64,000 nt of DNA, taken from IMG/VR virus record IMGVR_UViG_3300010316_000005, positions 32,001 to 96,000 of that record; one strand, given 5' to 3'. This DNA comes from a virus. The notes under the pieces are model-generated. The model saw nothing but the letters and a program-made list of their open reading frames with translations. It was not told the DNA's origin and did not search any database. This document shows, piece after piece, positions 1 through 64,000 of the stretch; positions within the stretch are counted from its first letter, which is position 1, and the number at the start of each line of letters is the position of its first letter. The translations under genes were made by a program, and so were the position numbers.

Positions 1-2
1 CG

Positions 3-1592
3 TTTTCAGTAAGAATATTCAAGGACAATGAGACTAGATTGTTGTTTGATGTTAACTTAACAACTGACATTAGTCAAGGTAGAAACATCGGTATAGCACT
101 ATTTAAGAACGACTTCTTTAGAGAGAATATGGTAATTGCAACTAACGATGAAGTTGCGATGCCAGAATCAACTAAGACATTTAATTTAGCAGTGATCGGC
201 GAAATTGATTCAGCGATAGAATGGATTACGCCGACAGACCTAGGATCGATCAAAGCCAACTTGCCTAGTATTTTTAGAGTACAAGCCAGCACAACTGTTC
301 CTAACAACACTATGACATACGAACTAGTAAGTGGGACACTGCCTAACGGCATGTATCTAAGTCCAACTGGAGAAATTATTGGCACTGCTAATCAATATGA
401 AACTGAGATTCTGAAGGGTCTTACTTCGTTTGATAATAATGTCATAGCCTGGGACGGTAGTAATCCCGGCGACACAACATTTGATAGAGTGTTTACATTT
501 TCGATTAAGGCAGTCGATAACGTGGGCATTGCTGAAATTATCAAAGAGTTTACAATAACTGTACTCGACGATGATCCGAAACTGTATACTGATCTTTATT
601 TAAAGCCGATGCTCAAGCCTGCGCAACGAGAACTATACAGACTATTTATTAGTGATACAACTATCTTTACGCCTTCAAAAATATATAGAGCAGTTGATCC
701 AAAGTTTGGAATACAAACTCAAATTCAAATGTTAGCATATGCAGGCATTGAAGCTAAGAAGATTGAAGAATTTGTAGCTGCTACTGCTAAAAATCACAAA
801 CGAAGAAGATATCAGATCGGTGACTTTAGAAAAGCAGAAGCAAAGATTCCGGGGACTAATGAAGTTGTCTACGAAGTAGTATACGCTGAAATAATTGATC
901 CTGCAAACCCTAAAAAGGGCAAGTCGAAAAAGACATTCAAGATAGATACACAGAATAAAATTACAGCAGACAGTATGCAATATCCTCCAAAGGATGACGT
1001 TGTTAAACTGGGCCTAGGACTAGACAGGATCGCAGTCGGCAACGGAACAACTGTAGACTTTGTATACGTGGAGCAAGGTGGCATTATTGTGCGCAGCAGA
1101 GATGGGTCAGGACTAGGCGTAAGTGTTGAAAATGACTTTGAAATTGAAATAAGAGACGGAGGCACTGTTAGCATTGTAGTAGAAGTTACAGACAGCGAGC
1201 CTTATAGAATGAGACCTTTGCCAGCAGAAAATACAATCAAAGCTGACTCAAACGCAATTAAAGTTTCCGACAGTAAGGACCAAGCACGCTACTTGTCAAA
1301 CACTCAAAATATGAGAAGTAGTATCAAAGCTGTCGGTGCCAATGAGCGAGAGTACTTGCCATTGTGGATGCGTACCCCGCAAGAAAATTTACAAGAGCTA
1401 GGCTACGCAACAGCAATACCAATATGCTATTGCAAACCTGGGCAAGCAGACGACATACTATTAAACATTAAAAATAGCAACTTTGATTTAAAAGCTATTG
1501 ACTTTGAAGTAGATCGATATATCATTGAAAGAACTGAAGGTGTTAACATACCGCAATACATTTTGTTCGCAAATTATCAGTTTAATGTTTAA
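3..1592 (+). CDS. Large virion structural protein, C-terminal part (5'-truncated by window; baseplate/Ig-like)
   Basis: Frame open from window start; putative Ig-like segment YELVSGTLPNGMYLSPTGEIIG; beta-rich. Confidence 0.6.
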   Translation, partial: FSVRIFKDNETRLLFDVNLTTDISQGRNIGIALFKNDFFRENMVIATNDEVAMPESTKTFNLAVIGEIDSAIEWITPTDLGSIKANLPSIFRVQASTTVPNNTMTYELVSGTLPNGMYLSPTGEIIGTANQYETEILKGLTSFDNNVIAWDGSNPGDTTFDRVFTFSIKAVDNVGIAEIIKEFTITVLDDDPKLYTDLYLKPMLKPAQRELYRLFISDTTIFTPSKIYRAVDPKFGIQTQIQMLAYAGIEAKKIEEFVAATAKNHKRRRYQIGDFRKAEAKIPGTNEVVYEVVYAEIIDPANPKKGKSKKTFKIDTQNKITADSMQYPPKDDVVKLGLGLDRIAVGNGTTVDFVYVEQGGIIVRSRDGSGLGVSVENDFEIEIRDGGTVSIVVEVTDSEPYRMRPLPAENTIKADSNAIKVSDSKDQARYLSNTQNMRSSIKAVGANEREYLPLWMRTPQENLQELGYATAIPICYCKPGQADDILLNIKNSNFDLKAIDFEVDRYIIERTEGVNIPQYILFANYQFNV

Positions 1593-1597
1593 TAACG

Positions 1598-1604
1598 ATA
1601 AATA
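1598..1604 (+). promoter_or_regulatory. Late promoter motif ATAAATA (T4 late TATAAATA-like)
   Basis: Same motif recurs before genes at 12116, 14966, 19152, 24859, 27713, 44457, 49292 (+) and 4955, 12064, 35578, 42680 (-). Confidence 0.7.
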
Positions 1605-1622
1605 TGTAAAAGAGGAATTGAA

Positions 1623-2204
1623 ATGGCTAGCAACATCATTAGCACTACAATAGACGGAGCGTTTCCGGTAGCCGGAGTGGACAACGACACTCAAGGATTT
1701 AGAGATAATTTTACTATTATCAAAGATGGCCTTGCGAACGCTAAGATAGAAATCGAAACACTACAAGATAGCACTGCTAAGAAAGATGAAGACAACAATT
1801 TTGACGGCAGTCAGATATCTGGAGCGGAGTTTGTAAATAATACGCACGCGGCTGTTACTCCAACTAACCCTATTGAGCTATCATATGCGTCGGGTAGTTA
1901 CTTTGAGATTAGCATTGCTAGAGATTCAGGCGATCGTGCCGACGCTGATATCGGATTAGTTGATTGGCCAGATACGGGATACGCTATTATACGTGCATCA
2001 ATTCGCACAGACGGCGACGAATCTGACATTGTTGTTAATTGGACATCAAGTGTCGGAGGCGGTTCGACTATCTACCTTGACGATAGTTGGCCTAGTCCTG
2101 ATTTTCAAGCAACTGCTGATCGTAAGGTGGTTGAGTTTTGGACTTTTAACGGTGGCACCACTGTGTACGGAAGGTATATAGGAGTATTCACAGAAAGTGT
2201 TTAA
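1623..2204 (+). CDS. Probable virion structural protein
   Basis: Late motif and GAGGA RBS upstream; follows structural gene; beta-rich C-terminus. Confidence 0.5.
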   Translation: MASNIISTTIDGAFPVAGVDNDTQGFRDNFTIIKDGLANAKIEIETLQDSTAKKDEDNNFDGSQISGAEFVNNTHAAVTPTNPIELSYASGSYFEISIARDSGDRADADIGLVDWPDTGYAIIRASIRTDGDESDIVVNWTSSVGGGSTIYLDDSWPSPDFQATADRKVVEFWTFNGGTTVYGRYIGVFTESV

Positions 2205-2442
2205 TCCTTTGCTTCCCAGTCTAAGCGACTTGACTATTAGTCAGCTTGAAGATCGTGTTGTAGATTTGCAACGTAAGTATTTTCAAACAAGCAATCCTAA
2301 TCTGAAGCAGCAAATTGTAGTCAATCTTAACACGTTCAAAGAAGAAATCAGCTATCGTCGCGGCCTCGAGCGCCAGCGCCAGCAAGAAGAAATGAATAAA
2401 GATGGCGATAATGGACTTGACAATTTAATCAATATCAGTTAA
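2197..2442 (+). CDS. Hypothetical coiled-coil protein
   Basis: ORF coupled to previous gene. Confidence 0.6.
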   Translation: MFNPLLPSLSDLTISQLEDRVVDLQRKYFQTSNPNLKQQIVVNLNTFKEEISYRRGLERQRQQEEMNKDGDNGLDNLINIS

Positions 2443-2445
2443 ACT
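2417..2445 (+). promoter_or_regulatory. Sigma70-type promoter
   Basis: TTGACA-17-TAAACT just upstream of ORF 2452. Confidence 0.55.
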
Positions 2446-2451
2446 AAACAT

Positions 2452-2982
2452 ATGTTATTGAAAACTGATGACCTAGGCATTCCTAGATTTACTTCTCGCA
2501 ATCTTATTGATATGATATACAGCGGACACGCTAGTAAGTGTCACGTTGTTCTGTGTGATGCAGATGACGAGATTGAAAAATTTAATGCAGCGATGGCAGA
2601 CCAAGGATTGCCATTGCTAACAAAATATGTTCCTATCGACGTTGAACAAAAAGACTTTGACAACGTATGTCAAAGTGAATGGTTTATGCCAGACAAATAT
2701 AAAAAATCTGACGAAGTTCTGTTTCATGACTTACTTGGAATGTCTAGTGACACCGACGAAGCAGATAGAATTTTGGAAGAATTTGATGCCTATGATGATA
2801 GAGGTATGCTTGACTTATTGAAATATCTAATATACCTTGTAGACTTTATGCGTGAAAATAATATCGTATGGGGAGTCGGACGTGGATCTAGTGTAGCTAG
2901 TTTTATATTATACAAGATAGGCATTCATAAAATCAATAGCTTAAAATACGGTTTAGACTGGCGAGAATTCCTGCGAGACTAA
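2452..2982 (+). CDS. Stand-alone DNA polymerase III alpha (DnaE) palm-like fragment
   Basis: WGVGRGSSVASFILYKIGIHKIN matches the DnaE GxGRGS motif; only 176 aa. Confidence 0.7.
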   Translation: MLLKTDDLGIPRFTSRNLIDMIYSGHASKCHVVLCDADDEIEKFNAAMADQGLPLLTKYVPIDVEQKDFDNVCQSEWFMPDKYKKSDEVLFHDLLGMSSDTDEADRILEEFDAYDDRGMLDLLKYLIYLVDFMRENNIVWGVGRGSSVASFILYKIGIHKINSLKYGLDWREFLRD

Positions 2983-3009
2983 ATATACGTATATTATAAG
3001 GAGACAGAT

Positions 3010-3354
3010 ATGTCAAAAGTAGCTAAAGGTAGAAAGCAGTATACTTCAATGAGAGGTAAACCTGTCGACATCGATCTTCTTCGCAAGAAGAATGAACTAA
3101 CTCCAGCAGTAGGCAACTCGCGCGTTAACGCAAGAGGCGACGAACTAGGAGCAGGCGGCAAGATTGTACGCAAAAGAGAAGAAATTGTAAAAGAGTTTTA
3201 CAACAAGAGCCCATCGGTTCCTGACGAACGCACAGCAAAGAAGCCTGACCCAATCATCGTTAAGGAAGAGCTGTCTGCAGACGAAGCAGAATTGTTCGAC
3301 GACGACTGGGTAGAAGACAAAGACGGAAATTTTGTTAAAAAAGGTGAAAAATGA
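3010..3354 (+). CDS. Hypothetical phage protein
   Basis: AAGGAG RBS; CTAAATA upstream. Confidence 0.65.
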   Translation: MSKVAKGRKQYTSMRGKPVDIDLLRKKNELTPAVGNSRVNARGDELGAGGKIVRKREEIVKEFYNKSPSVPDERTAKKPDPIIVKEELSADEAELFDDDWVEDKDGNFVKKGEK

Positions 3355-3743
3355 AAACTATTAGCGGAACACTAGTACCAATTAAAGATAACGTAATCAT
3401 TACAGAGATGTACTTTGGTGAGCAAAAAACTACTAGCGGCCTTATTCTTAACGACGATAACGGCACAACTCGGGGAATCTATCCTCGCTGGGGCCGCGTT
3501 TATAAAAAAGGGCCAGCTAACACTGAGCCATACCAAGAAGGCGACTGGGTCCTTGTTGCTCACGGACGCTGGACTCGAAGTATAAAAGTCGACGAAGGCG
3601 AAGGTGAGGTTGAAATCCGAATGGCAGAACTTGACAGTATCCTCGGATGGAGCAACGAGAAACCATCTGGAGTACAGTTCGGCAAGGAATATACCAATGG
3701 ACAAGAAGCTACAATCGACCCTTCAAGTTTTATCAACGTCTGA
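3351..3743 (+). CDS. groES: Co-chaperonin GroES-like protein
   Basis: LVPIKDNVII...KTTSGLIL...GDWVL pattern of Cpn10. Confidence 0.75.
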   Translation: MKTISGTLVPIKDNVIITEMYFGEQKTTSGLILNDDNGTTRGIYPRWGRVYKKGPANTEPYQEGDWVLVAHGRWTRSIKVDEGEGEVEIRMAELDSILGWSNEKPSGVQFGKEYTNGQEATIDPSSFINV

Positions 3744-3873
3744 ACTAACTAAAACACTGTCTAGACTAGACACTGCATATCATGTTGATACAGACATGTG
3801 CTCTCGAATGAGCATGTTACTGTTGATAGATGAAATAAAAATAGAACTTAACAATAGAGGTAATAATGACTAA
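3697..3873 (+). CDS. Small hypothetical protein (MDKKLQSTLQ...), overlapping groES 3' end
   Basis: AAGGA RBS before ATG 3697; fills gap to 3866. Confidence 0.4.
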   Translation: MDKKLQSTLQVLSTSELTKTLSRLDTAYHVDTDMCSRMSMLLLIDEIKIELNNRGNND

Positions 3874-4234
3874 TATATTTAAAGATTCAAAGGACTTCAT
3901 GGTGGCCATTGATCAGCACGAACCTAACCAAGCACAATTTGACTTGTATGTTAAACTAATCGACGAAGAACATAGCGAACTACATGACGCAATTGAAGCA
4001 GATGATCGGGTGGAGCAGCTCGACGCTCTTGTTGACATCTTAGTTGTAACTGCCGGAGCAATCAACTCAATGGGTGCAGATGGCGAAGGCGCGTGGAACG
4101 AAGTGATGCGCACTAACTTTGCTAAGGTCGATCCAGAAACAGGCAAGGTTCGCAGACGCGAGGACGGAAAAGTTTTGAAAGGGCCTAATTGGGTTCCGCC
4201 TAATTTAGAGCCTTTCTTGTCTAAATTAAAGTAA
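3866..4234 (+). CDS. MazG-like / PRA-PH-type NTP pyrophosphohydrolase
   Basis: LIDEEHSEL...EQLDALVDIL...EVMRTNFAK...REDGKVLK. Confidence 0.8.
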   Translation: MTNIFKDSKDFMVAIDQHEPNQAQFDLYVKLIDEEHSELHDAIEADDRVEQLDALVDILVVTAGAINSMGADGEGAWNEVMRTNFAKVDPETGKVRRREDGKVLKGPNWVPPNLEPFLSKLK

Positions 4235-4886
4235 ATCTGTTTTTATACAATTTGTTAGGATTATACCTAACAGCCCAAAATAGTCCGCTGCGGTTTATCC
4301 CTAGCGGACTTATTTTTTCTTCAAAATTATGTCTATTGAACATTGTCCGTTCTCCAGTGTGCATGTCTAGTAGTACATAATCTTTAACAGGAATTGGTCG
4401 AATTTCGTTTCGACGCTTAACTCCTTCTGAAATCTTTTTAGAAACTTTTTTAGAGGTAGTATTACCGTAATTCCAGTGGCTTTTTCCAGTCATGCGATCT
4501 ATGTGTTGAGCCACTCTTTCTTTGTCATCTTTCCAGCCGTGTCCTTTCTTTGCTTTAGAAATGTTTGCCTTTGTTTCTTTTGACATTACCCAGCCAGCAT
4601 TGCCATCGCCGCCGTCTGTTTTATTATGTAATATGCCAGTACCGTTGTCTATGCGCCCATGCCATCTTATTAGGCGCCGTTCTAATGCTAACGCGCCTAC
4701 ATCTGTTAGATTAGATTCTAAGATGAAAATATTCGAAAAGTCTTTTTTTGGAAATATAGTTCTGTCTGATCTAGCCCATGCTCGTTTACCACATCCTTTA
4801 CCTATGTAATAAGGTGTTCCGTTATCTCTTATGTAAGCATAGACGTAAAAATCTTTAGGCAAGTTGTTTTTAGAGTAAATATTCAT
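4221..4886 (-). mobile_element. Free-standing GIY-YIG homing endonuclease with NUMOD3-like motifs
   Basis: YVYAY...PYYIGKG...R...LERRLI...LHNKTDGGDG; MSKETKANISKAKKG; antisense insertion. Confidence 0.85.
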
Positions 4887-4913
4887 GCTGATAGTTCCTT
4901 TTAAAATTCAACT

Positions 4914-4962
4914 GTTAGAGTAGTCAGGTACGCCAATACCGTGGACTACACTTATATTTATA
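4914..4962 (-). promoter_or_regulatory. Late promoter TATAAATA followed by structured 5' leader hairpin
   Basis: TATAAATA at 4962-4955; GTAGTC-CAC-GGTA-ttggcg-TACC-T-GACTAC at 4949-4920. Confidence 0.7.
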
Positions 4963-4980
4963 CAAAAGATATAAAAGAAC

Positions 4981-5043
4981 AGGGAAGATGTTCTTAAACC
5001 CGCAGACTGGAAAGCACCTGAACTAGCACCTTTCCTAAAATAA
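4981..5043 (+). pseudogene. Orphaned duplicate 3' end of MazG-like gene
   Basis: Translates REDVLKPADWKAPELAPFLK*, versus current C-terminus REDGKVLKGPNWVPPNLEPFLSKLK*. Confidence 0.8.
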
Positions 5044-5046
5044 CCG

Positions 5047-5075
5047 TTGACTCCTTGTAATTTTTATGCTATAGT
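5047..5075 (+). promoter_or_regulatory. Sigma70-type promoter, extended -10
   Basis: TTGACT-17-TATAGT with TG. Confidence 0.7.
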
Positions 5076-5099
5076 GTAATGAATTACAAGGAGACTTTT

Positions 5100-5636
5100 A
5101 TGGCCACACACGGCACAATCGACTTAGAGACGCTAGACGTTATTCCGACAGCAACCATACTCAGCTTAGGTGCTGTTAAATTTGATCCGTTCTCTAACGC
5201 AGAACCACATTCAGAATTATATCTTAAAATTTCAATCGACGAACAAGACGCTCTTGGTTGTACTGTCGCCGACAGTACAATCGAATGGTGGGGCAAACAA
5301 GATCCTGAAATTATGGAAGAAGCGTTTGACCAGAACGGCGCAGTGTCAGTTGAAGAAGCACTGCGTCAAGTTAGCAAATGGGCAGTGGGAGTAGATGAAT
5401 TTTGGGGACAGGGGTACGGCTTTGACTTCACAATTCTCGAAGATATGTATCGCAAAGTAGGGAAGCCTATTCCATGGCAGTTTTGGCAAGTAATGGACAG
5501 TCGTACTATTACAACGCGTATGCCACGTGATCCACGCAAAGATATGCAGACCAGCTTGCACAATGCACTTGCTGACGCATACTTTCAGGCAAAGTCAATT
5601 CAAATTATTTTTAAACATAACGGGTGGACTAAATGA
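5100..5636 (+). CDS. DEDDh 3'-5' exo(ribo)nuclease, Rv2179c-like
   Basis: IDLETL...FDFTIL...HNALADA; AGGAG RBS favours ATG 5100. Confidence 0.8.
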   Translation: MATHGTIDLETLDVIPTATILSLGAVKFDPFSNAEPHSELYLKISIDEQDALGCTVADSTIEWWGKQDPEIMEEAFDQNGAVSVEEALRQVSKWAVGVDEFWGQGYGFDFTILEDMYRKVGKPIPWQFWQVMDSRTITTRMPRDPRKDMQTSLHNALADAYFQAKSIQIIFKHNGWTK

Positions 5637-5821
5637 ATCCTGTCAGCAGAACATTAAGCGATGAAGAACAAAAATTAATCGACGACTATATCAAAAAAGG
5701 CGGCAACGTTACACAGTGTGACAAGTATGCAGTATCTGAAGAGATTGAATATACTGGTGGGTTCTACCAAAAGCGTAAGCGTAAAAAAGAGGCAGAGGCC
5801 AAAGATGACGACAAAGGTTGA
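5633..5821 (+). CDS. Small hypothetical protein
   Basis: ATGA-type coupling; LIDDYIKKGGNVTQC. Confidence 0.55.
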   Translation: MNPVSRTLSDEEQKLIDDYIKKGGNVTQCDKYAVSEEIEYTGGFYQKRKRKKEAEAKDDDKG

Positions 5822-5987
5822 TCTAACTGATTTCAATTTAACTCCTGATGATGCAGTCAATGCTCTTTTATGGATAATTGAAAATCAAGGACCACTGGGC
5901 AAGAAGAGAAAGTTTAGCGATCTAAAAATTGTTGAGTTCGAGGATGGCCGCGAAGCAACACATTTCATACTTAGATGGAGTAAGTAA
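5805..5987 (+). CDS. Small hypothetical protein
   Basis: Internal ATG 5805 of the tracked ORF, GAGG upstream. Confidence 0.45.
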   Translation: MTTKVDLTDFNLTPDDAVNALLWIIENQGPLGKKRKFSDLKIVEFEDGREATHFILRWSK

Positions 5988-5988
5988 G

Positions 5989-6201
5989 ATGGTAAAATGG
6001 TGGGACTGGATTATTGCCTTTGTTTGGGCAGGTATAATGATGGCACTCTTAGCCAAAGGGGTTACTGCTCCTACTTGGTGGGAACCACTCTTCTACGGTT
6101 TTGTTACTGGAATGGTTTACAGATTTTGGCGTGACTACTATTGCATTTATCGACTGGCATGGGAGATTGTAAAAAATGACAAACATATTCGAAGAATGTA
6201 A
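5989..6201 (+). CDS. Small Trp-rich 2-TM membrane protein
   Basis: Two hydrophobic stretches; GGAG RBS. Confidence 0.55.
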   Translation: MVKWWDWIIAFVWAGIMMALLAKGVTAPTWWEPLFYGFVTGMVYRFWRDYYCIYRLAWEIVKNDKHIRRM

Positions 6202-6385
6202 GTGTCCAACTGAATACAGCATTGAGCCGCACGGAGATGGCTTTGCGCTCTATCTCGGGCGTTGTGGCCATCGACACGGGTACAATTTAATTAATATGAA
6301 AGAGCCGGCGTGGAATTTTGATGCCGAGCATCTCTCACGTTTGCTAAATATCGGCGCAGAACATTATAAAGAGGAAAATGAATGA
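6176..6385 (+). CDS. Small hypothetical protein
   Basis: GGAG RBS; coupled to clamp loader. Confidence 0.55.
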   Translation: MTNIFEECKCPTEYSIEPHGDGFALYLGRCGHRHGYNLINMKEPAWNFDAEHLSRLLNIGAEHYKEENE

Positions 6386-7302
6386 AGAACTTATGGGTAG
6401 AATCATACCGTCCACACACACTAGACGGTTATGTATTTAAAGACGACTCTCAAAAAGATCAGATCAAAAGTTGGATTAAAGCAGGTACAATTCCGCATTT
6501 GCTACTAAGTGGCAGTGCAGGAATCGGCAAAACAACTATTGCTAAGATTCTGATCAATCAGCTTGATGTACAAGAGCATGATGTACTGTACGCCAACGGA
6601 TCAAAAGAGGGTAGAAAGATTGAATGGGTCGACAAGCTGATTATGTTCTGTCAGACTATGCCGTTTGGCGATTATAAGATTGTGCTCATTGACGAAGCTG
6701 ACTATATGAACTTGCACTCTGTACAGCCTGCGTTGCGCAACTTGATGGAAGAGTACAGCTCTAGCGTAAGGTTTATTCTAACGTGCAACTATCCAAACAA
6801 GCTCATGCCAGCTATTCATAGTAGATGTCAGCATATGCACTTTGAAAAGATTGACAAGACAGAGTTTACTGCTCGTGTTGCAGAAATTCTTATCACTGAA
6901 GGTGTTGAGTTTAAACTCGATGTCCTCGACAGCTACGTTAAAGCGTACTACCCAGACCTAAGAAAAGCAATCAATACTGTACAGCTAAACAGCCAAACTA
7001 ACACATTGGTTAGTGCAGCAGCAAGTGGGAACAGCGCAGACTATCATCTACAGATGGTTGATTTATTTAAAGCAGGCAAAGTCGCCGAAGCAAGAAAACT
7101 AATTTGTTCGCAAGTACAGCCGGAAGAGATTGACGAAATCTATCGTTGGTTATATACTAACATTGACTTGTTTGGCGACACTGAAGACCAACAAGATGAT
7201 GCTGTCCTAATTATTAAACAGGGCATTGTCGATCACGCACTAGTAGCTGATCCAGAGATCAACCTAAGTGCAACACTTATTCAGCTAGGAAGAATAAAAT
7301 GA
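6382..7302 (+). CDS. Clamp loader AAA+ subunit (gp44/RFC-like)
   Basis: LWVESYRP, Walker A GSAGIGKT, Walker B LIDEAD, SRC motif. Confidence 0.92.
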   Translation: MKNLWVESYRPHTLDGYVFKDDSQKDQIKSWIKAGTIPHLLLSGSAGIGKTTIAKILINQLDVQEHDVLYANGSKEGRKIEWVDKLIMFCQTMPFGDYKIVLIDEADYMNLHSVQPALRNLMEEYSSSVRFILTCNYPNKLMPAIHSRCQHMHFEKIDKTEFTARVAEILITEGVEFKLDVLDSYVKAYYPDLRKAINTVQLNSQTNTLVSAAASGNSADYHLQMVDLFKAGKVAEARKLICSQVQPEEIDEIYRWLYTNIDLFGDTEDQQDDAVLIIKQGIVDHALVADPEINLSATLIQLGRIK

Positions 7303-7559
7303 GCAGGCGGCAGCGACTACTAAAGCAACATATGGTTTCGGTATCTATGCAAGCGTTGTATATGGTATTGGCAATTGTAACTGCTGGTGTCGCTGCTTTT
7401 TCGATGTACGCAGGATCTGCTTTGATATTTATATTTTATGTCGCAGCGATGGTAGTCGGCGCTGGCGGCATAGTGTTTCAAATTTGGGGAAGTGTAATTC
7501 TCAAAGAACACGCACAGGACTACACTTTAAACAGTTTAAAAGGAGATTACGATGAGTAG
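7299..7559 (+). CDS. 2-TM membrane protein
   Basis: Two hydrophobic helices. Confidence 0.55.
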   Translation: MSRRQRLLKQHMVSVSMQALYMVLAIVTAGVAAFSMYAGSALIFIFYVAAMVVGAGGIVFQIWGSVILKEHAQDYTLNSLKGDYDE

Positions 7560-7830
7560 AGTTTGGAGGAGAGTTTTCAAGAAACTAGGAAAGGGCCTGT
7601 GGATTTTTAGTAAATTTTTTGCCGGTTGGGCAGCAGGATGCGCAGTAACAATTGGGGCACTTTACTTAGTTGGTGTTCGAAACCCGGACGCACTGTATAC
7701 TATCGGATCACTTACTCCGATTATTATTGGTTTCGTATACATCATTGTTAAAGAAATGTACACTGACGCAAGGGACGAAGTAGAGCGCGAAAATCGCCGG
7801 ATGATGAATAGCATTAGTGGAAAATATTAA
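7552..7830 (+). CDS. 2-TM membrane protein, paralog of 8187
   Basis: Shared RVW...LW N-terminus and EVEREN.RMM.SI C-terminus. Confidence 0.65.
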   Translation: MSRVWRRVFKKLGKGLWIFSKFFAGWAAGCAVTIGALYLVGVRNPDALYTIGSLTPIIIGFVYIIVKEMYTDARDEVERENRRMMNSISGKY

Positions 7831-8184
7831 ATGACCTACCTAGTAACTGACAACTGCATACGCTGTAAACACATGGACTGTGTAGCAGTATGTCCAGTAG
7901 ATTGCTTTTACGAAGGCGAAAATATGTTAGTCATTGACCCCGTTGAATGTATCGACTGCGGTGTGTGCGAACCCGAATGTCCTGTTAACGCTATTGTTCC
8001 TGACAATGAGTTAAAAGGCGATAACTTGGCTAAATGGCTGAAGATTAATACCGACTACGCAGCAGAATGGCCTAACATTACACAAGTACGAGAAGAGGAT
8101 CGACCTGCTGATAGAGAAGAGTGGGACGGCGTTCCGAACAAGTATGAAGATCACTTTTCAACAGAACCCGGACAGGGAGACTAA
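7831..8184 (+). CDS. fdxA: Ferredoxin, FdxA type (3Fe-4S/4Fe-4S)
   Basis: [30 protein letters not shown]...[12 protein letters not shown]. Confidence 0.93.
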
Positions 8185-8186
8185 CG

Positions 8187-8495
8187 ATGAAACGAGTATG
8201 GATGAAGTTTTTACAGAAGGCCGGAGCAAGTTTATGGAAGACATTTTTACCTGTATTAGGAACGTTATTTGTAGTAGCAATATATCTTGGATTGGCGGTT
8301 GGGATTTCTTTTAGCTTACAGTTTGTTTTCCCCGGAGGACCAATTGGCTTTTTTCTATTAATTAGTTTGGCGCTACCTATGATAACCGGAATGGCAATAT
8401 ACAACGGGCGCAAGTTATATGCCGAGGCGAAAAAAGAAGTCGAGCGTGAAAATAAAAGAATGATGGCTAGTATAAAAGGCGATACTTATGATTAG
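8187..8495 (+). CDS. 2-TM membrane protein, paralog of 7552
   Basis: See 7552. Confidence 0.65.
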   Translation: MKRVWMKFLQKAGASLWKTFLPVLGTLFVVAIYLGLAVGISFSLQFVFPGGPIGFFLLISLALPMITGMAIYNGRKLYAEAKKEVERENKRMMASIKGDTYD

Positions 8496-8970
8496 AGCTA
8501 TACTCGCGTGTGACGATAATTGGGGGATCGGGAAGAACAATGATCTTCCTTGGCCGCACAATCCTGCTGACTTAAAATGGTTTAAAGAATCAACTGATGG
8601 CGGAGTTGTGGTTATGGGCAGGAACACTTGGGATAGCTTGCCTAAGCAGCCGTTGCCCAACAGACGCAATGTTATATTGTCATCGTCGATAGGCAAAATA
8701 CGATCACCATTTATAGAAGTTATTAAACCCGACATCTTTGGCTCTAGAATAAATGTACTCGAGCAGGAAGATGCACCAGTTTGGTTTATTGGCGGAGCAC
8801 ATCTTATTAATAGTTATCTTAGAATCATAGATGAAATCTGGCTCAGTCGAATTGCTGGCAACTATAACTGTGATGTTTTTCTGCCCCGTACGGCAATTGA
8901 GCTTGCCTACGAGTTACAGAGTAGCGAAAGCAATAACGGAGTTCATATAGAAAAATGGGTAAAAGTATAA
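8488..8970 (+). CDS. folA: Dihydrofolate reductase
   Basis: GIGKNNDLPW...DLKWFK...VVMGRNTWDSLP...LPNRRN...IGGA. Confidence 0.93.
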   Translation: MIRAILACDDNWGIGKNNDLPWPHNPADLKWFKESTDGGVVVMGRNTWDSLPKQPLPNRRNVILSSSIGKIRSPFIEVIKPDIFGSRINVLEQEDAPVWFIGGAHLINSYLRIIDEIWLSRIAGNYNCDVFLPRTAIELAYELQSSESNNGVHIEKWVKV

Positions 8971-8983
8971 AAAAAGGAATAAA

Positions 8984-9850
8984 ATGAAAGAATATTTAGA
9001 CGCACTAGAATTTATATTAACTAACGGTAAAGACCGTGGCGACAGAACAGGAACCGGTACACGCGGAGTATTTGGATATCAAATGCGTTTCAACTTGCGT
9101 AAAGAATTCCCAGCAGTAACTACAAAGAAGCTAGCGTGGAAGTCAGTAGTCGGAGAGCTACTTTGGATGTTAGAAGGCAGCTCAGACGAGCGCAGGCTTG
9201 CAGAGATTACATTCGAAAAGCCACGTGAAGAATTAATCGGCAAGAATACCATTTGGACTGCTAATGCCGACAAGCAAGCCAAGGACCTTGGTTATGTTAA
9301 TACCGACACCGAAAAAGATCTTGGTCCTGTTTACGGACATCAATGGCGTAGTTGGGATGCACAACTTGGCTTTGTAGATCAAATTGCAGAAGTACTGGAT
9401 CAAATGTATTACGATCCGAACAGTCGCAGACATATTGTTAGTGCGTGGAACCCTGATAAAGTGGGCGTAATGGCATTGCCGCCTTGTCATGCAATGTTTC
9501 AATTTCACATACAAGACGGTGAACTAAGTTGTCAACTGTATCAAAGGTCAGTTGATGCACCACTTGGTTTGCCATTTAATATTGCTAGTTACAGTTTGTT
9601 AACACATATGTTTGCCCAATTACTCGGGTTAAAGGTTGGTGAATTTATCCATACCTCTGGCGATTTACACATCTATCAGAATCAAATAGAAAGAGTAAAA
9701 GAACAGCTTACAAGAGAACCTCTTCCAGGGCCGACGTTAGAAATGCCTAAATTTTCAAATTTAGACGAGTTAATAAAAACAACACCGAGTCAATATAAGT
9801 TGATAAATTATCAACATCACCCTGAAATTAAGATACCGTTTGCTGTATAG
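8984..9850 (+). CDS. thyA: Thymidylate synthase
   Basis: DRTGTGT, LGPVYG.QWR, MALPPCH, YQRSVD..LGLPFN, GDLHIY. Confidence 0.96.
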   Translation: MKEYLDALEFILTNGKDRGDRTGTGTRGVFGYQMRFNLRKEFPAVTTKKLAWKSVVGELLWMLEGSSDERRLAEITFEKPREELIGKNTIWTANADKQAKDLGYVNTDTEKDLGPVYGHQWRSWDAQLGFVDQIAEVLDQMYYDPNSRRHIVSAWNPDKVGVMALPPCHAMFQFHIQDGELSCQLYQRSVDAPLGLPFNIASYSLLTHMFAQLLGLKVGEFIHTSGDLHIYQNQIERVKEQLTREPLPGPTLEMPKFSNLDELIKTTPSQYKLINYQHHPEIKIPFAV

Positions 9851-9856
9851 TTTTTC

Positions 9857-9895
9857 TTGCTGTTCCTTTCAATAAGATAAAGAAAGGAACAGCAA
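9857..9895 (+). promoter_or_regulatory. RBS-sequestering hairpin upstream of homing endonuclease
   Basis: Perfect 14-bp inverted repeat TTGCTGTTCCTTTC / GAAAGGAACAGCAA covering SD and A of ATG. Confidence 0.8.
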
Positions 9896-10704
9896 TGCAA
9901 GGAATATATTATATAGAAAATACTAAAACTCAGCGTAGATATTATGGGAGTTCATTTGATATAGTAAAAAGACTAACGCAACACCGACAAGACTTAGAAA
10001 AAGGAAAACATCATAATATACAACTACAAAGAACTTATAACAAGCATGGAAACATATTTCGTTATGTAACGTTAAAAGAGACTAATTTTAATACTCGAGA
10101 AGAACTATTAGAATATGAACAGACATTTTTAGATAAAAACATCAATGGCTATAACATGGCACCCGCAAACGGCGGCAATATCCTAGGGGCACATCCAAAT
10201 AAAGATCAAATTAGAGAAAAAATTATAAAAACTCATAGTGACACTTTGAAAAGTATGAGCATTGAAGAAAAAAAGAAAAAATTTGGTCGTCCTAAAACTA
10301 AAAATGGAAACTGGAAACAAGGAGCAACTGTTAACATTTGTCCTAACTGCAATAGTTCAATGGGGTATTATGCAAAAACTTGCGGAGAATGCAGAGACAG
10401 AACAAAAGATAATAATCCGTTTTATAGAAAGTCGCACACTGATAAAACTAAATCTATTTTAAGAGAAAAACTGTCAGGCGAAAATTCGTGGATTAAAAAC
10501 ATTGATCCTAGTGAATTGCCTTATACAAAACAATATGTAATAGAATATCCCACCGGATTCTTAAAAGAAGTATATGGCCTAAAAACTATAGCAGAAGAAT
10601 TTAATACAAGTATAGCAAATTTACACGCAACAATAAATCGTATGAGACAAGGAAAAATTCCAACAAGGGGAACTTTTAAAGGAATGAATATCTATGAAAA
10701 ATAA
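9895..10704 (+). mobile_element. Free-standing I-TevI-like GIY-YIG homing endonuclease
   Basis: GIYYI...YYGSS...R...HHNIQLQR...E...GYN; CPNC/CGEC zinc finger; NPFYRKSHTDKTK NUMOD3. Confidence 0.9.
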
Positions 10705-10756
10705 ATTAATTGGGTATATCCCAATGGATAGCATAAAGGCGCCAATGGCAGTATGA
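10703..10756 (+). pseudogene. Orphaned duplicate 3' end of thyA
   Basis: Translates KLIGYIPMDSIKAPMAV*, versus current KLINYQHHPEIKIPFAV*. Confidence 0.8.
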
Positions 10757-10998
10757 CCGAGGTAGTAACAAACATCGACTATGTTGAGAAATTTGCTTAC
10801 TTGCCTACGCAGGTCTCTAGTGGCGAAAGGGTGTGGTGGGATTATTATTGGATAAAAATAGTATCCTACGATCCTTCTTTAAAAATTGCGATTGATCAGG
10901 GATACGATTACTACTTAGCTAGTAAGCACATACGACTTTCATCTCGAGATAAAGAAAAAGATGAAATGTGGAGAGCAATAACCGATGATGGGAGTTAA
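10753..10998 (+). CDS. Hypothetical protein, paralog of 10985
   Basis: KFAYLPTQVSSGERVWWDYY. Confidence 0.6.
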   Translation: MTEVVTNIDYVEKFAYLPTQVSSGERVWWDYYWIKIVSYDPSLKIAIDQGYDYYLASKHIRLSSRDKEKDEMWRAITDDGS

Positions 10999-11272
10999 CA
11001 TGGGATATCGACCAGTAAGGGCGCATACAACAACGCGCAAGTTTGCCTGGAGACCAATAAGAACTGGTTCGGGAAAATGGGTATTTTGGAAACACTATTA
11101 CCGACAATCAGAATTATCAGACGGGTCAGGTACAGAATACCGAAGCTATCGATATATAAATATTACCGAAAATGAATATTTGATTTATCAAATACAAAAT
11201 TCAGAACGACCAAGGACCCCACCTGTAGATTTTTTCTTTAAATCAAGAAGAGGTCCTCGGCCTGGTTATTGA
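10985..11272 (+). CDS. Hypothetical protein, paralog of 10753
   Basis: KFAWRPIRTGSGKWVFWKHYY. Confidence 0.6.
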   Translation: MMGVNMGYRPVRAHTTTRKFAWRPIRTGSGKWVFWKHYYRQSELSDGSGTEYRSYRYINITENEYLIYQIQNSERPRTPPVDFFFKSRRGPRPGY

Positions 11273-11998
11273 TTACTCGTCGCCGTAAATGTCGAGTACC
11301 TCTTTAACTGCTTCATGACGTTCAACGTCTTTTCTTTCAAAGTGAATCATTTCAATTCTCTGAGAATGTTTGTTTTCATAGTGACGTATGAAATCTACAA
11401 GACCATTATCCTTTAGTCGATCTGCTTGATACAAGTCACCTGTTACTGCCATATACGAATCATTACCTAATCGTGTTAGTAACATCTTCATTTGACTTGG
11501 TGTTGCATTTTGCATTTCGTCTGCAATAATGTATGCGTTTTTGAACGTTCTTCCTCGCATATATGATAGCGGAGCAATTTCAATAACTCCTTCTGCGATC
11601 ATACCTGTAATTTCTCTTGAGTCAAAATACTCACGTAGCACATCAAAAATCGGGCGCGTCCACGGCGCCATCTTTTCTTCAAGAGTACCCGGAAGGGCTC
11701 CTAAATCTTCGTCAACTGATACTGCTGGTCTTGTAACAATGATCTTGTCGACTAGTCCTTCTTTGAAACTTTTTACTGCTACTTGCACAGCTAATAGTGT
11801 TTTACCTGTTCCTGCTGGTCCAATTCCAAAGACTATGTCTTTACCCGGATCCAATAGATTTAACACGTAGGTTTCCTGATTTAAATTTCTTGGAAGTATT
11901 GATACTACTGTTTTCTTTTTTTGAAAAGAATTAATGTTAACTACGTTCTCTTTGTAGTTGTTACGAGGTTGCTTTCTCGAAGCTCTAGCTTTACCCAT
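11273..11998 (-). CDS. phoH: PhoH family ATPase
   Basis: GPAGTGKT, RPAV, LGALPG, YMRGRTF, DEMQN, LTRLG, GD..QAD. Confidence 0.95.
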   Translation of the reverse strand: MGKARASRKQPRNNYKENVVNINSFQKKKTVVSILPRNLNQETYVLNLLDPGKDIVFGIGPAGTGKTLLAVQVAVKSFKEGLVDKIIVTRPAVSVDEDLGALPGTLEEKMAPWTRPIFDVLREYFDSREITGMIAEGVIEIAPLSYMRGRTFKNAYIIADEMQNATPSQMKMLLTRLGNDSYMAVTGDLYQADRLKDNGLVDFIRHYENKHSQRIEMIHFERKDVERHEAVKEVLDIYGDE

Positions 11999-12021
11999 TA
12001 AGTGTCCTCCTTAGGGAAATG

Positions 12022-12070
12022 TGTAAGGACGAAGTCGCTAAGGACTATGCGCCCTTACAAATGTATTTAT
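12022..12070 (-). promoter_or_regulatory. Late promoter and structured 5' leader of phoH
   Basis: ATAAATA then TGTAAGGGCG-CAT-AGTC-cttagc-GACT-T-CGTCCTTACA. Confidence 0.65.
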
Positions 12071-12149
12071 CCCCATTTTGTAATCGTTAAAAGATCACTT
12101 AACTTTTTAATTGCGATAAATAAGTATAATAAAAGTAGGTACAACCATT

Positions 12150-12692
12150 ATGCATGACGTTCTAGACATTATTAATAACATAGAAGGTATATACGAATCA
12201 GATACTGCTTTCCAAGTTCTCAAAGATTTTGAAAGAGTACTTGACGAGCTTGACATCTACGTATATAAAAACTGGGAAACAGGCGAATTGGCCGAAGGCC
12301 CTAAGATTGAAAGACACTGGGTTACATGCACGTTTATGTGGCCTAAGGAAGAAATGCCCGACCCAATGGGCGGCAAGCGTTTGCTTGATTATGACTGCAA
12401 AGTCAAGTATATCAAGTCAAGTTTAATGACTCCGAGAAAAATTATGAAGCCAGACGATATGCGCCCTGGTACTAAAAAAGGTAAGATTGACCTAGCGCCA
12501 ATATGGCTTGTGCAAATACAAATGCCAAAAAAATTGATTGCTGATATATATTCAGGATATATTGAAGAACTAATGCAAGAACCAGCCCAAGAAGTATCAG
12601 TGACAAGTCAAACTGAAGAGCCGGATGACTTAGCAATGGATGAGCCGGAACTAGGTGCAGGCGAAGAGCCAGGTGGCGAGGATCTACTATGA
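12150..12692 (+). CDS. Hypothetical phage protein with acidic tail
   Basis: Late motif upstream; long ORF. Confidence 0.65.
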   Translation: MHDVLDIINNIEGIYESDTAFQVLKDFERVLDELDIYVYKNWETGELAEGPKIERHWVTCTFMWPKEEMPDPMGGKRLLDYDCKVKYIKSSLMTPRKIMKPDDMRPGTKKGKIDLAPIWLVQIQMPKKLIADIYSGYIEELMQEPAQEVSVTSQTEEPDDLAMDEPELGAGEEPGGEDLL

Positions 12693-13408
12693 CATTAAGA
12701 AACGGCGACCTTAGAGATTTAGTATATCACATTCTTGAAATTGATTCGTACAAGTCTAAAATGGGCTCGGACGAAGATATCATTACTCTTAGCTTTAGTG
12801 CTAAAACAAAAGAGTCAGCTGACGACCTAGCTGACTTTATTGAAAAGGGTTACGACTTTGTGCTAGATGCCGACGCTACTCCTGGTGAACAAAGCGATGG
12901 CACATATAAAGTGTTTGTTGAGATTGAGCGCGAGCGCGGTGCTGCACAAAACATTACAGAATTGTCATACGGCATAAGTGAACTAACTGGGTTAGACAAC
13001 CTTAAATTCCGTTACTACAAAGACTGGAAAAGCCAACCACTAGACGAAGTATCCCTGGAAGCAGCTATACCAGTTGACAGAGATAATTACGGAATGAAGG
13101 TTAATGAGTCAAATCTTAACAACTATTCAAACTTTTTTAATAAAAGCTTTTTAGAGTCAGTTGATATGTTTGACAACATACTGCGAATCAAAAAGGCTTG
13201 GGCAGAGCCTGTATTTTTTCAAGTTATCGAATTTGGAAATAAAACTGAAATACTAAACAACCTGTCTGAAAGCTTAAACGTAAACGAATGGGCCGAAATC
13301 ATTTTCCTAACAAAGTACATAGGCGACTATGACATTACCAAATACGGTGATAAAATCGTTGTAGAAAATAACAGAAAAGTATTAGTAGCAAAAAGGATTG
13401 TTACCTAA
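12689..13408 (+). CDS. Hypothetical phage protein
   Basis: ATGA coupling. Confidence 0.65.
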   Translation: MTLRNGDLRDLVYHILEIDSYKSKMGSDEDIITLSFSAKTKESADDLADFIEKGYDFVLDADATPGEQSDGTYKVFVEIERERGAAQNITELSYGISELTGLDNLKFRYYKDWKSQPLDEVSLEAAIPVDRDNYGMKVNESNLNNYSNFFNKSFLESVDMFDNILRIKKAWAEPVFFQVIEFGNKTEILNNLSESLNVNEWAEIIFLTKYIGDYDITKYGDKIVVENNRKVLVAKRIVT

Positions 13409-13860
13409 TGCATTATATTATCGGAATAATGGCAATTATAATGATAGTAGCAGGCGGCATTGGCTACTGGTATTACAACGATAGTCAAGAAAGAATCACG
13501 ACATTGATTACTAATAATGCCCAGCTTGAAAGTGGTATAGCTACTAGTGAAGAAACTATCACTACATTACAAGACAATTACGCATTAGCAAACAAAACGA
13601 TTGCCGAGTTAAACGAAGAACTAAGAAATATCAAAAGACAAAACCAACTATTAGTTGATAAGTTTTCTGATAGTGATCTTGGAGTGGCGGCAGCAGCAAG
13701 ACCAGAATTAATCAAAAGACTAATTAACAAAGGAACAGCTAATGCGTTTCGTTGCTTTGAACTTTTAAGCGGTGCAGCATTAACTGACAAAGAAAGGAAC
13801 GCAAAAAATGCAAGGGAGTTCAACAACGAATGCCCCTGGCTCTGGAAAAGCGTTAAATGA
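13408..13860 (+). CDS. Probable inner-membrane spanin (Rz-like)
   Basis: N-terminal TM, long coiled coil, C-terminal Cys; lipoprotein gene downstream. Confidence 0.6.
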   Translation: MHYIIGIMAIIMIVAGGIGYWYYNDSQERITTLITNNAQLESGIATSEETITTLQDNYALANKTIAELNEELRNIKRQNQLLVDKFSDSDLGVAAAARPELIKRLINKGTANAFRCFELLSGAALTDKERNAKNAREFNNECPWLWKSVK

Positions 13861-14553
13861 TATTTCTTTACATAAAAAAACATAACAAGACAGGTCTTAA
13901 ATATCTCGGAATGACTACTGCTACTGACCCTCACATTTATAAAGGATCAGGAAAACATTGGAAACGTCATATTGAAAAACATGGGTACGATGTAGAAACA
14001 GAGATACTATTAGAAACAACTTCTAAAGAAGAGCTTAAAGAAGTTGGTCTTTATTATAGTAAAAAATGGAACATTGTGAACTCAAAAGAATGGGCAAATT
14101 TAACTGAAGAAACGGGCAATGGCATGAGCTCGTCATTTTCAAAAGAAATACAACAAAAAAGAGTAAATGAAGGCTCGCATCCGTTTCTGGGAGGCAAACG
14201 GACTAGAGAGAGAAATCTTCAAATGTCTAAAGATGGATTGCATCCGTTTCTGGGAGGCAAGTACACTAAAGAAAATAACAAACGTATGATTTCTAATGGC
14301 ACACATCCTTTTCAGAATAAAACGAAAATGGAACACAATCGAAAACGAGTTAGTGAAACTCAGAGAAATAGAGTGAAAGAGGGGAAATCATAATTTTAAA
14401 GGCAAAGTACCAGTCATTGACAAAGATGGGAATTCTTTTATTATTAGCACAGAAGAGTACCATAATCAAAAAATAGGCGATATTAACTCTTGGAAGTATG
14501 TCTCTGTTAGATCTAAAGAAGCAAGAAAGAGAAAAAATGAAAACCCAAATTAA
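13857..14553 (+). mobile_element. Seg-like GIY-YIG homing endonuclease with a frameshift in G-run 14381-14384
   Basis: FLYIKKH...KYLG...YKGSG; xGxHPF repeats; removing one G extends the frame EGNHNFKGKVPVID... to TAA 14553. Confidence 0.75.
14177..14260 (+). repeat. 21-bp direct repeat, 63-nt period, encoding HPFLGG
   Basis: GCATCCGTTTCTGGGAGGCAA at 14177-14197 and 14240-14260. Confidence 0.9.
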
Positions 14554-14950
14554 AAGTGCCCTTGGCTGTTTAGTCCTTCTGCTCGCCCTTAGTGCTTGCG
14601 GGGAGCCAGTCAAAAAAATACAAGTTAGTGCTAAGCCAGTCAACAAGCCTGAATTAGTGCTGCCTAGAACAGGCGAGCTCAACCTTAAAAATGTAACTTG
14701 GTTTGTAATTACTCCCGAGAATATAGAAGAAAAATGGGCAGAGCTAGAAGCATCGGGACAGTCATTAGTATTCTTTGCAGTATCGGCCGAAGGCTATGAA
14801 AACGTAAGTCTTAACCTTAACGACCTACGTAGCTACATTCAGTCACAGCAAGCAACTATTGTAGCATATAAAAAATACTACAACGCTGCGGACACTGCAC
14901 TCAACGAAGCAAACGAACAGCTTAAAAAGAGCTATTGGGAGACCTGGTAA
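14537..14950 (+). CDS. Probable outer-membrane spanin lipoprotein (Rz1-like)
   Basis: Signal peptide with lipobox LSAC. Confidence 0.65.
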   Translation: MKTQIKSALGCLVLLLALSACGEPVKKIQVSAKPVNKPELVLPRTGELNLKNVTWFVITPENIEEKWAELEASGQSLVFFAVSAEGYENVSLNLNDLRSYIQSQQATIVAYKKYYNAADTALNEANEQLKKSYWETW

Positions 14951-14996
14951 TTTAGGCAGATAGCGATAAATACATTAGAGTAAGCGAGGTACTTTA

Positions 14997-15419
14997 ATGT
15001 CAAGATATCCACACGACGAATGGGACGATCACGAAGGTGACCTGCCGGCTTATGAAACTACCTACCGAGGCAATGAGCCACAGGACAGGGACAGTCATGA
15101 CATCGTAATTGAAACCAGCGAATCTGGTGTAACTCGTAAAATTAAACTAGATCTAGAGGTAGACACTACTGCTAAGGATCTAGGACCTAATCCTTATGCT
15201 AAATGGATACATTTAGCTAGAATGATTGATGCTTGGCGACCTTTCCCTAGATTGTTCATCATAGTTTATATGTATATGGTGTACAGAGTCGTCGAATGGT
15301 ACATTACGCTGCCGGACCCTAGCATGGAGCAGAGCGGGCTTATAAGCGTAGTCGTTGGTGCAGGTGCTGCATGGTTCGGACTGTATGTCGGTTCCGGCGG
15401 ACGCAGTGGCAAAGAATAA
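14997..15419 (+). CDS. 2-TM protein, holin candidate
   Basis: Two C-terminal TMs; next to spanin-like genes; late motif upstream. Confidence 0.4.
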
Positions 15420-15430
15420 TAAGTACATGT

Positions 15431-16246
15431 ATGGATTACTACAAAATACTCGGTGTTCCTAGAGGATCATCTCAAGAGGACATTAAAGCAGCATATCGAA
15501 AACTGGCGCGGCAGCACCACCCCGACAGTGGAGGCAATGCAGAAGAGTTTAAGAAAGTCAGCGAAGCATACGAGACGTTAAAGGACGAATACAAGCGCAG
15601 TCAGTACGACGGGCCTGGGCCAAATCAGCAAACAAAAACACGTCCTGATGATTTCTGGACGCAAGACAAATATCACCATTTCGACATTAATGAGATATTT
15701 CGACAACAGAAAATGAAGAACCCAGACTTGACTGTACACGCCACTGTTGCGTTAAAGGATATAATCACAGGGTCAGACTTTATCATCGACTATCGTTTGG
15801 GGAGTGGCAAGCAAGAAACAATCAATGTAAAAATTCCAGCTGGCGCAAGACATGGTGATACTATCAAGTACGATAGCCTGGGTGATGACGCAAACGCTCG
15901 GTTTCCTCGAGGTGACCTATATGTCAAAGTTCAAATCGCAACGCACAAAGATTGGGTAAGGGACGGTAACAATCTTGCTACTAAAAAAAGCATAAATGTA
16001 TTTGACATTATGCTAGGTTGTGCTATAATAATAGAGACACTAGATAACAAGCGTGTTAGGTTAAACGTTCCCAAAGGTACTAAAGCAGGTACTATTTTAA
16101 GTATCGGTGGCTACGGAATACCTGACTTAAGAACACAAAAAAGAGGTAACTTGTATATTCAAATCGAACCTGAGATTCCAACTATCGTTGATGACGATGC
16201 TATCAAAAAGATACAAGAAATTAAAAGAATTATAGAGGAAAAATAA
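15431..16246 (+). CDS. dnaJ: DnaJ/CbpA-like chaperone (no zinc finger)
   Basis: DYYKILGV...[15 protein letters not shown]; C-terminal GDLYV domain. Confidence 0.9.
16002..16029 (+). promoter_or_regulatory. Sigma70 promoter embedded in dnaJ, upstream of clpA
   Basis: TTGACA-16-TATAAT with extended TG. Confidence 0.5.
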
Positions 16247-16248
16247 TA

Positions 16249-18495
16249 ATGGTTGAACCATCAAAAGAACTGCATTTAGTTTTCGACAAGGCAATTAGTG
16301 ATGCTCGCAAGTTAAAACACGACTACACGACCCTTGAACATTTGCTATATGCAATGCTCTGCGAAGAAGGATTTGTTAAAACACTAACTGATTTTGGTGC
16401 AGATTTAGATTACATTAAATCAAATCTCGAGCATCACTTAAAAACCAAGTGCGACGACATTACTTCAGACGAAGAAGTAGTAAATCCAAAAAAGACGCAA
16501 ACGTTAGAAAGAGTGCTCAATCGAGCCTTTACACAGGTATTGTTTGCCGGGCGCACTCATATGTCAACCAGCGACGTACTAATTAGTATGTTGTCTGAAA
16601 AACAATCCGTAGCAGTTTACTACCTCGAGTCAGGCAAAGTGAATAAAGCAGACTTTATGGCGTATGTTGACGCAGGCCTGGACAGCGAAGAAGTTGAAGA
16701 AGAAGAAATGAGCGTAGAGACTCGCAAGGCATTAAAGAACTTTACAGTTAACTTGAACGACGAAGTTAAGCGCAATAAGATCGATCCTGTTATTGGCCGC
16801 AACGAAGAACTAAATGCGCTGGCACTAGCACTCGGCCGCCGCAATAAAAACAACGTACTGATGGTAGGCGAGCCGGGCGTTGGTAAAACTGCCGTAGCAG
16901 AAGGTCTCGCTTGGAACATTGTAAACGGCACTGTTCCGGAATTCCTAAAAGATTACAAAGTTTATAACCTTGATATCGGTGCTATGCTCGCTGGGTCAAA
17001 GTATCGCGGCGACTTTGAAGAACGGTTTAAGCTAGTTCTACAGGCGTTGACTAAGCAAGGCAAAACAATTATGTTTGTTGACGAAGCGCACATGATGAGT
17101 GGCGCAGGTGCAGGCGGACAGAACTCTAGCAACGATCTTGCAAACATGCTAAAGCCCGCACTTACCAAAGGCGACTTGAAAGTTGTAGCATCAACTACTT
17201 GGGACGAGTATCGCAAGTACTTTGAAAAGGATCGCGCTCTTATGCGTCGATTCCAGCGTGTAACAATCGACGAGCCAGATGCTGAAACTACAAGAGAAAT
17301 TCTTAGAGGCATTAAAACATACTACGAAGAATTCCATTCTACAGAAATTACTGAAGAAGCTATAGTTGCAGCGGTAAAACTTAGTGTTAAATATCAGAGT
17401 GATAAGAAGCTGCCAGATAAGGCAATTGACTTAATTGACGTTGCGTGTTCTCGCTTTAAGTTAAACGATCAAGAAGAGAACAAGATTGTTACAGAAGAAA
17501 GCATTCAGTTTGAACTTGCTAAGATGCTCGGATTGCCAACTGAACAGATTGCAGAACGTGAAACTGACAATCTTGTAAACCTCGAAGAAAACCTTAAGAA
17601 GGTTGTATACGGACAGGATCAAGCAATTGAAAGCGTAGTTGACAAGATTCTTGTTAGCCAGGCTGGATTAAAAGCTGAGAATAAACCTGTTGGTAGCTTT
17701 GTGTTTATGGGCCCAACTGGTACAGGTAAAACTGAAACAGCAAAGCAGCTTGCTAAAAACCTCGGCGTAAAGCTTGTGCGCTTTGATATGAGTGAGTATA
17801 TGGAGAAGCATAGCGTTTCGAAATTTATTGGGTCGCCTCCAGGTTATGTCGGACACGAAGAAAATGGTGGCTTGTTAATCACTAAGCTACAAGAGAATCC
17901 AAACTGTATTCTACTGCTAGACGAGATTGAAAAAGCCCATCCTGATGTAAGTCAAATTCTTCTACAGCTAATGGACAACGGTAAAGTTACAGGATCCAAC
18001 GGCAAGGAAGCAGATGCTCGCAACTGTATTCTAATCCTTACAACTAACCTAGGCGCAAAGCAGTCGGAGAAAAATTCAATCGGATTCGGAAGCGATGAGT
18101 CTCAAGGCTACGACGACACAGAGTTTAAGAAATTCTTTGCTCCAGAGTTTAGAAACAGACTCGATGGTACCGTTACGTTTGCTAAAATGAGCAAGGAGAT
18201 TATGATGAAAATCGTTGGTAAGTTCTTGCTTGAACTCAAAGAAATGGTTACTGATAGAGATATTGATATCACTGTTACTGACGATGCACTTGACTATCTT
18301 GTAGACAAAGGTTATGATCCTAAGATGGGTGCGCGTCCATTGCAGCGTGTTATTGATAACGAAATCAAACGTCCTCTGTCAAGACAGATCCTGTTCGGCA
18401 ATCTTAAAAAAGGCGGCACGGTTGAAATCGGGTTTGTTGATAACAAACTAGTATTAAAGGCAGAAACTAAGAATGAAACCCAAGAAAGCCTCTAA
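16249..18495 (+). CDS. clpA: ATP-dependent Clp protease ATPase subunit
   Basis: Clp N-domain, GEPGVGKT, KYRGDFEER, LPDKAIDLID, GPTGTGKT, FDMSEY, IGF loop, GARPL. Confidence 0.93.
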   Translation: MVEPSKELHLVFDKAISDARKLKHDYTTLEHLLYAMLCEEGFVKTLTDFGADLDYIKSNLEHHLKTKCDDITSDEEVVNPKKTQTLERVLNRAFTQVLFAGRTHMSTSDVLISMLSEKQSVAVYYLESGKVNKADFMAYVDAGLDSEEVEEEEMSVETRKALKNFTVNLNDEVKRNKIDPVIGRNEELNALALALGRRNKNNVLMVGEPGVGKTAVAEGLAWNIVNGTVPEFLKDYKVYNLDIGAMLAGSKYRGDFEERFKLVLQALTKQGKTIMFVDEAHMMSGAGAGGQNSSNDLANMLKPALTKGDLKVVASTTWDEYRKYFEKDRALMRRFQRVTIDEPDAETTREILRGIKTYYEEFHSTEITEEAIVAAVKLSVKYQSDKKLPDKAIDLIDVACSRFKLNDQEENKIVTEESIQFELAKMLGLPTEQIAERETDNLVNLEENLKKVVYGQDQAIESVVDKILVSQAGLKAENKPVGSFVFMGPTGTGKTETAKQLAKNLGVKLVRFDMSEYMEKHSVSKFIGSPPGYVGHEENGGLLITKLQENPNCILLLDEIEKAHPDVSQILLQLMDNGKVTGSNGKEADARNCILILTTNLGAKQSEKNSIGFGSDESQGYDDTEFKKFFAPEFRNRLDGTVTFAKMSKEIMMKIVGKFLLELKEMVTDRDIDITVTDDALDYLVDKGYDPKMGARPLQRVIDNEIKRPLSRQILFGNLKKGGTVEIGFVDNKLVLKAETKNETQESL

Positions 18496-19216
18496 GTTAT
18501 TTTATAACTATTATGCTTATAAGATAAACATAGCAATGGATCTTTGTTTTATGTTCTCAAGCTATCACTCCTCCGGAAGGGGGCGTGATGGCGCTCGGGA
18601 GTTAATTGATACTTTTAGAGAACGTCTAAAGACTAAAAAATCATTTGAGCACCGGCGATGGAGTACTTTGCATAAAGTAACCAAGGAGTCAGTAAAACAG
18701 GCTGAGTTTATTTTAAGTTATTTAGATAATTACGAGTGCAAGACTCGCACAGAGTACGGACACCGTATGTCTATATTTACAAATGACGCAGTAGTAGTAG
18801 CTGCATTTAAAAAAGACCCTTATGGTCTTACTAAGGAAATCTACGAAGTAGATCCCGAGATCCGCGGGTTTCTTGAATTAAATCCAAAAACCTGTATTGT
18901 CAATGAGCCAACTGAATTTGAATTTAAGGTTTATTTAAAAGGACATCTTGATCCATCGTTTGCTAATTGGATCGATGGAAATCCAACCCAATGCAAAGTA
19001 GGCGATATTACACTGGGCAATATAAGAGAGCATGCCTGGATGGCAGGCAATTATATCTTTATTAAGAATAGAAAAATTCTAGACTTAGTAAATCTCATTA
19101 TCAGCCAAAATATTATCAAGATAGAGAATTTGATATACCTCGGTGATATTGATAAATACTTACATGACAACACAGAGCGAAACATTATTGACAACACAGA
19201 CTCACCCAATAGATAG
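18473..19216 (+). CDS. Hypothetical protein
   Basis: 247-aa ORF overlapping clpA end. Confidence 0.6.
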   Translation: MKPKKASKLFYNYYAYKINIAMDLCFMFSSYHSSGRGRDGARELIDTFRERLKTKKSFEHRRWSTLHKVTKESVKQAEFILSYLDNYECKTRTEYGHRMSIFTNDAVVVAAFKKDPYGLTKEIYEVDPEIRGFLELNPKTCIVNEPTEFEFKVYLKGHLDPSFANWIDGNPTQCKVGDITLGNIREHAWMAGNYIFIKNRKILDLVNLIISQNIIKIENLIYLGDIDKYLHDNTERNIIDNTDSPNR

Positions 19217-19505
19217 TTCTGAACTATCTGTAGTGGGCGACAAATATAAAGGAGACGGTTTCTACGGACGTAGTGACGGTCTCCATACTGTTCAATATTC
19301 TTATACAGAATTTACTGGATCAATCTATGTGGAAGCAACGTTAGCAACTGAGCCAACTGACAAAGATTGGTTTTCTGTTTTTACAACAACAGTTGAACAG
19401 GACGATGTAAGTGACATAATCAGTTTCACTGGTAACTACGTTTGGGTTAGAGCTCGCGCAGTTTATACTGATGGCACAATAAACAGTATAGTATTAAATC
19501 ATTAA
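19164..19505 (+). CDS. Small beta-rich late (virion) protein
   Basis: ATAAATA directly upstream. Confidence 0.55.
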   Translation: MTTQSETLLTTQTHPIDSSELSVVGDKYKGDGFYGRSDGLHTVQYSYTEFTGSIYVEATLATEPTDKDWFSVFTTTVEQDDVSDIISFTGNYVWVRARAVYTDGTINSIVLNH

Positions 19506-19514
19506 GGCAGGTAT

Positions 19515-19757
19515 ATGAATCATTTCGTAAGAGTAATTTTTGACAGTAGAGAAAATTTCACAGAGCAGCTAGACGAATCGGTTTTTCCGACACAGTCTCT
19601 TTTGGAAACGGCAGACGGCCGTCCTGTTATAGAAATTCCGCTACCAAAGGCGCTGTCAGAAGAAGAGTCAGATGAGTTTGCTGATCGTTTAATCAATTAT
19701 ATGATTGAACAAGGTCACAATGACTTTGACGTAGAAATATCAATGGATGAAGAATAA
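19515..19757 (+). CDS. Hypothetical acidic protein
   Basis: Operonic ORF. Confidence 0.6.
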   Translation: MNHFVRVIFDSRENFTEQLDESVFPTQSLLETADGRPVIEIPLPKALSEEESDEFADRLINYMIEQGHNDFDVEISMDEE

Positions 19758-20086
19758 TGCGTATTGAAGACTTAGAAGCAATGAATCAAGAACTGTCGTT
19801 TAACTTAGTCGACGACATGGCAATCTATATGAGAAATGACCCCAACTTTTATAGAAAGTCATTTTTCCCAGCATTGCAGCGCATGAAGGAAATGTACCAC
19901 AAGGGCGAAGAGTACGATCCAGCTAAGGAACTAGGACCAATGGTTAACAAAGCTGCTAAAAATTATTGTAAGAAATTTAAGATCCCAAGACGTCCAGAGG
20001 ATCTATTTGGCGACGACGACCAGCAAGAGTTAATTAAAAAAATATATAGCGAAGAGATGGCCAACATCAAACAGGATGTATACTAA
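19757..20086 (+). CDS. Hypothetical, candidate internal head protein
   Basis: TAATG coupling; N-terminus MRIEDLE. Confidence 0.6.
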   Translation: MRIEDLEAMNQELSFNLVDDMAIYMRNDPNFYRKSFFPALQRMKEMYHKGEEYDPAKELGPMVNKAAKNYCKKFKIPRRPEDLFGDDDQQELIKKIYSEEMANIKQDVY

Positions 20087-21222
20087 TGCGATTTTTAGAG
20101 TTTAACCAAACACTTACCGAAAAGAAGTTAGGCAGGGCCTTTAATCACTTAGAGGACCTTGTTTTCTTTCACGGTGTAAGTGGAGCAATTGAAGCTCTAG
20201 AACATTTAAAAGACTTTTCTTCAGAAGAAGGGTCAAATTCAATTCGCATGAAGTGGGACGGTAATCCACAGATATATTGGGGCAGAGAGCAAGCAGGCGG
20301 GCCACTAGTGCTAGTAGGTCACAACGCATGGTCGCGCGGTGCTATAGCCAAAAGCAAAGAAGAGATTGTTGACTTTATTGTTAACCAAAGTGGCAACGCT
20401 AAGTCAGAAGAAGAAGTAGCTGCTAGAAAAGAATTCGCAAACACATTCGCAAGTTTGTATGATTTGTTTGATCGCGCTACCCCAAGTAATTTTGAAGGCT
20501 ACGTTTACGCAGATGGATTGTTTTTAAATCCTCCAGAGCTAAAAGATGGCGTGTATACGTTTTGTCCGAACCCTAAATCACAAACTTGCTATCATGTTAA
20601 ACAAAGTAGCGAGTTAGGCAAGCAGATTGCTAAAGCACAAGTGATGGTTGTAGGACATGCGTTCTTCCCAGAATTTGGAATGCCAGATGACCAGCAGAAG
20701 CCAAAGACAAAGTTTAACGAATTCAACAATGTTCCAGAACTAATTGTTCTAGGTCCAGTATACAACACTACTCCAGTAAAAGTCGATACATCAGAGATTG
20801 ATGAAATCGAGGCTTACGCCAAACAACATGCAGGCGAAATAGAAAAGTTTCTAGCAAGTGTTGCTGGACTCAGTGACTTAAAGAATATCATCTACACTTA
20901 CGTAAACCAAACAGCCAAAGCCAAACAACTCGATAGCCTAAGTGCTGCGCATTTCTTTGACTGGGTTAAAAACAGCAGAGTTAGTGACAATAAGCAAAAG
21001 AAGATTTACGAACTTAATCAACAACAAAACAATGTAATGGACGTAATCTTTACATTAGTTAAAAGAATTCAAGCAGCTAAAGATCATGTTATTGATCAGG
21101 TAGAGGGCGAGCAAGGCGACATTTGGGATACTAATGGCGAGGGAAGAGTTCGTTATGCTGGAGATGATAAACAACACGGACACGTTAAACTTGTCCCACG
21201 AAAAAGATGGACACCGAGCTAA
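20086..21222 (+). CDS. Nucleotidyltransferase/RNA-ligase-like protein (DUF6267-like)
   Basis: HLEDLV...MKWDGNP (KxDG), ADGLF, EGRV, KLV motifs. Confidence 0.55.
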   Translation: MRFLEFNQTLTEKKLGRAFNHLEDLVFFHGVSGAIEALEHLKDFSSEEGSNSIRMKWDGNPQIYWGREQAGGPLVLVGHNAWSRGAIAKSKEEIVDFIVNQSGNAKSEEEVAARKEFANTFASLYDLFDRATPSNFEGYVYADGLFLNPPELKDGVYTFCPNPKSQTCYHVKQSSELGKQIAKAQVMVVGHAFFPEFGMPDDQQKPKTKFNEFNNVPELIVLGPVYNTTPVKVDTSEIDEIEAYAKQHAGEIEKFLASVAGLSDLKNIIYTYVNQTAKAKQLDSLSAAHFFDWVKNSRVSDNKQKKIYELNQQQNNVMDVIFTLVKRIQAAKDHVIDQVEGEQGDIWDTNGEGRVRYAGDDKQHGHVKLVPRKRWTPS

Positions 21223-22295
21223 TGATATTAAGACAACTTTTTGAATCAAACGAAACTGTAGGTTTAATCTTTGGAAGATTTAATCCGCCTCACAAGGGGC
21301 ATAAAGCAGCTTGGGAAATGATGGCAAAGAATAATGCTTGGTACGTCGGAACAAATAAGTCAACACAAGGTCCAAAAGATCCACTCCCGTATGATGTTAA
21401 AATTAAAGCAATGGAAACTATTTGGCCAGAAGTAGCAAAGCATATCGTTCCTCACCAAAGCTGGTTAACACTTGCTAGTGAAATCTATAAGAAGCACGGC
21501 AGTGTTACACTAAATGTATACACAGACGAAGCATGGGTTATAAAAGCGTTGAATCAATACAACGGAGTTAAGAAACCAGACGGGCACGGCTTCTATGATT
21601 TCAAAGACATTGTAAGTGTCCAGACTCCTCGTTTAAGTTCAGCAACGGCACTTCGAAAAGCAGTAGCAGATGATGACCGAGATGCATTTGCCGATGCAGC
21701 AGGCGTTCCTGCTGACACACCTGTAGCAGGTACTCCGTTCTTTGACTTAGTAGCACAACACTTAGGACAATACAAAAAAGAGTCAGCAGTAGCGGAAACT
21801 CCAAAAGACGAAGTAATAGCTAAGATTGTGCCAAAGCAAAAAGAAAGAATGATCGATAAGGTATTAAAATATCTAGACGCTAAAATAAACTCAGATACTG
21901 ATAAAAAGAAAACTATAGACAGTCACGCTTTTGACATTGGTCAAGAAGTTAGGCTAGATCAAATTGGTCTTACTCCAAGGACACTAGCAAAAGCATACAA
22001 ACAAGCTACCGGAATACCGGCATCAACTTACGAAAATGAAGTAGAGGAAGGTATGCCGCCTGCAGGTACAAAGGTCACTGTTGCTGTTAAAGACAAGACT
22101 ATTGGAACATTTGATCTACCACCTGATGCAGAACCACATCATGTAAATATTATGCTCAAAAAGATGGCAAAGATGATACCATTGCCGGAACTAGAGCGCA
22201 TAAGCATTTCAAGAAAAATTGCATCAGGCAAAGCAGCTAACTGGCAAGGTGTTGACTTTCAACCGCAGAGCAGTCGTCCGAAAGGAATGACATAA
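21222..22295 (+). CDS. Cytidylyltransferase-like (HxGH) protein with C-terminal extension
   Basis: FGRFNPPHKGH, DPL, SSATALR. Confidence 0.7.
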   Translation: MILRQLFESNETVGLIFGRFNPPHKGHKAAWEMMAKNNAWYVGTNKSTQGPKDPLPYDVKIKAMETIWPEVAKHIVPHQSWLTLASEIYKKHGSVTLNVYTDEAWVIKALNQYNGVKKPDGHGFYDFKDIVSVQTPRLSSATALRKAVADDDRDAFADAAGVPADTPVAGTPFFDLVAQHLGQYKKESAVAETPKDEVIAKIVPKQKERMIDKVLKYLDAKINSDTDKKKTIDSHAFDIGQEVRLDQIGLTPRTLAKAYKQATGIPASTYENEVEEGMPPAGTKVTVAVKDKTIGTFDLPPDAEPHHVNIMLKKMAKMIPLPELERISISRKIASGKAANWQGVDFQPQSSRPKGMT

Positions 22296-22513
22296 TGGAT
22301 TTAGGTGAACTTAAAAAGCTAGCTGGCATTACGAATGAGTTCCATGGGTATAAGCCAGTTGAAGAAAACATCTCAGTTACAGGAACTGAGAAGCGCAGAA
22401 TAGAAAAAGAAAAAGGAATCGAGCCCGGCGCAGACGAATGGTTTAAGCTTTGGTTTTCTCTTCCTGGACTAACAGGACAGCATACTCCTGCTTTTAGAGG
22501 ACGTAAAAAATAA
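22295..22513 (+). CDS. Small hypothetical protein (ELKKLAGI motif)
   Basis: TAATG coupling. Confidence 0.6.
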   Translation: MDLGELKKLAGITNEFHGYKPVEENISVTGTEKRRIEKEKGIEPGADEWFKLWFSLPGLTGQHTPAFRGRKK

Positions 22514-23853
22514 TGAAGATGAATGAAATTGATTGCTGGAAGGGTTATAAAAAGCAAGGTACAAAAAAAGGCAAGAATGGAAAGCGTGTAAATAACTGCG
22601 TCAAAGAAGATGGCCGTATTGTCAAAGGGGTTAACACCACAGTTGATGTAGGTGTTAACGAAATTCCTCGCCAGGCAGAGAAGTTCGGTAATAAAGTATC
22701 CAAGGACGGGTATCCTCCTAGTATGTCTCCTATTGTAAAGCCTAAGGCAACAACTGTCAAGGAAAATAATAGTCCAAGATACACTGCTTATGAATGGGCA
22801 CTTATAGAAGGCGGACATGTGCTAGACAAGCCGACGCCGAGTATTTCGGCACTAGCAAAGAAGCACAATGTTAGTACCGGAACTATTTTAAAACAGCTTG
22901 AAAAAGGCATCGAAGTGGAATACGAGCATACTAGTGATTTTGACATTGCTAAAGAAATTGCACTAGATCATCTATCAGAATTTCCTGACTATTACACTAG
23001 ACTAAAAAAAGCAGAAACAGAAAGCGTAAGAGAGTTTCGCAAGGCAGGCGACTTATTTGCTGCACTAACTGAGGGCGTTATAGTACAGCTCGAGCGCGGC
23101 GATGATATGGATATACTGCACTTCAGAGATTCGAAGAAGCCAGGTCGTGTAGAAGTGCGCGGCAAGAAGGGTTATGAAGCTGGAGGCTATGATCCTAAGG
23201 ATCCGTTGCACCAAACATTAGACAAGCTAGGCAAAGCTGCTAATATCTCAGATTTAATGAATGGCGAAAAGATTGCTATCAATCCTCATCATCCGCATGG
23301 TAAACGTGCATTAGACACAGCACAAAAGGTTATGAGCGAAGAAGAGGGCGCACAGCCCATTACTCCGCCACTACTTAAAAAGCTAGAGTTTCACATTGAC
23401 AAAATGTTTGCTAGCCTCGGAATGGACGTTGAGTTTACTAGACACTTTCTTGATCGCGTAAATGATCCTAGAAATCAAAGACAAATAACTGTACAAGAGC
23501 TAGCTAGACTATTTAAAGAAACATATCGCAAGTGGGGCAAAAAGATTTCTCAAATGGGGCCGGATGCACAAGCTGTTATTAAAGATATGCAAACTGATAT
23601 TAACTTGCCGTTTGTACTAAACTGGGACAAGCAGAACCAACAACTTGATTTAGTTGCTAAAACAATTATGCGCAAGAAGAATTTTACAACGCCGAATCAG
23701 CAGCTTCCATTAGAAAACACTGCTAACGAAAAGGCTCCTCCGGGTAGAGAAAAGCAAGTCAAAAAACTTAAAGGCAAGTTTGATGACCCGGGCGCACCAT
23801 ATGCTATAGCGTGGGCGCAGCACAACAAGAGCGGGAAACCTAAGAAAAAATGA
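22513..23853 (+). CDS. Modular multi-domain protein (includes DUF5661-like module)
   Basis: CWKGYK..NC; GIEVEYEHT..IALDHL..PDYY; FTRHFLDRVND; APPGREK modules. Confidence 0.6.
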   Translation: MKMNEIDCWKGYKKQGTKKGKNGKRVNNCVKEDGRIVKGVNTTVDVGVNEIPRQAEKFGNKVSKDGYPPSMSPIVKPKATTVKENNSPRYTAYEWALIEGGHVLDKPTPSISALAKKHNVSTGTILKQLEKGIEVEYEHTSDFDIAKEIALDHLSEFPDYYTRLKKAETESVREFRKAGDLFAALTEGVIVQLERGDDMDILHFRDSKKPGRVEVRGKKGYEAGGYDPKDPLHQTLDKLGKAANISDLMNGEKIAINPHHPHGKRALDTAQKVMSEEEGAQPITPPLLKKLEFHIDKMFASLGMDVEFTRHFLDRVNDPRNQRQITVQELARLFKETYRKWGKKISQMGPDAQAVIKDMQTDINLPFVLNWDKQNQQLDLVAKTIMRKKNFTTPNQQLPLENTANEKAPPGREKQVKKLKGKFDDPGAPYAIAWAQHNKSGKPKKK

Positions 23854-24683
23854 GCAACTTGATATTATCAGCAATAGAATTTAATAGAATTTTCCCAAGG
23901 GCGTTTAATCCACGAATAATTTATCGAGAGATAGAAGAAAAATTTCCGCGCTATGGCGTAACAACACCAGTGCGGATTGCAGGATTCTTATCACAAGTAG
24001 GTCACGAATCCGGGGGCTTTTCGCTCAAAGAAGAAAACTTAAACTATTCAGCAAAGGGGTTACGCTCAACATTTGGAAAATATTTTAGAAGTGTTAACGC
24101 GGACAACTATGCCAGACAGCCTGAAAAGATCGCTAACTATGTATACGCAAATAGAATGGGCAACGGTACTCCATCTAGCGGCGATGGATGGAAATATAGA
24201 GGTCGTGGATTTATACAGTTAACTGGCAAAAACAACTATACTCTATTTGCTAGAGATATGGAACTGACCATCGATGAAGCTATTGAATATCTAGAATCAA
24301 CTGAAGGCGCAGTTGAGAGCGCCCTATGGTTTTGGAATCGCAATAGACTAAATCTATATGCTGACAAACGAGATGTACGTGGAATGACCAGACGCATTAA
24401 TGGAGGCTACAACGGCATTGATGATCGAATCAGTCACTGGAATCATTTACTTAATGTATTAAAAGACGATAGCTCTGTGCGAGAAAACCGAGTTAGTAAT
24501 ATTGTACTTAAACTAGGTTCAAGAGGAAATGAAGTTGCTAAGATGCAAAGAGCACTAGGATTGACAGCAGATGGAAGATTTGGCCCTAACACCGAAGCAG
24601 CCGTTAAAAGCTTTCAAAGAGCAAATCAATTAATTGTAGACGGCGTAGCTGGACCAAACACACTAAGAAGGATATATAGATAA
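23850..24683 (+). CDS. GH19 chitinase-like endolysin with peptidoglycan-binding domain
   Basis: FLSQVGHESGG, ENLNYS, YRGRGFIQLTG, RINGG; LKLGSRG..V..Q..L...DG.FGP.T. Confidence 0.9.
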   Translation: MSNLILSAIEFNRIFPRAFNPRIIYREIEEKFPRYGVTTPVRIAGFLSQVGHESGGFSLKEENLNYSAKGLRSTFGKYFRSVNADNYARQPEKIANYVYANRMGNGTPSSGDGWKYRGRGFIQLTGKNNYTLFARDMELTIDEAIEYLESTEGAVESALWFWNRNRLNLYADKRDVRGMTRRINGGYNGIDDRISHWNHLLNVLKDDSSVRENRVSNIVLKLGSRGNEVAKMQRALGLTADGRFGPNTEAAVKSFQRANQLIVDGVAGPNTLRRIYR

Positions 24684-24862
24684 TGAAGATTAACGATATC
24701 ATACAAGAGACTACAAGTGCAGGTGCAGTAGCAACAGTAGCAGCGCCAGTTGGCAAATTACAAAAACGCAATAATATGTACAACAGCGATGGCACAATGA
24801 AGAATGCCTTAGATCAAGATAACATTCTCTCTAATGGCAAGCCGAAAAAAAAGAAAAGATAA
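24683..24862 (+). CDS. Small basic protein MKINDIIQETTSAGAVA... (59 aa, not in ORF track)
   Basis: TAATG coupling to endolysin; open to TAA 24862. Confidence 0.65.
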   Translation: MKINDIIQETTSAGAVATVAAPVGKLQKRNNMYNSDGTMKNALDQDNILSNGKPKKKKR

Positions 24863-24886
24863 ATACGTTAACTCCGGAGATAACAA

Positions 24887-25366
24887 ATGACAAAAAAGAA
24901 AACAAATGAAGGACTTGGCGAGCTAGCTGACGCAGCAGAAAAGGACCACGAAGTACAGATGGCGCGTGCCGACTGCTACAAAATAGCAAAGTATGCTATT
25001 CAGTTACACGACCTTTTAAAGAAAGTTACCGAAGAGGAAGGTCTTGAAGGATGGCAGCAAGCTAAGATTACAAAGGCCGCTGACTACATATCAAGTGTAT
25101 TTCACAGCCTCGAGTATGACGAAAAAGTAACCAACAACGACGATGCGTCAGTAATGGACATTGCTATGAACACCAAAGAAGCAAGAGAATCAACTGACGT
25201 ATATAAGTCAAAGCTACATTCAACACTTAGAGAAAGAACTGAGAAAATTGGATGTACTGGTTGCGATGAAGTTTCAACTAAAGCAGCGTGGCAGAAGAAT
25301 AGCGGCACTTGCCCTAAGTGCAAGAAATCATCACAGGGCGTAGCAGAAGCAAAGGTAAAAAAGTAA
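24887..25366 (+). CDS. Hypothetical protein with C-terminal CxxC...CxxC
   Basis: Late motif and GGAG; LEGWQQAKITKAADYI. Confidence 0.6.
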   Translation: MTKKKTNEGLGELADAAEKDHEVQMARADCYKIAKYAIQLHDLLKKVTEEEGLEGWQQAKITKAADYISSVFHSLEYDEKVTNNDDASVMDIAMNTKEARESTDVYKSKLHSTLRERTEKIGCTGCDEVSTKAAWQKNSGTCPKCKKSSQGVAEAKVKK

Positions 25367-25542
25367 TGTATAAAAAAGTAGAAGATATATTTAACGGAAC
25401 AGACAGCAATCGTGCTGATCCTACTCCAACTTCAGTTGCGCCGTCGCAACCAGCACCCCAAAAAGCAGAAGCTGATATGACAGAAGCTGATAAGATTAGG
25501 GCGATGGGAGACAAGCTTTCTGCGATTTGGGACAGTAAGTAA
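25366..25542 (+). CDS. Small hypothetical protein
   Basis: TAATG coupling on both sides. Confidence 0.55.
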   Translation: MYKKVEDIFNGTDSNRADPTPTSVAPSQPAPQKAEADMTEADKIRAMGDKLSAIWDSK

Positions 25543-26288
25543 TGGATTGGAATAAGCTACAGCATACGCTATATAATCTAGATCCAACAGATCGTCGTGA
25601 CGATATCGCTAAACTAACTCAGGTTGCACAAAGTGGTGCACCAACTGTGGCACCAACAAAAGATTACGTAACCGAAAGTGTTAATGTTCCGCAAGGATCT
25701 ATGCCATTGGGTATAGATTCAATCAGTGACTTTGCTGCACTTGCTGGCATTGTAACCGAAGGTAAACAAAAAGACGCAGATCAAGTTCGCGCAAAAGGTC
25801 CAATGCCTAAAGCAGAACCAGGACGCACAAAGCATCCATTCCAGGATAAGCTAGTAGGCGAAGAAGAAATTGACGAGGTAGGCGCGACTGACTTTGTTAA
25901 GGGACGATTTAAGCAAGGATACAACAACGCCAATAATCCCGCAGCCCTTAAGAATCCAGACGGATCTTCTAAACAGGCAGCAGCTAAAAAAGAACCGACA
26001 CGCATTACTGGAGGTATGTCAGGACAACGTATAGCTTCAGAATTAGGTGTCACTGAGCCGCAGCAATTTGCAAACGGTTACAACAAAATTAAATCAGGCA
26101 GACCAATTAACCGCAACGAGCAAATGGCTCTAGGTGCCGGCTTCGCACAGTTAATGAAAATGGACGACGTAAGCTTACGTAAAATGATGAATCAACTAGT
26201 GCAGCTTAGACAAGAGTCTGCGGTGCCAGCGAAGCGTACTGAATCAATTAAAGAAGAGCTTTACAGAAAACTCAATGCAGGAAAGTGA
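25542..26288 (+). CDS. Hypothetical, candidate internal head protein
   Basis: FAALAGI motif; low complexity. Confidence 0.6.
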   Translation: MDWNKLQHTLYNLDPTDRRDDIAKLTQVAQSGAPTVAPTKDYVTESVNVPQGSMPLGIDSISDFAALAGIVTEGKQKDADQVRAKGPMPKAEPGRTKHPFQDKLVGEEEIDEVGATDFVKGRFKQGYNNANNPAALKNPDGSSKQAAAKKEPTRITGGMSGQRIASELGVTEPQQFANGYNKIKSGRPINRNEQMALGAGFAQLMKMDDVSLRKMMNQLVQLRQESAVPAKRTESIKEELYRKLNAGK

Positions 26289-26880
26289 TGACAGCGCAGA
26301 AGACATAGTTTGGAAAACAGTTGATCCAGATGATATCTGGGTTATGGACAAACTTATTCTTTCGCGCAAGCTAGGATATAACTGCGGCCCTGTTGGCCAA
26401 GACGTTAGTGCAGCGGGCTGGTATATTGTAAGACCATGCGTGAATATGATAGGGCTAGGGCTAGGTACACAAAAAGTTTGGCTGGATCAAAGCACTATGA
26501 ATTTGCCAATAGGGTATTTTTGGTGTGAATGGTTTGACGGTGAACACCTTAGCATAGACTATTACAATAAAAATCAAATGCTTTGTGTAGCAGGAAAGAA
26601 ACCCGACGACACATTTACAAAGTGGACAAGCTGGCACAGAGACAGCTTCATCATGCCCTTTCCTGAGATATTAGATCAGCTTGTACACCAAGGATGGATA
26701 AACTGTGAATTTATAGGCGACCGGCTTATCGAAGTACATTTGCGCCGCAATGAAGACTTTGACGGAAATATTAATCGTTTTATACCGGTGTGGGAAGGGG
26801 AAGATACTAGCCCTCCCAAAGGTTACACATACCGTGAGTACCCAGATGTACACGGTCGTATCGGAGCATTTGTCAAATAA
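26275..26880 (+). CDS. ATP-grasp-like protein
   Basis: YIVRP, WCEWFDGEHLSIDY, NCEFIG..LIEVHLR. Confidence 0.5.
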   Translation: MQESDDSAEDIVWKTVDPDDIWVMDKLILSRKLGYNCGPVGQDVSAAGWYIVRPCVNMIGLGLGTQKVWLDQSTMNLPIGYFWCEWFDGEHLSIDYYNKNQMLCVAGKKPDDTFTKWTSWHRDSFIMPFPEILDQLVHQGWINCEFIGDRLIEVHLRRNEDFDGNINRFIPVWEGEDTSPPKGYTYREYPDVHGRIGAFVK

Positions 26881-26884
26881 ACAC

Positions 26885-26913
26885 TTGACAAAAGTTCAAC
26901 AATATCATATACT
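26885..26913 (+). promoter_or_regulatory. Sigma70-type promoter
   Basis: TTGACA-17-TATACT. Confidence 0.75.
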
Positions 26914-26936
26914 TAATTAAGAAATGGAGACTTATT

Positions 26937-27203
26937 ATGAGTGATCGCGTCTATGGACCAGAAGAAAAAAAGAAATTGGAAAGACTAGTTAGCGAAGGTG
27001 TAACTGTGTTACAAGAAGTCGAAGACTTGAACGCAGGTCTAAAAGAAACTATAAAAGCAGTAGCAGAAGAACTAAATGTAAAGCCATCGCTTATTACTAA
27101 AGCAATTAAGATTGCTAAGAATCGTGACTGGGGTCGCGTTAACGATGAGTTTGAAGATCTAGAAACAATCGTTGCAACAATTGGCGTAGACGATAATGAG
27201 TAA
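26937..27203 (+). CDS. Small dsDNA-binding protein (T4 DsbA/GapR-like)
   Basis: LQEVEDLNAGLKETIKAVAEELNVKPSLITKAIK helical pattern. Confidence 0.55.
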   Translation: MSDRVYGPEEKKKLERLVSEGVTVLQEVEDLNAGLKETIKAVAEELNVKPSLITKAIKIAKNRDWGRVNDEFEDLETIVATIGVDDNE

Positions 27204-27435
27204 GGAAATACCCGAACATCGGGATATCCTAGGAAACGTAGTTAAGGTAGACGATGTTGTCGTCTACCCTTCACACAATAGCCTAAAGATTGCACAGGTT
27301 AAAAAGTTAAACCCAAAAATGATTAATGTTTCGCCAGTTGGCAAAACGTATCATGATAGAAAATATCCAACGGATTTGTTAATAGTCGACGATCCTAAAA
27401 TTACATTATATATATTACAGAAGAGTAGCGCATGA
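27196..27435 (+). CDS. Hypothetical SH3-like protein
   Basis: DILGNVVKVDDVVVY. Confidence 0.55.
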   Translation: MSKEIPEHRDILGNVVKVDDVVVYPSHNSLKIAQVKKLNPKMINVSPVGKTYHDRKYPTDLLIVDDPKITLYILQKSSA

Positions 27436-27713
27436 TTAAAAAAATATTAAGCTTCTTTAGCGAAAGCCGAAAGGCGAGCCCGATTGCATTTTATTGTGAG
27501 ATGGCAGAAGCTGCATTACTAATTAGTGCTAGTGCGATTTTAGCATTTACTATTTTAGACCCAGCAACAAAATTGTTTGTGCCGCTGTATCTTGTTGGCT
27601 CAATACTAGGAATAATAAGCGCAGTTTATAGACGCGCTGCGTTTGTTATTGTGTTATGTAGTTGGTTCACTGCGATGAATTTCATTGCTTTGATTCAATT
27701 ATTCTTGCTTTAA
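27432..27713 (+). CDS. Small 3-TM membrane protein
   Basis: Hydrophobic throughout. Confidence 0.6.
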   Translation: MIKKILSFFSESRKASPIAFYCEMAEAALLISASAILAFTILDPATKLFVPLYLVGSILGIISAVYRRAAFVIVLCSWFTAMNFIALIQLFLL

Positions 27714-27784
27714 TAAATATCACAGAGTCGCTCACTTAAGAGCAGGTATAAGGTATGCTGGCCATAATCAGCAAGGAGAAATAT

Positions 27785-30478
27785 ATGCCATACGTAGACG
27801 GTTTTTTTGACCGAGACAACGACGTTATTAAAATAGTTGAAAGAGTAGACGGAAAAAGAGTTTACCAAGACTATCAATCAAAATACACATTCTATTACGA
27901 AGATCCAAAAGGCAAGTACAAGAGTACATACGGCCACCCGCTAAGTAAAATTGTATGCAAGAATACAAAAGACTTCCGCAAAGAACTAGCAATTAACAAA
28001 GACAAACATCTATTTGAATCAGATATCAATCCAATCTTTCAATGCTTGTCAGAACATTACCTCAATCAAGATGCGCCCAAACTAAATGTATGTTTCTTCG
28101 ACATCGAAACTGACTTCGATCCCGAAAGAGGGTTTGCGCCGCCCGAGGATCCATTTATGCCAATCACTGCTATTACTGTGAATTTACAGTGGCTAGATGT
28201 ATTAATCACAATAGCTATTCCGCCAAAGGGATTGCCATTTGAAGAAGCCAAGGCGATGTGTAAAGAACGTTGGGGCGAAGATGTTGTATTGTTTACTAAC
28301 GATTCAAATCACGCAGGCGAGCAACAAATGCTACAGACGTTCCTTGATCTAATCGAGGATGCTGATATCTTAAGTGGATGGAACTCAGAAGGGTACGATA
28401 TTCCGTACACTGTTAACAGAGTTAAGCGTATTTTAAGCAGCAATGACACACGGAGATTCTGCCTATGGGATCAAAAGCCAAAGCGTAGAGAGTTTGAAAA
28501 GTTCGGAAAGACTTCGGAAACGTATGACCTTGTTGGTCGCGTTCACCTTGACAGCTTGAACTTATACAGAAAATACACATACGAAGAACGCCACAGTTAC
28601 AGACTTGACGCAATTGGCGAAATGGAAATTGGCGAGAACAAAACTGTTTACGAAGGTACGCTGGATCAACTCTACAACAAAGACTTTAAAAAGTTTATCG
28701 AATACAACAGACAAGACACTGCGTTGCTAGACAAGCTAGATAAGAAGCTGCGCTTCATTGACCTTAGCAACGAACTAGCACACGCCAACACAGTGCTTCT
28801 ACAGACTACCATGGGCGCGGTTGCTGTTACTGAGCAAGCTATTATCAACGAAGCACACAGACGCGGGCTACAAGTGCCTAATCGCAAACCGCGCGAAGAT
28901 GGTGCTACTCAAGCTGCTGGCGCTTACGTTGCGTTTCCTAAAAAAGGACTACACAAGTGGATTGGGTCAATGGACTTGAACTCACTGTATCCGGCAGTTA
29001 TTCGCTCGCTAAACATGGCTCCAGAAACTATCGTTGGTCAGATTAGACCGGATACTTCTAACAGCCGTGTCGAGGCTGACATGAACATAAAGAAGAAAAG
29101 CTTTGCTGGATCGTGGGAAGGACGTTTTGCTACTGAAGAATATGAAGCTGTAATGGAACAACGCAGAGATGTTCCACTTATTATAGACTGGGAAGATGGC
29201 GCAGTTGATACACTTAGCGGTGCTGAGATTCATAAGATGATCTTTGATAGCAATCAACCATGGATGCTAAGTGCTAATGGTACAATCTTTACAACAGAGT
29301 TTGAAGGCGTTATTCCGGGTATTCTAAAGCGTTGGTACAGTGAGCGTAAAGAACTACAAGCTAAACTTAAAAAGGCAAGAGAAGCAGGCAACGATGCTGA
29401 AATTGCATTTTGGGACAAAAGACAGCTTGTTAAGAAGATTAACTTGAACAGCTTGTACGGTGCTATTCTTAACCCAGGCTGTAGATTCTTTGACAAACGA
29501 ATTGGACAATCAACTACGCTAACCGGTAGACAAATTGTTAAGCACATGAGTGCAGAGGTTAACAAGACGATTACAGGCGAGTACGATCATGTTGGCGAAA
29601 GTGTTATCTACGGTGATACCGACTCTGTGTATTTTAGTGCGTACCCTGTTCTTAAAGCCGACATCGATGCTGGACATATACCTTGGTCAAAAGAAACTGT
29701 TATACAATTGTACGATCAAGTAGCGGAGCAAGCTAACTCAACGTTCCCAGACTTTATGAGCAGAGCGTTTCATTGTCCGCGGTCGCGCAGTGACGTCATT
29801 GCTGCGGGACGTGAAATTGTTGGTAGCTCTGGGTTGTTTATCACTAAGAAGCGTTATGCTATTATGGTGTATGACGACGAAGGCAATCGTAAGGATACAG
29901 ATGACAGCCCAGGCAAGACTAAAGTTATGGGCTTAGATCTGCGTCGTTCTGATACTCCGGTGTTTATGCAAGACTTCTTAAAAGAAATCTTAGGCATGGT
30001 ACTACAGGACGCCGACGAGAAAAGTGTACTAGACAGAATTACTAAGTTCCGTAATGAGTTTGAAAGTATGCCGGGGTGGGAAAAAGGTACACCCAAGCGA
30101 GTAAACAAACTCAGTCATTATCGTAGGCTAGAAGAAAAACAAGGCAAGGCAAATATGCCAGGTCACGTTAGAGCTGCCCTTAACTGGAACACATTGAAGC
30201 GTATGAACAGTGACAAGTATTCACAAGAAATTGTTGACGGCATGAAGGTTATTGTTTGTAAGCTAAAGGGTAATCCACTGGGATACACATCTGTGGCATA
30301 TCCCACAGACGAACTACGTATTCCGGATTGGTTCAAGGAGATGCCATTTGACACAAATGCAATGAGCGAAACTATCATTGATAACAAGATTGGCAACCTC
30401 ATTGGTGTTCTAGACTATGACTTAGAGTCAACTAAGCAGTACACTACATTTAACAACTTGTTTGACTTTGGAGATTGA
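27785..30478 (+). CDS. Family B DNA polymerase (gp43-like)
   Basis: FFDIETD, GWNSEGYD, YNRQD, DLNSLYP, KKINLNSLYG, YGDTDS, KKRY; AGGAG before ATG 27785. Confidence 0.96.
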   Translation: MPYVDGFFDRDNDVIKIVERVDGKRVYQDYQSKYTFYYEDPKGKYKSTYGHPLSKIVCKNTKDFRKELAINKDKHLFESDINPIFQCLSEHYLNQDAPKLNVCFFDIETDFDPERGFAPPEDPFMPITAITVNLQWLDVLITIAIPPKGLPFEEAKAMCKERWGEDVVLFTNDSNHAGEQQMLQTFLDLIEDADILSGWNSEGYDIPYTVNRVKRILSSNDTRRFCLWDQKPKRREFEKFGKTSETYDLVGRVHLDSLNLYRKYTYEERHSYRLDAIGEMEIGENKTVYEGTLDQLYNKDFKKFIEYNRQDTALLDKLDKKLRFIDLSNELAHANTVLLQTTMGAVAVTEQAIINEAHRRGLQVPNRKPREDGATQAAGAYVAFPKKGLHKWIGSMDLNSLYPAVIRSLNMAPETIVGQIRPDTSNSRVEADMNIKKKSFAGSWEGRFATEEYEAVMEQRRDVPLIIDWEDGAVDTLSGAEIHKMIFDSNQPWMLSANGTIFTTEFEGVIPGILKRWYSERKELQAKLKKAREAGNDAEIAFWDKRQLVKKINLNSLYGAILNPGCRFFDKRIGQSTTLTGRQIVKHMSAEVNKTITGEYDHVGESVIYGDTDSVYFSAYPVLKADIDAGHIPWSKETVIQLYDQVAEQANSTFPDFMSRAFHCPRSRSDVIAAGREIVGSSGLFITKKRYAIMVYDDEGNRKDTDDSPGKTKVMGLDLRRSDTPVFMQDFLKEILGMVLQDADEKSVLDRITKFRNEFESMPGWEKGTPKRVNKLSHYRRLEEKQGKANMPGHVRAALNWNTLKRMNSDKYSQEIVDGMKVIVCKLKGNPLGYTSVAYPTDELRIPDWFKEMPFDTNAMSETIIDNKIGNLIGVLDYDLESTKQYTTFNNLFDFGD

Positions 30479-30479
30479 T

Positions 30480-30893
30480 ATGATTGCAGGATTCACTTGT
30501 AGTGCTTGGGATCTACTTCACGCGGGACATGTTCAAATGTTGCGCGAAGCAAAGGATCAATGCGAATATTTAATCTGCGGATTGCAAGTAGATCCTACTA
30601 TCGATCGGCCGTCTAAGAATTCGCCAGTGCAAACCATTGTTGAAAGGTATACCCAACTAAAGGGTGTGAGGTATGTAGACGAAATAATACCTTACACTAC
30701 CGAAGCTGACCTTGAAGATATACTTTCTATGTATCATATTGATGTCAGAATACTAGGCGATGAATATCGTGAGATGGATTTTACTGGCAAAGACATCTGC
30801 AAGAAGCGAGGGATACAACTCTACTTTAATAAACGCGAGCACCGGTTTAGCAGCAGTGACCTTAGACAAAGAGTGACGGAGAGTAACAAATGA
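30480..30893 (+). CDS. Cytidylyltransferase (TagD-like)
   Basis: WDLLHAGH, GLQVD, YVDEI, FSSSDLR. Confidence 0.85.
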   Translation: MIAGFTCSAWDLLHAGHVQMLREAKDQCEYLICGLQVDPTIDRPSKNSPVQTIVERYTQLKGVRYVDEIIPYTTEADLEDILSMYHIDVRILGDEYREMDFTGKDICKKRGIQLYFNKREHRFSSSDLRQRVTESNK

Positions 30894-31054
30894 CCAACGA
30901 AACCCTCGAGTACCAAGTGACTCAACTAACTAAGCAAGTTGAACAGCTAGAACAAGAACTAGCACTTCTAAAAAATGAACTCAGCACAATTAGATTTGAA
31001 GGATGTTGGAAGTATCACGAAGATCCGCATCATAGACATACACCAAAGGAATGA
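30890..31054 (+). CDS. Small coiled-coil protein (54 aa, not in ORF track)
   Basis: ATGA coupling; MTNETLEYQVTQLTKQVEQLEQEL. Confidence 0.55.
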   Translation: MTNETLEYQVTQLTKQVEQLEQELALLKNELSTIRFEGCWKYHEDPHHRHTPKE

Positions 31055-31087
31055 TCTAAATAATCAAGAGAACCTTCGAAAAAACGC

Positions 31088-31116
31088 TTGACTTTCAAGT
31101 ACTTAGATATTACAAT
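31088..31116 (+). promoter_or_regulatory. Sigma70-type promoter
   Basis: TTGACT-17-TACAAT. Confidence 0.65.
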
Positions 31117-31137
31117 AAAACAAATGGAGAAACATAT

Positions 31138-31866
31138 ATGAAAGATATACTACAAGACATCGTCGCTCACACGCACAGCTTGGGCTTCTTAACCTTAGTC
31201 AAAGTTACGTCAGAGTCTGACACTCTAATTGACTCAATGGCAGAAGACCGTTCTGTTATTATGAGCGCAACTACACACAAGCCAATCGACGAGTTTGACG
31301 GTGTGTTTGGTATGCCCAACCTAGATAAATTGAATTTGCACTTGAAGAACCCAGAGTACAAAGAAAATGCTAATATTGAAGTTGTCGTTGTTGAGAAGAA
31401 CGGCGAACAAGTGCCGACGCACATTCACTTTGAAAACCAAGCAGGCGACTTCCAGAACGACTATCGCTTTATGAGCCGCGCTGTCATTGACGAGAAACTA
31501 AAGAGCGTTAAGTTCAAGGGCGCAGCATGGAATGTAGAATTTCAGCCAAGTATGGCTTCAATTCAAAGAATGAAGCTAATGTCAGCAGCACACTCCGAAG
31601 AGCCTAACTTTAACGTAAGCACCAAAGACGGCGACCTAGTGTTTAGCTTCGGTGACCTTAGTACACACGCAGGCGAATTTGTTTTCGAAGCAGGCGTTGA
31701 AGGTAAGCTATCGCACACTTGGAGTTGGCCGGTTTCTGCGGTGCAGTCTGTGTTAAACTTAGACGGCGACGTTACTATGAGTATTTCGGACCAAGGCGCA
31801 ATGATGATCAGCGTAGACTCTGGTTTGGCCAAGTATGACTACATACTACCAGCACAAAGCAAATAA
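31138..31866 (+). CDS. Probable DNA sliding clamp (gp45/PCNA-like)
   Basis: 242 aa, acidic alpha/beta repeat, C-terminal YDYILPA; near polB, clamp loader present. Confidence 0.5.
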   Translation: MKDILQDIVAHTHSLGFLTLVKVTSESDTLIDSMAEDRSVIMSATTHKPIDEFDGVFGMPNLDKLNLHLKNPEYKENANIEVVVVEKNGEQVPTHIHFENQAGDFQNDYRFMSRAVIDEKLKSVKFKGAAWNVEFQPSMASIQRMKLMSAAHSEEPNFNVSTKDGDLVFSFGDLSTHAGEFVFEAGVEGKLSHTWSWPVSAVQSVLNLDGDVTMSISDQGAMMISVDSGLAKYDYILPAQSK

Positions 31867-31876
31867 GGAGACTGTA

Positions 31877-32326
31877 ATGTCTGAAGAATTTAATATCTAC
31901 GAATTTGGAAAAATGTTTGATGCCGCAATGTCGTCGGACAATCCAAGTGTTAAAAAAGCACTAAGAAACTTTATGATGATCTGCGCAATGGTTCATGCAG
32001 AAGACGACGCTACTTCTAAAGATGCCGGTCCATTCCAGCAAGTATTTCATCGTCTTGACGAATTAGAACGAAGAATAAACAACATTGATTACAGTAAGAC
32101 TTCTGACTACGGTCAGTACAAGAAGTCTTATGACAGCACTTGGGCAACAGGAAGTCCGTATACTACCGGGACTGGCGCTAGTAGTATTCCATACTCTGGG
32201 ACAATGACTCAGTATAATGGAGTAAATATTAGTTCTGACACTGTTACTTGGAACCGCTCTGTAAAAGAGATAGAAGATGAATTAGGCCGGCAATTACTTA
32301 CCTTGATGAACAAAGGACAAGTATGA
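31877..32326 (+). CDS. Hypothetical protein
   Basis: AAGGAG RBS. Confidence 0.6.
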   Translation: MSEEFNIYEFGKMFDAAMSSDNPSVKKALRNFMMICAMVHAEDDATSKDAGPFQQVFHRLDELERRINNIDYSKTSDYGQYKKSYDSTWATGSPYTTGTGASSIPYSGTMTQYNGVNISSDTVTWNRSVKEIEDELGRQLLTLMNKGQV

Positions 32327-33894
32327 CCAGAGACTTAACTTCTACTCAAAAAGATTATGCGACTTTTCTTCCAGCACTTAGTGGGTTTTACGCAACGTAT
32401 GTAGGTAAACAACGATTTGACGAGTATGTTAAGCTTTCTAGAATACCAAGCAACTTTAAGCACGGTATAGAAAGCTTAAACTATCTTAACGCAGACGAAG
32501 GCCAATTTACTTACAAGTGGAGTCTTTATTCTGCAGGACACGCTGACTTGGACACAACAAAAATTGTGCCCAAGGAAGATATGGTTCGAAATAGAGATCG
32601 CGAAAATACTTGGCTGTTGGGCGACAGCGGCGGGTTCCAAATTGGTAAAGGTGTTTGGGAAGGCGACTGGAAAGATCCAAACTGTCCTAAAGCACAAAAG
32701 AAACGAGACGGCGTACTACGCTGGATGGATGCATATATGGACTATGGAATGATTCTTGATATTCCAGCGTGGGTTGCTCGTAGCCCAGCGGGTGCGAAAG
32801 CAACTGGCATCAACAACTATACTGACGCTGTAAACGCAACACGCATTAACAATGACTACTGGATGAAGCATCGTACTGGTGCCTGTAAGTTCTTAAACGT
32901 TCTACAGGGTGAGAATCACGCAGATGCAGACGACTGGTACAATCAGATGAAAGACTATTGCGATCCAAAGAAGTATCCTAACGATCACTTCAATGGGTGG
33001 TCCATGGGTGGTCAAAATATGTGCGATGTACATCTTGTACTAAAGCGACTTGTAGAACTACGCTTCGACGGATTGATAGAAAAAGGCGTGCAGGATGTAA
33101 TGCACTTTCTCGGAACATCAAAACTAGAGTGGGCAGTGTTACTTACTGACATTCAGAGAGCTATACGCAAGCACCATAATGAAAACTTTATGATCACATT
33201 CGACTGTGCTAGCCCGTTCCTCGCAACAGCTAACGGACAGATATATATTCAAAACGAAACACCTGCTAACGGCAAGTGGACATACCGAATGGTTCCTAGC
33301 GTAGACGACAAAAAGTATGCGCCGGATCAAAGGGGCTTTAGAGACACAGTGCTACAAGATGGTATTTTCAAAAACTTCGAAGATAGCCCACTTACTACTG
33401 GTCTTAAAATTAGTGACATCTGTCACTATGCTCCTGGTGATTTAAACAAGATCGGTAAAGAAGGCAAGACCAGCTGGGATAGCTTTTCATACGCTATACA
33501 AATGGGGCACAATGTCTGGAGTCACATCAACGCTGTACAAGAAGCTAACAGACAGTATGACAACAGCATACGTCCAACTATGCTAGTTGCTAGTAAGATG
33601 AAGGGCAAGCAATTTGCTCAACATAGACTAGACTACTTTAGAGATATCGTAAACGAGATCTTTGCTACAGACGACAAAGAAAAAGCGTTGGCTATTATCG
33701 AAGAGTTCAATCGTTATTGGATGGACATTCCGGGGACACGCGGTGCTATTGGCAAGAAGACAGTAAACTCTAGCACCTACTTTGGATCATTGTTTGAAGA
33801 AACTGCTCCAGTAGCAGAAGTAATTGCTGATGATGAATTTGACGAAGAAGCAGTTCATAAACTTGAATTACTCGAAGACGAAGATAACGATTGA
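32323..33894 (+). CDS. tRNA/DNA-guanine transglycosylase-like protein (TGT/DpdA family)
   Basis: LGDSGGFQ, MILDIP, NVLQG, MHFLG, TFDCAS; colocated with queD/folE/queE. Confidence 0.75.
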   Translation: MTRDLTSTQKDYATFLPALSGFYATYVGKQRFDEYVKLSRIPSNFKHGIESLNYLNADEGQFTYKWSLYSAGHADLDTTKIVPKEDMVRNRDRENTWLLGDSGGFQIGKGVWEGDWKDPNCPKAQKKRDGVLRWMDAYMDYGMILDIPAWVARSPAGAKATGINNYTDAVNATRINNDYWMKHRTGACKFLNVLQGENHADADDWYNQMKDYCDPKKYPNDHFNGWSMGGQNMCDVHLVLKRLVELRFDGLIEKGVQDVMHFLGTSKLEWAVLLTDIQRAIRKHHNENFMITFDCASPFLATANGQIYIQNETPANGKWTYRMVPSVDDKKYAPDQRGFRDTVLQDGIFKNFEDSPLTTGLKISDICHYAPGDLNKIGKEGKTSWDSFSYAIQMGHNVWSHINAVQEANRQYDNSIRPTMLVASKMKGKQFAQHRLDYFRDIVNEIFATDDKEKALAIIEEFNRYWMDIPGTRGAIGKKTVNSSTYFGSLFEETAPVAEVIADDEFDEEAVHKLELLEDEDND

Positions 33895-33919
33895 CATCTA
33901 GTCAAGATAGTTATATAGT
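33891..33919 (+). promoter_or_regulatory. Sigma70-type promoter
   Basis: TTGACA-17-TATAGT. Confidence 0.65.
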
Positions 33920-33946
33920 AAACTTACACATTAAACAGGATTAACA

Positions 33947-34471
33947 ATGAATAGAGATTACGATAGCGGCGAAAGTAACACTGCTACCTTCTTCATAGGT
34001 ACAGAAGTAGAACATACTCCTGCTTACGGACTAAAGACATTATTTGTAGTAGGCGTACAAGACTTCCAGAAGGTGTTCGACTATTATCATGGACAAAGTT
34101 GTGAGCATATTTTCTTTGGAGCAAATCATAGTTTTACTCCGACACTAGGAGACTATGAAGGCTGGAAGCAGTGGGAAGATATGATTATGCCTCTACTAGA
34201 GGACGGTATGCTTTGTAGTCTAGACATTCCATTAAGCCATGTTGAAGAATTTAATGATAGCGGGTTTAATTCGTATGACAATTTTATTCCGCAAATCCGT
34301 GTTCCTATTCCATATATAAAGCTATGGAACTACAACACTATGATTAAAATCGACGATATTGGATTTCAGAAAACAAACCCTGGTGTTTGGTCTCACAGCT
34401 TACACGATCTTATGGATCGTGAAAAGTTTACTGACTGGTCCAAGTACGGCGCAGATAAAATTATCAAATAA
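33947..34471 (+). CDS. Hypothetical protein within 7-deazaguanine locus
   Basis: EVEHTPAYG, HIFFGANHSF, KIDD..F..TNPGVW. Confidence 0.65.
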   Translation: MNRDYDSGESNTATFFIGTEVEHTPAYGLKTLFVVGVQDFQKVFDYYHGQSCEHIFFGANHSFTPTLGDYEGWKQWEDMIMPLLEDGMLCSLDIPLSHVEEFNDSGFNSYDNFIPQIRVPIPYIKLWNYNTMIKIDDIGFQKTNPGVWSHSLHDLMDREKFTDWSKYGADKIIK

Positions 34472-34481
34472 GGAGTAACAA

Positions 34482-34841
34482 ATGACCAAAAAAGTAATGA
34501 CGTTCATTAAAATTAGAACAGAGTTTGAAGGATACCATTTTTATCCCGGGGCTGGAAAAATTGATGAAAGAATTAAATTTTTAGAAAACTGTCACCGACA
34601 CACTTTTAAAGTAGAGGTAAAGATATCAGTTACACATTTAGACAGAGAATTAGAGTTTTTTCTTGTAAAATGGAATTTGCAAGATTTTATTAAATCAGGA
34701 AATTATAATCATAAATCATGTGAGATGATTGCTACTGATATATTAGAAAATCACCTACTGCCTGCCTATGGTGAAAGATATTATGAAATTACTGTGTCAG
34801 AGGACGGCGAATCCGATGGTATTATCGAGTATACTCCTTAA
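34482..34841 (+). CDS. queD: 6-carboxytetrahydropterin synthase-like (T-fold)
   Basis: FEGYH...CHRHTF...SCE.IA...VSED; locus context. Confidence 0.65.
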   Translation: MTKKVMTFIKIRTEFEGYHFYPGAGKIDERIKFLENCHRHTFKVEVKISVTHLDRELEFFLVKWNLQDFIKSGNYNHKSCEMIATDILENHLLPAYGERYYEITVSEDGESDGIIEYTP

Positions 34842-35553
34842 TTAATTCTTCTATAGTTATAGAACATCGAGTCCTCTTAGATCTATTAACTGATTTAGGC
34901 AATAATTCAAGATTAGAAAAATGTCCAATAATGGCAGGATCTATCTTTTGCCTAAATCCTTCTGTAATACTAAATTTATGATCTAGTTCGTAATCATTTC
35001 CTCTCTTTAAATTTAGAGGATTAATGATATGCTGGTAATGTTTCCAACTCTTATTAGTGTAATTAAGGACTTGTTCTCTATATAACATCCAATCATTTTT
35101 TTGTTCTTTGGGTACAGCTAGGCCTCTAGATATCTTAGTTTTTGTTGCATTTGCATAACACGCCGTATCCCTCATTTTTGCCTTTTTAGACAATCTTTGT
35201 TTAGATTTTTCGCTATGACTCTTTCCGTACATAGGGTTATTATTCCCAGAGTGTCCGCCGCGATTGCTGACCGCATTAGAAATCTTGTTGCCTTTCTCTG
35301 CAATCCAGGCACTATCTAAGTGCAAGTCTTTGAGTGCTGAATTGCCACGGCGACTCATCATTTTCATATGATTTGTTCGATCTTCCTTAGTCATGCTCTT
35401 CTGCCTAGACGCTTCTGCTTTTTTAATAAATCCGGGACATTGTGTAATCTTTTCGACACAACGCATCTTTTTAGAATTATAACTGATGAAGAATGCTTGT
35501 TCACTACACAAGTGGCACAAGTTGTTAGGATTATGATCGTTAAGTTTTGGCAC
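34822..35553 (-). mobile_element. Free-standing HNH homing endonuclease with NUMOD3 and Zn-finger
   Basis: CHLC..C..C; NPMYGKSHSEKSK; ELDHK...NLELL...NRSK. Confidence 0.8.
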
Positions 35554-35592
35554 GGTTCTATCTCGCTATCGTTATGTTATTTATCTTTTCAG

Positions 35593-35621
35593 TTGACTAC
35601 GTCTAGCATATATGCTATTAT
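35593..35621 (+). promoter_or_regulatory. Sigma70-type promoter, extended -10
   Basis: TTGACT-17-TATTAT with TG. Confidence 0.6.
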
Positions 35622-35684
35622 AATAGCGTAAGTAAAAATAAGTTTCTTACATATGTTAATTTTTTATCCAAGAGAGCTAAACCA

Positions 35685-35876
35685 ATGACTATCAAAAATA
35701 CCCTTGTTGAAAAAATCTTCAACGATCTTGACGCATACCGCGACTGGTGCCGGTTTGAAGGCAAAGTGTACGACGAAAAAGCACTTTACAACCGCAAGGA
35801 TTCAAACTGGCAGGGCTACGAGAAGTATAAAAACTATCTCAGAGCCAAGGCAAGGTCAGAAAACAAGCAACGCTAA
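35685..35876 (+). CDS. Small hypothetical protein
   Basis: Own promoter and terminator; IFNDLDAYRDWCRFEG. Confidence 0.65.
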   Translation: MTIKNTLVEKIFNDLDAYRDWCRFEGKVYDEKALYNRKDSNWQGYEKYKNYLRAKARSENKQR

Positions 35877-35894
35877 TTCTTGCCAGCTACCTGG

Positions 35895-35927
35895 AAAATG
35901 ACGCCTTCTTAGGCGTCATTTTTCTTA
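35895..35927 (+). terminator. Intrinsic terminator
   Basis: AAAATGACGCCT-tctt-AGGCGTCATTTT then T-rich. Confidence 0.8.
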
Positions 35928-35935
35928 TTTAATTA

Positions 35936-35964
35936 TTGACACACTATTCACTTTATGTTATCAT
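35936..35964 (+). promoter_or_regulatory. Sigma70-type promoter
   Basis: TTGACA-17-TATCAT with TG. Confidence 0.65.
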
Positions 35965-35985
35965 ATGCTTATAAGGATTTAAACG

Positions 35986-36015
35986 ATGACCATTTATATT
36001 ATAGAAAAAATATAA
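35986..36015 (+). pseudogene. Orphaned duplicate 5' start of glycosyltransferase
   Basis: TAAGGAT + MTIYIIEKI* directly before TAAGGAT + MTIYVIDLE. Confidence 0.65.
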
Positions 36016-36024
36016 GGATAAAAT

Positions 36025-37116
36025 ATGACTATATATGTTATAGATTTAGAAAGCGTTCAGTCAAGGTACACTGCTCAATGGAAAGAGCATTTGCCTAAGC
36101 AATTGATGCTTGCTACAAATAAAACTGTCGAAGTTATCAGTGGTGGAGAAACTCCGCAAGCAACTACTCCGGGTGCGTTTCTCAACTTCGGCGGCACGAA
36201 CGTGTACAAGTCTAAGCAGTTAGAAATAATCGGCGAAAAGTTTTGCAATGGCGAAATCAATGACGGCGATTACTTTTTATACACTGATGCGTGGAACCCT
36301 ACAGTTATTCAGTTAAAGTATATGAGTGAACTACTAGGCGTTGACATTAAGATAGGCGGCATGTGGCACGCCGGTTCGTATGACCCGCAAGACTTTCTTG
36401 GACGACTAATAGGCGATGCTCCCTGGGTGCGTTCAGCAGAACACAGTATGTTTAGCTGTTACGATGACAACTTTTTTGCAACGCAGTTTCATATCAATAT
36501 GTTTGCTAATGAGACATTTGCATGGAACGATGGCAATGGCTGGCACTGCGATACACCACAAGAAGCTAATACTTCAATTAAGTTAGTTGGCTGGCCTATG
36601 GAGTATCTTCATGATAGCCTAGCAGAATATAAAAACATGCCTAAAGAAAACCTTATATTGTTTCCACATCGCATTGCGCCAGAGAAGCAAGTTGATATCT
36701 TTAAGGATCTAGCAAAGCAGCTTCCCGAGTATGAATTTGTAATATGTCAAGAACAGCAACTTTCTAAAGAGGAATACCACAGCTTGCTCGGACGTGCTAA
36801 GGTAGTGTTTAGCGCAAACCTACAAGAAACACTGGGCATTAGCTGGTACGAAGGCGCGTTGGTTGATGCTATTCCTATGGTGCCCGATCGCCTAAGTTAT
36901 AGCGAAATGGCAATACAAGAATTTAAATACCCAAGTGCGTGGACCCAAGACTGGGATTCATATCAAGCTAATAAAGAAGCACTTGTCGGACGTCTGAAAT
37001 ATTATATCGAGCATTACGAAGAATTTGATGACGTATTGGACTATCAAGTATCAAAGCTAAACAAAGAATTCTTTAGCGGTGATGCTCTTTACAAAGGAAT
37101 TAAAGATGGAAGATGA
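36025..37116 (+). CDS. GT-B glycosyltransferase
   Basis: FPHRIAPEK...QETLGISWYEG..VP.RLSY.E (EX7E-like). Confidence 0.75.
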   Translation: MTIYVIDLESVQSRYTAQWKEHLPKQLMLATNKTVEVISGGETPQATTPGAFLNFGGTNVYKSKQLEIIGEKFCNGEINDGDYFLYTDAWNPTVIQLKYMSELLGVDIKIGGMWHAGSYDPQDFLGRLIGDAPWVRSAEHSMFSCYDDNFFATQFHINMFANETFAWNDGNGWHCDTPQEANTSIKLVGWPMEYLHDSLAEYKNMPKENLILFPHRIAPEKQVDIFKDLAKQLPEYEFVICQEQQLSKEEYHSLLGRAKVVFSANLQETLGISWYEGALVDAIPMVPDRLSYSEMAIQEFKYPSAWTQDWDSYQANKEALVGRLKYYIEHYEEFDDVLDYQVSKLNKEFFSGDALYKGIKDGR

Positions 37117-37426
37117 TAACGAATACAGCACTATAGATGCTAGCACTATGCACGATCAGGCATATATTTACGACATTAACAGTAATATAACTATATCGTC
37201 GTCGACGTTTATGGACTCTCCGTCCAAGACAATTATCAATACTCCGCTAGAAGTTAACGGACGTGATATTCTAGCAGAGCTAGACGAACTGCGTGAGGCT
37301 CTTGTTTTGATTTGTAGAGACATTGACATGGAAGAGAAGTATCCAGAGCTCACAAAAATCAAAGAGCAATACGACGCAGCCCTAGCAAAATACAAAACAT
37401 TCGACACAATAAAGGAATCAAAATGA
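37106..37426 (+). CDS. Hypothetical protein
   Basis: AAGGA RBS; C-terminal EEKYPEL..Y helix. Confidence 0.55.
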   Translation: MEDDNEYSTIDASTMHDQAYIYDINSNITISSSTFMDSPSKTIINTPLEVNGRDILAELDELREALVLICRDIDMEEKYPELTKIKEQYDAALAKYKTFDTIKESK

Positions 37427-37770
37427 TTAATATATCCAGTTTAGACGGGTCATTGATAGTAAACGGAAATTCTGCAGTGCCATATCATACCATCGACACT
37501 TACAATAGTAAACCGATGCAAGGACACATTAGACTAAACGGTAGTAGCCTCGAATACTGGGACGGAAATATGTGGTGTTACATGCCAACTCCTGACTATA
37601 CAGTACAGCTAGATCCAACTATTAGAGACTGGATTACTAAAAAGATGGTCGAGGAACAGAGAGTCGAAAGGCTTGCTGAAGCGTTTCCTGCTCTTGCTAC
37701 CGCAAAAAAGAACTACGATACAATTTTAGCACTAGTAGAAAGCGAAGACAATGGCACTACCACCTCGTAG
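37423..37770 (+). CDS. Hypothetical protein
   Basis: ATGA coupling. Confidence 0.55.
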   Translation: MINISSLDGSLIVNGNSAVPYHTIDTYNSKPMQGHIRLNGSSLEYWDGNMWCYMPTPDYTVQLDPTIRDWITKKMVEEQRVERLAEAFPALATAKKNYDTILALVESEDNGTTTS

Positions 37771-38083
37771 AACACCAGTACACGACGAAGGCAGTCGCAA
37801 GGCATTTAGCTATTATGCCGACTTGCTACGCAGTAAAGGCGTTAAGCCAAAGAATCATACACTGATTACAGACGGTGATCCAACTAGCTTAGAACACCTA
37901 TTATGGATGTGCTTAGAATGCGAACCACAGGTTAGAGACGATGGCCACGGAATGAGCGTAGACAAGTATTCAAGATGGCTTGGATTTATTCAAGGGTGTA
38001 TTATTATGCACGGACTAACAACTGTTAAAGAAGAACGAAACCGAACCCGGCCGTGGTTCACTGATCCAAAAAGGAAAGTATGA
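37751..38083 (+). CDS. Hypothetical protein
   Basis: HLLWMC...KYSRWLGFIQG. Confidence 0.6.
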   Translation: MALPPRRTPVHDEGSRKAFSYYADLLRSKGVKPKNHTLITDGDPTSLEHLLWMCLECEPQVRDDGHGMSVDKYSRWLGFIQGCIIMHGLTTVKEERNRTRPWFTDPKRKV

Positions 38084-38610
38084 TGAACAAGAAATATTAT
38101 AACTGGAAAGATGTAACGTCAGCAGCAACTTCAATTGCTATGCAGATGTATAAAGACAATTATCGTCCTGATTACATTGTAGGTATTACCCGCGGTGGCC
38201 TGCCACTAGCTACTATACTCAGTCATATGACTAACATTCCGATGGAGACATTAAAAGTACAATTACGAGCCAGTGAACAATGTGAAACAAATTGCTGGAT
38301 GTCCGAAGATGCGTTCGGGTATGTATCCGACCAAGCGACTTACAAAAGCCGATGGGATGTTAGTCAACGAAAAAAGATACTCATCGTCGACGACATCAAC
38401 GACACGGGTGCAACATTTGACTGGATCAAAGAAGATTGGCGCAGCGGGTGTCTGCCTGGCGAGGATACTTGGGATACAGTATGGCACAATACAGTTAAGT
38501 TTGCAGTAATGACTGACAATCTAAGTAGCTCGTTCAAAACAGATTATGCATGGGACGAAGTAAACAAAGCCGAGAACGATGTCTGGCTAGTATACCCTTG
38601 GGAGGCTTAA
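38080..38610 (+). CDS. Purine phosphoribosyltransferase (Gpt-like)
   Basis: VGITRGG, ILIVDDINDTGAT PRPP loop, VYPWE. Confidence 0.88.
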   Translation: MMNKKYYNWKDVTSAATSIAMQMYKDNYRPDYIVGITRGGLPLATILSHMTNIPMETLKVQLRASEQCETNCWMSEDAFGYVSDQATYKSRWDVSQRKKILIVDDINDTGATFDWIKEDWRSGCLPGEDTWDTVWHNTVKFAVMTDNLSSSFKTDYAWDEVNKAENDVWLVYPWEA

Positions 38611-39039
38611 TTGCCACAACTAATATATCTAGATGCCACGAAGTTTGAGATATATGAATATTTTCCCAACGCTAGCCGAGGTTATAACCAGCAATGGGAT
38701 CTCAGATTGGAAGAAGAATATCCATATCACGTATACGCACACACCGAAGATGATGCTAGAATATTAAAGAACGTCCGAAAGTATATAGAGAAGCGTGGCA
38801 TTGATGATGTATTTTACGGAAAGATAGACAAGAGTTATAGCTATTGTTATAACATAGAAAAAGCAAACTCGTGGGATCAAAATTGGGATCGGGTAACAAA
38901 TCACTGGTGGAAATTTTCCTTTGGTAGCGATGTAGACCTAAATATGCTTGTACTACAGCACCAATGTTTAAAATCGGAAATGACTGACTTTCATCCCGAA
39001 TATGAATGGCACAACGAAACTAACACTAGAAAATGGTAA
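38611..39039 (+). CDS. Hypothetical protein
   Basis: GGAGG RBS, TTG start. Confidence 0.55.
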   Translation: MPQLIYLDATKFEIYEYFPNASRGYNQQWDLRLEEEYPYHVYAHTEDDARILKNVRKYIEKRGIDDVFYGKIDKSYSYCYNIEKANSWDQNWDRVTNHWWKFSFGSDVDLNMLVLQHQCLKSEMTDFHPEYEWHNETNTRKW

Positions 39040-39052
39040 AAAGGAGAATACT

Positions 39053-39253
39053 ATGAGAGAAGAAATGATAAAAGTAGCAATAGCCCATGCAAAGGCACAT
39101 ATCGGTAAGCATAAGATGAACGTAGAAGTTTATCTTAAGAACCCTGTAGGCATTGGAGAGCACTCCGATATTATGGAGGCTATTGAGATTGAAATTGAAC
39201 AAATGGCAAAGTACCACGATCAGCTTGAAATGCTTGAGAAATATTTCAAGTAA
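39053..39253 (+). CDS. Small phage protein
   Basis: AAGGAG RBS; NVEVYLKNPVGIGEHSDI. Confidence 0.7.
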   Translation: MREEMIKVAIAHAKAHIGKHKMNVEVYLKNPVGIGEHSDIMEAIEIEIEQMAKYHDQLEMLEKYFK

Positions 39254-39256
39254 TGC

Positions 39257-39285
39257 TTGACAAAAATCTAAATACAAGGTATAAT
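39257..39285 (+). promoter_or_regulatory. Consensus sigma70 promoter for folE
   Basis: TTGACA-17-TATAAT. Confidence 0.85.
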
Positions 39286-39338
39286 AGTTACAAGGACTAT
39301 TATACCTAGTCATCCACGACAAAAACTCGGAGAATTTA

Positions 39339-40022
39339 ATGAAGAAATATGAAGAAATTATCGCACGTTGCAAAAACGCTGACAAGCGATATTGGGCAGG
39401 CGATAATGTCCACCGCCTTATTTATGAAGGTGAAAAAGAACAACTAATCGACGAGGCAACACAAGCATTTGAAACTGTACTCGATACTCTAATTATTGAC
39501 AGACATAATGATCCTAACAGTCAAGGCACAGCAAGAAGACTTGCTAAGATGTACTTTAACGAGATCATGGCAGGACGATACGACGGGCGACCGTCGGCAA
39601 CAGCGTTTCCGAATGATACTGAAGATCGTTATGAAGGTATGTTAGTAGTGCGTAGTGAACTTAAATCAATGTGTTCGCATCATCACCAGCCTGTTACGGG
39701 CGTAGCATACATTGGCATCATTGCTGCTGACAAGCTTATTGGATTGAGTAAGTATACCCGACTGGCTCAGTGGTGCGCAAGGCGCGGCACATTACAGGAA
39801 GAACTTGCTAACGATATTGCTAGAGAAATTAGCAATGCGACCGGCGCAGAAAATCTTGGTGTTTACATTCAGGCAACACACGGCTGTTGTGAGAATCGAG
39901 GCATTATGGCAACTAGCAGTCTTACGCAAACCACAGTACTTAAAGGCAGCTTCAAGGATGATGCAGGAACAAAGAAAGAATTCTTTGATAATATTAAACT
40001 GCAACAGGAGTTTTCAAAATGA
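39339..40022 (+). CDS. folE: GTP cyclohydrolase I
   Basis: T..RLAKMY, SMCSHH, IGLSK..R, LQE, HGCCENRG. Confidence 0.93.
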   Translation: MKKYEEIIARCKNADKRYWAGDNVHRLIYEGEKEQLIDEATQAFETVLDTLIIDRHNDPNSQGTARRLAKMYFNEIMAGRYDGRPSATAFPNDTEDRYEGMLVVRSELKSMCSHHHQPVTGVAYIGIIAADKLIGLSKYTRLAQWCARRGTLQEELANDIAREISNATGAENLGVYIQATHGCCENRGIMATSSLTQTTVLKGSFKDDAGTKKEFFDNIKLQQEFSK

Positions 40023-40312
40023 AGTGGGCCAAGAGAAAAGTAAAACGGATGTTAGAAAGATTGCTGTTCGAAGAGCCTACATGCGACTCTGGAGAAAATA
40101 CAGTCTCTTGTAAACCATCTATAAATTCAAGGATTGATACTGACCCTGCTATAACTTTTAAAATCTACAGCGCAGTGAACGGAAAAGTTATAGAGTTTTA
40201 TAAGTATGACCGAGTTACTGACAAAAGTCATACTAGTGTGTATATTGTTGGAAAAGACGAAGACGTAGCAGAGCGAGTTGGAAGATGTCTTAGTTTAGAG
40301 TTGTTAAAATGA
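40019..40312 (+). CDS. Hypothetical protein
   Basis: ATGA coupling. Confidence 0.6.
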   Translation: MKWAKRKVKRMLERLLFEEPTCDSGENTVSCKPSINSRIDTDPAITFKIYSAVNGKVIEFYKYDRVTDKSHTSVYIVGKDEDVAERVGRCLSLELLK

Positions 40313-40379
40313 AGAACAAGGGCATCGGCGGCACACACAAAGCATTTGCTAATCAACTATATAATACATTGGAGATAAA

Positions 40380-41252
40380 ATGAAATTAAGATATTCAGAA
40401 GCGTTTTATAGCGTACAAGGCGAAGGTATGTTTGTAGGAGTGCCTAGCGTATTTCTACGTACCTTCGGATGCAACTTCCGTTGCATGAACTTCGGGTTGC
40501 CGCGCGGTACTCCAAAAGGTAAATACAATCCAGAGGTGAAGGCATTAATCGATCAAGGCGTGCATAAGACAACTAAGGAGTTTACAGATCTGCCAATCGT
40601 CCATACAGGATGCGATACATACGCAAGTATCTATCCCGAGTTTAAAGATCTCGTAATGGACAGAACAATTGACGAAGTTGTAGAGCATCTTCTTAGTCTA
40701 ACGCCAGAAGGCAAGTGGACTATGGATAACGGACAAGACATCCATCTTATCCTAACTGGCGGTGAACCTTTGCTTGCTTGGCAGCGTTTATACGTAGAGC
40801 TGTTTGAGCATCCAAGAATGAAGGACTTACGCAATGTTACAATTGAAACAAATACTACACAATATTTACACCAAGAGTTCAGAGACTACATCAAGAATAA
40901 CGCAGGATTTAAAACTACATTTTCATGTAGCCCGAAGCTCTCTGTTTCAGGAGAATCTTGGGAGGACGCTATCAAGCCTGATGTTGCTGCTAACTATGCT
41001 AGCATTATTAACGCTAACATCTATTTTAAGTTTGTGGTCGCTGACGAAGTTGATGTCGAGGAAGTTGCTAAGGCTGTTGAAGAATACAGAAACTTCGGAG
41101 TGGATTGTCCTGTCTACCTCATGCCGCTCGGCGGGCGTTCCGAGGGTTATGCACTTACAGAAAGAAAAGTCGCAGAACTCGCAATGGAACTCGGATGGAG
41201 ATTTACTCCAAGATTGCATATTGGATTATTCGGAAATGCCTGGGGGACTTGA
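40380..41252 (+). CDS. queE: 7-carboxy-7-deazaguanine synthase (radical SAM)
   Basis: FYSVQGEG..G.PSVFLR..GCN.RC...CDT, LTGGEP, IETN, SPKL, RLH. Confidence 0.9.
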   Translation: MKLRYSEAFYSVQGEGMFVGVPSVFLRTFGCNFRCMNFGLPRGTPKGKYNPEVKALIDQGVHKTTKEFTDLPIVHTGCDTYASIYPEFKDLVMDRTIDEVVEHLLSLTPEGKWTMDNGQDIHLILTGGEPLLAWQRLYVELFEHPRMKDLRNVTIETNTTQYLHQEFRDYIKNNAGFKTTFSCSPKLSVSGESWEDAIKPDVAANYASIINANIYFKFVVADEVDVEEVAKAVEEYRNFGVDCPVYLMPLGGRSEGYALTERKVAELAMELGWRFTPRLHIGLFGNAWGT

Positions 41253-41296
41253 CAGTCTCCCAGCTTCAAGAAACAGTATTGTAAAAGGAAAGAATA

Positions 41297-41464
41297 ATGA
41301 AGGAACCAAGAATAGTTAAACTAACTACTGAACTTAAAGAAACAGTAGATCGTCTTAATCGAATTACAACAATTTTAGATAAAGCAGGAGTTGCATACAA
41401 GCTTCCTCGTAACAATGACGGGACACACGAAGTTACTTATGTAATACAAAGGGTAGAATACTAA
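41297..41464 (+). CDS. Small hypothetical protein (55 aa, not in ORF track)
   Basis: AAGGA RBS, TAATG coupling. Confidence 0.55.
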   Translation: MKEPRIVKLTTELKETVDRLNRITTILDKAGVAYKLPRNNDGTHEVTYVIQRVEY

Positions 41465-41934
41465 TGAAACAATGGATTAAAAAGATAACAGGAATAGCTG
41501 ATTTAGAAGCGGCGGCGCAAGCAGCAACTGACAAACGTATTGCCGAAGAAGAACGAATCATCGAATTAGCAAAAAAGAAGGTTGACGCTGAAGAGACTAC
41601 AAAGCAAGCTGAAGACGCTGCCGAACTTGCAAAGATGTCTCCCAAAGAGCGGGCAACTGCTAAAGGTGAGCCTTGGATCAACGTCCTCGGCGTGAAGGTT
41701 AACGAGGACAATATCCGCAATGGGTTCTTTGAACTTGATTGGAACGAGTTGTTTCTTGATGAGTTGCGCTTGGCTGGTTACGGTCTAGAAGGCGATCCTG
41801 AAGAAGAGATTGTAGATCGTTGGTTCAGAGATATCGTATCCCAGATGCTTGAAGCAGAAGGAATGGATACAAACAGAGGTTCTGGTTATATCAGTGTAGT
41901 TCCATTGGACAAAGGCAAATCAGAAGTATCATGA
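41464..41934 (+). CDS. Hypothetical phage protein
   Basis: GEPW...NGFFELDWN...IVDRWF. Confidence 0.65.
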   Translation: MKQWIKKITGIADLEAAAQAATDKRIAEEERIIELAKKKVDAEETTKQAEDAAELAKMSPKERATAKGEPWINVLGVKVNEDNIRNGFFELDWNELFLDELRLAGYGLEGDPEEEIVDRWFRDIVSQMLEAEGMDTNRGSGYISVVPLDKGKSEVS

Positions 41935-41954
41935 ACACATACATCCTAGTTTAA
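41931..41954 (+). pseudogene. Orphaned original 5' start of RNase H-like gene
   Basis: ATGA-coupled MNTYILV* versus MNKTYIIIDTAN at 42749. Confidence 0.65.
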
Positions 41955-42612
41955 GAAACTTCATAGGCTGTATAATTCTTATATGGCCTATTTTTTTTAA
42001 TATATCTATGAAATACTTGATAATTTAAGTTTTGTGTGTTACACCATTCCCTAAGACTAAACACAGAAAATTCTTGGTTAGTTTCTAAATTACAAATTAT
42101 CCATTTTTAGCAGTCGTTTTATACTTTATGTCAGACAACGTCTTTCCAGTATTCCACGGTTTACGTCTCTTAGTAGCATTACTAATTTTGTTAGCATGAT
42201 CTTTAGATATAGTCCGGCCCTTTTGTGCTAAACTCATTCGTGCCTTTTGTTCTAGTGATCGTTTCTTTCCGGTATTATATTCGTGTAAATCAAATTCGAC
42301 CATAGCATATGTTTTGTTTAACCATTTATCAGAAGTTGCTGCCTTTAGCCTTAACAAAACTTTATGCTCCTATATTTTAGCAGACTTGGCATCAGAAAAG
42401 GTGTTTCTAACTTGTATTATATCAGGCTCTCCGTATTTTTCTCTATATTTAGAGACTTCTTTACTCGAAGTAAAATAGGTTGTCCAAAGATCATTAGGGT
42501 GACAACCTGTCTCATAAAGACAATATTTTTGTTTAGCATACCTCATTCCATAATAGTACTTGTTTAGATCAGACTATCCGATTAGATATGTGTAAGGTGT
42601 ATAAATATTCAT
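41951..42612 (-). pseudogene. Degenerate GIY-YIG-like/NUMOD3 homing endonuclease (2 in-frame TAG, 1 frameshift)
   Basis: MNIYTPYTYLIG*SDLNKYYYG...YFTSS...KI*EHKVL...WLNK; frameshift in A-run near 42105. Confidence 0.8.
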
Positions 42613-42634
42613 GCTGGAACTTCCTTTCTTGTTC

Positions 42635-42687
42635 TAGAGTAGTTAGGGAGACTACCACATATCCCGTGAACTACACTACTATTTATC
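42635..42687 (-). promoter_or_regulatory. Late promoter and structured 5' leader hairpin (copy 2)
   Basis: GATAAATA then GTAGTT-CAC-GGGA-(12 nt)-TCCC-T-AACTAC. Confidence 0.7.
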
Positions 42688-42695
42688 TTTATCTC

Positions 42696-42724
42696 TTGAC
42701 ATACTTAAATAATCCTGCTATAAT
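42696..42724 (+). promoter_or_regulatory. Consensus sigma70 promoter, extended -10
   Basis: TTGACA-17-TATAAT with TG. Confidence 0.85.
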
Positions 42725-42748
42725 GTATTAAACAAGTTGGGATACGTT

Positions 42749-43738
42749 ATGAATAAAACTTATATAATAATCGATACGGCTAATGTGTTTTTTCGAGCGC
42801 GACACGTTGTACGGGGAGATATCGACACTAAGGTCGGCATGGCGCTACATATTACACTAGCAGGCGTTAGAAAGGCATGGCGTGACTTCGACGCAGACCA
42901 CGTTGTCTTTTGTCTAGAAGGCCGCAGCTGGCGTAAAGACTTTTACGAGCCTTACAAGCGCAACCGCAAAGAATCTCGCGACGCTATGACAGAATCGCAG
43001 CAAGAAGAAGATCAGATCTTCTGGGAGATCTTTGACGAGTTTAAGGATTTTATTACAACTAAGACTAACTGCACAGTATTACAGAATCCTGTACTAGAAG
43101 CAGATGATTTGATTGCAGGCTGGGTACAGAATCATCCCAACGACAATCACGTCATTATCAGCACAGACGGCGACTTTGCGCAGTTGATTGCTCCTAACGT
43201 CAAGCAGTACAACGGCGTAAGCAACGTAACTATAACGCACGAAGGCTACTTTGACGAGAAAGGCAAGCATGTAATTGATCGAAAGACCAAGCAAGCCAAG
43301 CCTGCGCCGGATCCCGAATGGCTGTTGTTTGAAAAGTGTATGCGAGGCGACACTAGCGATAACGTGTTTAGCGCATATCCAGGTGTTCGTAAGAAGGGCA
43401 CTAAGAATAAAGTAGGTCTAACTGAAGCGTTTGAAGATAAACATAACAAAGGCTTTACTTGGAATAACCTTATGTTACAGCGTTGGGTTGATCACAATGG
43501 CGAAGAGCACCGTGTAATAGACGACTATACACGTAACGTTACGCTATGCGACTTAACCGCACAACCTGCAAATATACGCTTAGAAATTCTTCAATCAATA
43601 AGTGAAGTTGAAACTAAACAAGTTAAACAAGTCGGTATGAGACTTATGAAGTTCTGCGCCAAATGGAGTCTTGTAAGCATTGCTGATCAAGCGGCGCAGT
43701 TCGCAGAGCCGCTTTCAGCGAGGTATAATGATGATTAA
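42749..43738 (+). CDS. 5'-3' exonuclease / T4 RNase H-like
   Basis: IID..N, WRKDFYEPYK.NR, EADD, STDGDF.QL, GDTSDNV. Confidence 0.9.
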   Translation: MNKTYIIIDTANVFFRARHVVRGDIDTKVGMALHITLAGVRKAWRDFDADHVVFCLEGRSWRKDFYEPYKRNRKESRDAMTESQQEEDQIFWEIFDEFKDFITTKTNCTVLQNPVLEADDLIAGWVQNHPNDNHVIISTDGDFAQLIAPNVKQYNGVSNVTITHEGYFDEKGKHVIDRKTKQAKPAPDPEWLLFEKCMRGDTSDNVFSAYPGVRKKGTKNKVGLTEAFEDKHNKGFTWNNLMLQRWVDHNGEEHRVIDDYTRNVTLCDLTAQPANIRLEILQSISEVETKQVKQVGMRLMKFCAKWSLVSIADQAAQFAEPLSARYNDD

Positions 43739-44192
43739 AGCGAAACCACTACTTAAAGATAAATTTTGGATTGTAGAGAATAACGGAGAGCGCATTGGCA
43801 CTATCGCGTTAAGCGAAGAGCGTTATATGCTAACTAAGTTAAACAAAACAGTCGAATTCTTCGACACTGAGCGACAGCTCAAAGACAAGCTTGGCACCAT
43901 ACACTGGGACAGTGCTGCCGACAACGAGCCGGTAGTAGACAAAATCATACACGGATTTCCATGTGCTGTAACTCCGTTTAATACAGTGTACGACATTCAA
44001 CGAAAGCTTCCATTGTTCACTAAAAGCGAACAGTCGAAGAGCTTGTATTGCGCAGGATACTACATCATCAAGTTTGACAAGGGATGGGTAAAGAGCTTTT
44101 GTCCTAAACTTATTACGGTGGAACGATATGAGTGCAAAGGTCCATTTAAGACAGAATTTGAAATGAAACAGGAGTTAAGCCGTGTCAACTGA
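43728..44192 (+). CDS. Hypothetical phage protein
   Basis: GAGG RBS; operonic. Confidence 0.6.
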   Translation: MMIKAKPLLKDKFWIVENNGERIGTIALSEERYMLTKLNKTVEFFDTERQLKDKLGTIHWDSAADNEPVVDKIIHGFPCAVTPFNTVYDIQRKLPLFTKSEQSKSLYCAGYYIIKFDKGWVKSFCPKLITVERYECKGPFKTEFEMKQELSRVN

Positions 44193-44433
44193 TCCACTAA
44201 ACACACTACCAATTCAGCAGTTTATCCAACAAGTAAAAAGTGCCGACAACAGCAAGGCAAGAGACTTCAAGATGTCAATCGAGCAAGCCAAGAACCTTGC
44301 ATTTACACTAGGTATTGTAATGGGGCGACTAAACGGAGATCTCGAAAAGCTGGTAGCATCTAGCGGAGACAGCGGTATAAGTGATGACACCGAAATTGAA
44401 GTCAGGCTAGACGGCGGTGTTGGATGGAAATAA
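44182..44433 (+). CDS. Hypothetical protein
   Basis: AGGAG RBS, GTG start. Confidence 0.6.
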   Translation: MSTDPLNTLPIQQFIQQVKSADNSKARDFKMSIEQAKNLAFTLGIVMGRLNGDLEKLVASSGDSGISDDTEIEVRLDGGVGWK

Positions 44434-44490
44434 TGAATTAACACCTTGGGCTTTGGATAAATATATACGTAGTTAAAAGGATGTACGTAC

Positions 44491-44781
44491 ATGTCGAGGC
44501 CCAAGCCCACCGTTATATTAGAACATATAGATAACAAAACATACAAGTGTGATCAAATACTTGATGCTGAAGCAATATGGGCAGTCTTTTACCAAGATAA
44601 GCCGTTTAACCTAAAGAGCTTTAACGCTCTTACAAATTATCCAGGGCCGAAGTACAAGAAAACAAGCTTTTCAAACCCGGGTCACGCTATCAACTTAGCT
44701 AAAAAGTTAAACGAAGAGTTCAAGAGCGATAAGTTTCGTGTGTTTAAACTAAGTCAGGGCGAGGAACTTGACTTAGAATGA
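44491..44781 (+). CDS. Hypothetical phage protein
   Basis: Late motif and AAGGA; GPKYKKTSFSNPGHA. Confidence 0.65.
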   Translation: MSRPKPTVILEHIDNKTYKCDQILDAEAIWAVFYQDKPFNLKSFNALTNYPGPKYKKTSFSNPGHAINLAKKLNEEFKSDKFRVFKLSQGEELDLE

Positions 44782-45173
44782 ACTGGAGAGACGTTTACAC
44801 TAAGATATTTTTAAAAGAACTAGGTGAGACCGTCAACGATCAAAACGTTGCACAGCATATGCCGCTATGGTGGATGAACTATCGTAAGCAGACAGCAGGC
44901 GGTCTTCGATTAACTGACGAAGGGTTTGAGTTAATCGAACAAATCGGACTCACCGTTCATACTATACCATATCCTAAAGAGATGAAGATGACTGCTCAGA
45001 TCCTAGTCTTCCTTGACAACTTCATCGACTGTCCGTACTACTTAGACAAAAAGGCTATCGTGGTAACAAACGAACGAAAGGCAGTCGAGCTCTGCTTGTT
45101 CGCAGGTGACCTGCGCAAGTACGGTCTAGTCAAAGCTCTAAAAAGACAAGAAAAAGATCCAGAAAGTGGTTGA
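44778..45173 (+). CDS. Hypothetical phage protein
   Basis: ATGA coupling; GLRLTDEG. Confidence 0.6.
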   Translation: MNWRDVYTKIFLKELGETVNDQNVAQHMPLWWMNYRKQTAGGLRLTDEGFELIEQIGLTVHTIPYPKEMKMTAQILVFLDNFIDCPYYLDKKAIVVTNERKAVELCLFAGDLRKYGLVKALKRQEKDPESG

Positions 45174-45198
45174 CCATCCATTGTGTTGGTGCTATATT
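45170..45198 (+). promoter_or_regulatory. Sigma70-type promoter
   Basis: TTGACC-17-TATATT with TG. Confidence 0.55.
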
Positions 45199-45262
45199 GT
45201 ATAAGTAGACAGTAAGAAACACACTAGCAACAACGCTACAACACACAGACAAGGATTAAAAT

Positions 45263-46345
45263 ATGTCAGATCACGCCCGTACAGTAACACCAAACAAAGC
45301 AAAAAATGCACTTCGTCACGCGATGCTCAAGAAGCGTCCAGTTTTCCTTTGGGGCCCTCCAGGTATCGGCAAGTCCGATGTAGTTCAGCAAATTGCTGAT
45401 GGCCTTGATGCAAAGATGATCGATGTTCGTTTGTCACTCTGGGAACCAACAGACATCAAAGGTATTCCATACTTCGACAGCAACATCGGTAAGATGGTAT
45501 GGGGTGAGCCAAGCGAACTTCCAGATCAGGCACTTGCTGATCAGTACGAAAACATTGTTCTTTTCCTAGACGAAATGAACTCAGCTGCTCCGAGCGTACA
45601 GGCTGCGGCATATCAGCTGATCCTTAACCGCAAGGTTGGTGAATACACGCTGCCAGATAACGTTATGATTGTTGCTGCTGGTAACCGTGAAGCTGACAAA
45701 GGTGTAACATATCGTATGCCGGCTCCGCTTGCTAACCGTTTTGTACACCTTGAAATGGCTGTTCACTTTGATGACTGGTTCCAGTGGGCAGTTGAAAACA
45801 AGGTACACCAAGACGTTGTTGGTTACTTGCAGTTTGCCAAGCAGGATATTTACACTTTTGATCCTAAGAGCCCGAGCCGCTCGTTTGCTACTCCGCGTTC
45901 GTGGACTTTCGTAAGCGAATTGCTCGAAGATGCACTGGACGCAGGTACTACAACTGACTTGGTTGCTGGTGCAATCGGCGAAGGTCTTGCTGTAAAGTTC
46001 ATGGCACACCGCAAAGTTGCTGCTAACATGCCAATGCCCGGCGATATCTTGGCAGGCAAGGTAAAAGAGCTCAAGACTAAAGAGGTTAGTGCTATGTACT
46101 CATTGACTATCTCTTTGTGCTACGAGCTGAAAGAGGCAAGCGACGCAGGCGACAAGAAGTTCGACTTTATGGTTAACAACTTCTTCCGCTTTGCAATGGA
46201 CAACTTCGAAACTGAGATGGTTGTTATGGGCATCAAGCTTGCGCTGACACAGTACGGGCTGCCAATTGATCCGGACGCAATCGACTGCTTTGATGAGTTC
46301 CACGACCGTTACGGTAAGTACATCAGCGCAGCACAAGGCGCTTAA
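45263..46345 (+). CDS. MoxR-like AAA+ ATPase
   Basis: GPPGIGKS, LFLDEMN, AAGN, PLANRF, TPRSW. Confidence 0.88.
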   Translation: MSDHARTVTPNKAKNALRHAMLKKRPVFLWGPPGIGKSDVVQQIADGLDAKMIDVRLSLWEPTDIKGIPYFDSNIGKMVWGEPSELPDQALADQYENIVLFLDEMNSAAPSVQAAAYQLILNRKVGEYTLPDNVMIVAAGNREADKGVTYRMPAPLANRFVHLEMAVHFDDWFQWAVENKVHQDVVGYLQFAKQDIYTFDPKSPSRSFATPRSWTFVSELLEDALDAGTTTDLVAGAIGEGLAVKFMAHRKVAANMPMPGDILAGKVKELKTKEVSAMYSLTISLCYELKEASDAGDKKFDFMVNNFFRFAMDNFETEMVVMGIKLALTQYGLPIDPDAIDCFDEFHDRYGKYISAAQGA

Positions 46346-46351
46346 TCATAT

Positions 46352-46388
46352 AGAGTGGGCAAGGTCAAACTTGCCCACTCTTCTTATT
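46352..46388 (+). terminator. Intrinsic terminator
   Basis: AGAGTGGGCAAG-gtcaaa-CTTGCCCACTCT then TCTTATT. Confidence 0.75.
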
Positions 46389-46406
46389 CAACAGATGCTT
46401 TTTGAC

Positions 46407-46435
46407 TTGACACAGACTTCGATTGCTGTTATAGT
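46407..46435 (+). promoter_or_regulatory. Sigma70-type promoter
   Basis: TTGACA-17-TATAGT with TG. Confidence 0.7.
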
Positions 46436-46468
46436 TATAGCATAAACAGAGAAACAAAGAGGTTTACT

Positions 46469-47779
46469 ATGTCAATCAAAGGCACTTCAAGCAAAACTAA
46501 AAAGAACTGGCAGGAAGATCCAAATCTTACGCCAGAAGAACTCAAGGTTATGGGCGCCGCAGTCCTTGATCGTATTATTACTGCTCGTATCGGCTTGCTC
46601 CTAAAGCACCCGTTCTTTGGTAACCTTGCTACTCGGTTGAAGATCCAGGCGTGTGACGGTTGGTGCCCGACTGCGGCAACAGATGGCCGCAGCTTGTATT
46701 ACAACACTCAGTTCTTCAATGCAATGTCAAACAAAGAGATCGAGTTTGTTATTGCACACGAAATCCTTCACTGCGTGTACGATCACTTGTCGCGTCGTGA
46801 TAGCCGTGATCCTCAGCTTTATAACATTGCCGCTGACTACATTGTTAACAACATCCTTGTTGACGAGCGCATTGGTATTAAGCCAAAGATTGTTGATTGT
46901 TTCCAAGACTTTAAGTACCGCGGTTGGGCTTCTGAAGAAGTATACGATGCACTTCACGAAGAAGCCCAAAAGAATGGCGGCGACAAGAGCTTCCTTGATA
47001 AGCTTGGCGAAATGCTCGACGAACACTATGACTGGAGCAAAGACCCGAACGACGATGAACAGAAAGACGGCGAAGGCAACCCACAAGGCGGTGGCGGACG
47101 TCCTCAATATTCTGAGGAAGAACTGCGTCAGATTGCCGACGAAGTTAAAGAAGCTATGATTAACGCGGCTCAAAGTGCTGGTGCAGGTAATGTTCCTGCA
47201 GGCGTAGCGCGGATGATCAAAGAATTGACTGAGCCTAAGATGAACTGGCGTGAATTGCTGCGTCAGCAAATCCAAAGCATGATTCGCAGCGACTTTACTT
47301 TCCAGCGTCCAAACCGTAAGAGCCAGATGTCCGGCGCTATTCTTCCAGGACAGGACTTCCAAGACACTATTGACATTTGTGTTAGCTTGGACATGTCGGG
47401 TTCGATTGGTAACGAACAAGCTCAAGATTTCCTTTCAGAGATCAAAGGCATTATGGACGAGTACCAGGACTATAAGATCACTGTATGGTGTTTTGACACT
47501 AAGGTCTACAACGAGCAAGAGTTCACTTCAGACGGTGGCGACGACTTGCTAGACTATGAGATCATGGGCGGTGGCGGCACCGACTTTGACGCTAACTGGG
47601 AATACATGAAAGAACAGGACATTGTGCCTAAGAAGTTCATCATGTTTACAGATGGTTATGCTTGGAACAACTGGGGTGATCCAGACTACTGTGATACAAT
47701 CTTCCTTATTCACGGTAACCACGATCGTTCACTTGAAGGTCCGTTTGGCATGACAGTCCACTACGAGGACGCGCAATGA
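46469..47779 (+). CDS. HExxH metallopeptidase-like plus VWA domain protein
   Basis: TAATDG, AHEILH, NIAAD; DMSGS, GGGGTDF, FTDG. Confidence 0.85.
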   Translation: MSIKGTSSKTKKNWQEDPNLTPEELKVMGAAVLDRIITARIGLLLKHPFFGNLATRLKIQACDGWCPTAATDGRSLYYNTQFFNAMSNKEIEFVIAHEILHCVYDHLSRRDSRDPQLYNIAADYIVNNILVDERIGIKPKIVDCFQDFKYRGWASEEVYDALHEEAQKNGGDKSFLDKLGEMLDEHYDWSKDPNDDEQKDGEGNPQGGGGRPQYSEEELRQIADEVKEAMINAAQSAGAGNVPAGVARMIKELTEPKMNWRELLRQQIQSMIRSDFTFQRPNRKSQMSGAILPGQDFQDTIDICVSLDMSGSIGNEQAQDFLSEIKGIMDEYQDYKITVWCFDTKVYNEQEFTSDGGDDLLDYEIMGGGGTDFDANWEYMKEQDIVPKKFIMFTDGYAWNNWGDPDYCDTIFLIHGNHDRSLEGPFGMTVHYEDAQ

Positions 47780-48051
47780 CAAAGAAGGTTAGGCCCTTTA
47801 ATGTTCACAAGGTCCGGAAGGTAACTTTCCTTCCGGATCATTTCGAATCTGTAGCAATTGCAGCGTCGCCTCGAAATCAAAGTAAAATTGCTCAATGGAT
47901 CGACGATAATCTCTCAAACCGATATTTCGTTAACAGAGTAACAGACGTTGACCAAACTAATAAAATTACCTACAAAATTAAAGTAGGTTTTGAAGAGGCA
48001 AAAGAGATGTCATTTTTCATGATAGCATGTCCACTTTTGACCGATAACTAA
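47776..48051 (+). CDS. Hypothetical protein
   Basis: ATGA coupling. Confidence 0.6.
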   Translation: MTKKVRPFNVHKVRKVTFLPDHFESVAIAASPRNQSKIAQWIDDNLSNRYFVNRVTDVDQTNKITYKIKVGFEEAKEMSFFMIACPLLTDN

Positions 48052-48096
48052 ATAATATACGCATATATACTAGTAACAATTAAGGAGTAATATTGT

Positions 48097-48330
48097 ATGG
48101 CTAAAGATACTACAGCTAAAGAAGAAAAAGAAACTTCGCCAGCAGCAGAAGAAAATGAAGTTGAATTAACTCTTCAGGATCTAGCAGGGCTAAAACAAAT
48201 CATTGACGTAGCAAGTGCCCGTGGAGCATTTAAGCCTAACGAAATGGTTTCAGTCGGACAAATCTATACAAAGCTTGAGACTTTCCTTACTTCAGTGGAA
48301 GCTCAACAGAAGGCAGCACAAGGAGCATAA
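48097..48330 (+). CDS. Hypothetical protein
   Basis: AAGGAG RBS; IIDVASARGAFK. Confidence 0.65.
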   Translation: MAKDTTAKEEKETSPAAEENEVELTLQDLAGLKQIIDVASARGAFKPNEMVSVGQIYTKLETFLTSVEAQQKAAQGA

Positions 48331-48331
48331 T

Positions 48332-48976
48332 ATGTCTAATCACAAACACGTTGGCAGAATCGCTAGAACTAAAGCGTCAGTAGTTGTTGCGTATCGAGTA
48401 GTACCGGGCGAGCCTGATAACTGTCTTGTAGTTACTACTTCAAATTTATCCGCTGACGAACACGATGCACTAATTCGAACAGTAGAATCAACAGCCGGGC
48501 AACAATCAGAAGAATTTGCTACCGTAATGGCACGAACAAAACTTCCAGACGGCAGAACCATGCTTCCTTGGTTCCACGCATCAGGAAAGTTAGTAAAGGT
48601 TCCCACTAACACTGTCGAAATGATGCCTAACAGAAATACTTCTATTATGCTCAATGAGCTGAACAACCTTATCGCGGCGCAGCGCGGCGTAACAGTAGCA
48701 GATCTTGCTATTGGCGGTTCAAGGCCCGCTCCTGTTGCAGAGAAGCCTGTTAGCGCAGAAGAAGCAGTAGCAGCATACACTACAGGGGCGCAGGCTCCTC
48801 TTGTAGCTGCTGATGACGGAGTGCTAGACGATGCTGCTATTGCAGCTAAGTTACGCAGTGATGCTGACAGAATGTACAAAGAGGCAAAGTCTCTACGTGA
48901 TCAAGCTGAAGCGTTGGTTCCTACAAAAAAGACTGTTAGAAAAACTACTAAGAAAGTAGATGACAAAGTCTCCTAA
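48332..48976 (+). CDS. Hypothetical phage protein
   Basis: AGGAG before ATG 48332. Confidence 0.65.
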   Translation: MSNHKHVGRIARTKASVVVAYRVVPGEPDNCLVVTTSNLSADEHDALIRTVESTAGQQSEEFATVMARTKLPDGRTMLPWFHASGKLVKVPTNTVEMMPNRNTSIMLNELNNLIAAQRGVTVADLAIGGSRPAPVAEKPVSAEEAVAAYTTGAQAPLVAADDGVLDDAAIAAKLRSDADRMYKEAKSLRDQAEALVPTKKTVRKTTKKVDDKVS

Positions 48977-49274
48977 GAAGAAACAACCCCCCCAGGAAGC
49001 AGACGCTTGGGAAGACGATATCCTTAAAGATGTTGAAATCAAGGCTATACCATTTGAGTATATCAAAGATATCAATATTGTTTTTAGCAGTGGCGAAGAG
49101 TTGAACATTAAGATTGATCAATCAGAGCCATATGAGGACATTGAAGACTATCTCGAACAAATAATGGAAGAACGTGAAGACGAGATAGACGGGGTTGATT
49201 TCAATTTAAATACAACTAAAGTAAAAAAAGATATGGCCAAGCTAACTAAAAGATTTCTCAAAAAAAGAAAATGA
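48960..49274 (+). CDS. Hypothetical acidic protein
   Basis: Operonic ORF. Confidence 0.6.
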   Translation: MTKSPKKKQPPQEADAWEDDILKDVEIKAIPFEYIKDINIVFSSGEELNIKIDQSEPYEDIEDYLEQIMEEREDEIDGVDFNLNTTKVKKDMAKLTKRFLKKRK

Positions 49275-49329
49275 GATATCTTTTAAAAGGCATAAATACT
49301 TATAACAACGAATTCTAGGAGTTATAAGT

Positions 49330-50463
49330 ATGCCATTACGTCTGAGACGCGGAACCGATGCAGTTCGTCAAACGATTACCCCAGCTGAGGGCGAATTAAT
49401 TTATGTTACCGATACCGTAGAAGTATGGGTAGGTGATGGTGCTACGCCGGGTGGGATATTTGTAACCGGCGAAGTACCTCGATTCATTGACGATTTAAAC
49501 GATGTTGATACCTCAATTGGTGTTAGTGTAAACGATTTTCTTGCATGGGACGGCGTAAACTTTATACCAATCAACATCTTTGGTGTAGCGAACAATGAAA
49601 CATTTCAACTCAACATCGAAGATAATAATAACAACTTAGTAGTTGATTTTGCCAGTTCGAGCCACTACGGTACATTTATAGGTGTCCTACAAGGTGACGT
49701 AGTAGGATCAGTCTTTTCAGATAATTCAACAAGAATTATCAACGGAGAAACAGGATCAATCGAAGCATCGATTATTGAGCCGCCAGGTAACCTTAACATC
49801 AACAGTTCGCTAGGCGGACAAACTCGAGTAGAAATTAACAGCCAAGACAACCGCTCTATTCTTAAATTAACTAGAAACACTGCGTCTGATCTAACCGGTG
49901 ACCTTGTGTCACAGTACGGTGCTATTCACTTTGAAAGAGATGATATAAATGGACCATTGGTTACTGGAGTAATTTTTGGTAGAGAAGATTCGATTGTATT
50001 CGGAAACAGCGCAGATGGAGTATTAGCGACTGAAGACAAATATTTTGTCTGGAAGAATAACAAGTTTGGCATCGGCGTTGGTGCACCAACAGAAGCACTA
50101 GATGTAGCAGGTAACGCAAATATTTCAGGTACGTTAGTAGCGGCGGCATTACAAGGCACACTAACACTAGACGATTCAACTATTGTTATTGACGGAATTA
50201 CTGGTAATATTACATCGCCGGGAATTGTATCAGGTGCATCATTGCAAGGTACGCTAACACTAGACGATTCAACTATTGTTATTGACGGTATTGACGGTAG
50301 CATTATTGCTCCGAGTTATGTACAGTTTGGTAGCTTTACAACAACCGAACGTAACTTGCTAGTAGCAGCAAATGGCATGGTAGTTTACAACACTACAACT
50401 AATAAGTTTAACGGTTATCAGAATGGTGCGTGGATCAATATAGACGACGGTTCGGCGGCATAA
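49330..50463 (+). CDS. Tail fibre / Mtd-N-terminus-like virion protein
   Basis: LRLRRGT...PAEGELIYVTDT...GDG; late motif; internal repeat. Confidence 0.7.
   Translation: MPLRLRRGTDAVRQTITPAEGELIYVTDTVEVWVGDGATPGGIFVTGEVPRFIDDLNDVDTSIGVSVNDFLAWDGVNFIPINIFGVANNETFQLNIEDNNNNLVVDFASSSHYGTFIGVLQGDVVGSVFSDNSTRIINGETGSIEASIIEPPGNLNINSSLGGQTRVEINSQDNRSILKLTRNTASDLTGDLVSQYGAIHFERDDINGPLVTGVIFGREDSIVFGNSADGVLATEDKYFVWKNNKFGIGVGAPTEALDVAGNANISGTLVAAALQGTLTLDDSTIVIDGITGNITSPGIVSGASLQGTLTLDDSTIVIDGIDGSIIAPSYVQFGSFTTTERNLLVAANGMVVYNTTTNKFNGYQNGAWINIDDGSAA
50161..50288 (+). repeat. 35-bp exact direct repeat, 93-nt period, in tail-fibre gene
   Basis: CTAACACTAGACGATTCAACTATTGTTATTGACGG at 50161-50195 and 50254-50288. 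Confidence 0.9.
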
Positions 50464-50484
50464 TAAAATAAAGGAAATATTCTT

Positions 50485-50970
50485 CTGTCACTTATAATTA
50501 AAAAAATTGGTGAGGTTGATTTAGACTTATTAAAGTCAGAACTTTCAGTATTATTAGAAAGCACTGACTCTAGTCCTCAACAAACTAGTTTTCAAGGATT
50601 TGCCGAAGGCGACTTTAACGGCGCAAATGGAAAAACAACAGAGCTTGCTGGCAGCGAGACTGACTGTACAGCAATACTATTTCCAGACAGCTATGATTAT
50701 TTGTATTCATTAATAGATGAATACAAAATGTATCGTACTAGATTAATGCTATTGCCAGATAAAAGAAACTATAGCTGGCATTTAGATTACTCTGCCAGAC
50801 TACATATTCCCCTTATCACTAACGAAAGTTGTTTCTTCATTATAGAAGAACAGAAGTATTATCTGCCCGCAGACGGAAGTGTGTATTGGGTAGATACTAC
50901 TAAGTGGCATACGTTTGTTAATGCTAATAGAAATGAATTTATGCGTTCTCACATTGTAGGATGTATATAA
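50485..50970 (+). CDS. Asp/Asn beta-hydroxylase-like Fe(II)/2OG oxygenase, probable CTG start
   Basis: YSWHLD..RLHIPL...HTFVN..R.H; frame open from 50467 and aligns with paralog N-terminus. Confidence 0.7.
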   Translation: MSLIIKKIGEVDLDLLKSELSVLLESTDSSPQQTSFQGFAEGDFNGANGKTTELAGSETDCTAILFPDSYDYLYSLIDEYKMYRTRLMLLPDKRNYSWHLDYSARLHIPLITNESCFFIIEEQKYYLPADGSVYWVDTTKWHTFVNANRNEFMRSHIVGCI

Positions 50971-51476
50971 TGTGGCCAATAAAAAGAATAGGCGAAATTG
51001 ATTTAGATCGATTAATGGACGAGATCGGTCATATTGAAAAGCCTAAAGAAGGACCTAGACAATACCCCTTTCAAAAAAAGGAAGGCATAGAAGCAGAAGC
51101 TGCCAAAGGCACAAACTTTGTACTAAGAACAGACGAGTTTGATTTTAACACCCTAATACATCCAAAATTTAAATACATAAATTCAATTATCAACAAGTAC
51201 GATATGTTCAGAACTCGTAAAATGTGGATGCACGAAAAGTTCGTGTATGCGTGGCACGTTGATAATAGTCCAAGAATCCATATACCGTTATACACTAACG
51301 AGAATTGTATGTGGATTATTGAAGAGTGTGTTTATAGAATCCCAGCAGATGGCGGAGTATATCTTGTAGATACTACTGTGCCTCATACGTTTTTAAATGC
51401 TAACGCTGATCCGTTTTTGAGAACTCACATAGTAGGAGCAACTACTATACCGATATCACAGGATCGTTCTTCATAG
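50970..51476 (+). CDS. Asp/Asn beta-hydroxylase-like Fe(II)/2OG oxygenase
   Basis: YAWHVD..RIHIPL...PHTFLN..R.H. Confidence 0.75.
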   Translation: MWPIKRIGEIDLDRLMDEIGHIEKPKEGPRQYPFQKKEGIEAEAAKGTNFVLRTDEFDFNTLIHPKFKYINSIINKYDMFRTRKMWMHEKFVYAWHVDNSPRIHIPLYTNENCMWIIEECVYRIPADGGVYLVDTTVPHTFLNANADPFLRTHIVGATTIPISQDRSS

Positions 51477-51897
51477 GATCACCGACTGTCATTCCGGGCC
51501 TTCGGTGATCGTTTCTGACTACTTGTAATATCACATTGCTCGATAAAATGTATTCAAATAGCTCTGCTTTTTCTTGTTCAGATAATGTTTGTTCTTTGCG
51601 CGTGTATGGTTTGTCAAAGTTGCTTAAAAAATACGTTTCGTCTACTTTAGAATCAAATTCTTGTCGTGCTGCTTTTGAATCCCATATTTGATATAGCGTA
51701 AATTTGTTGCCGTCGATTACTTTAGCACGGATAATAAGTTTGCCGGTGTCTCTTGCGTGTCTGTACGCAGTACCGTAATTTTTCCAAAAGTTTTCGTCGG
51801 GCAATAAGCTTTGAAACCTTTTAGATTTGTTTGTTAAATAATCCTGGAAGAAATCGCCGTGTTCAGTTTCAAACGTCGTTAGCCAATATTCTTTCAT
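51445..51897 (-). CDS. Hypothetical protein, possible dimeric alpha/beta barrel
   Basis: FTLYQIWDSKAARQEF resembles ABM-type pattern. Confidence 0.45.
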   Translation of the reverse strand: MKEYWLTTFETEHGDFFQDYLTNKSKRFQSLLPDENFWKNYGTAYRHARDTGKLIIRAKVIDGNKFTLYQIWDSKAARQEFDSKVDETYFLSNFDKPYTRKEQTLSEQEKAELFEYILSSNVILQVVRNDHRRPGMTVGDPMKNDPVISV

Positions 51898-53233
51898 TTT
51901 CTTTTTCCAATTTACGGAGTATGAGCGTCTCTTGCTGTGCTATACGCTTATCTCCTTTTAACCCGATTTCTTGCGACAGTTCAGTAACTTGCTTCCAACG
52001 TTCGTACCGCTTTGCGTATGTTAGTTCTCCGTCTTTTGTCCAACTGCGCCATAATTGAACATCTCCATGCCAACGTTCTTTATCTTCGTATATTTCTGTG
52101 TCGGGCATTAGCATCGCTATATTAGTACGAACCTCAACATAATTTTTGTAAGGCTCAGACTTACGCAACAGCTCTAGTGTATCTTCAAAGTCTTCTTCTG
52201 TTTCTGTAGGATATCCTACAATAAGCAAATACAACATATCGATCTTGCGCTTTCCTAATGCTTCGATGCTAGTATACATATCAGTGTTATTAAACTTTTT
52301 CTTCATATGCCAGCGGACGTTTTCACTGCCACTTTCAATTCCAATCCACAAGCCTTTACAACCGCTTGCTGCTACGTTATCCCAATCTTCATCAGTCATT
52401 CCGCTACGGAAAATAAACTGGCCTCTCCATTCAATTGGCAGATTTGCCTTAGCAAGTGCTTTACAGAATACCCTAAACTCTTTCATTGACCCGTTAACTA
52501 AGCTATCACTGAAGTGAAATTTGTTAACTCCGTAGGTGTGATACTGGTGTATCATTTCGTTAGCAACATCAGTGCCTGGCCTAAATTTGTACTTCTTCCA
52601 ATTAGCGTGTACGTCACAGAACGTACACTGTCTTACACAGCCTCTTGACCCTGTAACAATAAGCGTAGGTTTGCTGTATAAGCTAAAGTCAATGTCGCTA
52701 TAATCAGGTATTGGCATATTTGATAAATCATCCATTTGAGGGAATCGATGTGGCTCGCCTCGTATCAGCGCAGGTAATGATCTATCTCCTTCTCCAGATA
52801 GTGCGTGGTCTGCTAATCCATCATTAATCATTTGTTGACCAAAGTTTATTTGGAGTACCTTCAAGTCACTATGATTATTAGTAAGTCCTGACCCGCCTAA
52901 TACAATTTTAGCGTCTGACATTTCTCGAATGACACTAAGAAACAACTTAGTAAATATTTGACTGTTGAGCGTAAACACACTACATCCGATCCATTCATAA
53001 TCAACTAACTGCTTACAGTATTCTTTGATAAACTCACCGTATGCCGGAAGATAGTTGTCTCCCGTTTCGCACCATGCCACTGCGTCATCGCCAAACTCTG
53101 TAAGAAATGCATGATTTAAATCATAGCAAGTACTATCAATACCTTCACGATTTAGTACTCCTTTTAGGAATACAATGCTAGGGGCAGGATGCCAATAGTT
53201 TTGACTCGGCATTGAAAGTAATGCTATACTCAT
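51869..53233 (-). CDS. B12-binding-domain radical SAM protein
   Basis: N-terminal B12-like domain (IVLGG, GEGD), SRGCVRQCTFC, GIESGS, VGYPTET. Confidence 0.85.
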   Translation of the reverse strand: MSIALLSMPSQNYWHPAPSIVFLKGVLNREGIDSTCYDLNHAFLTEFGDDAVAWCETGDNYLPAYGEFIKEYCKQLVDYEWIGCSVFTLNSQIFTKLFLSVIREMSDAKIVLGGSGLTNNHSDLKVLQINFGQQMINDGLADHALSGEGDRSLPALIRGEPHRFPQMDDLSNMPIPDYSDIDFSLYSKPTLIVTGSRGCVRQCTFCDVHANWKKYKFRPGTDVANEMIHQYHTYGVNKFHFSDSLVNGSMKEFRVFCKALAKANLPIEWRGQFIFRSGMTDEDWDNVAASGCKGLWIGIESGSENVRWHMKKKFNNTDMYTSIEALGKRKIDMLYLLIVGYPTETEEDFEDTLELLRKSEPYKNYVEVRTNIAMLMPDTEIYEDKERWHGDVQLWRSWTKDGELTYAKRYERWKQVTELSQEIGLKGDKRIAQQETLILRKLEKENERILANDV

Positions 53234-54018
53234 ATTGTCTGCCAAGGTTGCAACAAAGTTTTTCTCCACAATAGTCGTTCTCTGGAATCTTTAATTGTGC
53301 CGCGATAATGTAAGTTAACCCAGTTATCTAGTATTAGCAAATCACCGTTGTTCCAGTTATGCCGATGTAAGTATTTATACGTCATCATAGAGTTAAACCA
53401 ACTAGAAATTTCATCGTCTAATACCAAATCTCTGTTAGGCTTTTGTATTGCCATAGTAAAACTAAATCTAGGAGCAGGTACACCTTCGTCTGGCGCTAGA
53501 CCAAACACCTTGCTATCTACTCTCATTGCGCCCCAATAAAAGCTTTCTTTTCCTGTTATAGGATGTGTTTTAATAAAACTGCTCCAGAATGGTTGACATC
53601 CGTTCTTATAATCTTGTGTTAGAACTTGCAAGCTACGCAAGTACTCTTTAGTATCGTCGGGCTGATCTTCAAACCATTTTGTTATATTAAGAAAGTATAT
53701 CTCACCATCATTAGGATCTGGTATATCTACTGCGTAGAAAGCTCTTAACGGAAATCTGTATTTTTCGTGCCACGGGTTATCGGCGTGCCAGGGTATACTC
53801 ATACTGCCAAATCTTGTCTTGCTAGACCAGTCGACTACTTGGTCTTCGTTTAAAGTTTCGGTGTGAATCTTGTGAATTTCAGCCGACCAAGGTGTTGTTA
53901 CACTAGAGCAGAATTCAAAAAACTCTTGCTTGGTTAGATTAACGTTAGCCTGGTGCCAGAACCCTTTTTCGCGGGCAATATCAACTATTTCTTGTGGTGT
54001 ATTTAAAATATGGGTCAA
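53230..54018 (-). CDS. TauD/TfdA-family dioxygenase
   Basis: WHAD, HPITGK, W..GDLLILDNWVNLH.R, RLLWR. Confidence 0.85.
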   Translation of the reverse strand: MTHILNTPQEIVDIAREKGFWHQANVNLTKQEFFEFCSSVTTPWSAEIHKIHTETLNEDQVVDWSSKTRFGSMSIPWHADNPWHEKYRFPLRAFYAVDIPDPNDGEIYFLNITKWFEDQPDDTKEYLRSLQVLTQDYKNGCQPFWSSFIKTHPITGKESFYWGAMRVDSKVFGLAPDEGVPAPRFSFTMAIQKPNRDLVLDDEISSWFNSMMTYKYLHRHNWNNGDLLILDNWVNLHYRGTIKDSRERLLWRKTLLQPWQTI

Positions 54019-54655
54019 CCCATTCCTCCTCGATCCAGTCTGGCCTGCTTACTTTCATTTCGAATAAACTTTCTTCGATTAATTTTTTATATGCGTTAGT
54101 ATCTTCGCCATGCCACGGGGCTCCTACGCATAGTGTAATCTTTTCTTCTTTGCCGGGATCTAAGCTATGTGGATGACTGCCATCTAATACATAGCTGTTA
54201 TACAAACTAGGCACATATACCTTTTTACCGTTGCGGTCTAGGAAGTACAGCTTGTCTATTTCTCCTGCTAGCGCAATCCTAAATTTGTGCTGTCTAGTGC
54301 CTACTTCGTTAGCGTTAGTATCAAGATGCGTGTTCAGCCCATGACCAGCTTGTGTGCGCAGTACATTAAGTCTCCCGGCTGGCATCATCCAGCTGAATAT
54401 CTTCTCTTCAAATATCTTTATGCTGTTAGTTAGGTACGGCTCGGCATCAGTGTACTTAAATTTACCCGAGGTAGTATCACCTGTTTCTTCGCGTTGCCCT
54501 CTAACGCCGCCACCGTTATAGATAGGCAATATTCGGCAACCTCTGAAACTGTTGTCTTGGTAAAGTTCAAAAGGGACAGATAATACTTCATTTAATATAG
54601 TATCTTTATCTTGCTGAGTTAGACCTATATCAATTGCGCAAAATGTAAAGTCCAT
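53981..54655 (-). CDS. Fe(II)/2OG cupin oxygenase
   Basis: LNTHLD...HPHS. Confidence 0.65.
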   Translation of the reverse strand: MDFTFCAIDIGLTQQDKDTILNEVLSVPFELYQDNSFRGCRILPIYNGGGVRGQREETGDTTSGKFKYTDAEPYLTNSIKIFEEKIFSWMMPAGRLNVLRTQAGHGLNTHLDTNANEVGTRQHKFRIALAGEIDKLYFLDRNGKKVYVPSLYNSYVLDGSHPHSLDPGKEEKITLCVGAPWHGEDTNAYKKLIEESLFEMKVSRPDWIEEEWVDPYFKYTTRNS

Positions 54656-55288
54656 CTACCATTTCCTTTCAACTGATTCCCACGGAACTGGGTCATCAAA
54701 TAGCTGAAATCTATTTCCGCTCTGATAAGTTTCTACTAATTTATGCCAAGGAACAACTGTCATATGTGTTTTTAGTATAAGTCTCTCTGTGGGCTCATCA
54801 TTAAAAACAGCATGTGGTCTGTTTACATTCAAGAAACAAGGATTGATGTATTCGTGTCTTGTAATTTCTGTTTTGTTATCTTGGAATAGTGCTATTTCAG
54901 TTTTTCCCTTTAAAGGAATGTTAAACGCCGATAGAGCAAGCAAGTTGTAGTTTACGTGTGGCATAAAGTATCCACCCGGTGGTTGACCTAAAAATGTAAA
55001 TTTGATAACATGTTTTATTTGTTCCCAATTAATATAAACATCACTTTTTTCGGCAATGTTTTTTACTCTAGCATATACTTCACGCCAAAGATTCATATTA
55101 CAATCGTAACATAAATGGTGTACTATTTGATCGTCTTGATCTCTTTTTAGAACATCGTGAGAATTATCAAATTTAGATCGTACCTTTGTTTCGTAAAATT
55201 CTAACAGTTCAGCTTTATCTGCTTCAAAACCATTATATCCCTGTGTTTCAGCAAAACGATCTTCAAATCTATAACGTAATTGCTTCAT
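54656..55288 (-). CDS. Cupin oxygenase-like protein with HxN motif
   Basis: MPHVN...FNIPL...RPHAVFN...R. Confidence 0.6.
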   Translation of the reverse strand: MKQLRYRFEDRFAETQGYNGFEADKAELLEFYETKVRSKFDNSHDVLKRDQDDQIVHHLCYDCNMNLWREVYARVKNIAEKSDVYINWEQIKHVIKFTFLGQPPGGYFMPHVNYNLLALSAFNIPLKGKTEIALFQDNKTEITRHEYINPCFLNVNRPHAVFNDEPTERLILKTHMTVVPWHKLVETYQSGNRFQLFDDPVPWESVERKW

Positions 55289-56134
55289 TTAAAATATCCT
55301 TCTATAATCAAAAGAAAGTCTGTATAACAACCTGTCTCCTTCGACGGCATTGCGCTTATGAATACTATGAAACTGATCCATGAATACAAAGTCACCAGTT
55401 TGCCAATCGTTGTGATGATATATATATTTTTCCTGAAATACGTGTTTCATCAAATAGTCACGCAACCAAGTTTCATCTAATAATACTCCATCTCGCCTTG
55501 ACATTTGCTGGATGTAATGAAAAACAAAATACAAGCCTCTTTCCTTAGTCCAAGGATGCGTATACACCAACGGCTTTGTTACGCCGTCTACAAAAGCAGG
55601 ATGCTGTTCGAAAATTTGCAGTTCTCTGTCATCTTCATCTAAATCATAGAAGGATCCGTTTTTGAACTTAAACAAGCACTCAACTTGATCTACTATCTCC
55701 TTTATATCAGTAGGAAGATCAGTGTATGCGCGGCGAGTATCACAGAAGCTAGTTATGCTGCCTGTACCCGGCTTTACACAATACAGTGCTACACAGGCTT
55801 CTTTGCCACTAGGGCGACCGTTTCCGTTAGAGTGCCAGTCTAACTCTTTGTCAGCAAACAATCCTGTCTTTTCACCATCCTTGCGCTCATTGGTTACCCT
55901 AAACAATCCGGGATATTCCGGATGCATAAAGAATTGATCCGGCTTCATACAATGCCCAATAGCTTCGCAAACTTCTAGCACTTTGCTTTCATGAAGCTTC
56001 TGGTTACGTACTAATATTACATTATCAACTGGAATATGTCTACCAAATTCTTGTAGTTCATCTGTTGACATTGCATTAAAATCAACATCGTATTCTACGC
56101 CAACGCCTGGCAAATCTCTAACTTTTTTCATCAT
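55289..56134 (-). CDS. TauD/TfdA-family dioxygenase with HxN motif
   Basis: LDWHSN, T.FCDT..AY..LP, HPWT, W..GDFVFMDQ..SIH.R. Confidence 0.8.
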   Translation of the reverse strand: MMKKVRDLPGVGVEYDVDFNAMSTDELQEFGRHIPVDNVILVRNQKLHESKVLEVCEAIGHCMKPDQFFMHPEYPGLFRVTNERKDGEKTGLFADKELDWHSNGNGRPSGKEACVALYCVKPGTGSITSFCDTRRAYTDLPTDIKEIVDQVECLFKFKNGSFYDLDEDDRELQIFEQHPAFVDGVTKPLVYTHPWTKERGLYFVFHYIQQMSRRDGVLLDETWLRDYLMKHVFQEKYIYHHNDWQTGDFVFMDQFHSIHKRNAVEGDRLLYRLSFDYRRIF

Positions 56135-56793
56135 AGCTTAATCTGATCCTGTAAATCTGTTCTTAAATTGTCAAAGTGAAATCCAAGTATAGCAACGCGG
56201 CGGATTGCTTTGTCGTCGTTAACTACTGTATGATTCCAGCCCGTATTAACAAACCAAAGTTCTTTTGGTTTCATTTTAAACTCGTGTACACCTTCTTTAT
56301 CTCTAAAAAGAAAGGTACTGTTATTTTCATTTAAGCAAATTTGTGCTCTGCATATAACACTAGTGTCAGCGTCGATGTGCCAGTTAAGTTTATGATCTGG
56401 TTGCATTTCACTTAGTCTAAATCTGTACACATCGCTAAAGAAGCTTTTCATTTCTTCTTGTACTATTTCGGAGTTTGCTGCCCACTTTGAATACAAATAC
56501 TCATCCATATTATTTTGATTTATCGCAGGGTTAGTTTGCATAATTACTTGTCTATACGATTGACCTACGTTAAATACCTTTTCGTAATCGCAGCCTCGAC
56601 TGATAGCGTAATCGTCGCCACCTATATCGCTTTGTTGATTGTTATCTAAAAACTTGTTTAGGTAATCAAACACTTCGTCTGACACTTCTCCGAGCTTAGA
56701 AAAGACCTGTAGCTTGTTGCGCCTCGGGCCAGTGCCTCCGACTCTTGTTCTTTTTGTTTGCTCTACTAAACATACTTTGTCTTCATTACTCAT
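56131..56793 (-). CDS. Asp/Asn beta-hydroxylase-like oxygenase
   Basis: LNWHID...NTGWNHTVVN..R. Confidence 0.7.
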   Translation of the reverse strand: MSNEDKVCLVEQTKRTRVGGTGPRRNKLQVFSKLGEVSDEVFDYLNKFLDNNQQSDIGGDDYAISRGCDYEKVFNVGQSYRQVIMQTNPAINQNNMDEYLYSKWAANSEIVQEEMKSFFSDVYRFRLSEMQPDHKLNWHIDADTSVICRAQICLNENNSTFLFRDKEGVHEFKMKPKELWFVNTGWNHTVVNDDKAIRRVAILGFHFDNLRTDLQDQIKL

Positions 56794-57341
56794 AATTTCT
56801 TCCAATCGCTTATGGGCATACTGTTTAACTCTAATTCTTTACCATTGTAGATTACATTCTGCCAGCAATTTTTATCCCCAGGGGTCGCGCAAGTCTGTAT
56901 CATTTCTGGATGAAGAATCCATTCGCCTTCTAATTTTTGTGCATATCTTGCTAACGAATTGCGTCTCTTTAAGTCTTGCATAGATATAAAAACTGTCTTG
57001 TACTGTTGTATATATTCTAACTGTCGTGGCAGAATATACAAACTTGGACTGAACCTTTTGTCGTGTGCCGGTAACGTAAATCTTCTATAGTCGGGATATA
57101 TGTAAGTTCGCGTTAGCAGTCTATAACAACCTTCGTAAAATTCCTGTATAGTAGCAAACGCTGCTAATTTATCGTTGTCAAGTAAAAAGAACCATTCAGC
57201 AAACTTTGTATTGTAGCACTTTTCTAAATGCGCAAACCAATCACTGTTTCGTGCATCGCCCGCGTGCTGCGCGGCATCGAGCAACTTTAATTCATTTAAA
57301 AAACGTTCCTCACCAAATTCTGATAGCGTGACTACTTTCAT
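56790..57341 (-). CDS. GNAT-like acyltransferase
   Basis: LAAFATI...RLLTRTYIYPDYR. Confidence 0.45.
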   Translation of the reverse strand: MKVVTLSEFGEERFLNELKLLDAAQHAGDARNSDWFAHLEKCYNTKFAEWFFLLDNDKLAAFATIQEFYEGCYRLLTRTYIYPDYRRFTLPAHDKRFSPSLYILPRQLEYIQQYKTVFISMQDLKRRNSLARYAQKLEGEWILHPEMIQTCATPGDKNCWQNVIYNGKELELNSMPISDWKKL

Positions 57342-58051
57342 TGCTTGATTATTCCTATAAACCTAGCAGTAGGATCAAACTCGTACCACTTGCGTCCAAT
57401 GCGATAATCGCCGCCTCTATCGTGGTGATTAGCGTGCCAACCTTCTCCGGCGGTTAACATATTAGCAACCCAAGAATTGCTAGGCTTGCCATTTTTATGC
57501 CCAAGAACATTTAACAAGCTGTATCCGTGAAACGCAAACACAACAGGAACAGCGTACCCGAATATCAAAAGCAATGGATTAATCGCAGCAAGAATTAGAA
57601 TGATTGCAATATTCAGCTTAAAGTAATGCTGATAGAACCAACGAAGTAATTTGTCTCTTAATAAGCTCTTTATAAATTTACGTTCTATGTGGGCAGTATA
57701 TCCCCAAGTGTTAAAATAGACTGTTAACAGTCCTTTTATAGCAAACGAGTGAGGGTCTTTATCAGTATCGCTATATGCGTGATGCTGTAGATGGGTTCCT
57801 GCCCAGGTTAACACGGGGCCAGCGCCGCTGAACATTCCTAGAATGTTAACAACGTAGGGATACCATCTTCCTGTTTTAAAACTTCTATGACTATAGTATC
57901 TGTGATAGCCGCCGCTTATTGATACAATGGCAATTACATACCACCATAACAGAGCAGCAATAAACATCCACCATTCTCCGTACATAAAAGCAGGGATCAA
58001 CATTAGATGACAAAATATGTGATTTAGCAGTAGTTTAGAGGTATTGTTCAT
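57338..58051 (-). CDS. Delta-9-type fatty acid desaturase
   Basis: His boxes GYHRYYSH, HLQHH..SD...DPH, GEGWHANHH. Confidence 0.9.
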   Translation of the reverse strand: MNNTSKLLLNHIFCHLMLIPAFMYGEWWMFIAALLWWYVIAIVSISGGYHRYYSHRSFKTGRWYPYVVNILGMFSGAGPVLTWAGTHLQHHAYSDTDKDPHSFAIKGLLTVYFNTWGYTAHIERKFIKSLLRDKLLRWFYQHYFKLNIAIILILAAINPLLLIFGYAVPVVFAFHGYSLLNVLGHKNGKPSNSWVANMLTAGEGWHANHHDRGGDYRIGRKWYEFDPTARFIGIIKQ

Positions 58052-58535
58052 TTACTAATCCTAAGATTTGGTCTACTGCGTTTTCTACAGCGATATAATC
58101 TTCAAGGTTTGGATATTTCTGTAATATTTTGTCAGTACCTACATATCCAAAGCTTATGTACTTTATGCGTACTGTCTTATTTAGTTTAGCTAAGTCATCG
58201 GAGAGCATCTTCAAGGTTTTCTTATACATTTGGTATTCTAGCAGGTGTTGATAATCATCAGGAAGATTTTCAGTACGCTCTGCTATCCTGCTTCCTATAT
58301 TGATTATAGTTTTATTTGTATTTTGATATTTTTTAAAAAAGTCCAGCAGCAATAATGTTTGGCCAATACTGCAATATGCGTTATTAATCAAAATATCAGG
58401 TTCAGTTGAAAGTAACTTTTTTCGGTCAAGGCGGTGTTGAATATTATACCCGTTGGCTCTACTAAACCCGTTGCACTTGATGCGGTCGTAAATGCATTTT
58501 CCAATTCCGCTAGTATGGCCTGTGACTGCAATCAT
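58035..58535 (-). CDS. Short SDR-like oxidoreductase
   Basis: VTGHTSGIG, LINNA, INIGS, YQMYK. Confidence 0.75.
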   Translation of the reverse strand: MIAVTGHTSGIGKCIYDRIKCNGFSRANGYNIQHRLDRKKLLSTEPDILINNAYCSIGQTLLLLDFFKKYQNTNKTIINIGSRIAERTENLPDDYQHLLEYQMYKKTLKMLSDDLAKLNKTVRIKYISFGYVGTDKILQKYPNLEDYIAVENAVDQILGLVNEQYL

Positions 58536-59737
58536 TTGTAGTATTCCTTGAATTCTGGAAAAACGTCGAGTAAGTTTGTATTTCTGATTTCGTCAAGCTT
58601 TTTTGTAAATTTAATAAATCTTTCAAATTCCATAGCCGAGCTTTGCGGCTTAGTTAGTATTTCCATAGTATTGTCTAACCCCGGAAGATTTCCGTATTCA
58701 AAATTTGAATACTTCTCTATATACTCTTGCTTGATCTTGTCTGGTAAATTTAATGCGTTGTAAATTTTAGGATTAGTAACTAGATTATTCCAGCCTGCAC
58801 TCGAGGTATACGTTACCAAGGACTTAATGTAATCGTGTATTTCGTCTAAGTATCCAATGTTTAAGCACTGTACTGCAATAGTAAACACTACTTTAACATC
58901 AGACGCGATTGCACGTCTAAGATTTTCATCAAATGTTTCCCACACTAATCCACTTCTGATATATTCGGCTCTTTTGCCAACGCCGTCTATGCTGAAATTT
59001 AATATAACTTTTCTAAACTTGTGCGCGTTGTCTAGCACCTTTTGTGGTAGTACCGTTCCGTTTGTTATTACAAACAATTCAAGATTGTTTACGTTCTTAC
59101 TAGATAGCAGCATATCAAATATCTCATCAAAGTCTGGGTGAACAAATGCTTCGCCGCCGATGAGACTAAACCTATCAATGCTTTCTAAAATAACAGAAAC
59201 ATCATTGAAATAGTTTTCTTTGGAATTACTAGTATACGCTGTTTTGATAGATTTGTCAACCTCGGCTATGCCGTGCTTCTTATATTCTGCTGCTATCTTC
59301 GACGACGAGTTTGGGTTACACATTATGCATTTGAGATTACATATATTTCCCAATATTTTTAAATTAACATACTGTAGATCCTCGGCTGCTATCTCGTTGC
59401 TATCAGCGTTTAAGAATTTTTCTAAAGTCTTAAACGTGCTTTCATTTTGATATTTGACGTTTTGATTTTGGCGGCGCGACTGAATACCGTTCTCTTCAGT
59501 GAATATGCAAGACTTACAGGTACGACGAATATCTTCAGAAATGTTTCCATCTATCATATCCCGCCGCATTGTCTTCATATAATCAGAATTCATATATTCT
59601 AACGGAGACATAAAGTCAGTTGATCGATTAGATGCTTTATCAGGTAATGCAATACAGCACGGAGTATAATACCCGTCAGTAGTATGAGATAGATTTATAA
59701 AAGGCTCAACACACCACGGCATTTTTTTATTAGTCAA
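58532..59737 (-). CDS. Radical SAM protein with N-terminal twitch/SPASM-like Cys cluster
   Basis: WC..PF...PCC; CNLKCIMC; GGE; TNG; SIDG. Confidence 0.85.
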   Translation of the reverse strand: MTNKKMPWCVEPFINLSHTTDGYYTPCCIALPDKASNRSTDFMSPLEYMNSDYMKTMRRDMIDGNISEDIRRTCKSCIFTEENGIQSRRQNQNVKYQNESTFKTLEKFLNADSNEIAAEDLQYVNLKILGNICNLKCIMCNPNSSSKIAAEYKKHGIAEVDKSIKTAYTSNSKENYFNDVSVILESIDRFSLIGGEAFVHPDFDEIFDMLLSSKNVNNLELFVITNGTVLPQKVLDNAHKFRKVILNFSIDGVGKRAEYIRSGLVWETFDENLRRAIASDVKVVFTIAVQCLNIGYLDEIHDYIKSLVTYTSSAGWNNLVTNPKIYNALNLPDKIKQEYIEKYSNFEYGNLPGLDNTMEILTKPQSSAMEFERFIKFTKKLDEIRNTNLLDVFPEFKEYYK

Positions 59738-60620
59738 TTTCTACTCTTTCCATAGTGCTGTATTCACATAATGCATCGATGATCTCAGTAGGTGTCATTT
59801 CGTTGTTGACTAGCATTGCTACTGGAATATTTCCCATTGCGTTCTTAGGATCATCTTTAACAAATCCTAGCGCACCTAGATAGTTGTGATTTTGAATCCA
59901 CCATTCGTCCATTCCATCTAAAAATCGTCGAACGCTTTCGTTTCCTCTAGAATGAAAATATGCAGTAAAGTCCGAGCTGTAATATCTAAGTGGACGTATG
60001 TTATCTTCCCCGACTACATCGTCGCCGTCCTTGTATACATCATATAGTGGCTTCCCGACTTCGCAATAATTGATATAAACTTCGCCAAACTTTCTCAACA
60101 ATGTAAAATGTTCATAGTCAGCGTCAATCATATCATATCTCTTCCTATTAGCAAATCTACAAACAATCCTAGGAAAATGCTTTTCTTGGGTAGTGTTATG
60201 ATAGAAGTTTTCAGCTCTGTGTATAATTACGTTGTATCTTTCCAACGCATCCCTAACTTGTAAATTTGACCTATGCCAAAAGTCAGTAGGCGACAATACG
60301 CCGCCACGCAAGTTTTCAAAGTAGTGATGAAGATGATTAAGCTGCTCTTGCGGCATTCCTACAAACGCCCTATGATATACAACTTCTTCTTGCGAGTTAA
60401 GAACATCAATACAATCATTTAGTTCTTGTACTAATCTTTCTTCAGTCCACACTCCATTAGGAAAGTTATACAAGCGGTCCTTTTCAGCAATCTCATTATT
60501 ATTATTGCATTGTTCTACTAACGCCCGGTGCCAACGAGTTGCTATATCAGTTCCGTAGACTTGATACTGTAACTTAAATTCTTCTTTACTAGAGTTTGAA
60601 AACACTATCGAAAATATCAT
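59730..60620 (-). CDS. Hypothetical protein
   Basis: LNHLHHYFE, N..IH..E, VYINY..VGK. Confidence 0.6.
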   Translation of the reverse strand: MIFSIVFSNSSKEEFKLQYQVYGTDIATRWHRALVEQCNNNNEIAEKDRLYNFPNGVWTEERLVQELNDCIDVLNSQEEVVYHRAFVGMPQEQLNHLHHYFENLRGGVLSPTDFWHRSNLQVRDALERYNVIIHRAENFYHNTTQEKHFPRIVCRFANRKRYDMIDADYEHFTLLRKFGEVYINYCEVGKPLYDVYKDGDDVVGEDNIRPLRYYSSDFTAYFHSRGNESVRRFLDGMDEWWIQNHNYLGALGFVKDDPKNAMGNIPVAMLVNNEMTPTEIIDALCEYSTMERVEID

Positions 60621-61741
60621 TAATTGCTGTTCCTTAGAACTTTTGTATTACCCAGTTGCGTGTTCCAATTACTATGTTTTGTACACTGAGTCGCACAGCT
60701 ATCAAACGGATTTTTTGTCGTCCATGATTTTTCTATTTCTAAAAACAAGTCAGACTCAATAACATCCTTGATTTCATTCTTAATTATATTGTTAAAGTCT
60801 AATGGATAGTTTTTCTGTTTATAGAATTGAGAAGAAAAGGATCCAGGAACCATATTTAACAGACTGTTCTGAGCATCAAATGACACCCAGCAGCAAGGCC
60901 AAAGTCTGCCATCAGCTGACAAATAAACAGAACTTTGTTTCGTTACCTGACAACTAACTTTGCTCGGTGCTGTAACAATTTTATCATCAGGCAACAGTGA
61001 TACTTCGGACTTACTAACGCAGTTAGCATCATATGATTCTTTCTGGTATCTCTGCTTAGGCAAATGACTAAAGCGATCTGCTATCTTTGAAGATGGTTCC
61101 AGTCGATATGATTCTTGTTTATTTTTATCCACTATTATGTAATCTCGGTTCCCATTCCACCGAACTGACGGACGTTCTTTAAATTTTTTAAATCCGTATT
61201 CTAAAGACAAAGCTTTGCATTCGTCAACTTGATGTTCATTATGCTTAAATACTGTCATTGCCCAACTTGCATTGCCGCCTGTGTCAATGAATGACTTTGC
61301 GTTTTTCATAACAGTATCAAATCTAGTATTTCTTCGATACAAGTGATGTGTGTCAGCAAGTCCGTCTATGCCAAATTCTACTTCAACGTTTTTAAAAGAG
61401 CCAAGCCATTTCCAAAATTCAACACCGAGTGCGCCACCATTGGTTCGAATTTCTACTTTAACCTTAAACTTTAAAATAGCGTCAATCAAGGCTTTAGGAT
61501 TTGAGTGCATAACTATGTCGCCGAAATTTCCGTTAATTAAAACGTTCTCTAAGTTTTTAAAGTATTCATTTTTTAAGATCCTCTTAATTTGCTTCGGCGT
61601 CCATTCTTTGATTTCTAAATTAGGATGAGTCTCTAATGTAGCAGTAAGAGTTCGGGGGCATTGCGGGCAGCGGGCATTACAGTCACTAGTTGGTTCTAAG
61701 TGAAGGTGGCGCGGAGTATCTTTATAGATTCCATTAATCAT
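60620..61741 (-). CDS. Radical SAM protein with C-terminal SPASM/twitch domain
   Basis: CNARCPQC, GNFGD, TNG, GIDG, C...WPCC...C..QC. Confidence 0.85.
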   Translation of the reverse strand: MINGIYKDTPRHLHLEPTSDCNARCPQCPRTLTATLETHPNLEIKEWTPKQIKRILKNEYFKNLENVLINGNFGDIVMHSNPKALIDAILKFKVKVEIRTNGGALGVEFWKWLGSFKNVEVEFGIDGLADTHHLYRRNTRFDTVMKNAKSFIDTGGNASWAMTVFKHNEHQVDECKALSLEYGFKKFKERPSVRWNGNRDYIIVDKNKQESYRLEPSSKIADRFSHLPKQRYQKESYDANCVSKSEVSLLPDDKIVTAPSKVSCQVTKQSSVYLSADGRLWPCCWVSFDAQNSLLNMVPGSFSSQFYKQKNYPLDFNNIIKNEIKDVIESDLFLEIEKSWTTKNPFDSCATQCTKHSNWNTQLGNTKVLRNSN

Positions 61742-61877
61742 CTTTTATCTGCTCTATGTCAATTCTTTGAGGAGTACAGTGATGGCAAGAGTAACTCAAT
61801 CCTGTATCAAGTCTGAGATTAGTACGATACCATTTTGCCAAGCAAAAAGATGGGCTTACGTGATTTAGTTTCTTCAT
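61734..61877 (-). pseudogene. 47-aa Cys/His ORF, probably truncated N-terminus of another radical SAM
   Basis: MKKLNHVSPSFCLAKW...DTGLSYSCHHC; ATGA-coupled; spacing parallels N-terminus of 58532 ORF. Confidence 0.55.
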
Positions 61878-62791
61878 TTAATTCCTATTTTCATGTATCT
61901 AGTATATTTATCAAGCGGTAGTTCGCCTAGATATAAACATTCACTCATAGTAACTTGTTTATCAAATTGTTCTTTACTACTAACACAGTTTACGTGTTCT
62001 TCAACTTCGTAATAGTTGTTTGATTGAAGAACAACCGTTGTACCTGTTGGTATTTTATTATACCATTCATCAAAGTTTTCGATGTGTTCGCAACTGGTGT
62101 TAATAACAGTATCTGGACAATCTGTTACAGGATAACTCATCCTATTGTTAGTCTTACTCCATTCTTGCCAAGTATGTCTACTATAATCAATATTCATAAT
62201 GTCTTCTGTAATACTCTTAAATTTCCAATCATCAATGAACCAGGGTTTATTAAATATTTCTGCAATCTTCGCGCACGACGGATCGATGTCAAAGCTACGA
62301 ATATTTCCTACTTTTATTCCGGACTCAAAAATCATAGTTGCTAGAGTACCGTACCATCCTGCACACAAAAACACTGTGCCGAGGTCTAAATTTAACTTTT
62401 TCAACTCACTAACTAACCAAAGCTTACTGTATAACTGGCCACGACTAAAACAGTCGTTATCAAACTCAACCTCATTCACAAATAAGCTCTTAAGAGCAGC
62501 AACAAACTGAGTGTTAGTATAGCTTGTCAACACAGGCCATAATTTCCAAACGTTATCTTCCATTACTAGCTTGCGCAAGTCATCGTCATCAAATAACCTA
62601 AAAATGCTGTGTAAGTTTTGATCCATTACTGCTTTGCGTAAGTCTTCGGCATTGCCCTGTACTGTGCTAGGCATCAGTCTAAAAATACTAGAAAGGTCTT
62701 TGTCTATGTATGCGCGTCTTAGATCAGACAACTTGCTGTTAGTTGGATACAGTAATTCAAATCTATCTAAGATTTCATAAGTCTCTAGCAT
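61874..62791 (-). CDS. Class I SAM-dependent methyltransferase-like protein
   Basis: LCAGWYG, SFDID, INTSCEH; three N-terminal DLR repeats. Confidence 0.7.
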   Translation of the reverse strand: MLETYEILDRFELLYPTNSKLSDLRRAYIDKDLSSIFRLMPSTVQGNAEDLRKAVMDQNLHSIFRLFDDDDLRKLVMEDNVWKLWPVLTSYTNTQFVAALKSLFVNEVEFDNDCFSRGQLYSKLWLVSELKKLNLDLGTVFLCAGWYGTLATMIFESGIKVGNIRSFDIDPSCAKIAEIFNKPWFIDDWKFKSITEDIMNIDYSRHTWQEWSKTNNRMSYPVTDCPDTVINTSCEHIENFDEWYNKIPTGTTVVLQSNNYYEVEEHVNCVSSKEQFDKQVTMSECLYLGELPLDKYTRYMKIGIK

Positions 62792-63800
62792 TAAATTTTT
62801 CCTTTAACCAAGCAAAGTCGTTTATCTTTACTAATTCAGATGTGTTACCTCTAAATGTTGCCCCAAAATGTGCGCCTTGCTTCGCTCCATCAATCGCATA
62901 CTTTCCGAATTGTCCTCGATTTACAGTACACCAAGTACGAAGTCTATGATTTGTTTCGTCATCATTTTGCCGGTCGATAACCTTTGAGCTGAGTTTACAA
63001 CACTCTCTAAAGGCGCTGCGCCAAGTACTGTACGGGTCTGTATTAAAAGCTGTGATGTTTGATATTTCATTTACTGCAATAAATTTACTAGAAACGCTAG
63101 TGGTCATATCAGGCTTCGATGTATCCATATTAATAGTCATTAGACGCGGAAACAGCTTGATTCCACCGTACCCATATACCAAACCATTAATAGGGTTCTG
63201 GCTGCGCCAAACGTGAACATGGTCTTGTTGATGAGACGGCACTATATAGTCAAAGTTGAAATCATCAACAATTACTGCGTCAGCATCAATAACCCAGAAC
63301 ATGTTAGTATTGGCCATTTCAGCAGCTTTGATATGAGCTTGATGAATCCCTGTAACGCCGTGTACACGTAACACCTTTGTAAATCTGTCTACTAATGCCT
63401 GATAATTTTCATCAGCGTTAGGCTCATCGTATGATATAAACACCTTGTCATACGGAGGGGTTATTGATGCAGTTATGTCAATTTGTTTTTGATCAACAAA
63501 GTTCTTCTTTTTCCATTCTTCTTCTGTAATAGGATAGGACTTACTTATTAAGCACACGCCGTCGTAAGAAGTGTCATTGTGTAAGAATTGATGAACATAC
63601 TTTTGGTCGTACGTTTCAACTTGGTACGAGAAATCAAAGCTATCTAATATTTCTAGGTCAGGTGGTATTGCCCAAAACATTTTAGTAAATGATTTTCTTT
63701 TTGCTTCCGTAATTGTAGCTGCATGTTTAGCAGCTACAAATCTTTGTTTAATCTGTTCCCAAGACTTATTTTTTTCACCAATAAAAATGATATCATACAT
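62775..63800 (-). CDS. Glycosyltransferase-like (GT-A) protein with internal duplication
   Basis: FISYDE...FWVIDAD...YGGIKL; degenerate first copy. Confidence 0.55.
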   Translation of the reverse strand: MYDIIFIGEKNKSWEQIKQRFVAAKHAATITEAKRKSFTKMFWAIPPDLEILDSFDFSYQVETYDQKYVHQFLHNDTSYDGVCLISKSYPITEEEWKKKNFVDQKQIDITASITPPYDKVFISYDEPNADENYQALVDRFTKVLRVHGVTGIHQAHIKAAEMANTNMFWVIDADAVIVDDFNFDYIVPSHQQDHVHVWRSQNPINGLVYGYGGIKLFPRLMTINMDTSKPDMTTSVSSKFIAVNEISNITAFNTDPYSTWRSAFRECCKLSSKVIDRQNDDETNHRLRTWCTVNRGQFGKYAIDGAKQGAHFGATFRGNTSELVKINDFAWLKEKFNARDL

Positions 63801-63820
63801 ACTTTATTATAACACCTATT

Positions 63821-64000
63821 TTATTGTTGTCTAGTATTTCCGTAGTGAATTACTTCGCATTTATCGTTGACGTAGTTTCTCCAAGGATCGATCACTACAC
63901 TGCCGTCGGGGATATTACAGTACAATGTATCAACATCACTTTGTCCAGTATACTTGTAGGTTGTGCTAGCACTATGAGCAAGCAAGAAGATTGCTGGCTT
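63821..64000 (-). CDS. C-terminus of UDP-glucose/GDP-mannose dehydrogenase-like protein (partial)
   Basis: GSVVIDPWR...VIHYG at C-terminus. Confidence 0.5.
   Translation of the reverse strand, partial: KPAIFLLAHSASTTYKYTGQSDVDTLYCNIPDGSVVIDPWRNYVNDKCEVIHYGNTRQQ

Follow-up and report, generated by a model that had tools for sequence, protein, structure and literature searches.

The window analysed here is a 64,000-nt stretch from the 175.7-kb genome of an uncultured marine T4-like phage. A first-pass annotation had claimed that the terminus of a gene is duplicated at four sites within it, and all four duplications were present where it placed them. At three sites, in a MazG-like gene, thyA and an RNase H gene, a complete gene and a second copy of its end are separated by a free-standing homing endonuclease. 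The fourth, at 35986, showed no tie to any endonuclease, and the earlier reading of each site as an endonuclease with a replacement gene end was upheld only at the first three. Intron models gave no match anywhere in the window, in agreement with the earlier proposal that no splicing is involved. Further cases of an orphaned gene end with a nuclease lie outside the window, at genome positions 4928–6378 and at the portal gene.

The MazG-like pyrophosphohydrolase gene (3866–4234, plus strand; Pfam PRA-PH, 6e-10) is complete and its C-terminal end reads DGKVLKGPNWVPPNLEPFLSKLK before the stop, its last ~20 codons (about 4172–4234, VLKGPNWVPPNLEPFLSKLK and stop) forming an endonuclease-linked replacement end. 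Endonuclease 1 (4221–4886, minus strand) converges on MazG with a 14-nt overlap and is an intact, free-standing 221-aa protein of GIY-YIG type with NUMOD3 motifs (2.4e-7). It gave no significant match to Pfam GIY-YIG; residues Y14, Y16, Y26, Y27, G29, R35, E69 and N88 are invariant in a 51-sequence alignment, and UvrC GIY-YIG domains were 10 of the 11 best PDB matches to its AlphaFold model (pLDDT 86.7), the best having a probability of 0.97 but an E value of 0.15, a weak fold match. Its leader (4887–4980, minus strand) contains a T4 late-promoter-like TATAAATA box, a hairpin of modest fold (z −1.5) and a ribosome-binding site, can be aligned to that of the RNase H-side endonuclease, and is closed by the conserved cassette junction AAGAACAGG. 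Immediately beyond lies the orphan MazG 3′ end (4981–5043, plus strand; REDVLKPADWKAPELAPFLK and stop), at which DNA alignment to empty alleles resumes, continuing through the TTGACTCCTTG...CAAGGAG promoter (native promoter, 5047–5075) to an exonuclease gene. Syntenic relatives without the endonuclease end in ...LKPEGW..PELA.F.K, and in the empty alleles L042, L055, L016 and L002 the same promoter and exonuclease gene directly follow a MazG gene with an orphan-like native end.

At the second site, a complete thymidylate synthase gene (thyA, 8984–9850, plus strand; Pfam 3.9e-97) ends in KLINYQHHPEIKIPFAV and stop, with its last 18 codons (9797–9850) being the copy duplicated by the orphan. A 14-bp hairpin (9857–9894, plus strand; −21.1 kcal/mol, z −4.8) sequesters the endonuclease 2 Shine-Dalgarno sequence and is kept in the locus L084, where its loop holds GATAAATA. 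Endonuclease 2 (9895–10704, plus strand; Pfam GIY-YIG, 4.4e-6) is an intact 269-aa free-standing homologue of I-TevI, with a GIY-YIG domain, zinc-finger linker and DNA-binding domain (PDB matches 1mk0 at 4e-17 and 1i3j at 1.3e-8). The orphan thyA 3′ end (10703–10756, plus strand; KLIGYIPMDSIKAPMAV and stop) matches the native end of L090 at 16 of 17 residues and is ATGA-coupled to the gene at 10753–10998. Around 70 endonuclease-free thyA loci end in ...PM.SIKAPMAV and stop, several of them likewise ATGA-coupled to the next gene.

The third site is a 5′ version. The gene at 41464–41934 is ATGA-coupled to an orphan RNase H start (41931–41954, plus strand; MNTYILV and TAA), confirming the coupling previously noted for both this orphan and that of thyA. 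About 20 nt of the orphan are native and the stop is contributed by the cassette, the edge of which, TAA(G/C)AAACTTC..GGCTG, is common to the window, L327 and L331. A terminator-like hairpin (41963–41991, plus strand; 13-pair stem then T7) marks the left cassette edge. The endonuclease expected here was present at the orphan but not intact: endonuclease 4 (42097–42612, minus strand; NUMOD3, 5e-7) is a decayed Seg-like GIY-YIG/NUMOD3 pseudogene with two in-frame TAG stops (42574–42576 and 42370–42372), ~48 aa shorter than its intact homologues. A divergent control region (42613–42748) carries signals on both strands, with the endonuclease 4 leader, including a GATAAATA box and hairpin, on the minus strand, and a 12/12 sigma-70 promoter (42696–42724) and the RNase H ribosome-binding site on the plus strand. 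The promoter and ribosome-binding site predicted for a 5′-end cassette were thus found, together with a stop codon and terminator. The RNase H/5′-3′ exonuclease gene (42749–43738, plus strand; Pfam 9.5e-19) is complete and its first ~30–45 nt are recoded as a replacement start, MNKTYIIIDTANV from 42749. Over the first 30 nt the window shows 63% identity to relatives, which share 81% among themselves; the start M[NST]TYILVDTAN stands at the ATGA in 12 directly coupled relatives and, as a separate case, in the closest relative (G001, L316).

Native termini of endonuclease-free relatives were scanned against the complete 175.7-kb genome translated in all six frames (~351,000 positions); the thyA and MazG orphans were the top hits and the RNase H orphan came second. 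Scores were 78 for the thyA orphan against 44 for the gene's own end (background 99.99th percentile, 19), 58 against 34 for MazG, and 31 against 40 for the gene's own start for RNase H. Furthermore, the alignment with endonuclease-free relatives proposed in the first-pass annotation gave the predicted empty allele at all three sites, with the gene body running into an orphan-like end in the same downstream context. The orphan across each of the three nucleases is the genome's own original terminus, as that annotation had supposed for thyA and RNase H, metagenomic relatives without the endonuclease carrying orphan-like termini at MazG, thyA and RNase H. The foreign segment covers the last ~18–20 codons of MazG and thyA and the first ~8–13 codons of RNase H, and nucleotide identity between current and orphan ends is 46% in thyA, 56% in MazG and 67% in RNase H.

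In other genomes, too, the functional terminus is found together with the nuclease. Endonuclease 1 homologues (72–79% identity) converge on MazG in other phages; L320, L325 and L326 possess such a homologue, a PPNL-type end, their own orphans and the same junction sequence as the window, and the ending GP(N/D)WVPPNL is common to the window and the occupied alleles L324, L325 and L326. L084 has a homologue of endonuclease 2 at the equivalent position (86% identity), and in L318 another (58%) follows thyA; the thyA end HHPEIK[IM]PFAV and stop was seen only in loci with a GIY-YIG gene downstream. Intact 220-aa homologues of endonuclease 4 (86–91% identity) are divergent from RNase H in L327–L333, and in L327, L329, L331, L332 and L333 they are accompanied by orphans (MATYVIVD, MTTYILVD or MTYIFV.., each with a stop), each type matching native starts of empty alleles; L327 and L329 also have the promoter of the window's RNase H before an identical start. 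In two genomes, L318 (thyA) and L324 (MazG), the nuclease lies immediately past the gene and there is no orphan.

Separate trees for gene body and terminus, proposed earlier as a check, disagreed for thyA. The 3′ tree united the window, L081 and L084 with 100% support, a clade which is absent from the 5′ tree and rejected there by the AU test (p 0.028). Over the last ~290 nt of the gene (about 9554–9850), which travel with the endonuclease, identity rises to occupied loci and falls to empty loci. Between L325 and L326 a 1,036-bp tract of 100% identity, from the DGK|VLKG codons of MazG to ~95 nt inside the next gene, takes in the new MazG end, nuclease, leader and orphan and is flanked by sequence of 35–78% identity, which suggests a recent transfer of the cassette. 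The discordant trees, the nucleases with their own orphans elsewhere and this identical cassette bear out the earlier view of endonuclease and terminus as one unit: replacement end, nuclease and leader have been transferred between diverged phages as a block that may or may not include the orphan.

Phage genomes are mosaic, and the stretch from the upstream gene to RNase H varies among relatives, where it contains unrelated inserts, so the orphans might be regarded as scars of ordinary recombination between diverged phages, the nearby endonucleases being coincidental and without a role in the swapped ends. The fourth duplication, which has no nuclease, would suit this explanation. We consider it highly improbable, as a nuclease adjoins every one of the window's three orphans and also the cases outside it, the combination of nuclease, junction and orphan recurs in at least eight other contigs, and the clade formed by the swapped part of thyA coincides exactly with the presence of the nuclease. 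No orphan MazG end was found among 80 MazG loci without the nuclease, and among 80 thyA loci orphans were confined to those with the nuclease-type end. Alleles with a new end and an orphan but no intact nuclease, named earlier as evidence against the unit, do exist (L081–83 and L151), the nuclease being truncated or missing and in L151 fully lost; we read these as later stages of decay, not as a refutation.

Our preferred reading, to which we assign a probability of about 0.8, is that three free-standing homing endonucleases sit at gene edges with a foreign gene end, the original end having been orphaned, and that each composite homes as a unit. The lack of a nuclease at the fourth site, unlike the RNase H-type layout, counts against it. 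In the home lineage the nuclease would lie just outside the gene, without an orphan, as in L318 and L324, and would cut conserved terminal coding sequence in genomes lacking it. The break would be repaired from the donor by homologous recombination within the gene body and, where the far flank lacked homology, closed there by an illegitimate join (one-sided repair). The recipient terminus distal to the break would persist as the orphan, its inner edge recording the break position, and cutting of empty alleles is accordingly predicted near the orphan edge. Orphan and downstream DNA would then serve as a second homology arm, allowing the composite to home as a unit. The 5′ version must restore expression, and its cassette supplies the orphan with a stop and adds a terminator, a sigma-70 promoter and a ribosome-binding site. 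Nucleases would later decay, as in endonuclease 4, L081 and L151, leaving the swapped terminus. Judging from the sequences, the occupied allele is probably uncuttable, because the target is split and replacement and native ends are only 46–67% identical in nucleotides, a divergence which should also disfavour deletion through recombination between the repeats. Compared with the window, L081 has a thyA orphan that starts five codons later, which points to independent joins. The three MazG orphans have an identical junction and identical missing GK codons, so one ancient insertion followed by spread fits them as well as repeated invasion.

Alternatively, the replacement end could be adaptive and belong to a purpose-built element as an integral component, selection having recoded it so that the nuclease target is lost but the protein still functions, rather than being a co-converted donor terminus. 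In the T4 MobA element, whose HomR segment would be the parallel, a deleted target is replaced by an insert-encoded homologous region of 67–81% identity (10.1101/2022.08.31.505936). Consistent with this, the L325/L326 identical tract begins exactly at the start of the duplicated segment, GP(N/D)W is found only in occupied MazG alleles, and conservation between the window and L327 peaks, at 98%, over the 50 nt of the recoded RNase H start (42746–42795). We nevertheless find the idea doubtful, as PPNLKPFL-type MazG ends and YQHH-type thyA ends are native in endonuclease-free lineages, L318 and L324 have the nuclease straight after the gene with no orphan, and the nuclease-linked thyA tract shows the gradient that co-conversion predicts. 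A point against the preferred reading is that the replacement end has no fixed left boundary, extending over about 290 nt in thyA, about 60 nt in MazG and about 30–45 nt in RNase H, and may therefore be ordinary co-converted flank and not a defined part of an element.

This layout is already known from fungal mitochondria; in the literature searched, no description of gene-end-swapping endonucleases in phage was found. In the mORF gene hybrids of Allomyces macrogynus atp6 and Glomus atp6, atp9, cox2 and nad3, a free-standing endonuclease ORF lies in the gene's 3′ end with a foreign, diverged C-terminal segment, no intron is involved, and the native C-terminus remains downstream as an unexpressed duplicate which matches a close relative, the inserted copy being 64–81% identical (PMC3630166). 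The phage cases differ in that recombination would happen in co-infection, the nucleases are GIY-YIG/NUMOD3 and I-TevI-like where the fungal ones are mostly LAGLIDADG, two are on the opposite strand, convergent or divergent to the host gene, where the fungal ones are in phase, and a 5′-end version exists with its own stop codon, terminator, promoter and ribosome-binding site. Among phages, the T4 MobA/gene 60 element is an HNH endonuclease inserted in a topoisomerase coding sequence without intron or intein, with an insert-encoded homologue (67–81% identity) of the target segment containing the cut site, and there too the nuclease is often decayed or lost while insert-derived coding parts remain (10.1101/2022.08.31.505936, which also cites Bonocora et al. 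2011 for this element). However, MobA splits its gene internally into two polypeptides, with the native segment deleted and a 50-nt translational bypass needed (10.1101/2022.08.31.505936), whereas here a terminus is swapped, the protein remains one polypeptide and the native segment survives as an orphan. Endonuclease 2 is homologous to both domains of I-TevI, the T4 td intron endonuclease, and like it is associated with thymidylate synthase; I-TevI, however, lies in a self-splicing intron in the active-site region of thyA, in contrast to the last 18 codons and no intron here. Free-standing T4 Seg-type genes spread through double-strand-break repair, co-converting flanking markers, and I-TevI and Seg/Mob endonucleases share late-promoter and hairpin control of translation with those described here, although the described Seg/Mob genes are located between genes (PMC2988022). 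That review of T4 mobile elements makes no mention of duplicated gene ends, the word stem "duplicat" occurring 0 times.

The fourth site is a 39-nt tandem duplication (35970–36045, plus strand) of the ribosome-binding site and first seven codons of the gene at 36025–37116, in which the first copy forms a mini-ORF, MTIYIIEKI and stop (35986–36015), and the gene itself starts MTIYVIDLE. A terminator (35893–35924) and promoter (35936–35964) lie upstream; in relatives a small upstream gene is coupled directly to the gene, without duplication or endonuclease. Plain replication slippage, unrelated to any endonuclease and possibly kept as a translation-coupling short upstream ORF, has about even odds at this site: the copies are directly adjacent at a 39-nt period, without an intervening nuclease or nuclease remnant, none of the relatives carries a nuclease where this gene begins, and the stop of the first copy falls within the second ribosome-binding site, 9 nt ahead of the real ATG. 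On the other hand, about 17% of positions differ between the copies, a high value for a recent slip, and the locus has acquired a terminator and promoter absent from relatives. The duplication may instead have been left behind by a plus-strand nuclease, since lost, that was fused to the gene start, by analogy with the portal gene of the same genome, where an intact nuclease shares the gene's first five codons and provides a second start; L151, with its nuclease entirely gone, sets a precedent for such loss. The first-pass annotation was right that no endonuclease separates the copies, but it overlooked endonuclease 3 (34822–35553, minus strand; NUMOD3, 8.9e-8, with an HNH-type C-terminal motif by eye only), ~430 nt upstream of 35986. 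This gene overlaps the end of the gene at 34482–34841 by 20 nt with no terminus duplication; the neighbour's end matches those of the endonuclease-free L259 and L284, and endonuclease 3 is an ordinary intergenic insertion.

The four duplicated gene termini reported by the first-pass annotation are all present where it placed them. Three lie beside endonuclease genes, with a second, orphan copy of the terminus stranded beyond the endonuclease (MazG 3′ end, 4981–5043; thyA 3′ end, 10703–10756; RNase H start, 41931–41954), and the fourth is a duplicated gene start at 35986. Current and orphan copies share 46% nucleotide identity in thyA, 56% in MazG and 67% in RNase H, and owing to this divergence a genome-wide self-similarity scan, comparing the terminal 18 amino acids of each gene with its own flanks, was only borderline (MazG 38, thyA 35; null 99.5th percentile 34). 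Paralogues dominate any such scan for duplicated gene ends, for example the tandem small genes at 7552–7830 and 8187–8495, which have similar N- and C-termini and are unrelated to the endonucleases. A better test searched all six reading frames of the genome for the native ends that relatives without the endonuclease carry. Against a background of 17–19 (99.99th percentile), the thyA orphan scored 78 versus 44 for the gene’s own end, the MazG orphan 58 versus 34, and the RNase H orphan 31 (a seven-codon match). For all three genes the functional terminus is foreign, and the orphan is the original terminus, as carried by insert-free close relatives.

The window spans bases 32001–96000 of a 175.7-kb virus record. 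The DNA polymerase of this virus is of the T4 gp43 type and no more than 50% identical to that of any isolate by protein comparison. A plus-strand run of early-type genes, extending to ~51 kb of the window, is interrupted by four endonuclease genes. Megablast with both regions gave no match in the isolate phage collection, and the best protein matches to isolates did not exceed 50% identity (MazG 47%, DNA polymerase 50%); therefore all comparative evidence comes from metagenomic IMG/VR contigs (L numbers).

Endonuclease 2 (9895–10704, plus strand), on the thyA side, has GIY-YIG and I-TevI domains. Its N-terminal catalytic domain matched Pfam PF01541 GIY-YIG over the cut-off (4.4e-6), residues 2–92 matched the I-TevI catalytic domain (PDB 1mk0/1ln0, 4e-17) and residues 129–203 the I-TevI DNA-binding domain (PDB 1i3j, 1.3e-8), with Pfam I-TevI_ZnF below its cut-off (18.3 versus 27 bits). 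These matches point to an I-TevI-type enzyme by catalytic domain, zinc-finger linker and C-terminal DNA-binding domain. Location inside a self-splicing group I intron was ruled out, as no Rfam family matched anywhere in the window, hence no intron model, and the ORF leaves almost no flanking room (44 nt upstream, 0 nt downstream). The gene is free-standing, so its product is predicted to act like I-TevI without being an intron endonuclease.

Endonuclease 1 (4221–4886, minus strand, NUMOD3), on the MazG side, had no Pfam GIY-YIG match. Residues Y14, Y16, Y26, Y27, G29, R35, E69 and N88 are invariant across 51 homologues, and UvrC GIY-YIG domains made up 10 of the 11 best Foldseek matches in the PDB (probability up to 0.97, TM ~0.55 by target, with weak E-values of 0.15–0.75). 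Endonuclease 4 (42097–42612, minus strand, NUMOD3), on the RNase H side, contains two in-frame TAG stops. Endonuclease 3 (34822–35553, minus strand), not listed by the first-pass annotation, has a NUMOD3 match and, judged by eye only, a C-terminal motif of HNH type. It is an intergenic insertion missing from 74 of 74 related loci; its overlap with the end of the adjoining gene is 20 nt, and the next gene is preceded by a new sigma-70-like promoter (35593–35621). Endonuclease 3 was rejected as a fifth case of terminus swapping, since the adjoining gene ends as in endonuclease-free relatives and has no orphan. Small minus-strand ORFs at 43823–44546 had no Pfam match, leaving their reading as a decayed nuclease unsupported.

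The first-pass annotation had predicted that alleles empty of the endonuclease would run from the gene body directly into the orphan-type end, and this is what thyA shows. Approximately 70 of 80 related thyA loci lack the endonuclease and end in ...Y.PM.SIKAPMAV and a stop, several with an ATGA overlap to the next gene, and the native end of L090 matches the window orphan at 16 of 17 residues. The end HHPEIK(I/M)PFAV occurs only in loci with a GIY-YIG gene downstream, hence the foreign terminus is linked to the nuclease. Over the last ~290 nt of thyA, the window gains identity to occupied loci (from ~65–80% to 80–90%) and loses it to empty loci (down to 47–72%). A tree of thyA nt 571–864 placed the window, L081 and L084 in one clade with 100% support and a long branch; in contrast, nt 1–570 set the three apart, and an AU test rejected their grouping (p 0.028).

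Nucleases at this locus decay in place. In L081–83 the new thyA end and a separate orphan (PMPSIKAPMAV and a stop) still flank an internally deleted nuclease, and L151 has a hybrid thyA end and an orphan with the nuclease entirely absent. The L081–83 orphan starts five codons later than that of the window, so the two joins differ. A candidate for the home configuration is L318, in which thyA ends in LINYQSHPTINFPFST and a stop, followed by a nuclease of 58% identity and no orphan. At the same place after thyA, L319 (1743–2315) encodes a chimeric endonuclease with an HNH head on a C-terminal DNA-binding domain 62% identical to residues 166–268 of endonuclease 2, so the nuclease domain has been swapped on a conserved DNA-binding module. 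The Shine-Dalgarno sequence of endonuclease 2 is masked by a 14-bp hairpin at 9857–9894 (−21 kcal/mol, z −4.8), whose counterpart in L084 holds a T4 late-promoter-like box, GATAAATA, in the loop. By analogy with T4 intron endonucleases, hairpin and late-type box suggest that endonuclease 2 may be translated only late.

Empty MazG alleles likewise continue from the gene body into the orphan-type end. In the syntenic contigs L042, L055, L016 and L002, MazG ends in ...LKPEGW..PELA.F.K and a stop, followed within ~60 nt by a TTGACTCCTTG...CAAGGAG promoter and then an exonuclease gene, which is the context 3′ of the MazG orphan in the window. A pattern scan of IMG/VR found no relatives of endonuclease 1; homologues (72–79% identity) came instead from a large protein search, after which their contigs were looked up. 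They are always convergent with a MazG-like gene, in neighbourhoods that otherwise differ. L324 has no orphan, and L320, L325 and L326 have their own (EVLKPEGWQAPQLAQFIK and EVLKPEGWTAPELSQFIDK, each closed by a stop) immediately past a common cassette edge, ...AAGAACAGG. L325 and L326, from different samples, share a tract of 1,036 bp (100% identity) that begins in MazG at the codons of the DGK/VLKG boundary, takes in the nuclease, its leader and the orphan, and stops ~95 nt into the next gene; on either side identity is only 35–78%. This tract is direct evidence for recent transfer of the composite block: the swapped end moves between genomes together with its nuclease. In both contigs, a small ORF beyond the MazG orphan (MKLPTQLTGLG...) ends in ...GW(K/T)AP(E/A)LA(Q/P)F.. 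and a stop; this looks like a second MazG-type tail fused to the ORF, perhaps an older orphan left by a previous round of invasion.

At RNase H the arrangement is repeated at a 5′ end. In 12 directly coupled relatives, and separately in the closest relative, G001 (L316), the upstream gene is ATGA-coupled to M(N/S/T)TYILVDTAN, so that the empty allele runs directly into the orphan-type start, of which the window orphan retains the first 20 nt. Intact homologues of endonuclease 4 (220 aa, 68–91% identity) are oriented divergently from RNase H in L327, L329, L331, L332 and L333, each with an orphan start on the far side of the nuclease. Three orphan types occur, MATYVIVD (preceded by its own promoter), MTTYILVD (ATGA-coupled) and MTYIFV.., each closed by a stop and each matching the starts of empty alleles. 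A cassette-borne TAA closes the orphan in L327, L329 and L331 at a common edge, TAA(G/C)AAACTTC..GGCTG, and L327 and L329 have the same promoter and an identical recoded start, MNKTYIIIDTANVFF. Identity of the window to L327 peaks at 98% over 42746–42795 and is 62–78% in the remaining gene; only the first ~30 nt of the window RNase H are unusually diverged from relatives. The window cassette supplies a stop right after the orphan, a terminator (41963–41991) and a sigma-70 promoter (42696–42724, 12/12). The minus-strand leaders at 4887–4980 and 42613–42690 are shared by two different endonucleases and have the same order: a (T/G)ATAAATA box, conserved hairpin arms GTGTAGT.CACGG / ..CT.ACTACTCTA, AAAGGAA and ATG. 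Their fold energies are modest (z −1.5 and −0.3, respectively).

Two further cases lie outside the window (coordinates of the full record). At 157375–157923, an intact 182-aa GIY-YIG gene begins with the same five residues as the portal gene (MSWKK, codons differ) and its stop overlaps the ATG of the portal gene that comes next; the region 157375–159677 is an in-frame takeover of the portal gene start by an endonuclease. The 3′ layout recurs at 4928–6378, where the gene at 4928–5359 ends in ...CLAGKRKAKTKYGIVEQD and a stop, a convergent Seg-like endonuclease follows (5356–6165), and an orphan (...CLVSKRKSEKYH.., ~6320–6378) overlaps the next ATG.

The proposal that endonuclease and replacement terminus form one unit is supported by the thyA tree conflict, the recurring orphans at the junctions and the 1,036-bp tract. 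All three cassettes display presence/absence polymorphism at one site across related genomes with co-conversion of the flank, as seen in the empty and occupied alleles, the thyA gradient and the tract. The nuclease would cut empty alleles within conserved terminal coding sequence, close to the inner edge of the orphan. When a lineage is first invaded, repair may rely on gene-body homology at one end and an illegitimate join at the other, in the manner of the one-sided double-strand-break repair described for T4 (PMC2988022); in later spread, the second homology arm could be the orphan together with the DNA downstream of it. With its target split and recoded, the occupied allele would be protected, and deletion by repeat recombination would be disfavoured because the two copies have low identity. 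PPNLKPFL-type MazG ends and YQHH-type thyA ends also occur without any nuclease. The replacement ends look like natural termini of other lineages, which favours a donor terminus carried along over the alternative of purpose-built recoding.

Free-standing phage endonucleases are usually described as restricted to DNA between genes, except where an intron or intein shields them; in this genome they reside in coding DNA, in each case having replaced the terminus of a gene. The same layout of endonuclease, foreign end and native orphan is seen in fungal mitochondrial mORF gene hybrids (PMC3630166). Among phages, the closest precedent is the MobA/gene 60 element, where the insert carries a replacement of the deleted target segment that is 67–81% identical (10.1101/2022.08.31.505936). 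A review of T4 mobile elements (PMC2988022) does not mention duplicated gene ends, and the full-text literature searched yielded no description of a duplicated gene terminus beside an endonuclease in a phage, an absence there rather than proof. What sets this genome apart is the presence of both 3′ and 5′ versions, a 5′ cassette that brings a full expression module (stop, terminator, promoter, ribosome-binding site and recoded start), and unusually direct comparative support. We consider it somewhat better than an even chance (roughly 0.55) that terminus-swap homing is a general, as yet unnamed phage route into coding sequence without intron or intein, at both 3′ and 5′ ends (here MazG, thyA, RNase H, the 4928–5359 gene and the portal gene), with 5′ cassettes as complete expression modules.

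If so, this route would be a steady source of chimeric phage gene ends, and the inner edge of an orphan would report the cut site, making the targets of uncharacterised endonucleases readable from sequence alone. In this genome the orphan boundaries then predict specific target sites for three nucleases not characterised before, including an I-TevI relative whose target in thyA would be new. The mechanism would explain the foreign ends of conserved phage enzymes, and also where orphan mini-ORFs and short ‘duplicated’ gene fragments, a source of confusion in gene calling and pangenome clustering, come from. The metagenomic series reads as a natural life cycle, from a home configuration without orphan, through occupied alleles with orphan, to truncation and loss of the nuclease.

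The fourth site consists of a 39-nt tandem repeat (35970–36045) of a ribosome-binding site and seven codons, the first copy ending in a 9-codon mini-ORF; in relatives a small upstream gene is coupled straight to the gene at 36025–37116. Deletion of a nuclease gene like that before the portal gene would leave this layout, and the portal-side GIY-YIG gene of the same genome has its first five codons, as residues, in common with the portal gene; replication slippage could have produced the layout just as well. None of 74 related loci had a nuclease at the start of this gene, the larger gaps holding unrelated ORFs, and G001 is uninformative as it has no close homologue of the gene. Between genes that are translationally coupled in relatives, the window has a stem-loop terminator and then an 11/12 sigma-70 promoter (35893–35964), which we take to resemble the promoter-early stem-loop modules of T4-type phages. 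In L307 (4001–5174) the homologue of gene 36025–37116 is split into two ORFs, the same ~19 residues (HIDLFTDTMMDDYDVDMNR) closing the first and opening the second.

Follow-up and report, generated by a model that had tools for sequence, protein, structure and literature searches.

Free-standing homing endonucleases have to be expressed strongly enough to spread without harming the phage that carries them. [quoted passage not shown] The module described here resembles them in the predicted occlusion of the nuclease ribosome-binding site and in a TATAAATA-type promoter located beside the structure. It differs in the origin of the anti-Shine-Dalgarno (anti-SD) arm, which in T-even phages belongs to the same RNA and is removed by the late promoter whereas in the module it would be supplied by the opposite strand (PMC2988022).

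Antisense RNAs form a second group of related systems. In the cyanophage S-PM2 the ~225-nt antisense RNA CfrI links an endonuclease gene to psbA; it spans the 3' end of psbA together with F-CphI and occupies one locus only, in cyanomyoviruses (Millard et al. 2010, ISME J; PMC2984593, PMC12197685). CfrI resembles the module as an antisense RNA from a T4-like phage overlapping the gene of a free-standing homing endonuclease; it is co-expressed with that gene and thought to regulate it. Compared by description, the module RNA is different in its predicted length of ~70 nt, its confinement to the nuclease 5' UTR and its defined two-hairpin fold, and also in being portable among three nuclease classes within a different group of uncultured phages, where no psbA context was seen. 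Our covariance model found nothing in Synechococcus phage S-SRM01. The phage cis-antisense RNAs sar of P22 and OOP of lambda are 68-77 nt long and end at intrinsic terminators (PMC12197685). Their promoters face and converge on those of their targets, as is predicted for the module, and the ribosome-binding region of the target is what sar pairs with. They differ from the module in controlling an antirepressor or cII of temperate phages at one fixed locus each, and they are neither mobile nor linked to nucleases. A further counterpart is SymR/SymE of Escherichia coli, a type I toxin–antitoxin system in which a short antisense RNA is transcribed from a promoter within the first codons of a nuclease-like toxin gene. 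SymR covers the 5' UTR, the SD and the start of the SymE gene, which is chromosomal, SOS-controlled and present in a single copy. For the phage module, by contrast, there is no evidence of an addiction role of the toxin–antitoxin kind.

The DNA analyzed here (the window) comprises 64,000 nucleotides, i.e., positions 32,001-96,000 of the IMG/VR record IMGVR_UViG_3300010316_000005, a contig of 175,736 bp. It belongs to an uncultured phage whose clamp loader shares 50% identity with its counterpart from the Pseudomonas jumbo phage PA5oct. The module is a segment of 85-90 bp at the 5' end of free-standing homing-endonuclease genes. Two copies on the minus strand, A (4962-4884) and B (42687-42610), can be read directly with the layout given in the original prediction and with ATG codons at 4886 and 42612. 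Their order on this strand is a TATAAATA or GATAAATA box, five nucleotides, a bipartite hairpin, UCUA, AAAGGAA, four nucleotides, CAGC and ATG AAT ATT TA. The pattern joining both halves of the stem has two matches in the window, and 100 shuffles gave none. A third, diverged copy detected by the covariance model lies on the minus strand of the same record outside the window (G000:C1:6153-6256). The features of copies A and B are as follows, with the basis of each in brackets.

4221..4886, minus strand: nuclease A, an intact GIY-YIG-type protein of 221 aa with NUMOD3 (ORF, Pfam NUMOD3)
4874..4881, plus strand: copy A, antisense promoter-type box AGTAAATA (read directly; family-wide box statistics and frozen synonymous sites)
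4887..4960, plus strand: copy A, predicted cis-antisense RNA of ~70 nt (fold; putative ends)
4888..4918, plus strand: copy A, hairpin HP2' (fold, parse of 67 versions, RNAalifold)
4920..4949, plus strand: copy A, hairpin HP1', the one noticed originally (fold, covariation)
4955..4962, minus strand: copy A, sense promoter-type box TATAAATA (read directly)
4981..5043, plus strand: orphan former 3' end of a MazG-like gene, REDVLKPADWKAPELAPFLK followed by a stop (translations)
42100..42612, minus strand: nuclease B, a GIY-YIG/NUMOD3 pseudogene (translation, codon list, NUMOD3)
42600..42607, plus strand: copy B, antisense box, a perfect TATAAATA (identity with L040 stops exactly here)
42613..42685, plus strand: copy B, predicted cis-antisense RNA of ~70 nt (fold; putative ends)
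42614..42637, plus strand: copy B, hairpin HP2' (fold, parse)
42639..42674, plus strand: copy B, hairpin HP1' with a loop of 12 nt (folds, covariation)
42680..42687, minus strand: copy B, sense promoter-type box GATAAATA (read directly; module identity with L040 begins here)

In copy A the sense box is one of just 16 perfect TATAAATA boxes across 175 kb and would let the nuclease mRNA begin at G4949. The hairpin on this strand (4949-4920) reads GTAGTC-CAC-GGTA-TTGGCG-TACC-T-GACTAC and is followed by TCTAAC, the SD AAAGGAA (4901-4895), CAGC (4890-4887) and the ATG (4886-4884). Read on the plus strand, the same hairpin HP1' has an outer stem of 6 bp, a single pair between two bulged G, an inner stem of 4 bp and a loop of 6 nt. 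HP2' is built from the arms CUGAUAGUU (4888-4896) and AACUGUUAG (4910-4918), which form 9 bp including two G·U, and its loop exposes the anti-SD UUCCUUU. The predicted antisense RNA runs from G4887 through both hairpins into the U-rich tail ACUUAUAUUUAUA (4950-4962), part of which is the reverse complement of the sense box, and it is complementary to the nuclease 5' UTR over its full extent. It folds into two hairpins and a tail with -17.5 kcal/mol (z -2.56). Copy B has its hairpin at 42674-42639, the SD at 42627-42621, CAGC at 42616-42613 and the ATG at 42612-42610 of the minus strand. Its HP2' arms CUGGAAC and GUUCUAG pair over 7 bp including one G·U, with the anti-SD again in the loop, and the antisense fold of two hairpins and a tail reaches -18.3 kcal/mol (z -2.13).

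Scanning viral contigs with the ribosome-site and start motif yielded 45 loci and a looser pattern 100 loci. The hairpin was found upstream in all pattern matches though it was no part of the patterns. A covariance model was built from 60 distinct versions and then used to find further copies; the additional ones occur on several contigs, with up to three per locus, some of them with AAGGAG or GGGAG as ribosome site. Altogether at least 67 distinct versions are present on ~100 contigs of uncultured phages, and a free-standing nuclease gene stands behind every one of them. These nucleases fall into at least three classes (GIY-YIG/NUMOD3, HNH_3 and DUF7487/TnsA-like), so the suggestion of a cassette common to unrelated nucleases, made originally from two genes, was borne out. 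In Rfam 15 no match was obtained either at the gathering thresholds over the window or with E values up to 10 at either copy. Megablast and blastn searches with the region and with a consensus-like copy gave no match among 50,697 phage records, and the covariance model found nothing convincing in the phages PA5oct, Phosso, RsoM2USA, Atu_ph07 and S-SRM01. The sole match in those five phages, of 23 bits in Atu_ph07, shows no hairpin on inspection. Pattern matches in 185,579 prokaryote genomes numbered 17; they are due to chance and the covariance model recognizes none of them. The structured RNA is real, widespread and uncatalogued. As for its extent, copy B and the module of locus L040 share ~100% identity over exactly the stretch that begins with ATAAATA and ends with TATTTATA, and they are unrelated on either side. 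This means that the borders of the module are the two inward-facing boxes.

The original prediction had named two compensatory pair changes between copies A and B. These are real, and the covariation turned out to be very strong in a larger alignment: among 60 sequences read on the nuclease strand 10 of the 11 pairs of hairpin 1 show double changes, and the covariation score of 0.725 compares with 0.230 after shuffling and was reached by none of 500 shuffles. Pairing of hairpin 1 on this strand amounts to 93.5% and falls to 30-44% when the partners are slid, and RNAalifold recovers the helix unaided. What had been regarded as an invariant CAC/U internal loop dissolves in the 67 versions into one pair, formed by the middle nucleotide and the lone 3' nucleotide, between two single-base bulges. 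On the nuclease strand this position combines CGC with C in 40 sequences, while CAC is combined 10 times each with U and with C, and CGC is never combined with U; read on the antisense strand it is G-C 40 times, A-U 10 times and G·U 10 times, and never A·C.

Since an A·C combination on one strand corresponds to G·U on the other, such an asymmetry of pairing assigns the strand that folds. Hairpin 1 on the nuclease strand contains no G·U in 660 cells, and 38 of its 43 non-pairs are A·C or C·A; of 600 stem cells counted on this strand, Watson-Crick pairs make up 567 and the remainder comprises 28 A·C or C·A, four U·U and one C·U, with G·U absent. When the 67 versions are aligned on the antisense strand, pairing holds in 96.9% of the 1338 cells, with 168 G·U, not a single A·C or C·A, and double changes at 14 of 20 pairs. 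Hairpin 1 is paired to 99.3% on the antisense strand versus 93.5% on the nuclease strand. Hairpin 2 forms on the antisense strand with 7-9 bp in 63 of the 67 versions and comprises 442 Watson-Crick and 128 G·U pairs (22% of its pairs), with compensatory changes at pairs 4-7. The search patterns fixed CTCTAA, AAAGGAA and CAGCATG for most sequences, so that the invariance of these motifs is partly a matter of ascertainment, as are pairs 1-3 of hairpin 2 with their 66 wobbles; at positions free of the patterns ~102 G·U cells still stand against zero A·C. RNAalifold proposes both antisense helices unaided, including the lone pair between the two bulged G, and for every one of the 67 versions the antisense fold is the more stable (on average -18.7 vs -11.9 kcal/mol; p 1e-12 by Wilcoxon test). 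The selected structure lies on the strand antisense to the nuclease gene, and we regard this assignment as secure. It follows from the missing G·U on the nuclease strand, from a second hairpin that forms properly on the antisense strand only, from the greater stability and from the U-rich tail treated below that the conserved RNA is antisense.

This means that the structured RNA of the original prediction is real, conserved and covarying, yet the wobbles fit the strand opposite to the one on which it had been placed. Its proposed role as the 5' end of the nuclease's own transcript, i.e., a 5'-terminal stem-loop that binds a protein or guards the late transcript from 5'-end-dependent decay, has accordingly become improbable. 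Its merits are that, given the spacing of box, five nucleotides and G, the sense transcript is predicted to start at the hairpin's invariant first G, that hairpin 1 is still largely paired on the nuclease strand, that the subgroup with a displaced box (see below) has a different hairpin at its new predicted 5' end, and that in Aeromonas phage 25 a hairpin is known just upstream of the ribosome-binding site of seg43(25) (PMC2988022). The complete lack of G·U in hairpin 1, where A·C or C·A occurs 38 times, a sense fold that is weaker throughout, and the disruption of hairpin 2, whose 128 wobbles turn into mismatches, all contradict it, and selection on both strands would tolerate Watson-Crick pairs only. 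A hairpin may still form on the sense strand, but the data show no selection for sense pairing. A second sense-strand hairpin around the SD was considered and rejected, since the wobbles become A·C mismatches there, about two per stem. The two hallmarks of the T-even arrangement are missing as well: the SD sits in a loop and not in a stable stem of the nuclease mRNA, and the sense box lies upstream of both hairpins, where it would not omit a 5' arm.

Wobble asymmetry alone is no proof of RNA, as G·T is the most tolerated mismatch in DNA hairpins too. The antisense strand could thus fold as single-stranded DNA, for instance in replication or recombination-dependent homing. We consider this very improbable because no nicking or origin features were seen, and because transcription accommodates the promoter-type box as well as a U run placed immediately behind the hairpin and a structure that overlaps the mRNA leader exactly.

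Read in its own direction, the antisense RNA consists of a G, hairpin 2 with the anti-SD UUCCUUU in its loop, one A, hairpin 1 with 11 pairs and two bulged G, and ACUUUUAUUUAUC. Seven predicted RNAs were folded and all of them adopt two hairpins and a tail, with z between -1.3 and -3.3. Among the 8 nt that start 2 nt past the stem of hairpin 1, 5-7 are U in 66 of 67 versions. A stem-loop directly followed by a U-rich tract, the sequence signature of an intrinsic terminator, is confined to the antisense strand; the hairpin of the nuclease strand has UCUAAC behind it and no terminator look. Hairpin 1 and its tail look like an intrinsic terminator, at which the antisense transcript would end. A simple terminator scan does not flag the site, owing to the bulges, and the two invariant bulged G are not accounted for by an antisense model. 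A possible pseudoknot joining the loop of the hairpin to the CAGUUGA linker was inspected too; a few cases looked complementary, but no consistent pattern emerged. Six versions (L008, L013, L032, L060, L083 and L096; e.g., L008:5330-5400, plus strand) have lost the sense TAAATA box from the tail site and kept the U run. There GTGTCAAYAAAAATG replaces the sense box, and an extra small hairpin is found with a (T/G)ATAAATA box behind it, ~40 nt further upstream; TTGACA occurs in the reverse complement.

The boxes at both borders have the appearance of promoters. The 80 nt upstream of the ORFs of this genome contain 25 of its 53 occurrences of ATAAATA, a 12-fold enrichment that is exceeded among 7-mers by the ribosome-site motif alone. 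Four of the 16 perfect TATAAATA boxes of the genome belong to its three modules, two on the sense and two on the antisense side; the copy B antisense box is among the eight perfect ones on the plus strand (record position 74600). Each of the two boxes is followed by five bases and then an invariant G. The original prediction of a promoter box at a fixed distance was sound, and a sense transcript would begin at the first G of the hairpin; the designation of the box as late is open to doubt, as it also precedes the DNA polymerase gene.

The antisense box coincides with coding sequence: the reverse complement of nuclease codons 2-5 (NNT ATT TAT N) reads N-ATAAATA, i.e., an (A/T/G)ATAAATA box. In copy A AGTAAATA is followed by TTCAT and G4887, and in copy B the perfect box is followed by TTCAT and G42613. 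Of the 68 versions across the family, 48 have xATAAATA, 8 have xGTAAATA and 11 have xATAAGTA; TAAATA is present in 57 of 68; among versions not selected for their first codons it is present in 38 of 49. Synonymous sites are frozen: all 54 of 54 isoleucines at codon 3 are encoded by ATT vs 41% in gene bodies, T is the last base of codon 2 for 66 of 68 module-bearing versions vs 33%, and L056 and L070 keep ATATTTA in a different reading frame. A homologue without the module in the same genome (G000:C1:157,6xx, plus strand, outside the window) starts with MSWKKF-YVYQYIRED instead of MNIY-YVYQYIRED and has an unrelated leader, which argues that the first four codons belong to the module and not to the protein family. 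The freezing of these codons could partly be due to the needs of translation initiation or to a recombination junction. The 11 of 68 versions with TAAGTA may possess a poor promoter, and copy A has AGTAAATA and not xATAAATA in this position.

The genome contains about eight nuclease-like genes and only three of them carry the module. Proteins A and B are barely similar to each other. Nuclease B has in-frame TAG codons at positions 13 (42576-42574) and 81 (42372-42370), both where Trp is expected. It is broken by these two changes alone (TGG to TAG; Trp in relatives), its other three Trp codons being intact. Suppression was considered and discarded since the record contains no tRNA gene, so that nuclease B is read as a pseudogene. 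Truly disrupted nuclease genes are found in 3 of 67 cases (copy B, L040 and L065) and their modules are intact. At L040:5940-6210 and L065:9523-9646 intact modules stand beside heavily decayed ORFs, and the L040 module equals that of copy B almost base for base although the broken ORF behind it is a different one. This suggests that modules are exchanged or survive longer than their genes.

Another GIY-YIG nuclease gene of the same phage, with its ATG at 9895 on the plus strand, is preceded by a perfect 13-bp inverted repeat formed by TGCTGTTCCTTTC (9858-9870) and GAAAGGAACAGCA (9882-9894), which would pair the ribosome site AAAGGAACAGCA in cis. Its ribosome site and spacer resemble those of the module family, and the hairpin (9858-9894) is a classical example of the T-even type (PMC2988022). 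One and the same phage thus appears to occlude similar ribosome sites in two ways, by a cis hairpin and by an antisense RNA.

Nuclease genes A and B are both antisense to their plus-strand neighbours. By crude ORF calls, and hence approximately, ~80% of cassettes are antisense to their neighbours and ~20% co-directional: among 54 cassettes the upstream neighbour is divergent in 44 and the downstream one convergent in 41, while 10 are co-directional with their neighbours and retain the module. Copy A illustrates the mode of insertion. The orphan end of the MazG-like gene lies 18 nt past the module, at the edge of the inserted cassette, and the working MazG-like gene terminates in REDGKVLKGPNWVPPNLEPFLSKLK and a stop (4151-4234, plus strand); from this arrangement it is deduced that the cassette was inserted within the MazG-like gene and brought a replacement 3' end with it. 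A sigma-70-like promoter (TTGACT, 17 nt, TATAGT, with TG) is located at 5047-5075 on the plus strand, directly after the orphan gene end and just ahead of the gene of an Rv2179c-like exonuclease. With the promoter in this position, the exonuclease gene may begin at a later ATG or be leaderless. A preQ1 riboswitch, suggested by a nearby QueE gene, found no Rfam support and was discarded.

These surroundings bear on the main competing explanation, in which the module is a cassette-borne terminator or insulator without a promoter of its own that ends, or stabilizes at their 3' ends, transcripts of flanking genes reading antisense through the nuclease gene. The evidence for the antisense strand (wobbles, stability and U run) fits it equally, as do the divergent upstream and convergent downstream neighbours. 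In copy A the split MazG-like gene received a new 3' end, the module occupies the distal end of the insert, and a separate sigma-70-like promoter serves the gene that follows. Such a terminator needs hairpin 1 and the U run alone, however, which leaves the conservation of hairpin 2 over, and it explains neither the frozen synonymous sites and the box over codons 2-5 nor the border of the module exactly at the antisense box. Moreover, the co-directional cassettes keep the module, and the simple terminator scan passes over the bulged site. We therefore consider this explanation unlikely, though it is the strongest of the alternatives.

A promoter that faces outward is a further option. Here the antisense box would drive the neighbouring phage gene in compensation for the insertion, and the hairpins would be its 5' leader or attenuator. 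At most loci a neighbour indeed starts on the same strand ~30-110 nt past the U run, and host-gene promoters embedded in endonuclease genes are known from T4 (PMC2988022). Nevertheless, transcripts of this kind would be terminated by the hairpin and its U run, conservation of the module is no lower with the neighbour on the other strand, and the neighbours vary from locus to locus while the RNA is complementary to the nuclease leader only. This makes the outward promoter a poor candidate.

The portable module probably encodes a cis-antisense small RNA of ~70 nt that covers the nuclease leader and limits nuclease expression. According to this antisense model, transcription of the nuclease mRNA would be driven by the nuclease-strand box and that of a small RNA by the box on the opposite strand, the small RNA beginning at the G of GCUG just ahead of the nuclease start codon and ending at the U-rich tail after hairpin 1. 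Being perfectly complementary to the entire nuclease 5' UTR, the small RNA would pair with it and thereby block the ribosome-binding site or trigger cleavage of the duplex; the convergent promoters would add interference. As a net effect, nuclease expression would be held down. The RNA lies on the opposite strand and its complementarity takes in the translation-initiation region, spanning the whole 5' UTR including the SD. From these sequence features we infer the firing of the antisense box, the termination in the tail and the repression of the nuclease, and both start and end of the RNA are predictions. Read-through from antisense neighbour genes, which ~80% of the cassettes possess, would yield the same RNA without a promoter of its own.

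More tentatively, the module can be considered as a self-contained governor that unites promoter, leader, antisense RNA gene and terminator in less than 90 bp, travels with nucleases of at least three classes and is swapped among them, similar to a type I antitoxin. Its antisense RNAs would perhaps act in trans as well and set one common ceiling, which might be possible because copies within one genome share conserved leader segments. If true, such a trans-acting ceiling could account for the survival of intact modules beside nuclease genes that have decayed.

The known solutions for restraining free-standing homing endonucleases are cis hairpins and autorepression, and an antisense module would be a third. 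If true, a compact mobile antisense-RNA module is common to GIY-YIG, HNH and PD-(D/E)xK-like nucleases. An uncatalogued RNA family with very strong covariation support is hereby added to phage biology, and the asymmetry of its wobble pairs provides a clean example of how a structure can be assigned to its strand. As a defined part of 85-90 bp the module is amenable to direct reporter tests.

Follow-up and report, generated by a model that had tools for sequence, protein, structure and literature searches.

The final part of this viral DNA holds the fibre-proximal half of an enzyme island of ~30 kb. We give about an even chance to a reading in which this island makes an unusual sugar decoration, and alters it chemically, inside the infected cell's cytoplasm. 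The DNA analysed here (the window) is a stretch of 64 000 nucleotides, and the island genes within it are part of a widespread core (58532–63800) plus an accessory oxidative block (51445–58535). An earlier note on the same DNA had described a dense cluster of tailoring enzymes. That cluster is real, intact, conserved and adjacent to fibre genes, but it is not a single self-contained unit, nor does it end with the window, since the enzyme array goes on ~17 kb past position 64000.

Organization of the island

The source is an uncultured T4-like jumbo phage of roughly 350 kb. Its core is of the T4 type, with a gene for the gp23 major capsid protein at contig positions 163618–164580 (332 bits) and a DNA polymerase gene of the T4 family. 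The contig is a 49% fragment.

Sixteen minus-strand ORFs occupy 51445–63800, and every junction abuts or overlaps (by 0 to 40 nt), leaving an intergenic gap of zero. As had been noticed earlier, this tightly coupled run converges on a tail-fibre gene, which belongs to a plus-strand unit consisting of tf377, asp160 and asp171. The tail-fibre-type gene tf377 (49330–50463, plus strand) carries an Mtd_N domain (Pfam, 31 bits), and a gene of this type is the convergent neighbour of the block in loci L003, L005, L006, L008 and L040–42. The AspH-like small cupin gene asp160 (50485–50970, plus strand; 22.7 bits against a cut-off of 22.6) begins 21 nt behind it. No ATG, GTG or TTG start was found for asp160, the first of the enzyme genes, and its start is probably the CTG at 50485; an orthologue of 162 aa lies at L043:12303–12791. 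Its paralogue asp171 (50961–51476, plus strand), another AspH-like small cupin, has orthologues of 60–76% identity. Fibre genes flank the island on both sides, tf377 on one and u487/u488, which resemble tail-fibre C-termini, on the other.

The same co-directional array encodes a nucleotide-sugar dehydrogenase, a DegT-like protein and six glycosyltransferase (GT)-like proteins. The sugar dehydrogenase reported previously is indeed there, as a C-terminal piece (63821–64000, minus strand) that runs off the window. The desaturase described below is the only island protein with membrane segments; no membrane transferase, flippase or polymerase was found in the phage version of the island, nor any membrane or export enzyme besides the desaturase. 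NRPS, PKS, precursor peptide and carrier protein are all absent, in line with the earlier remark that no scaffold synthase is visible. The scaffold makers are likely the soluble GT-A/GT8-like glycosyltransferases together with the sugar-nucleotide genes, most of which lie beyond the window end.

A promoter-like ATAAATA motif is located at 49292–49298 (plus strand), 31 nt ahead of tf377, and again at 61905–61911 (minus strand), 27 nt ahead of a 47-aa stub, where it likely marks the head of the downstream run. Over half of the copies on the contig (28/53) fall 0–60 nt upstream of a gene start, compared to 3.4% expected. The motif is common to fibre genes and operon heads in the island, which offers a hint about their expression; as it also precedes the DNA polymerase gene, late timing does not follow. 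The stub itself (61734–61877, minus strand) resembles the N-terminal, Cys-rich part of twitch radical SAM enzymes and is a probable deletion remnant. A contig that is elsewhere 99.8% identical (X4) has ~1.1 kb extra at 61737–61746, so that the two differ in whether they carry a radical SAM gene; in addition, the segment at 62359–62662 is replaced. Cassette sets vary from locus to locus.

A core of glycosyltransferase, methyltransferase and radical SAM genes

The anchor of the core is gt341 (62775–63800, minus strand), whose predicted structure (AF2 pLDDT 89.5) points to a GT-A fold and bears out its earlier description as GT-like. Its top PDB matches by Foldseek are all GT-A (E 2e-5, probability 1.0, TM only about 0.3), its matches include LH3, mimivirus R699, polypeptide GalNAc-transferases and SunS/ThuS, and residues D172 and D174 of the DxD motif are invariant. 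The fixed partner of gt341 is mt305 (61874–62791, minus strand), a class-I methyltransferase-like protein. The earlier methyltransferase assignment is tentative, with weak profile matches to spermidine synthase and methyltransferase folds (E 0.04) plus motifs read by eye. In 77 of 80 viral loci gt341 and mt305 are neighbours, with SPASM and N_Twi radical SAM genes coming after them and the run u119-u285-u281-u207-u311-NTwi482 located upstream. Altogether, this core occurs in >300 viral contigs, in the cultured Ralstonia phage RsoM2USA and in Bdellovibrionota chromosomes.

Two SPASM/twitch radical SAM enzymes had been proposed, and both were confirmed. NTwi401 (58532–59737, minus strand), with an N-terminal twitch, matches NF033640 at 310 bits (cut-off 170) over model positions 4–398, and the off-window NTwi482 also exceeds the 170-bit cut-off (313 bits). 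We found no paper on this N_Twi_rSAM family in the literature, and it has no characterized member. The second enzyme, spasm373 (60620–61741, minus strand), combines radical SAM and SPASM domains and has no N-terminal peptide-recognition domain, its radical SAM core starting at about residue 16; at 42 bits against NF033640, it is not a member of that family. Between the two lies a gene for a 296-aa protein of no assigned family (59730–60620, minus strand), which always adjoins a radical SAM gene.

A third radical SAM enzyme, of 466 aa, is encoded in the accessory block (51869–53269, minus strand; Pfam Radical_SAM, 61 bits). It is class-B-like (B12-type), has the motif CVRQCTFC and orthologues of 73–76% identity, and lies outside NF033640. 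In NCBIfam, class-B/B12 families make up all of its best matches (PhpK family, E 1e-30), each far under its cut-off. The radical SAM assignment stands and the enzyme resembles B12 types, but the B12-binding domain implied by the earlier note was not detected by Pfam. CxxxCxxC is present in 3/3 of the radical SAM genes, and none of the radical SAM and oxygenase families of the island reaches an equivalog cut-off. The run ends with u150 (51445–51897, minus strand), a conserved 150-aa protein with orthologues of 39–61% identity at 8 loci and a weak bacterial counterpart.

The accessory oxidative block

Seven Fe(II)/2OG oxygenases had been counted in the window. Two TauD-family proteins and three AspH-like cupins stand, a further cupin is probable, and one is unproven. 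TauD262 (53230–54018, minus strand) has an HxD motif (HAD), whereas TauD281 (55289–56134, minus strand) has a conserved HSN instead (8/8 orthologues), with the distal His and Arg retained. The probable cupin oxygenase, cup224a (53981–54655, minus strand; HLD...HPH), gives an hhalign E of 6.6e-4, its HxD and distal His both aligning in register. The possible cupin cup210 (54656–55288, minus strand; E 0.02) is without a carboxylate ligand (HxN, HxA in orthologues). The third AspH-like cupin, besides asp160 and asp171, is asp224b (56131–56805, minus strand; 22.3 bits), whose family profile matches Cpz10, a nucleoside beta-hydroxylase (E 1.4e-10). Cpz10, TfdA, ScoE and TauD are the nearest solved relatives of these oxygenases, and their substrates are small molecules, not proteins.

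Together with asp224b, two further genes form a coupled triad. The first encodes desat237 (57338–58051, minus strand; Pfam, 53.8 bits), a membrane protein like delta-9-type fatty-acid desaturases. Three His boxes (HRYYSH, HLQHH and HANHH) and hydrophobic segments at 25, 143 and 162 uphold the desaturase assignment. The second, gnat183 (56790–57341, minus strand), is GNAT-like as proposed: AF2 pLDDT is 88 and all top Foldseek matches are GNAT. Next to the triad lies a minimal SDR of 166 aa (58035–58535, minus strand), which despite a weak Pfam match has the full motif set (TGxxxGxG, NNA, Ser and YxxxK) and so retains its assignment. The triad is found in ~30 contigs. In ~25 loci it occurs alone, once adjoining a class-3 lipase, and in distant phages it adjoins genes for a UDP-sugar dehydrogenase and a carbamoyltransferase. 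The oxidative block as a whole (12 genes) is collinear in six contigs at 60–88% identity. Linkage of the sub-blocks, the lack of which the earlier note would have taken as evidence against its reading, is thus conserved.

Counterparts in bacteria and cultured phages

In Bdellovibrionota chromosomes, relatives of gt341/u311 adjoin N_Twi and SPASM radical SAM genes and an mt305-like gene, and in Photorhabdus a homologue lies within an operon of four glycosyltransferases. One piece of bacterial chromosome carries nearly all of the families in a single 47-kb island, ~7 kb from probable rpoBC and ~25 kb from the gene for ribosomal protein S8. Its oxidative homologues comprise TauD, AspH-like cupins, cup224a, the desaturase and gnat183 (the last at hhalign 96%, E 1e-9); the others are the B12 radical SAM, N_Twi, SPASM, gt341, u311, mt305 and UGDH. 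At the end of this island stand a membrane GT2 and, after it, a PMT_2/ArnT-like GT-C, which form an ArnC/ArnT-like pair. Among cultured phages, RsoM2USA has the core (ORF354–347) without the other modules, straight after virion genes confirmed by mass spectrometry, and in Pelagibacter phage Mosig the same families are found next to the fibre genes.

Possible function of the island

The gene content suggests a sugar or sugar-nucleotide as the class of substrate. The earlier note had left virion proteins or glycans, envelope lipids and a small molecule as targets; our data narrow the substrate towards the sugar class without choosing the target itself. In the pathway we envisage, the UDP-sugar dehydrogenase and the DegT-like protein would supply a sugar of the amino-uronic type, which the GNAT would N-acylate. 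Further editing (reduction, C-methylation, dehydrogenation or epimerisation, hydroxylation) could then fall to the SDR, the radical SAM trio and the seven Fe/2OG-type oxygenases, mt305 might methylate the sugar, and the soluble GT-A/GT8-like transferases would assemble and attach it. As membrane transferase, flippase and polymerase are all missing from the phage island, an acceptor made in the cytoplasm is most likely, and we slightly favour the neighbouring fibre proteins as the target of decoration. One caveat is that a membrane desaturase would seem to suit a lipid better than a sugar. Moreover, the triad and the core are also found apart, and hence a common product may be lacking. The enzymes are also much better conserved than the fibre next to them, with nothing to indicate that the two co-evolve. 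A broader proposal, rather unlikely in our estimation, is that an undescribed pathway, common to phages and predatory-type bacteria, makes a new, heavily edited class of sugar that the phage attaches to its own fibres to tune host recognition. If so, N_Twi/SPASM radical SAM arrays, TauD/AspH oxygenases and the triad would together yield a sugar that is possibly higher-carbon or lipid-bearing.

The best placed of the alternatives, although unlikely, is that the block at 51445–58535 acts apart from the sugar genes, on acyl chains of the host membrane or lipid A. LpxO and OlsC are members of the AspH family, and in such a scheme a double bond would come from the desaturase and acyl-chain hydroxylation from LpxO/OlsC-like proteins of the AspH family, with the GNAT transferring an acyl group. 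The delta-9-type His boxes of desat237, the sole membrane protein of the island, agree with this, as do the proven lipid activity of cyanophage desaturases (PMC5776448) and the many lone triads, including the one beside a lipase. On the other hand, the AspH-like proteins here are small and soluble, with a nearest solved relative that works on a nucleoside, and there are no further lipid-handling enzymes within the window. In addition, the triad adjoins UDP-sugar dehydrogenase and carbamoyltransferase genes in distant phages and sits within a radical SAM/glycosyltransferase island in the bacterium.

Next in standing, and doubtful, is that a hypervariable region beside the fibres has merely gathered independent accessory genes with no common product. 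Modules do occur apart, the core alone in RsoM2USA and the triad alone in many contigs; populations of 99.8% identity differ in whether they have a radical SAM gene; and the pelagimyophage host recognition cluster is non-syntenic by its published description (PMC7029224). The absence of intergenic space across 16 genes, the collinearity of the 12-gene block and the renewed clustering of the same family mix in a bacterial chromosome all argue against such an accidental assembly.

Ranking third, and improbable, is modification of a protein or peptide, with collagen hydroxylysine glycosylation and proteusin maturation as models. A fibre protein or ribosomal peptide would be hydroxylated by the AspH/TauD enzymes, cross-linked, epimerised or C-methylated by the SPASM/B12 radical SAM enzymes, and glycosylated by the glycosyltransferases. 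The best-known AspH-family enzymes do act as protein hydroxylases, the SPASM enzymes match peptide maturases weakly, two AspH-like genes follow the fibre gene in apparently one unit, and LH3, the polypeptide GalNAc-transferases and SunS/ThuS are among the Foldseek matches of gt341. However, no precursor peptide gene was found in the island, which has no free intergenic space and the 47-aa stub as its sole small ORF; no gene gave a PqqD match that would indicate a PqqD/RRE domain; and no leader protease or exporter was seen. The preference of the nearest solved oxygenases for small molecules also speaks against a protein substrate. Finally, the enzymes (60–88% identity) are far better conserved than the adjacent fibre (25–34%), so there is no sign of enzyme-fibre co-evolution.

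Least probable is nucleotide chemistry, either hypermodification of phage DNA or a nucleoside metabolite akin to liponucleoside or tunicamycin-like compounds: the Cpz10 relationship, the TauD-family UMP dioxygenase of the same caprazamycin pathway and a gene set (GT, methyltransferase-like, radical SAM, SDR, GNAT, unsaturated acyl group) that we take to resemble that for tunicamycin would fit, but the island's neighbours are fibre genes rather than genes of nucleotide metabolism, we saw neither a transaldolase nor a nucleotidyltransferase or DNA-base kinase, and ArnC/ArnT-like envelope transferases close the bacterial island.

Comparison with known systems

Virus-encoded glycosylation machinery is known from giant viruses, examples being chlorovirus A064R, the mimivirus fibril sugar cluster and the mimivirus/LH3-type hydroxylase-glycosyltransferases. 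These sets decorate virion surface proteins and, like the island, include soluble cytoplasmic GT-A enzymes, a methyltransferase partner, an aminotransferase, an N-acyltransferase and sugar-nucleotide enzymes; the likeness to the island is at the level of folds. We know of no giant-virus cluster with arrays of radical SAM enzymes and TauD/AspH oxygenases such as those seen here.

Two single enzymes invite comparison as well. Experiments have established that cyanophage vFAD proteins desaturate lipids at the delta-9 position (Roitman et al. 2018, PMC5776448). Like desat237, they are phage-borne membrane desaturases with three His boxes, but no match to desat237 was found in cultured cyanophages at E 1e-5, and the translational coupling to GNAT and AspH-like genes is not described for vFAD. 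Among solved proteins, none is closer to the small AspH-like cupins than Cpz10, the beta-hydroxylase of caprazamycin biosynthesis (PDB 7V4F; PMC9814697), which matches them over about 130 residues. At 182 aa it is similar in size to them, and its substrate is a small molecule. The caprazamycin pathway also employs a TauD-family UMP dioxygenase; apart from the Cpz10-like proteins, that pathway is absent here.

The island belongs to a kind already published, the pelagimyophage "host recognition cluster" or cyanomyophage hyperplastic region, for which modification of the host O-chain has been suggested (Zaragoza-Solas et al. 2020, PMC7029224). Each is a sizeable region of variable content amid the fibre genes of a T4-like phage, a marine one in the published case, where the cluster lies between VrlC and the neck gene gp14. 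Radical SAM cassettes and AspH-type hydroxylases are present in both, as are glycosyltransferases and UDP-glucose dehydrogenase. We find here a T4-type core, fibre-side enzymes that include glycosyltransferases, and content that varies among close relatives. The present example differs in coming from a jumbo relative (~350 kb) and in having no membrane or export enzyme aside from the desaturase. The modules, the radical SAM family, the triad and the bacterial counterpart described here go beyond the published account.

Gene organization and family assignments

Sixteen minus-strand reading frames occupy positions 51445-63800, and every junction between them abuts or overlaps, leaving no intergenic space. 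The run converges on a plus-strand unit made up of a 377-aa fibre-type gene (tf377; Mtd_N) and two paralogous AspH-like genes, which bears out the tight coupling and convergence on a tail-fibre gene described in an earlier note. The same note's calls of two TauD genes, a desaturase, an SDR, a GNAT-like protein and a GT-like protein also hold, as do its three radical SAM genes, each with an intact CxxxCxxC motif; one is B12-type (by best matches), one a full member of NF033640 (the N_Twi_rSAM family) and one carries a SPASM domain. The desaturase has all three His boxes, and the SDR (166 aa) has its catalytic motifs. Sequence and profile searches of solved structures gave nothing for the GNAT-like protein (gnat183) or the glycosyltransferase (gt341), which were placed by fold comparison only. 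Their predicted folds are GNAT (AF2 pLDDT 88; Foldseek matches all GNAT) and GT-A (pLDDT 89.5; top matches all GT-A), respectively.

Other calls fared less evenly. Three of five proposed cupin/AspH-like proteins are AspH-like and the 224-aa protein at 53981 (cup224a) is a probable cupin, while the 210-aa protein at 54656 (cup210) could not be demonstrated to be a cupin. With weak profile matches to methyltransferase folds, mt305 is a putative methyltransferase. A PHROGs search with eight unknown genes found nothing, and the ESM Atlas yielded no usable fold for the 296-aa protein u296.

Catalytic motifs of the cluster enzymes are intact and their orthologues conserved. In TauD281 (55289-56134), HSN replaces HxD in 8/8 orthologues, and in the cup210 family (54656-55288) the motif reads HxN or HxA; both retain the distal His. 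Either the metal is bound differently in these proteins or they may have lost activity.

The first AspH-like gene, asp160 (50464-50970, plus strand), lies right behind the fibre gene and contains no ATG, GTG or TTG among 78 open codons. Its frame is open from 50467, a CTG at 50485 is preceded by a AAAGGAAA box, and the orthologue in another locus (L043) encodes 162 aa from a TTG start codon. The start coordinate originally assigned, 50485, is therefore sensible.

Extent of the island and its phage

The cluster extends on the same strand past 64000, where the window ends. A nucleotide-sugar dehydrogenase gene, interrupted by intein elements, runs across this point on that strand (L001 1821-5421, window-equivalent 63821-67421); it is split into a 710-aa ORF with an insertion and an intein-like end, a 269-aa endonuclease-like ORF and a 205-aa C-terminal piece. 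The continuing array holds a further N_Twi radical SAM gene. Additional GT-like genes off the window are u311 (a gt341 paralogue), u281 and u285 (a DxD pair), and u369 and u413, which have a C-terminal domain in common. A short plus-strand block, also off the window, encodes a DegT-like protein, a GDSL-like protein and three unknowns, and two fibre-like genes lie on the far side. Because the array continues up to these genes, the island is ∼30 kb long, with fibre genes on either side.

The parent contig, an IMG/VR record of which the window covers bases 32001-96000, is viral and linear (175.7 kb, rated 49% complete). It carries a T4-type major capsid gene, and its family-B DNA polymerase is nearest to those of jumbo phages such as Phosso, Atu_ph07 and the Rak2 group (42-50% identity), which makes it a T4-like jumbo phage, so far uncultured. 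Metagenomes from several studies, labelled aquatic, seawater and freshwater, contain near-identical DNA; a search of cultured phages for near-identical DNA to the block gave no match. Islands of this type amount to about a tenth of the genome in abundant aquatic giant phages.

Expression signals and population variation

Across the contig, 28 of the 53 copies of ATAAATA lie 0-60 nt upstream of a gene start, typically 17-35 nt, versus 3.4% expected. The motif precedes tf377, a 47-aa ORF with which the 61877-51445 run opens, degT195, u308 and u487, and the DNA polymerase gene too. Since replication and fibre genes alike are preceded by it, ATAAATA is probably the general or late-type promoter core of the phage, and it gives no timing. 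In one metatranscriptome library there are contigs 100% identical to parts of tf377, asp160, the B12 radical SAM gene, the TauD281/asp224b junction and the SDR gene. They hint weakly at transcription of the block, as coverage is partial, DNA carry-over is possible and the uncovered parts are uninformative.

The 47-aa ORF (61734-61877, minus strand) looks like the Cys-rich N-terminal part of a twitch radical SAM protein (FCxxxW...CxxC), with a promoter-like motif of its own 27 nt upstream. A seawater population 99.8% identical over 50259-61746 has ∼1.1 kb extra exactly at 61737-61746, which suggests that the ORF is what a deletion left of an N_Twi gene. We rejected the idea that it is a frameshifted N-terminus of spasm373, the SPASM-type gene, as orthologues of the latter begin directly at the radical SAM core. 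Elsewhere, the N-terminal region of mt305 (62359-62662), with a short internal repeat, is swapped for 230 other letters in that otherwise near-identical seawater contig.

Conserved linkage among viral contigs

Gene neighbourhoods show that linkage within the sub-blocks is conserved. With the desaturase as query, 37 loci were found among viral contigs, and the order desaturase, GNAT, AspH-like (the triad) is kept in ∼30 of them, with 4-nt overlaps and at identities down to 40-58%. The 12-gene oxidative block (51445-58535) is collinear as a whole in six contigs (60-88% identity). In seven loci this block ends convergent to a tf377-type gene, there just 25-34% identical. In a distant 114-kb phage contig (L026 4455-12814), the triad is flanked by genes for a class-3 lipase, a carbamoyltransferase and a truncated UDP-sugar dehydrogenase.

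The core set, represented in the window at 58532-63800, is more widespread. There are 308 viral relatives of gt341, and mt305 follows in 77 of 80 fetched loci, succeeded by SPASM and N_Twi radical SAM genes; upstream, these loci have u119-u285-u281-u207-u311-NTwi482, the same as in this phage. The gene for u296 always has a radical SAM gene adjacent. Homologues of gt341 (L132:83-4306 and other loci) range from 222 aa, the catalytic domain only, to 1407 aa, with varying N-terminal extensions and tandem copies. Oxidative-block genes occur in just ∼1/10 of core loci; the block is accessory to the core. One rival explanation is that the triad remodels lipids; the desaturase is the only island protein with membrane segments.

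Bacterial counterparts

Relatives of gt341 and u311 reside mainly in Bdellovibrionota genomes, complete chromosomes included, where their neighbours are mt305-like genes and radical SAM genes of the N_Twi and SPASM types. In Photorhabdus asymbiotica DSM 15149 (L169 8774-16294), an operon encodes GT1, a gt341-like catalytic domain, two GT2 proteins, a nucleotidyltransferase, an ABC exporter and HlyD, and has the look of a locus for a glycoconjugate that is exported. Because the operon around the glycosyltransferase is simple, cultured Photorhabdus strains offer a tractable system. Some 'bacterial' matches are phage contigs binned into MAGs. A 'Neomarinimicrobiota' MAG (PBPT01000016.1, PBPT01000082.1; L137/L182/L207) contains a 335-kb contig with island genes and carries T4-type gp23 genes; in all likelihood the contig is the whole genome of a jumbo phage that was binned wrongly.

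Decisive for linkage of the families is an unclassified bacterial genome (G001) with a 47-kb island on a 349-kb contig, ∼7 kb from probable rpoBC genes and ∼25 kb from a ribosomal S8 gene. This island contains three TauD, two AspH-like, one cup224a-like (cupin candidate) and two desaturase genes, radical SAM genes of B12 (two), N_Twi (six) and SPASM (six) types, and homologues of gt341, u311, mt305 and UGDH. A desaturase gene, the gnat183 homologue (hhalign 96%, E 1e-9) and an AspH-like gene follow one another in it as they do in the phage triad, and the island ends with a membrane GT2 gene and then a PMT_2/ArnT-like GT-C gene. When the gnat183 alignment was first run against the genome collection, no bacterial relative came up, and HMMER with this alignment found nothing in G001 and 40 further genomes; since HMMER missed even the homologue in G001 that hhalign went on to detect, neither blank is informative. 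A second rival holds that unrelated cassettes were assembled as a mosaic. The families are united in a chromosomal island, however, and thus their combination is not a chance product of a hypervariable phage region.

Cultured phage carriers

Pelagibacter phage Mosig has, directly beside its fibres, genes for AspH-like, desaturase, TauD, methylase, N-acetyltransferase, aminotransferase, carbamoyltransferase and MoaA-like radical SAM proteins. The bare core is found in Ralstonia jumbo phage RsoM2USA as ORF354-347, all annotated hypothetical, in the order u119, two GT8-like genes, one extra ORF (matching none of the window's proteins), u311, one N_Twi radical SAM gene, gt341 and mt305. Immediately before it are the genes of virion proteins that mass spectrometry has confirmed. 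These two phages make the question of function testable, RsoM2USA with a minimal core of about eight genes and a single N_Twi radical SAM.

Substrate class and proposed function

The AspH-like profile matches Cpz10 (E 1.4e-10), a 2OG hydroxylase of 182 aa whose substrate is a glycyl-uridine intermediate in the caprazamycin pathway (PMC9814697). TauD281 is nearest to TfdA, ScoE, TauD and AtsK, and the substrates of Cpz10 and these four are all small molecules. A third rival is modification of a protein or peptide, yet spasm373 lacks the N-terminal peptide-recognition domain and the gap-free array leaves no room for a precursor gene. Nucleotide chemistry comes last among the alternatives; here the island's enzyme set may resemble the tunicamycin gene set.

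The best-supported reading, to which we give an even chance, is that the island's enzymes assemble and modify a sugar decoration in the cytoplasm. The window's share would be the accessory oxidative block and part of the core. In the bacterial version, the product would apparently be passed to envelope transferases. The phage island has no flippase, polymerase, ligase or polyprenyl-phosphate transferase. With soluble transferases only, the phage version points to a cytoplasmic acceptor, for which fibres would be the obvious candidate. Fibre or surface decoration, if true, would add a new level to the way ocean phages control their host range, and the islands would be a place to look for new sugar chemistry.

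Islands of this kind are already in the literature, where those of pelagimyophages go by the name of host recognition cluster (PMC7029224), and comparable blocks with glycosyltransferase, DegT and radical SAM genes have recently been described from large cyanomyophages. Added here are the triad as a separate coupled unit, common to phage and a bacterium; a single bacterial island uniting all modules, with ArnC/ArnT-like genes at its end; the link to Cpz10; RsoM2USA and Photorhabdus as tractable systems; and the population-level radical SAM indel.
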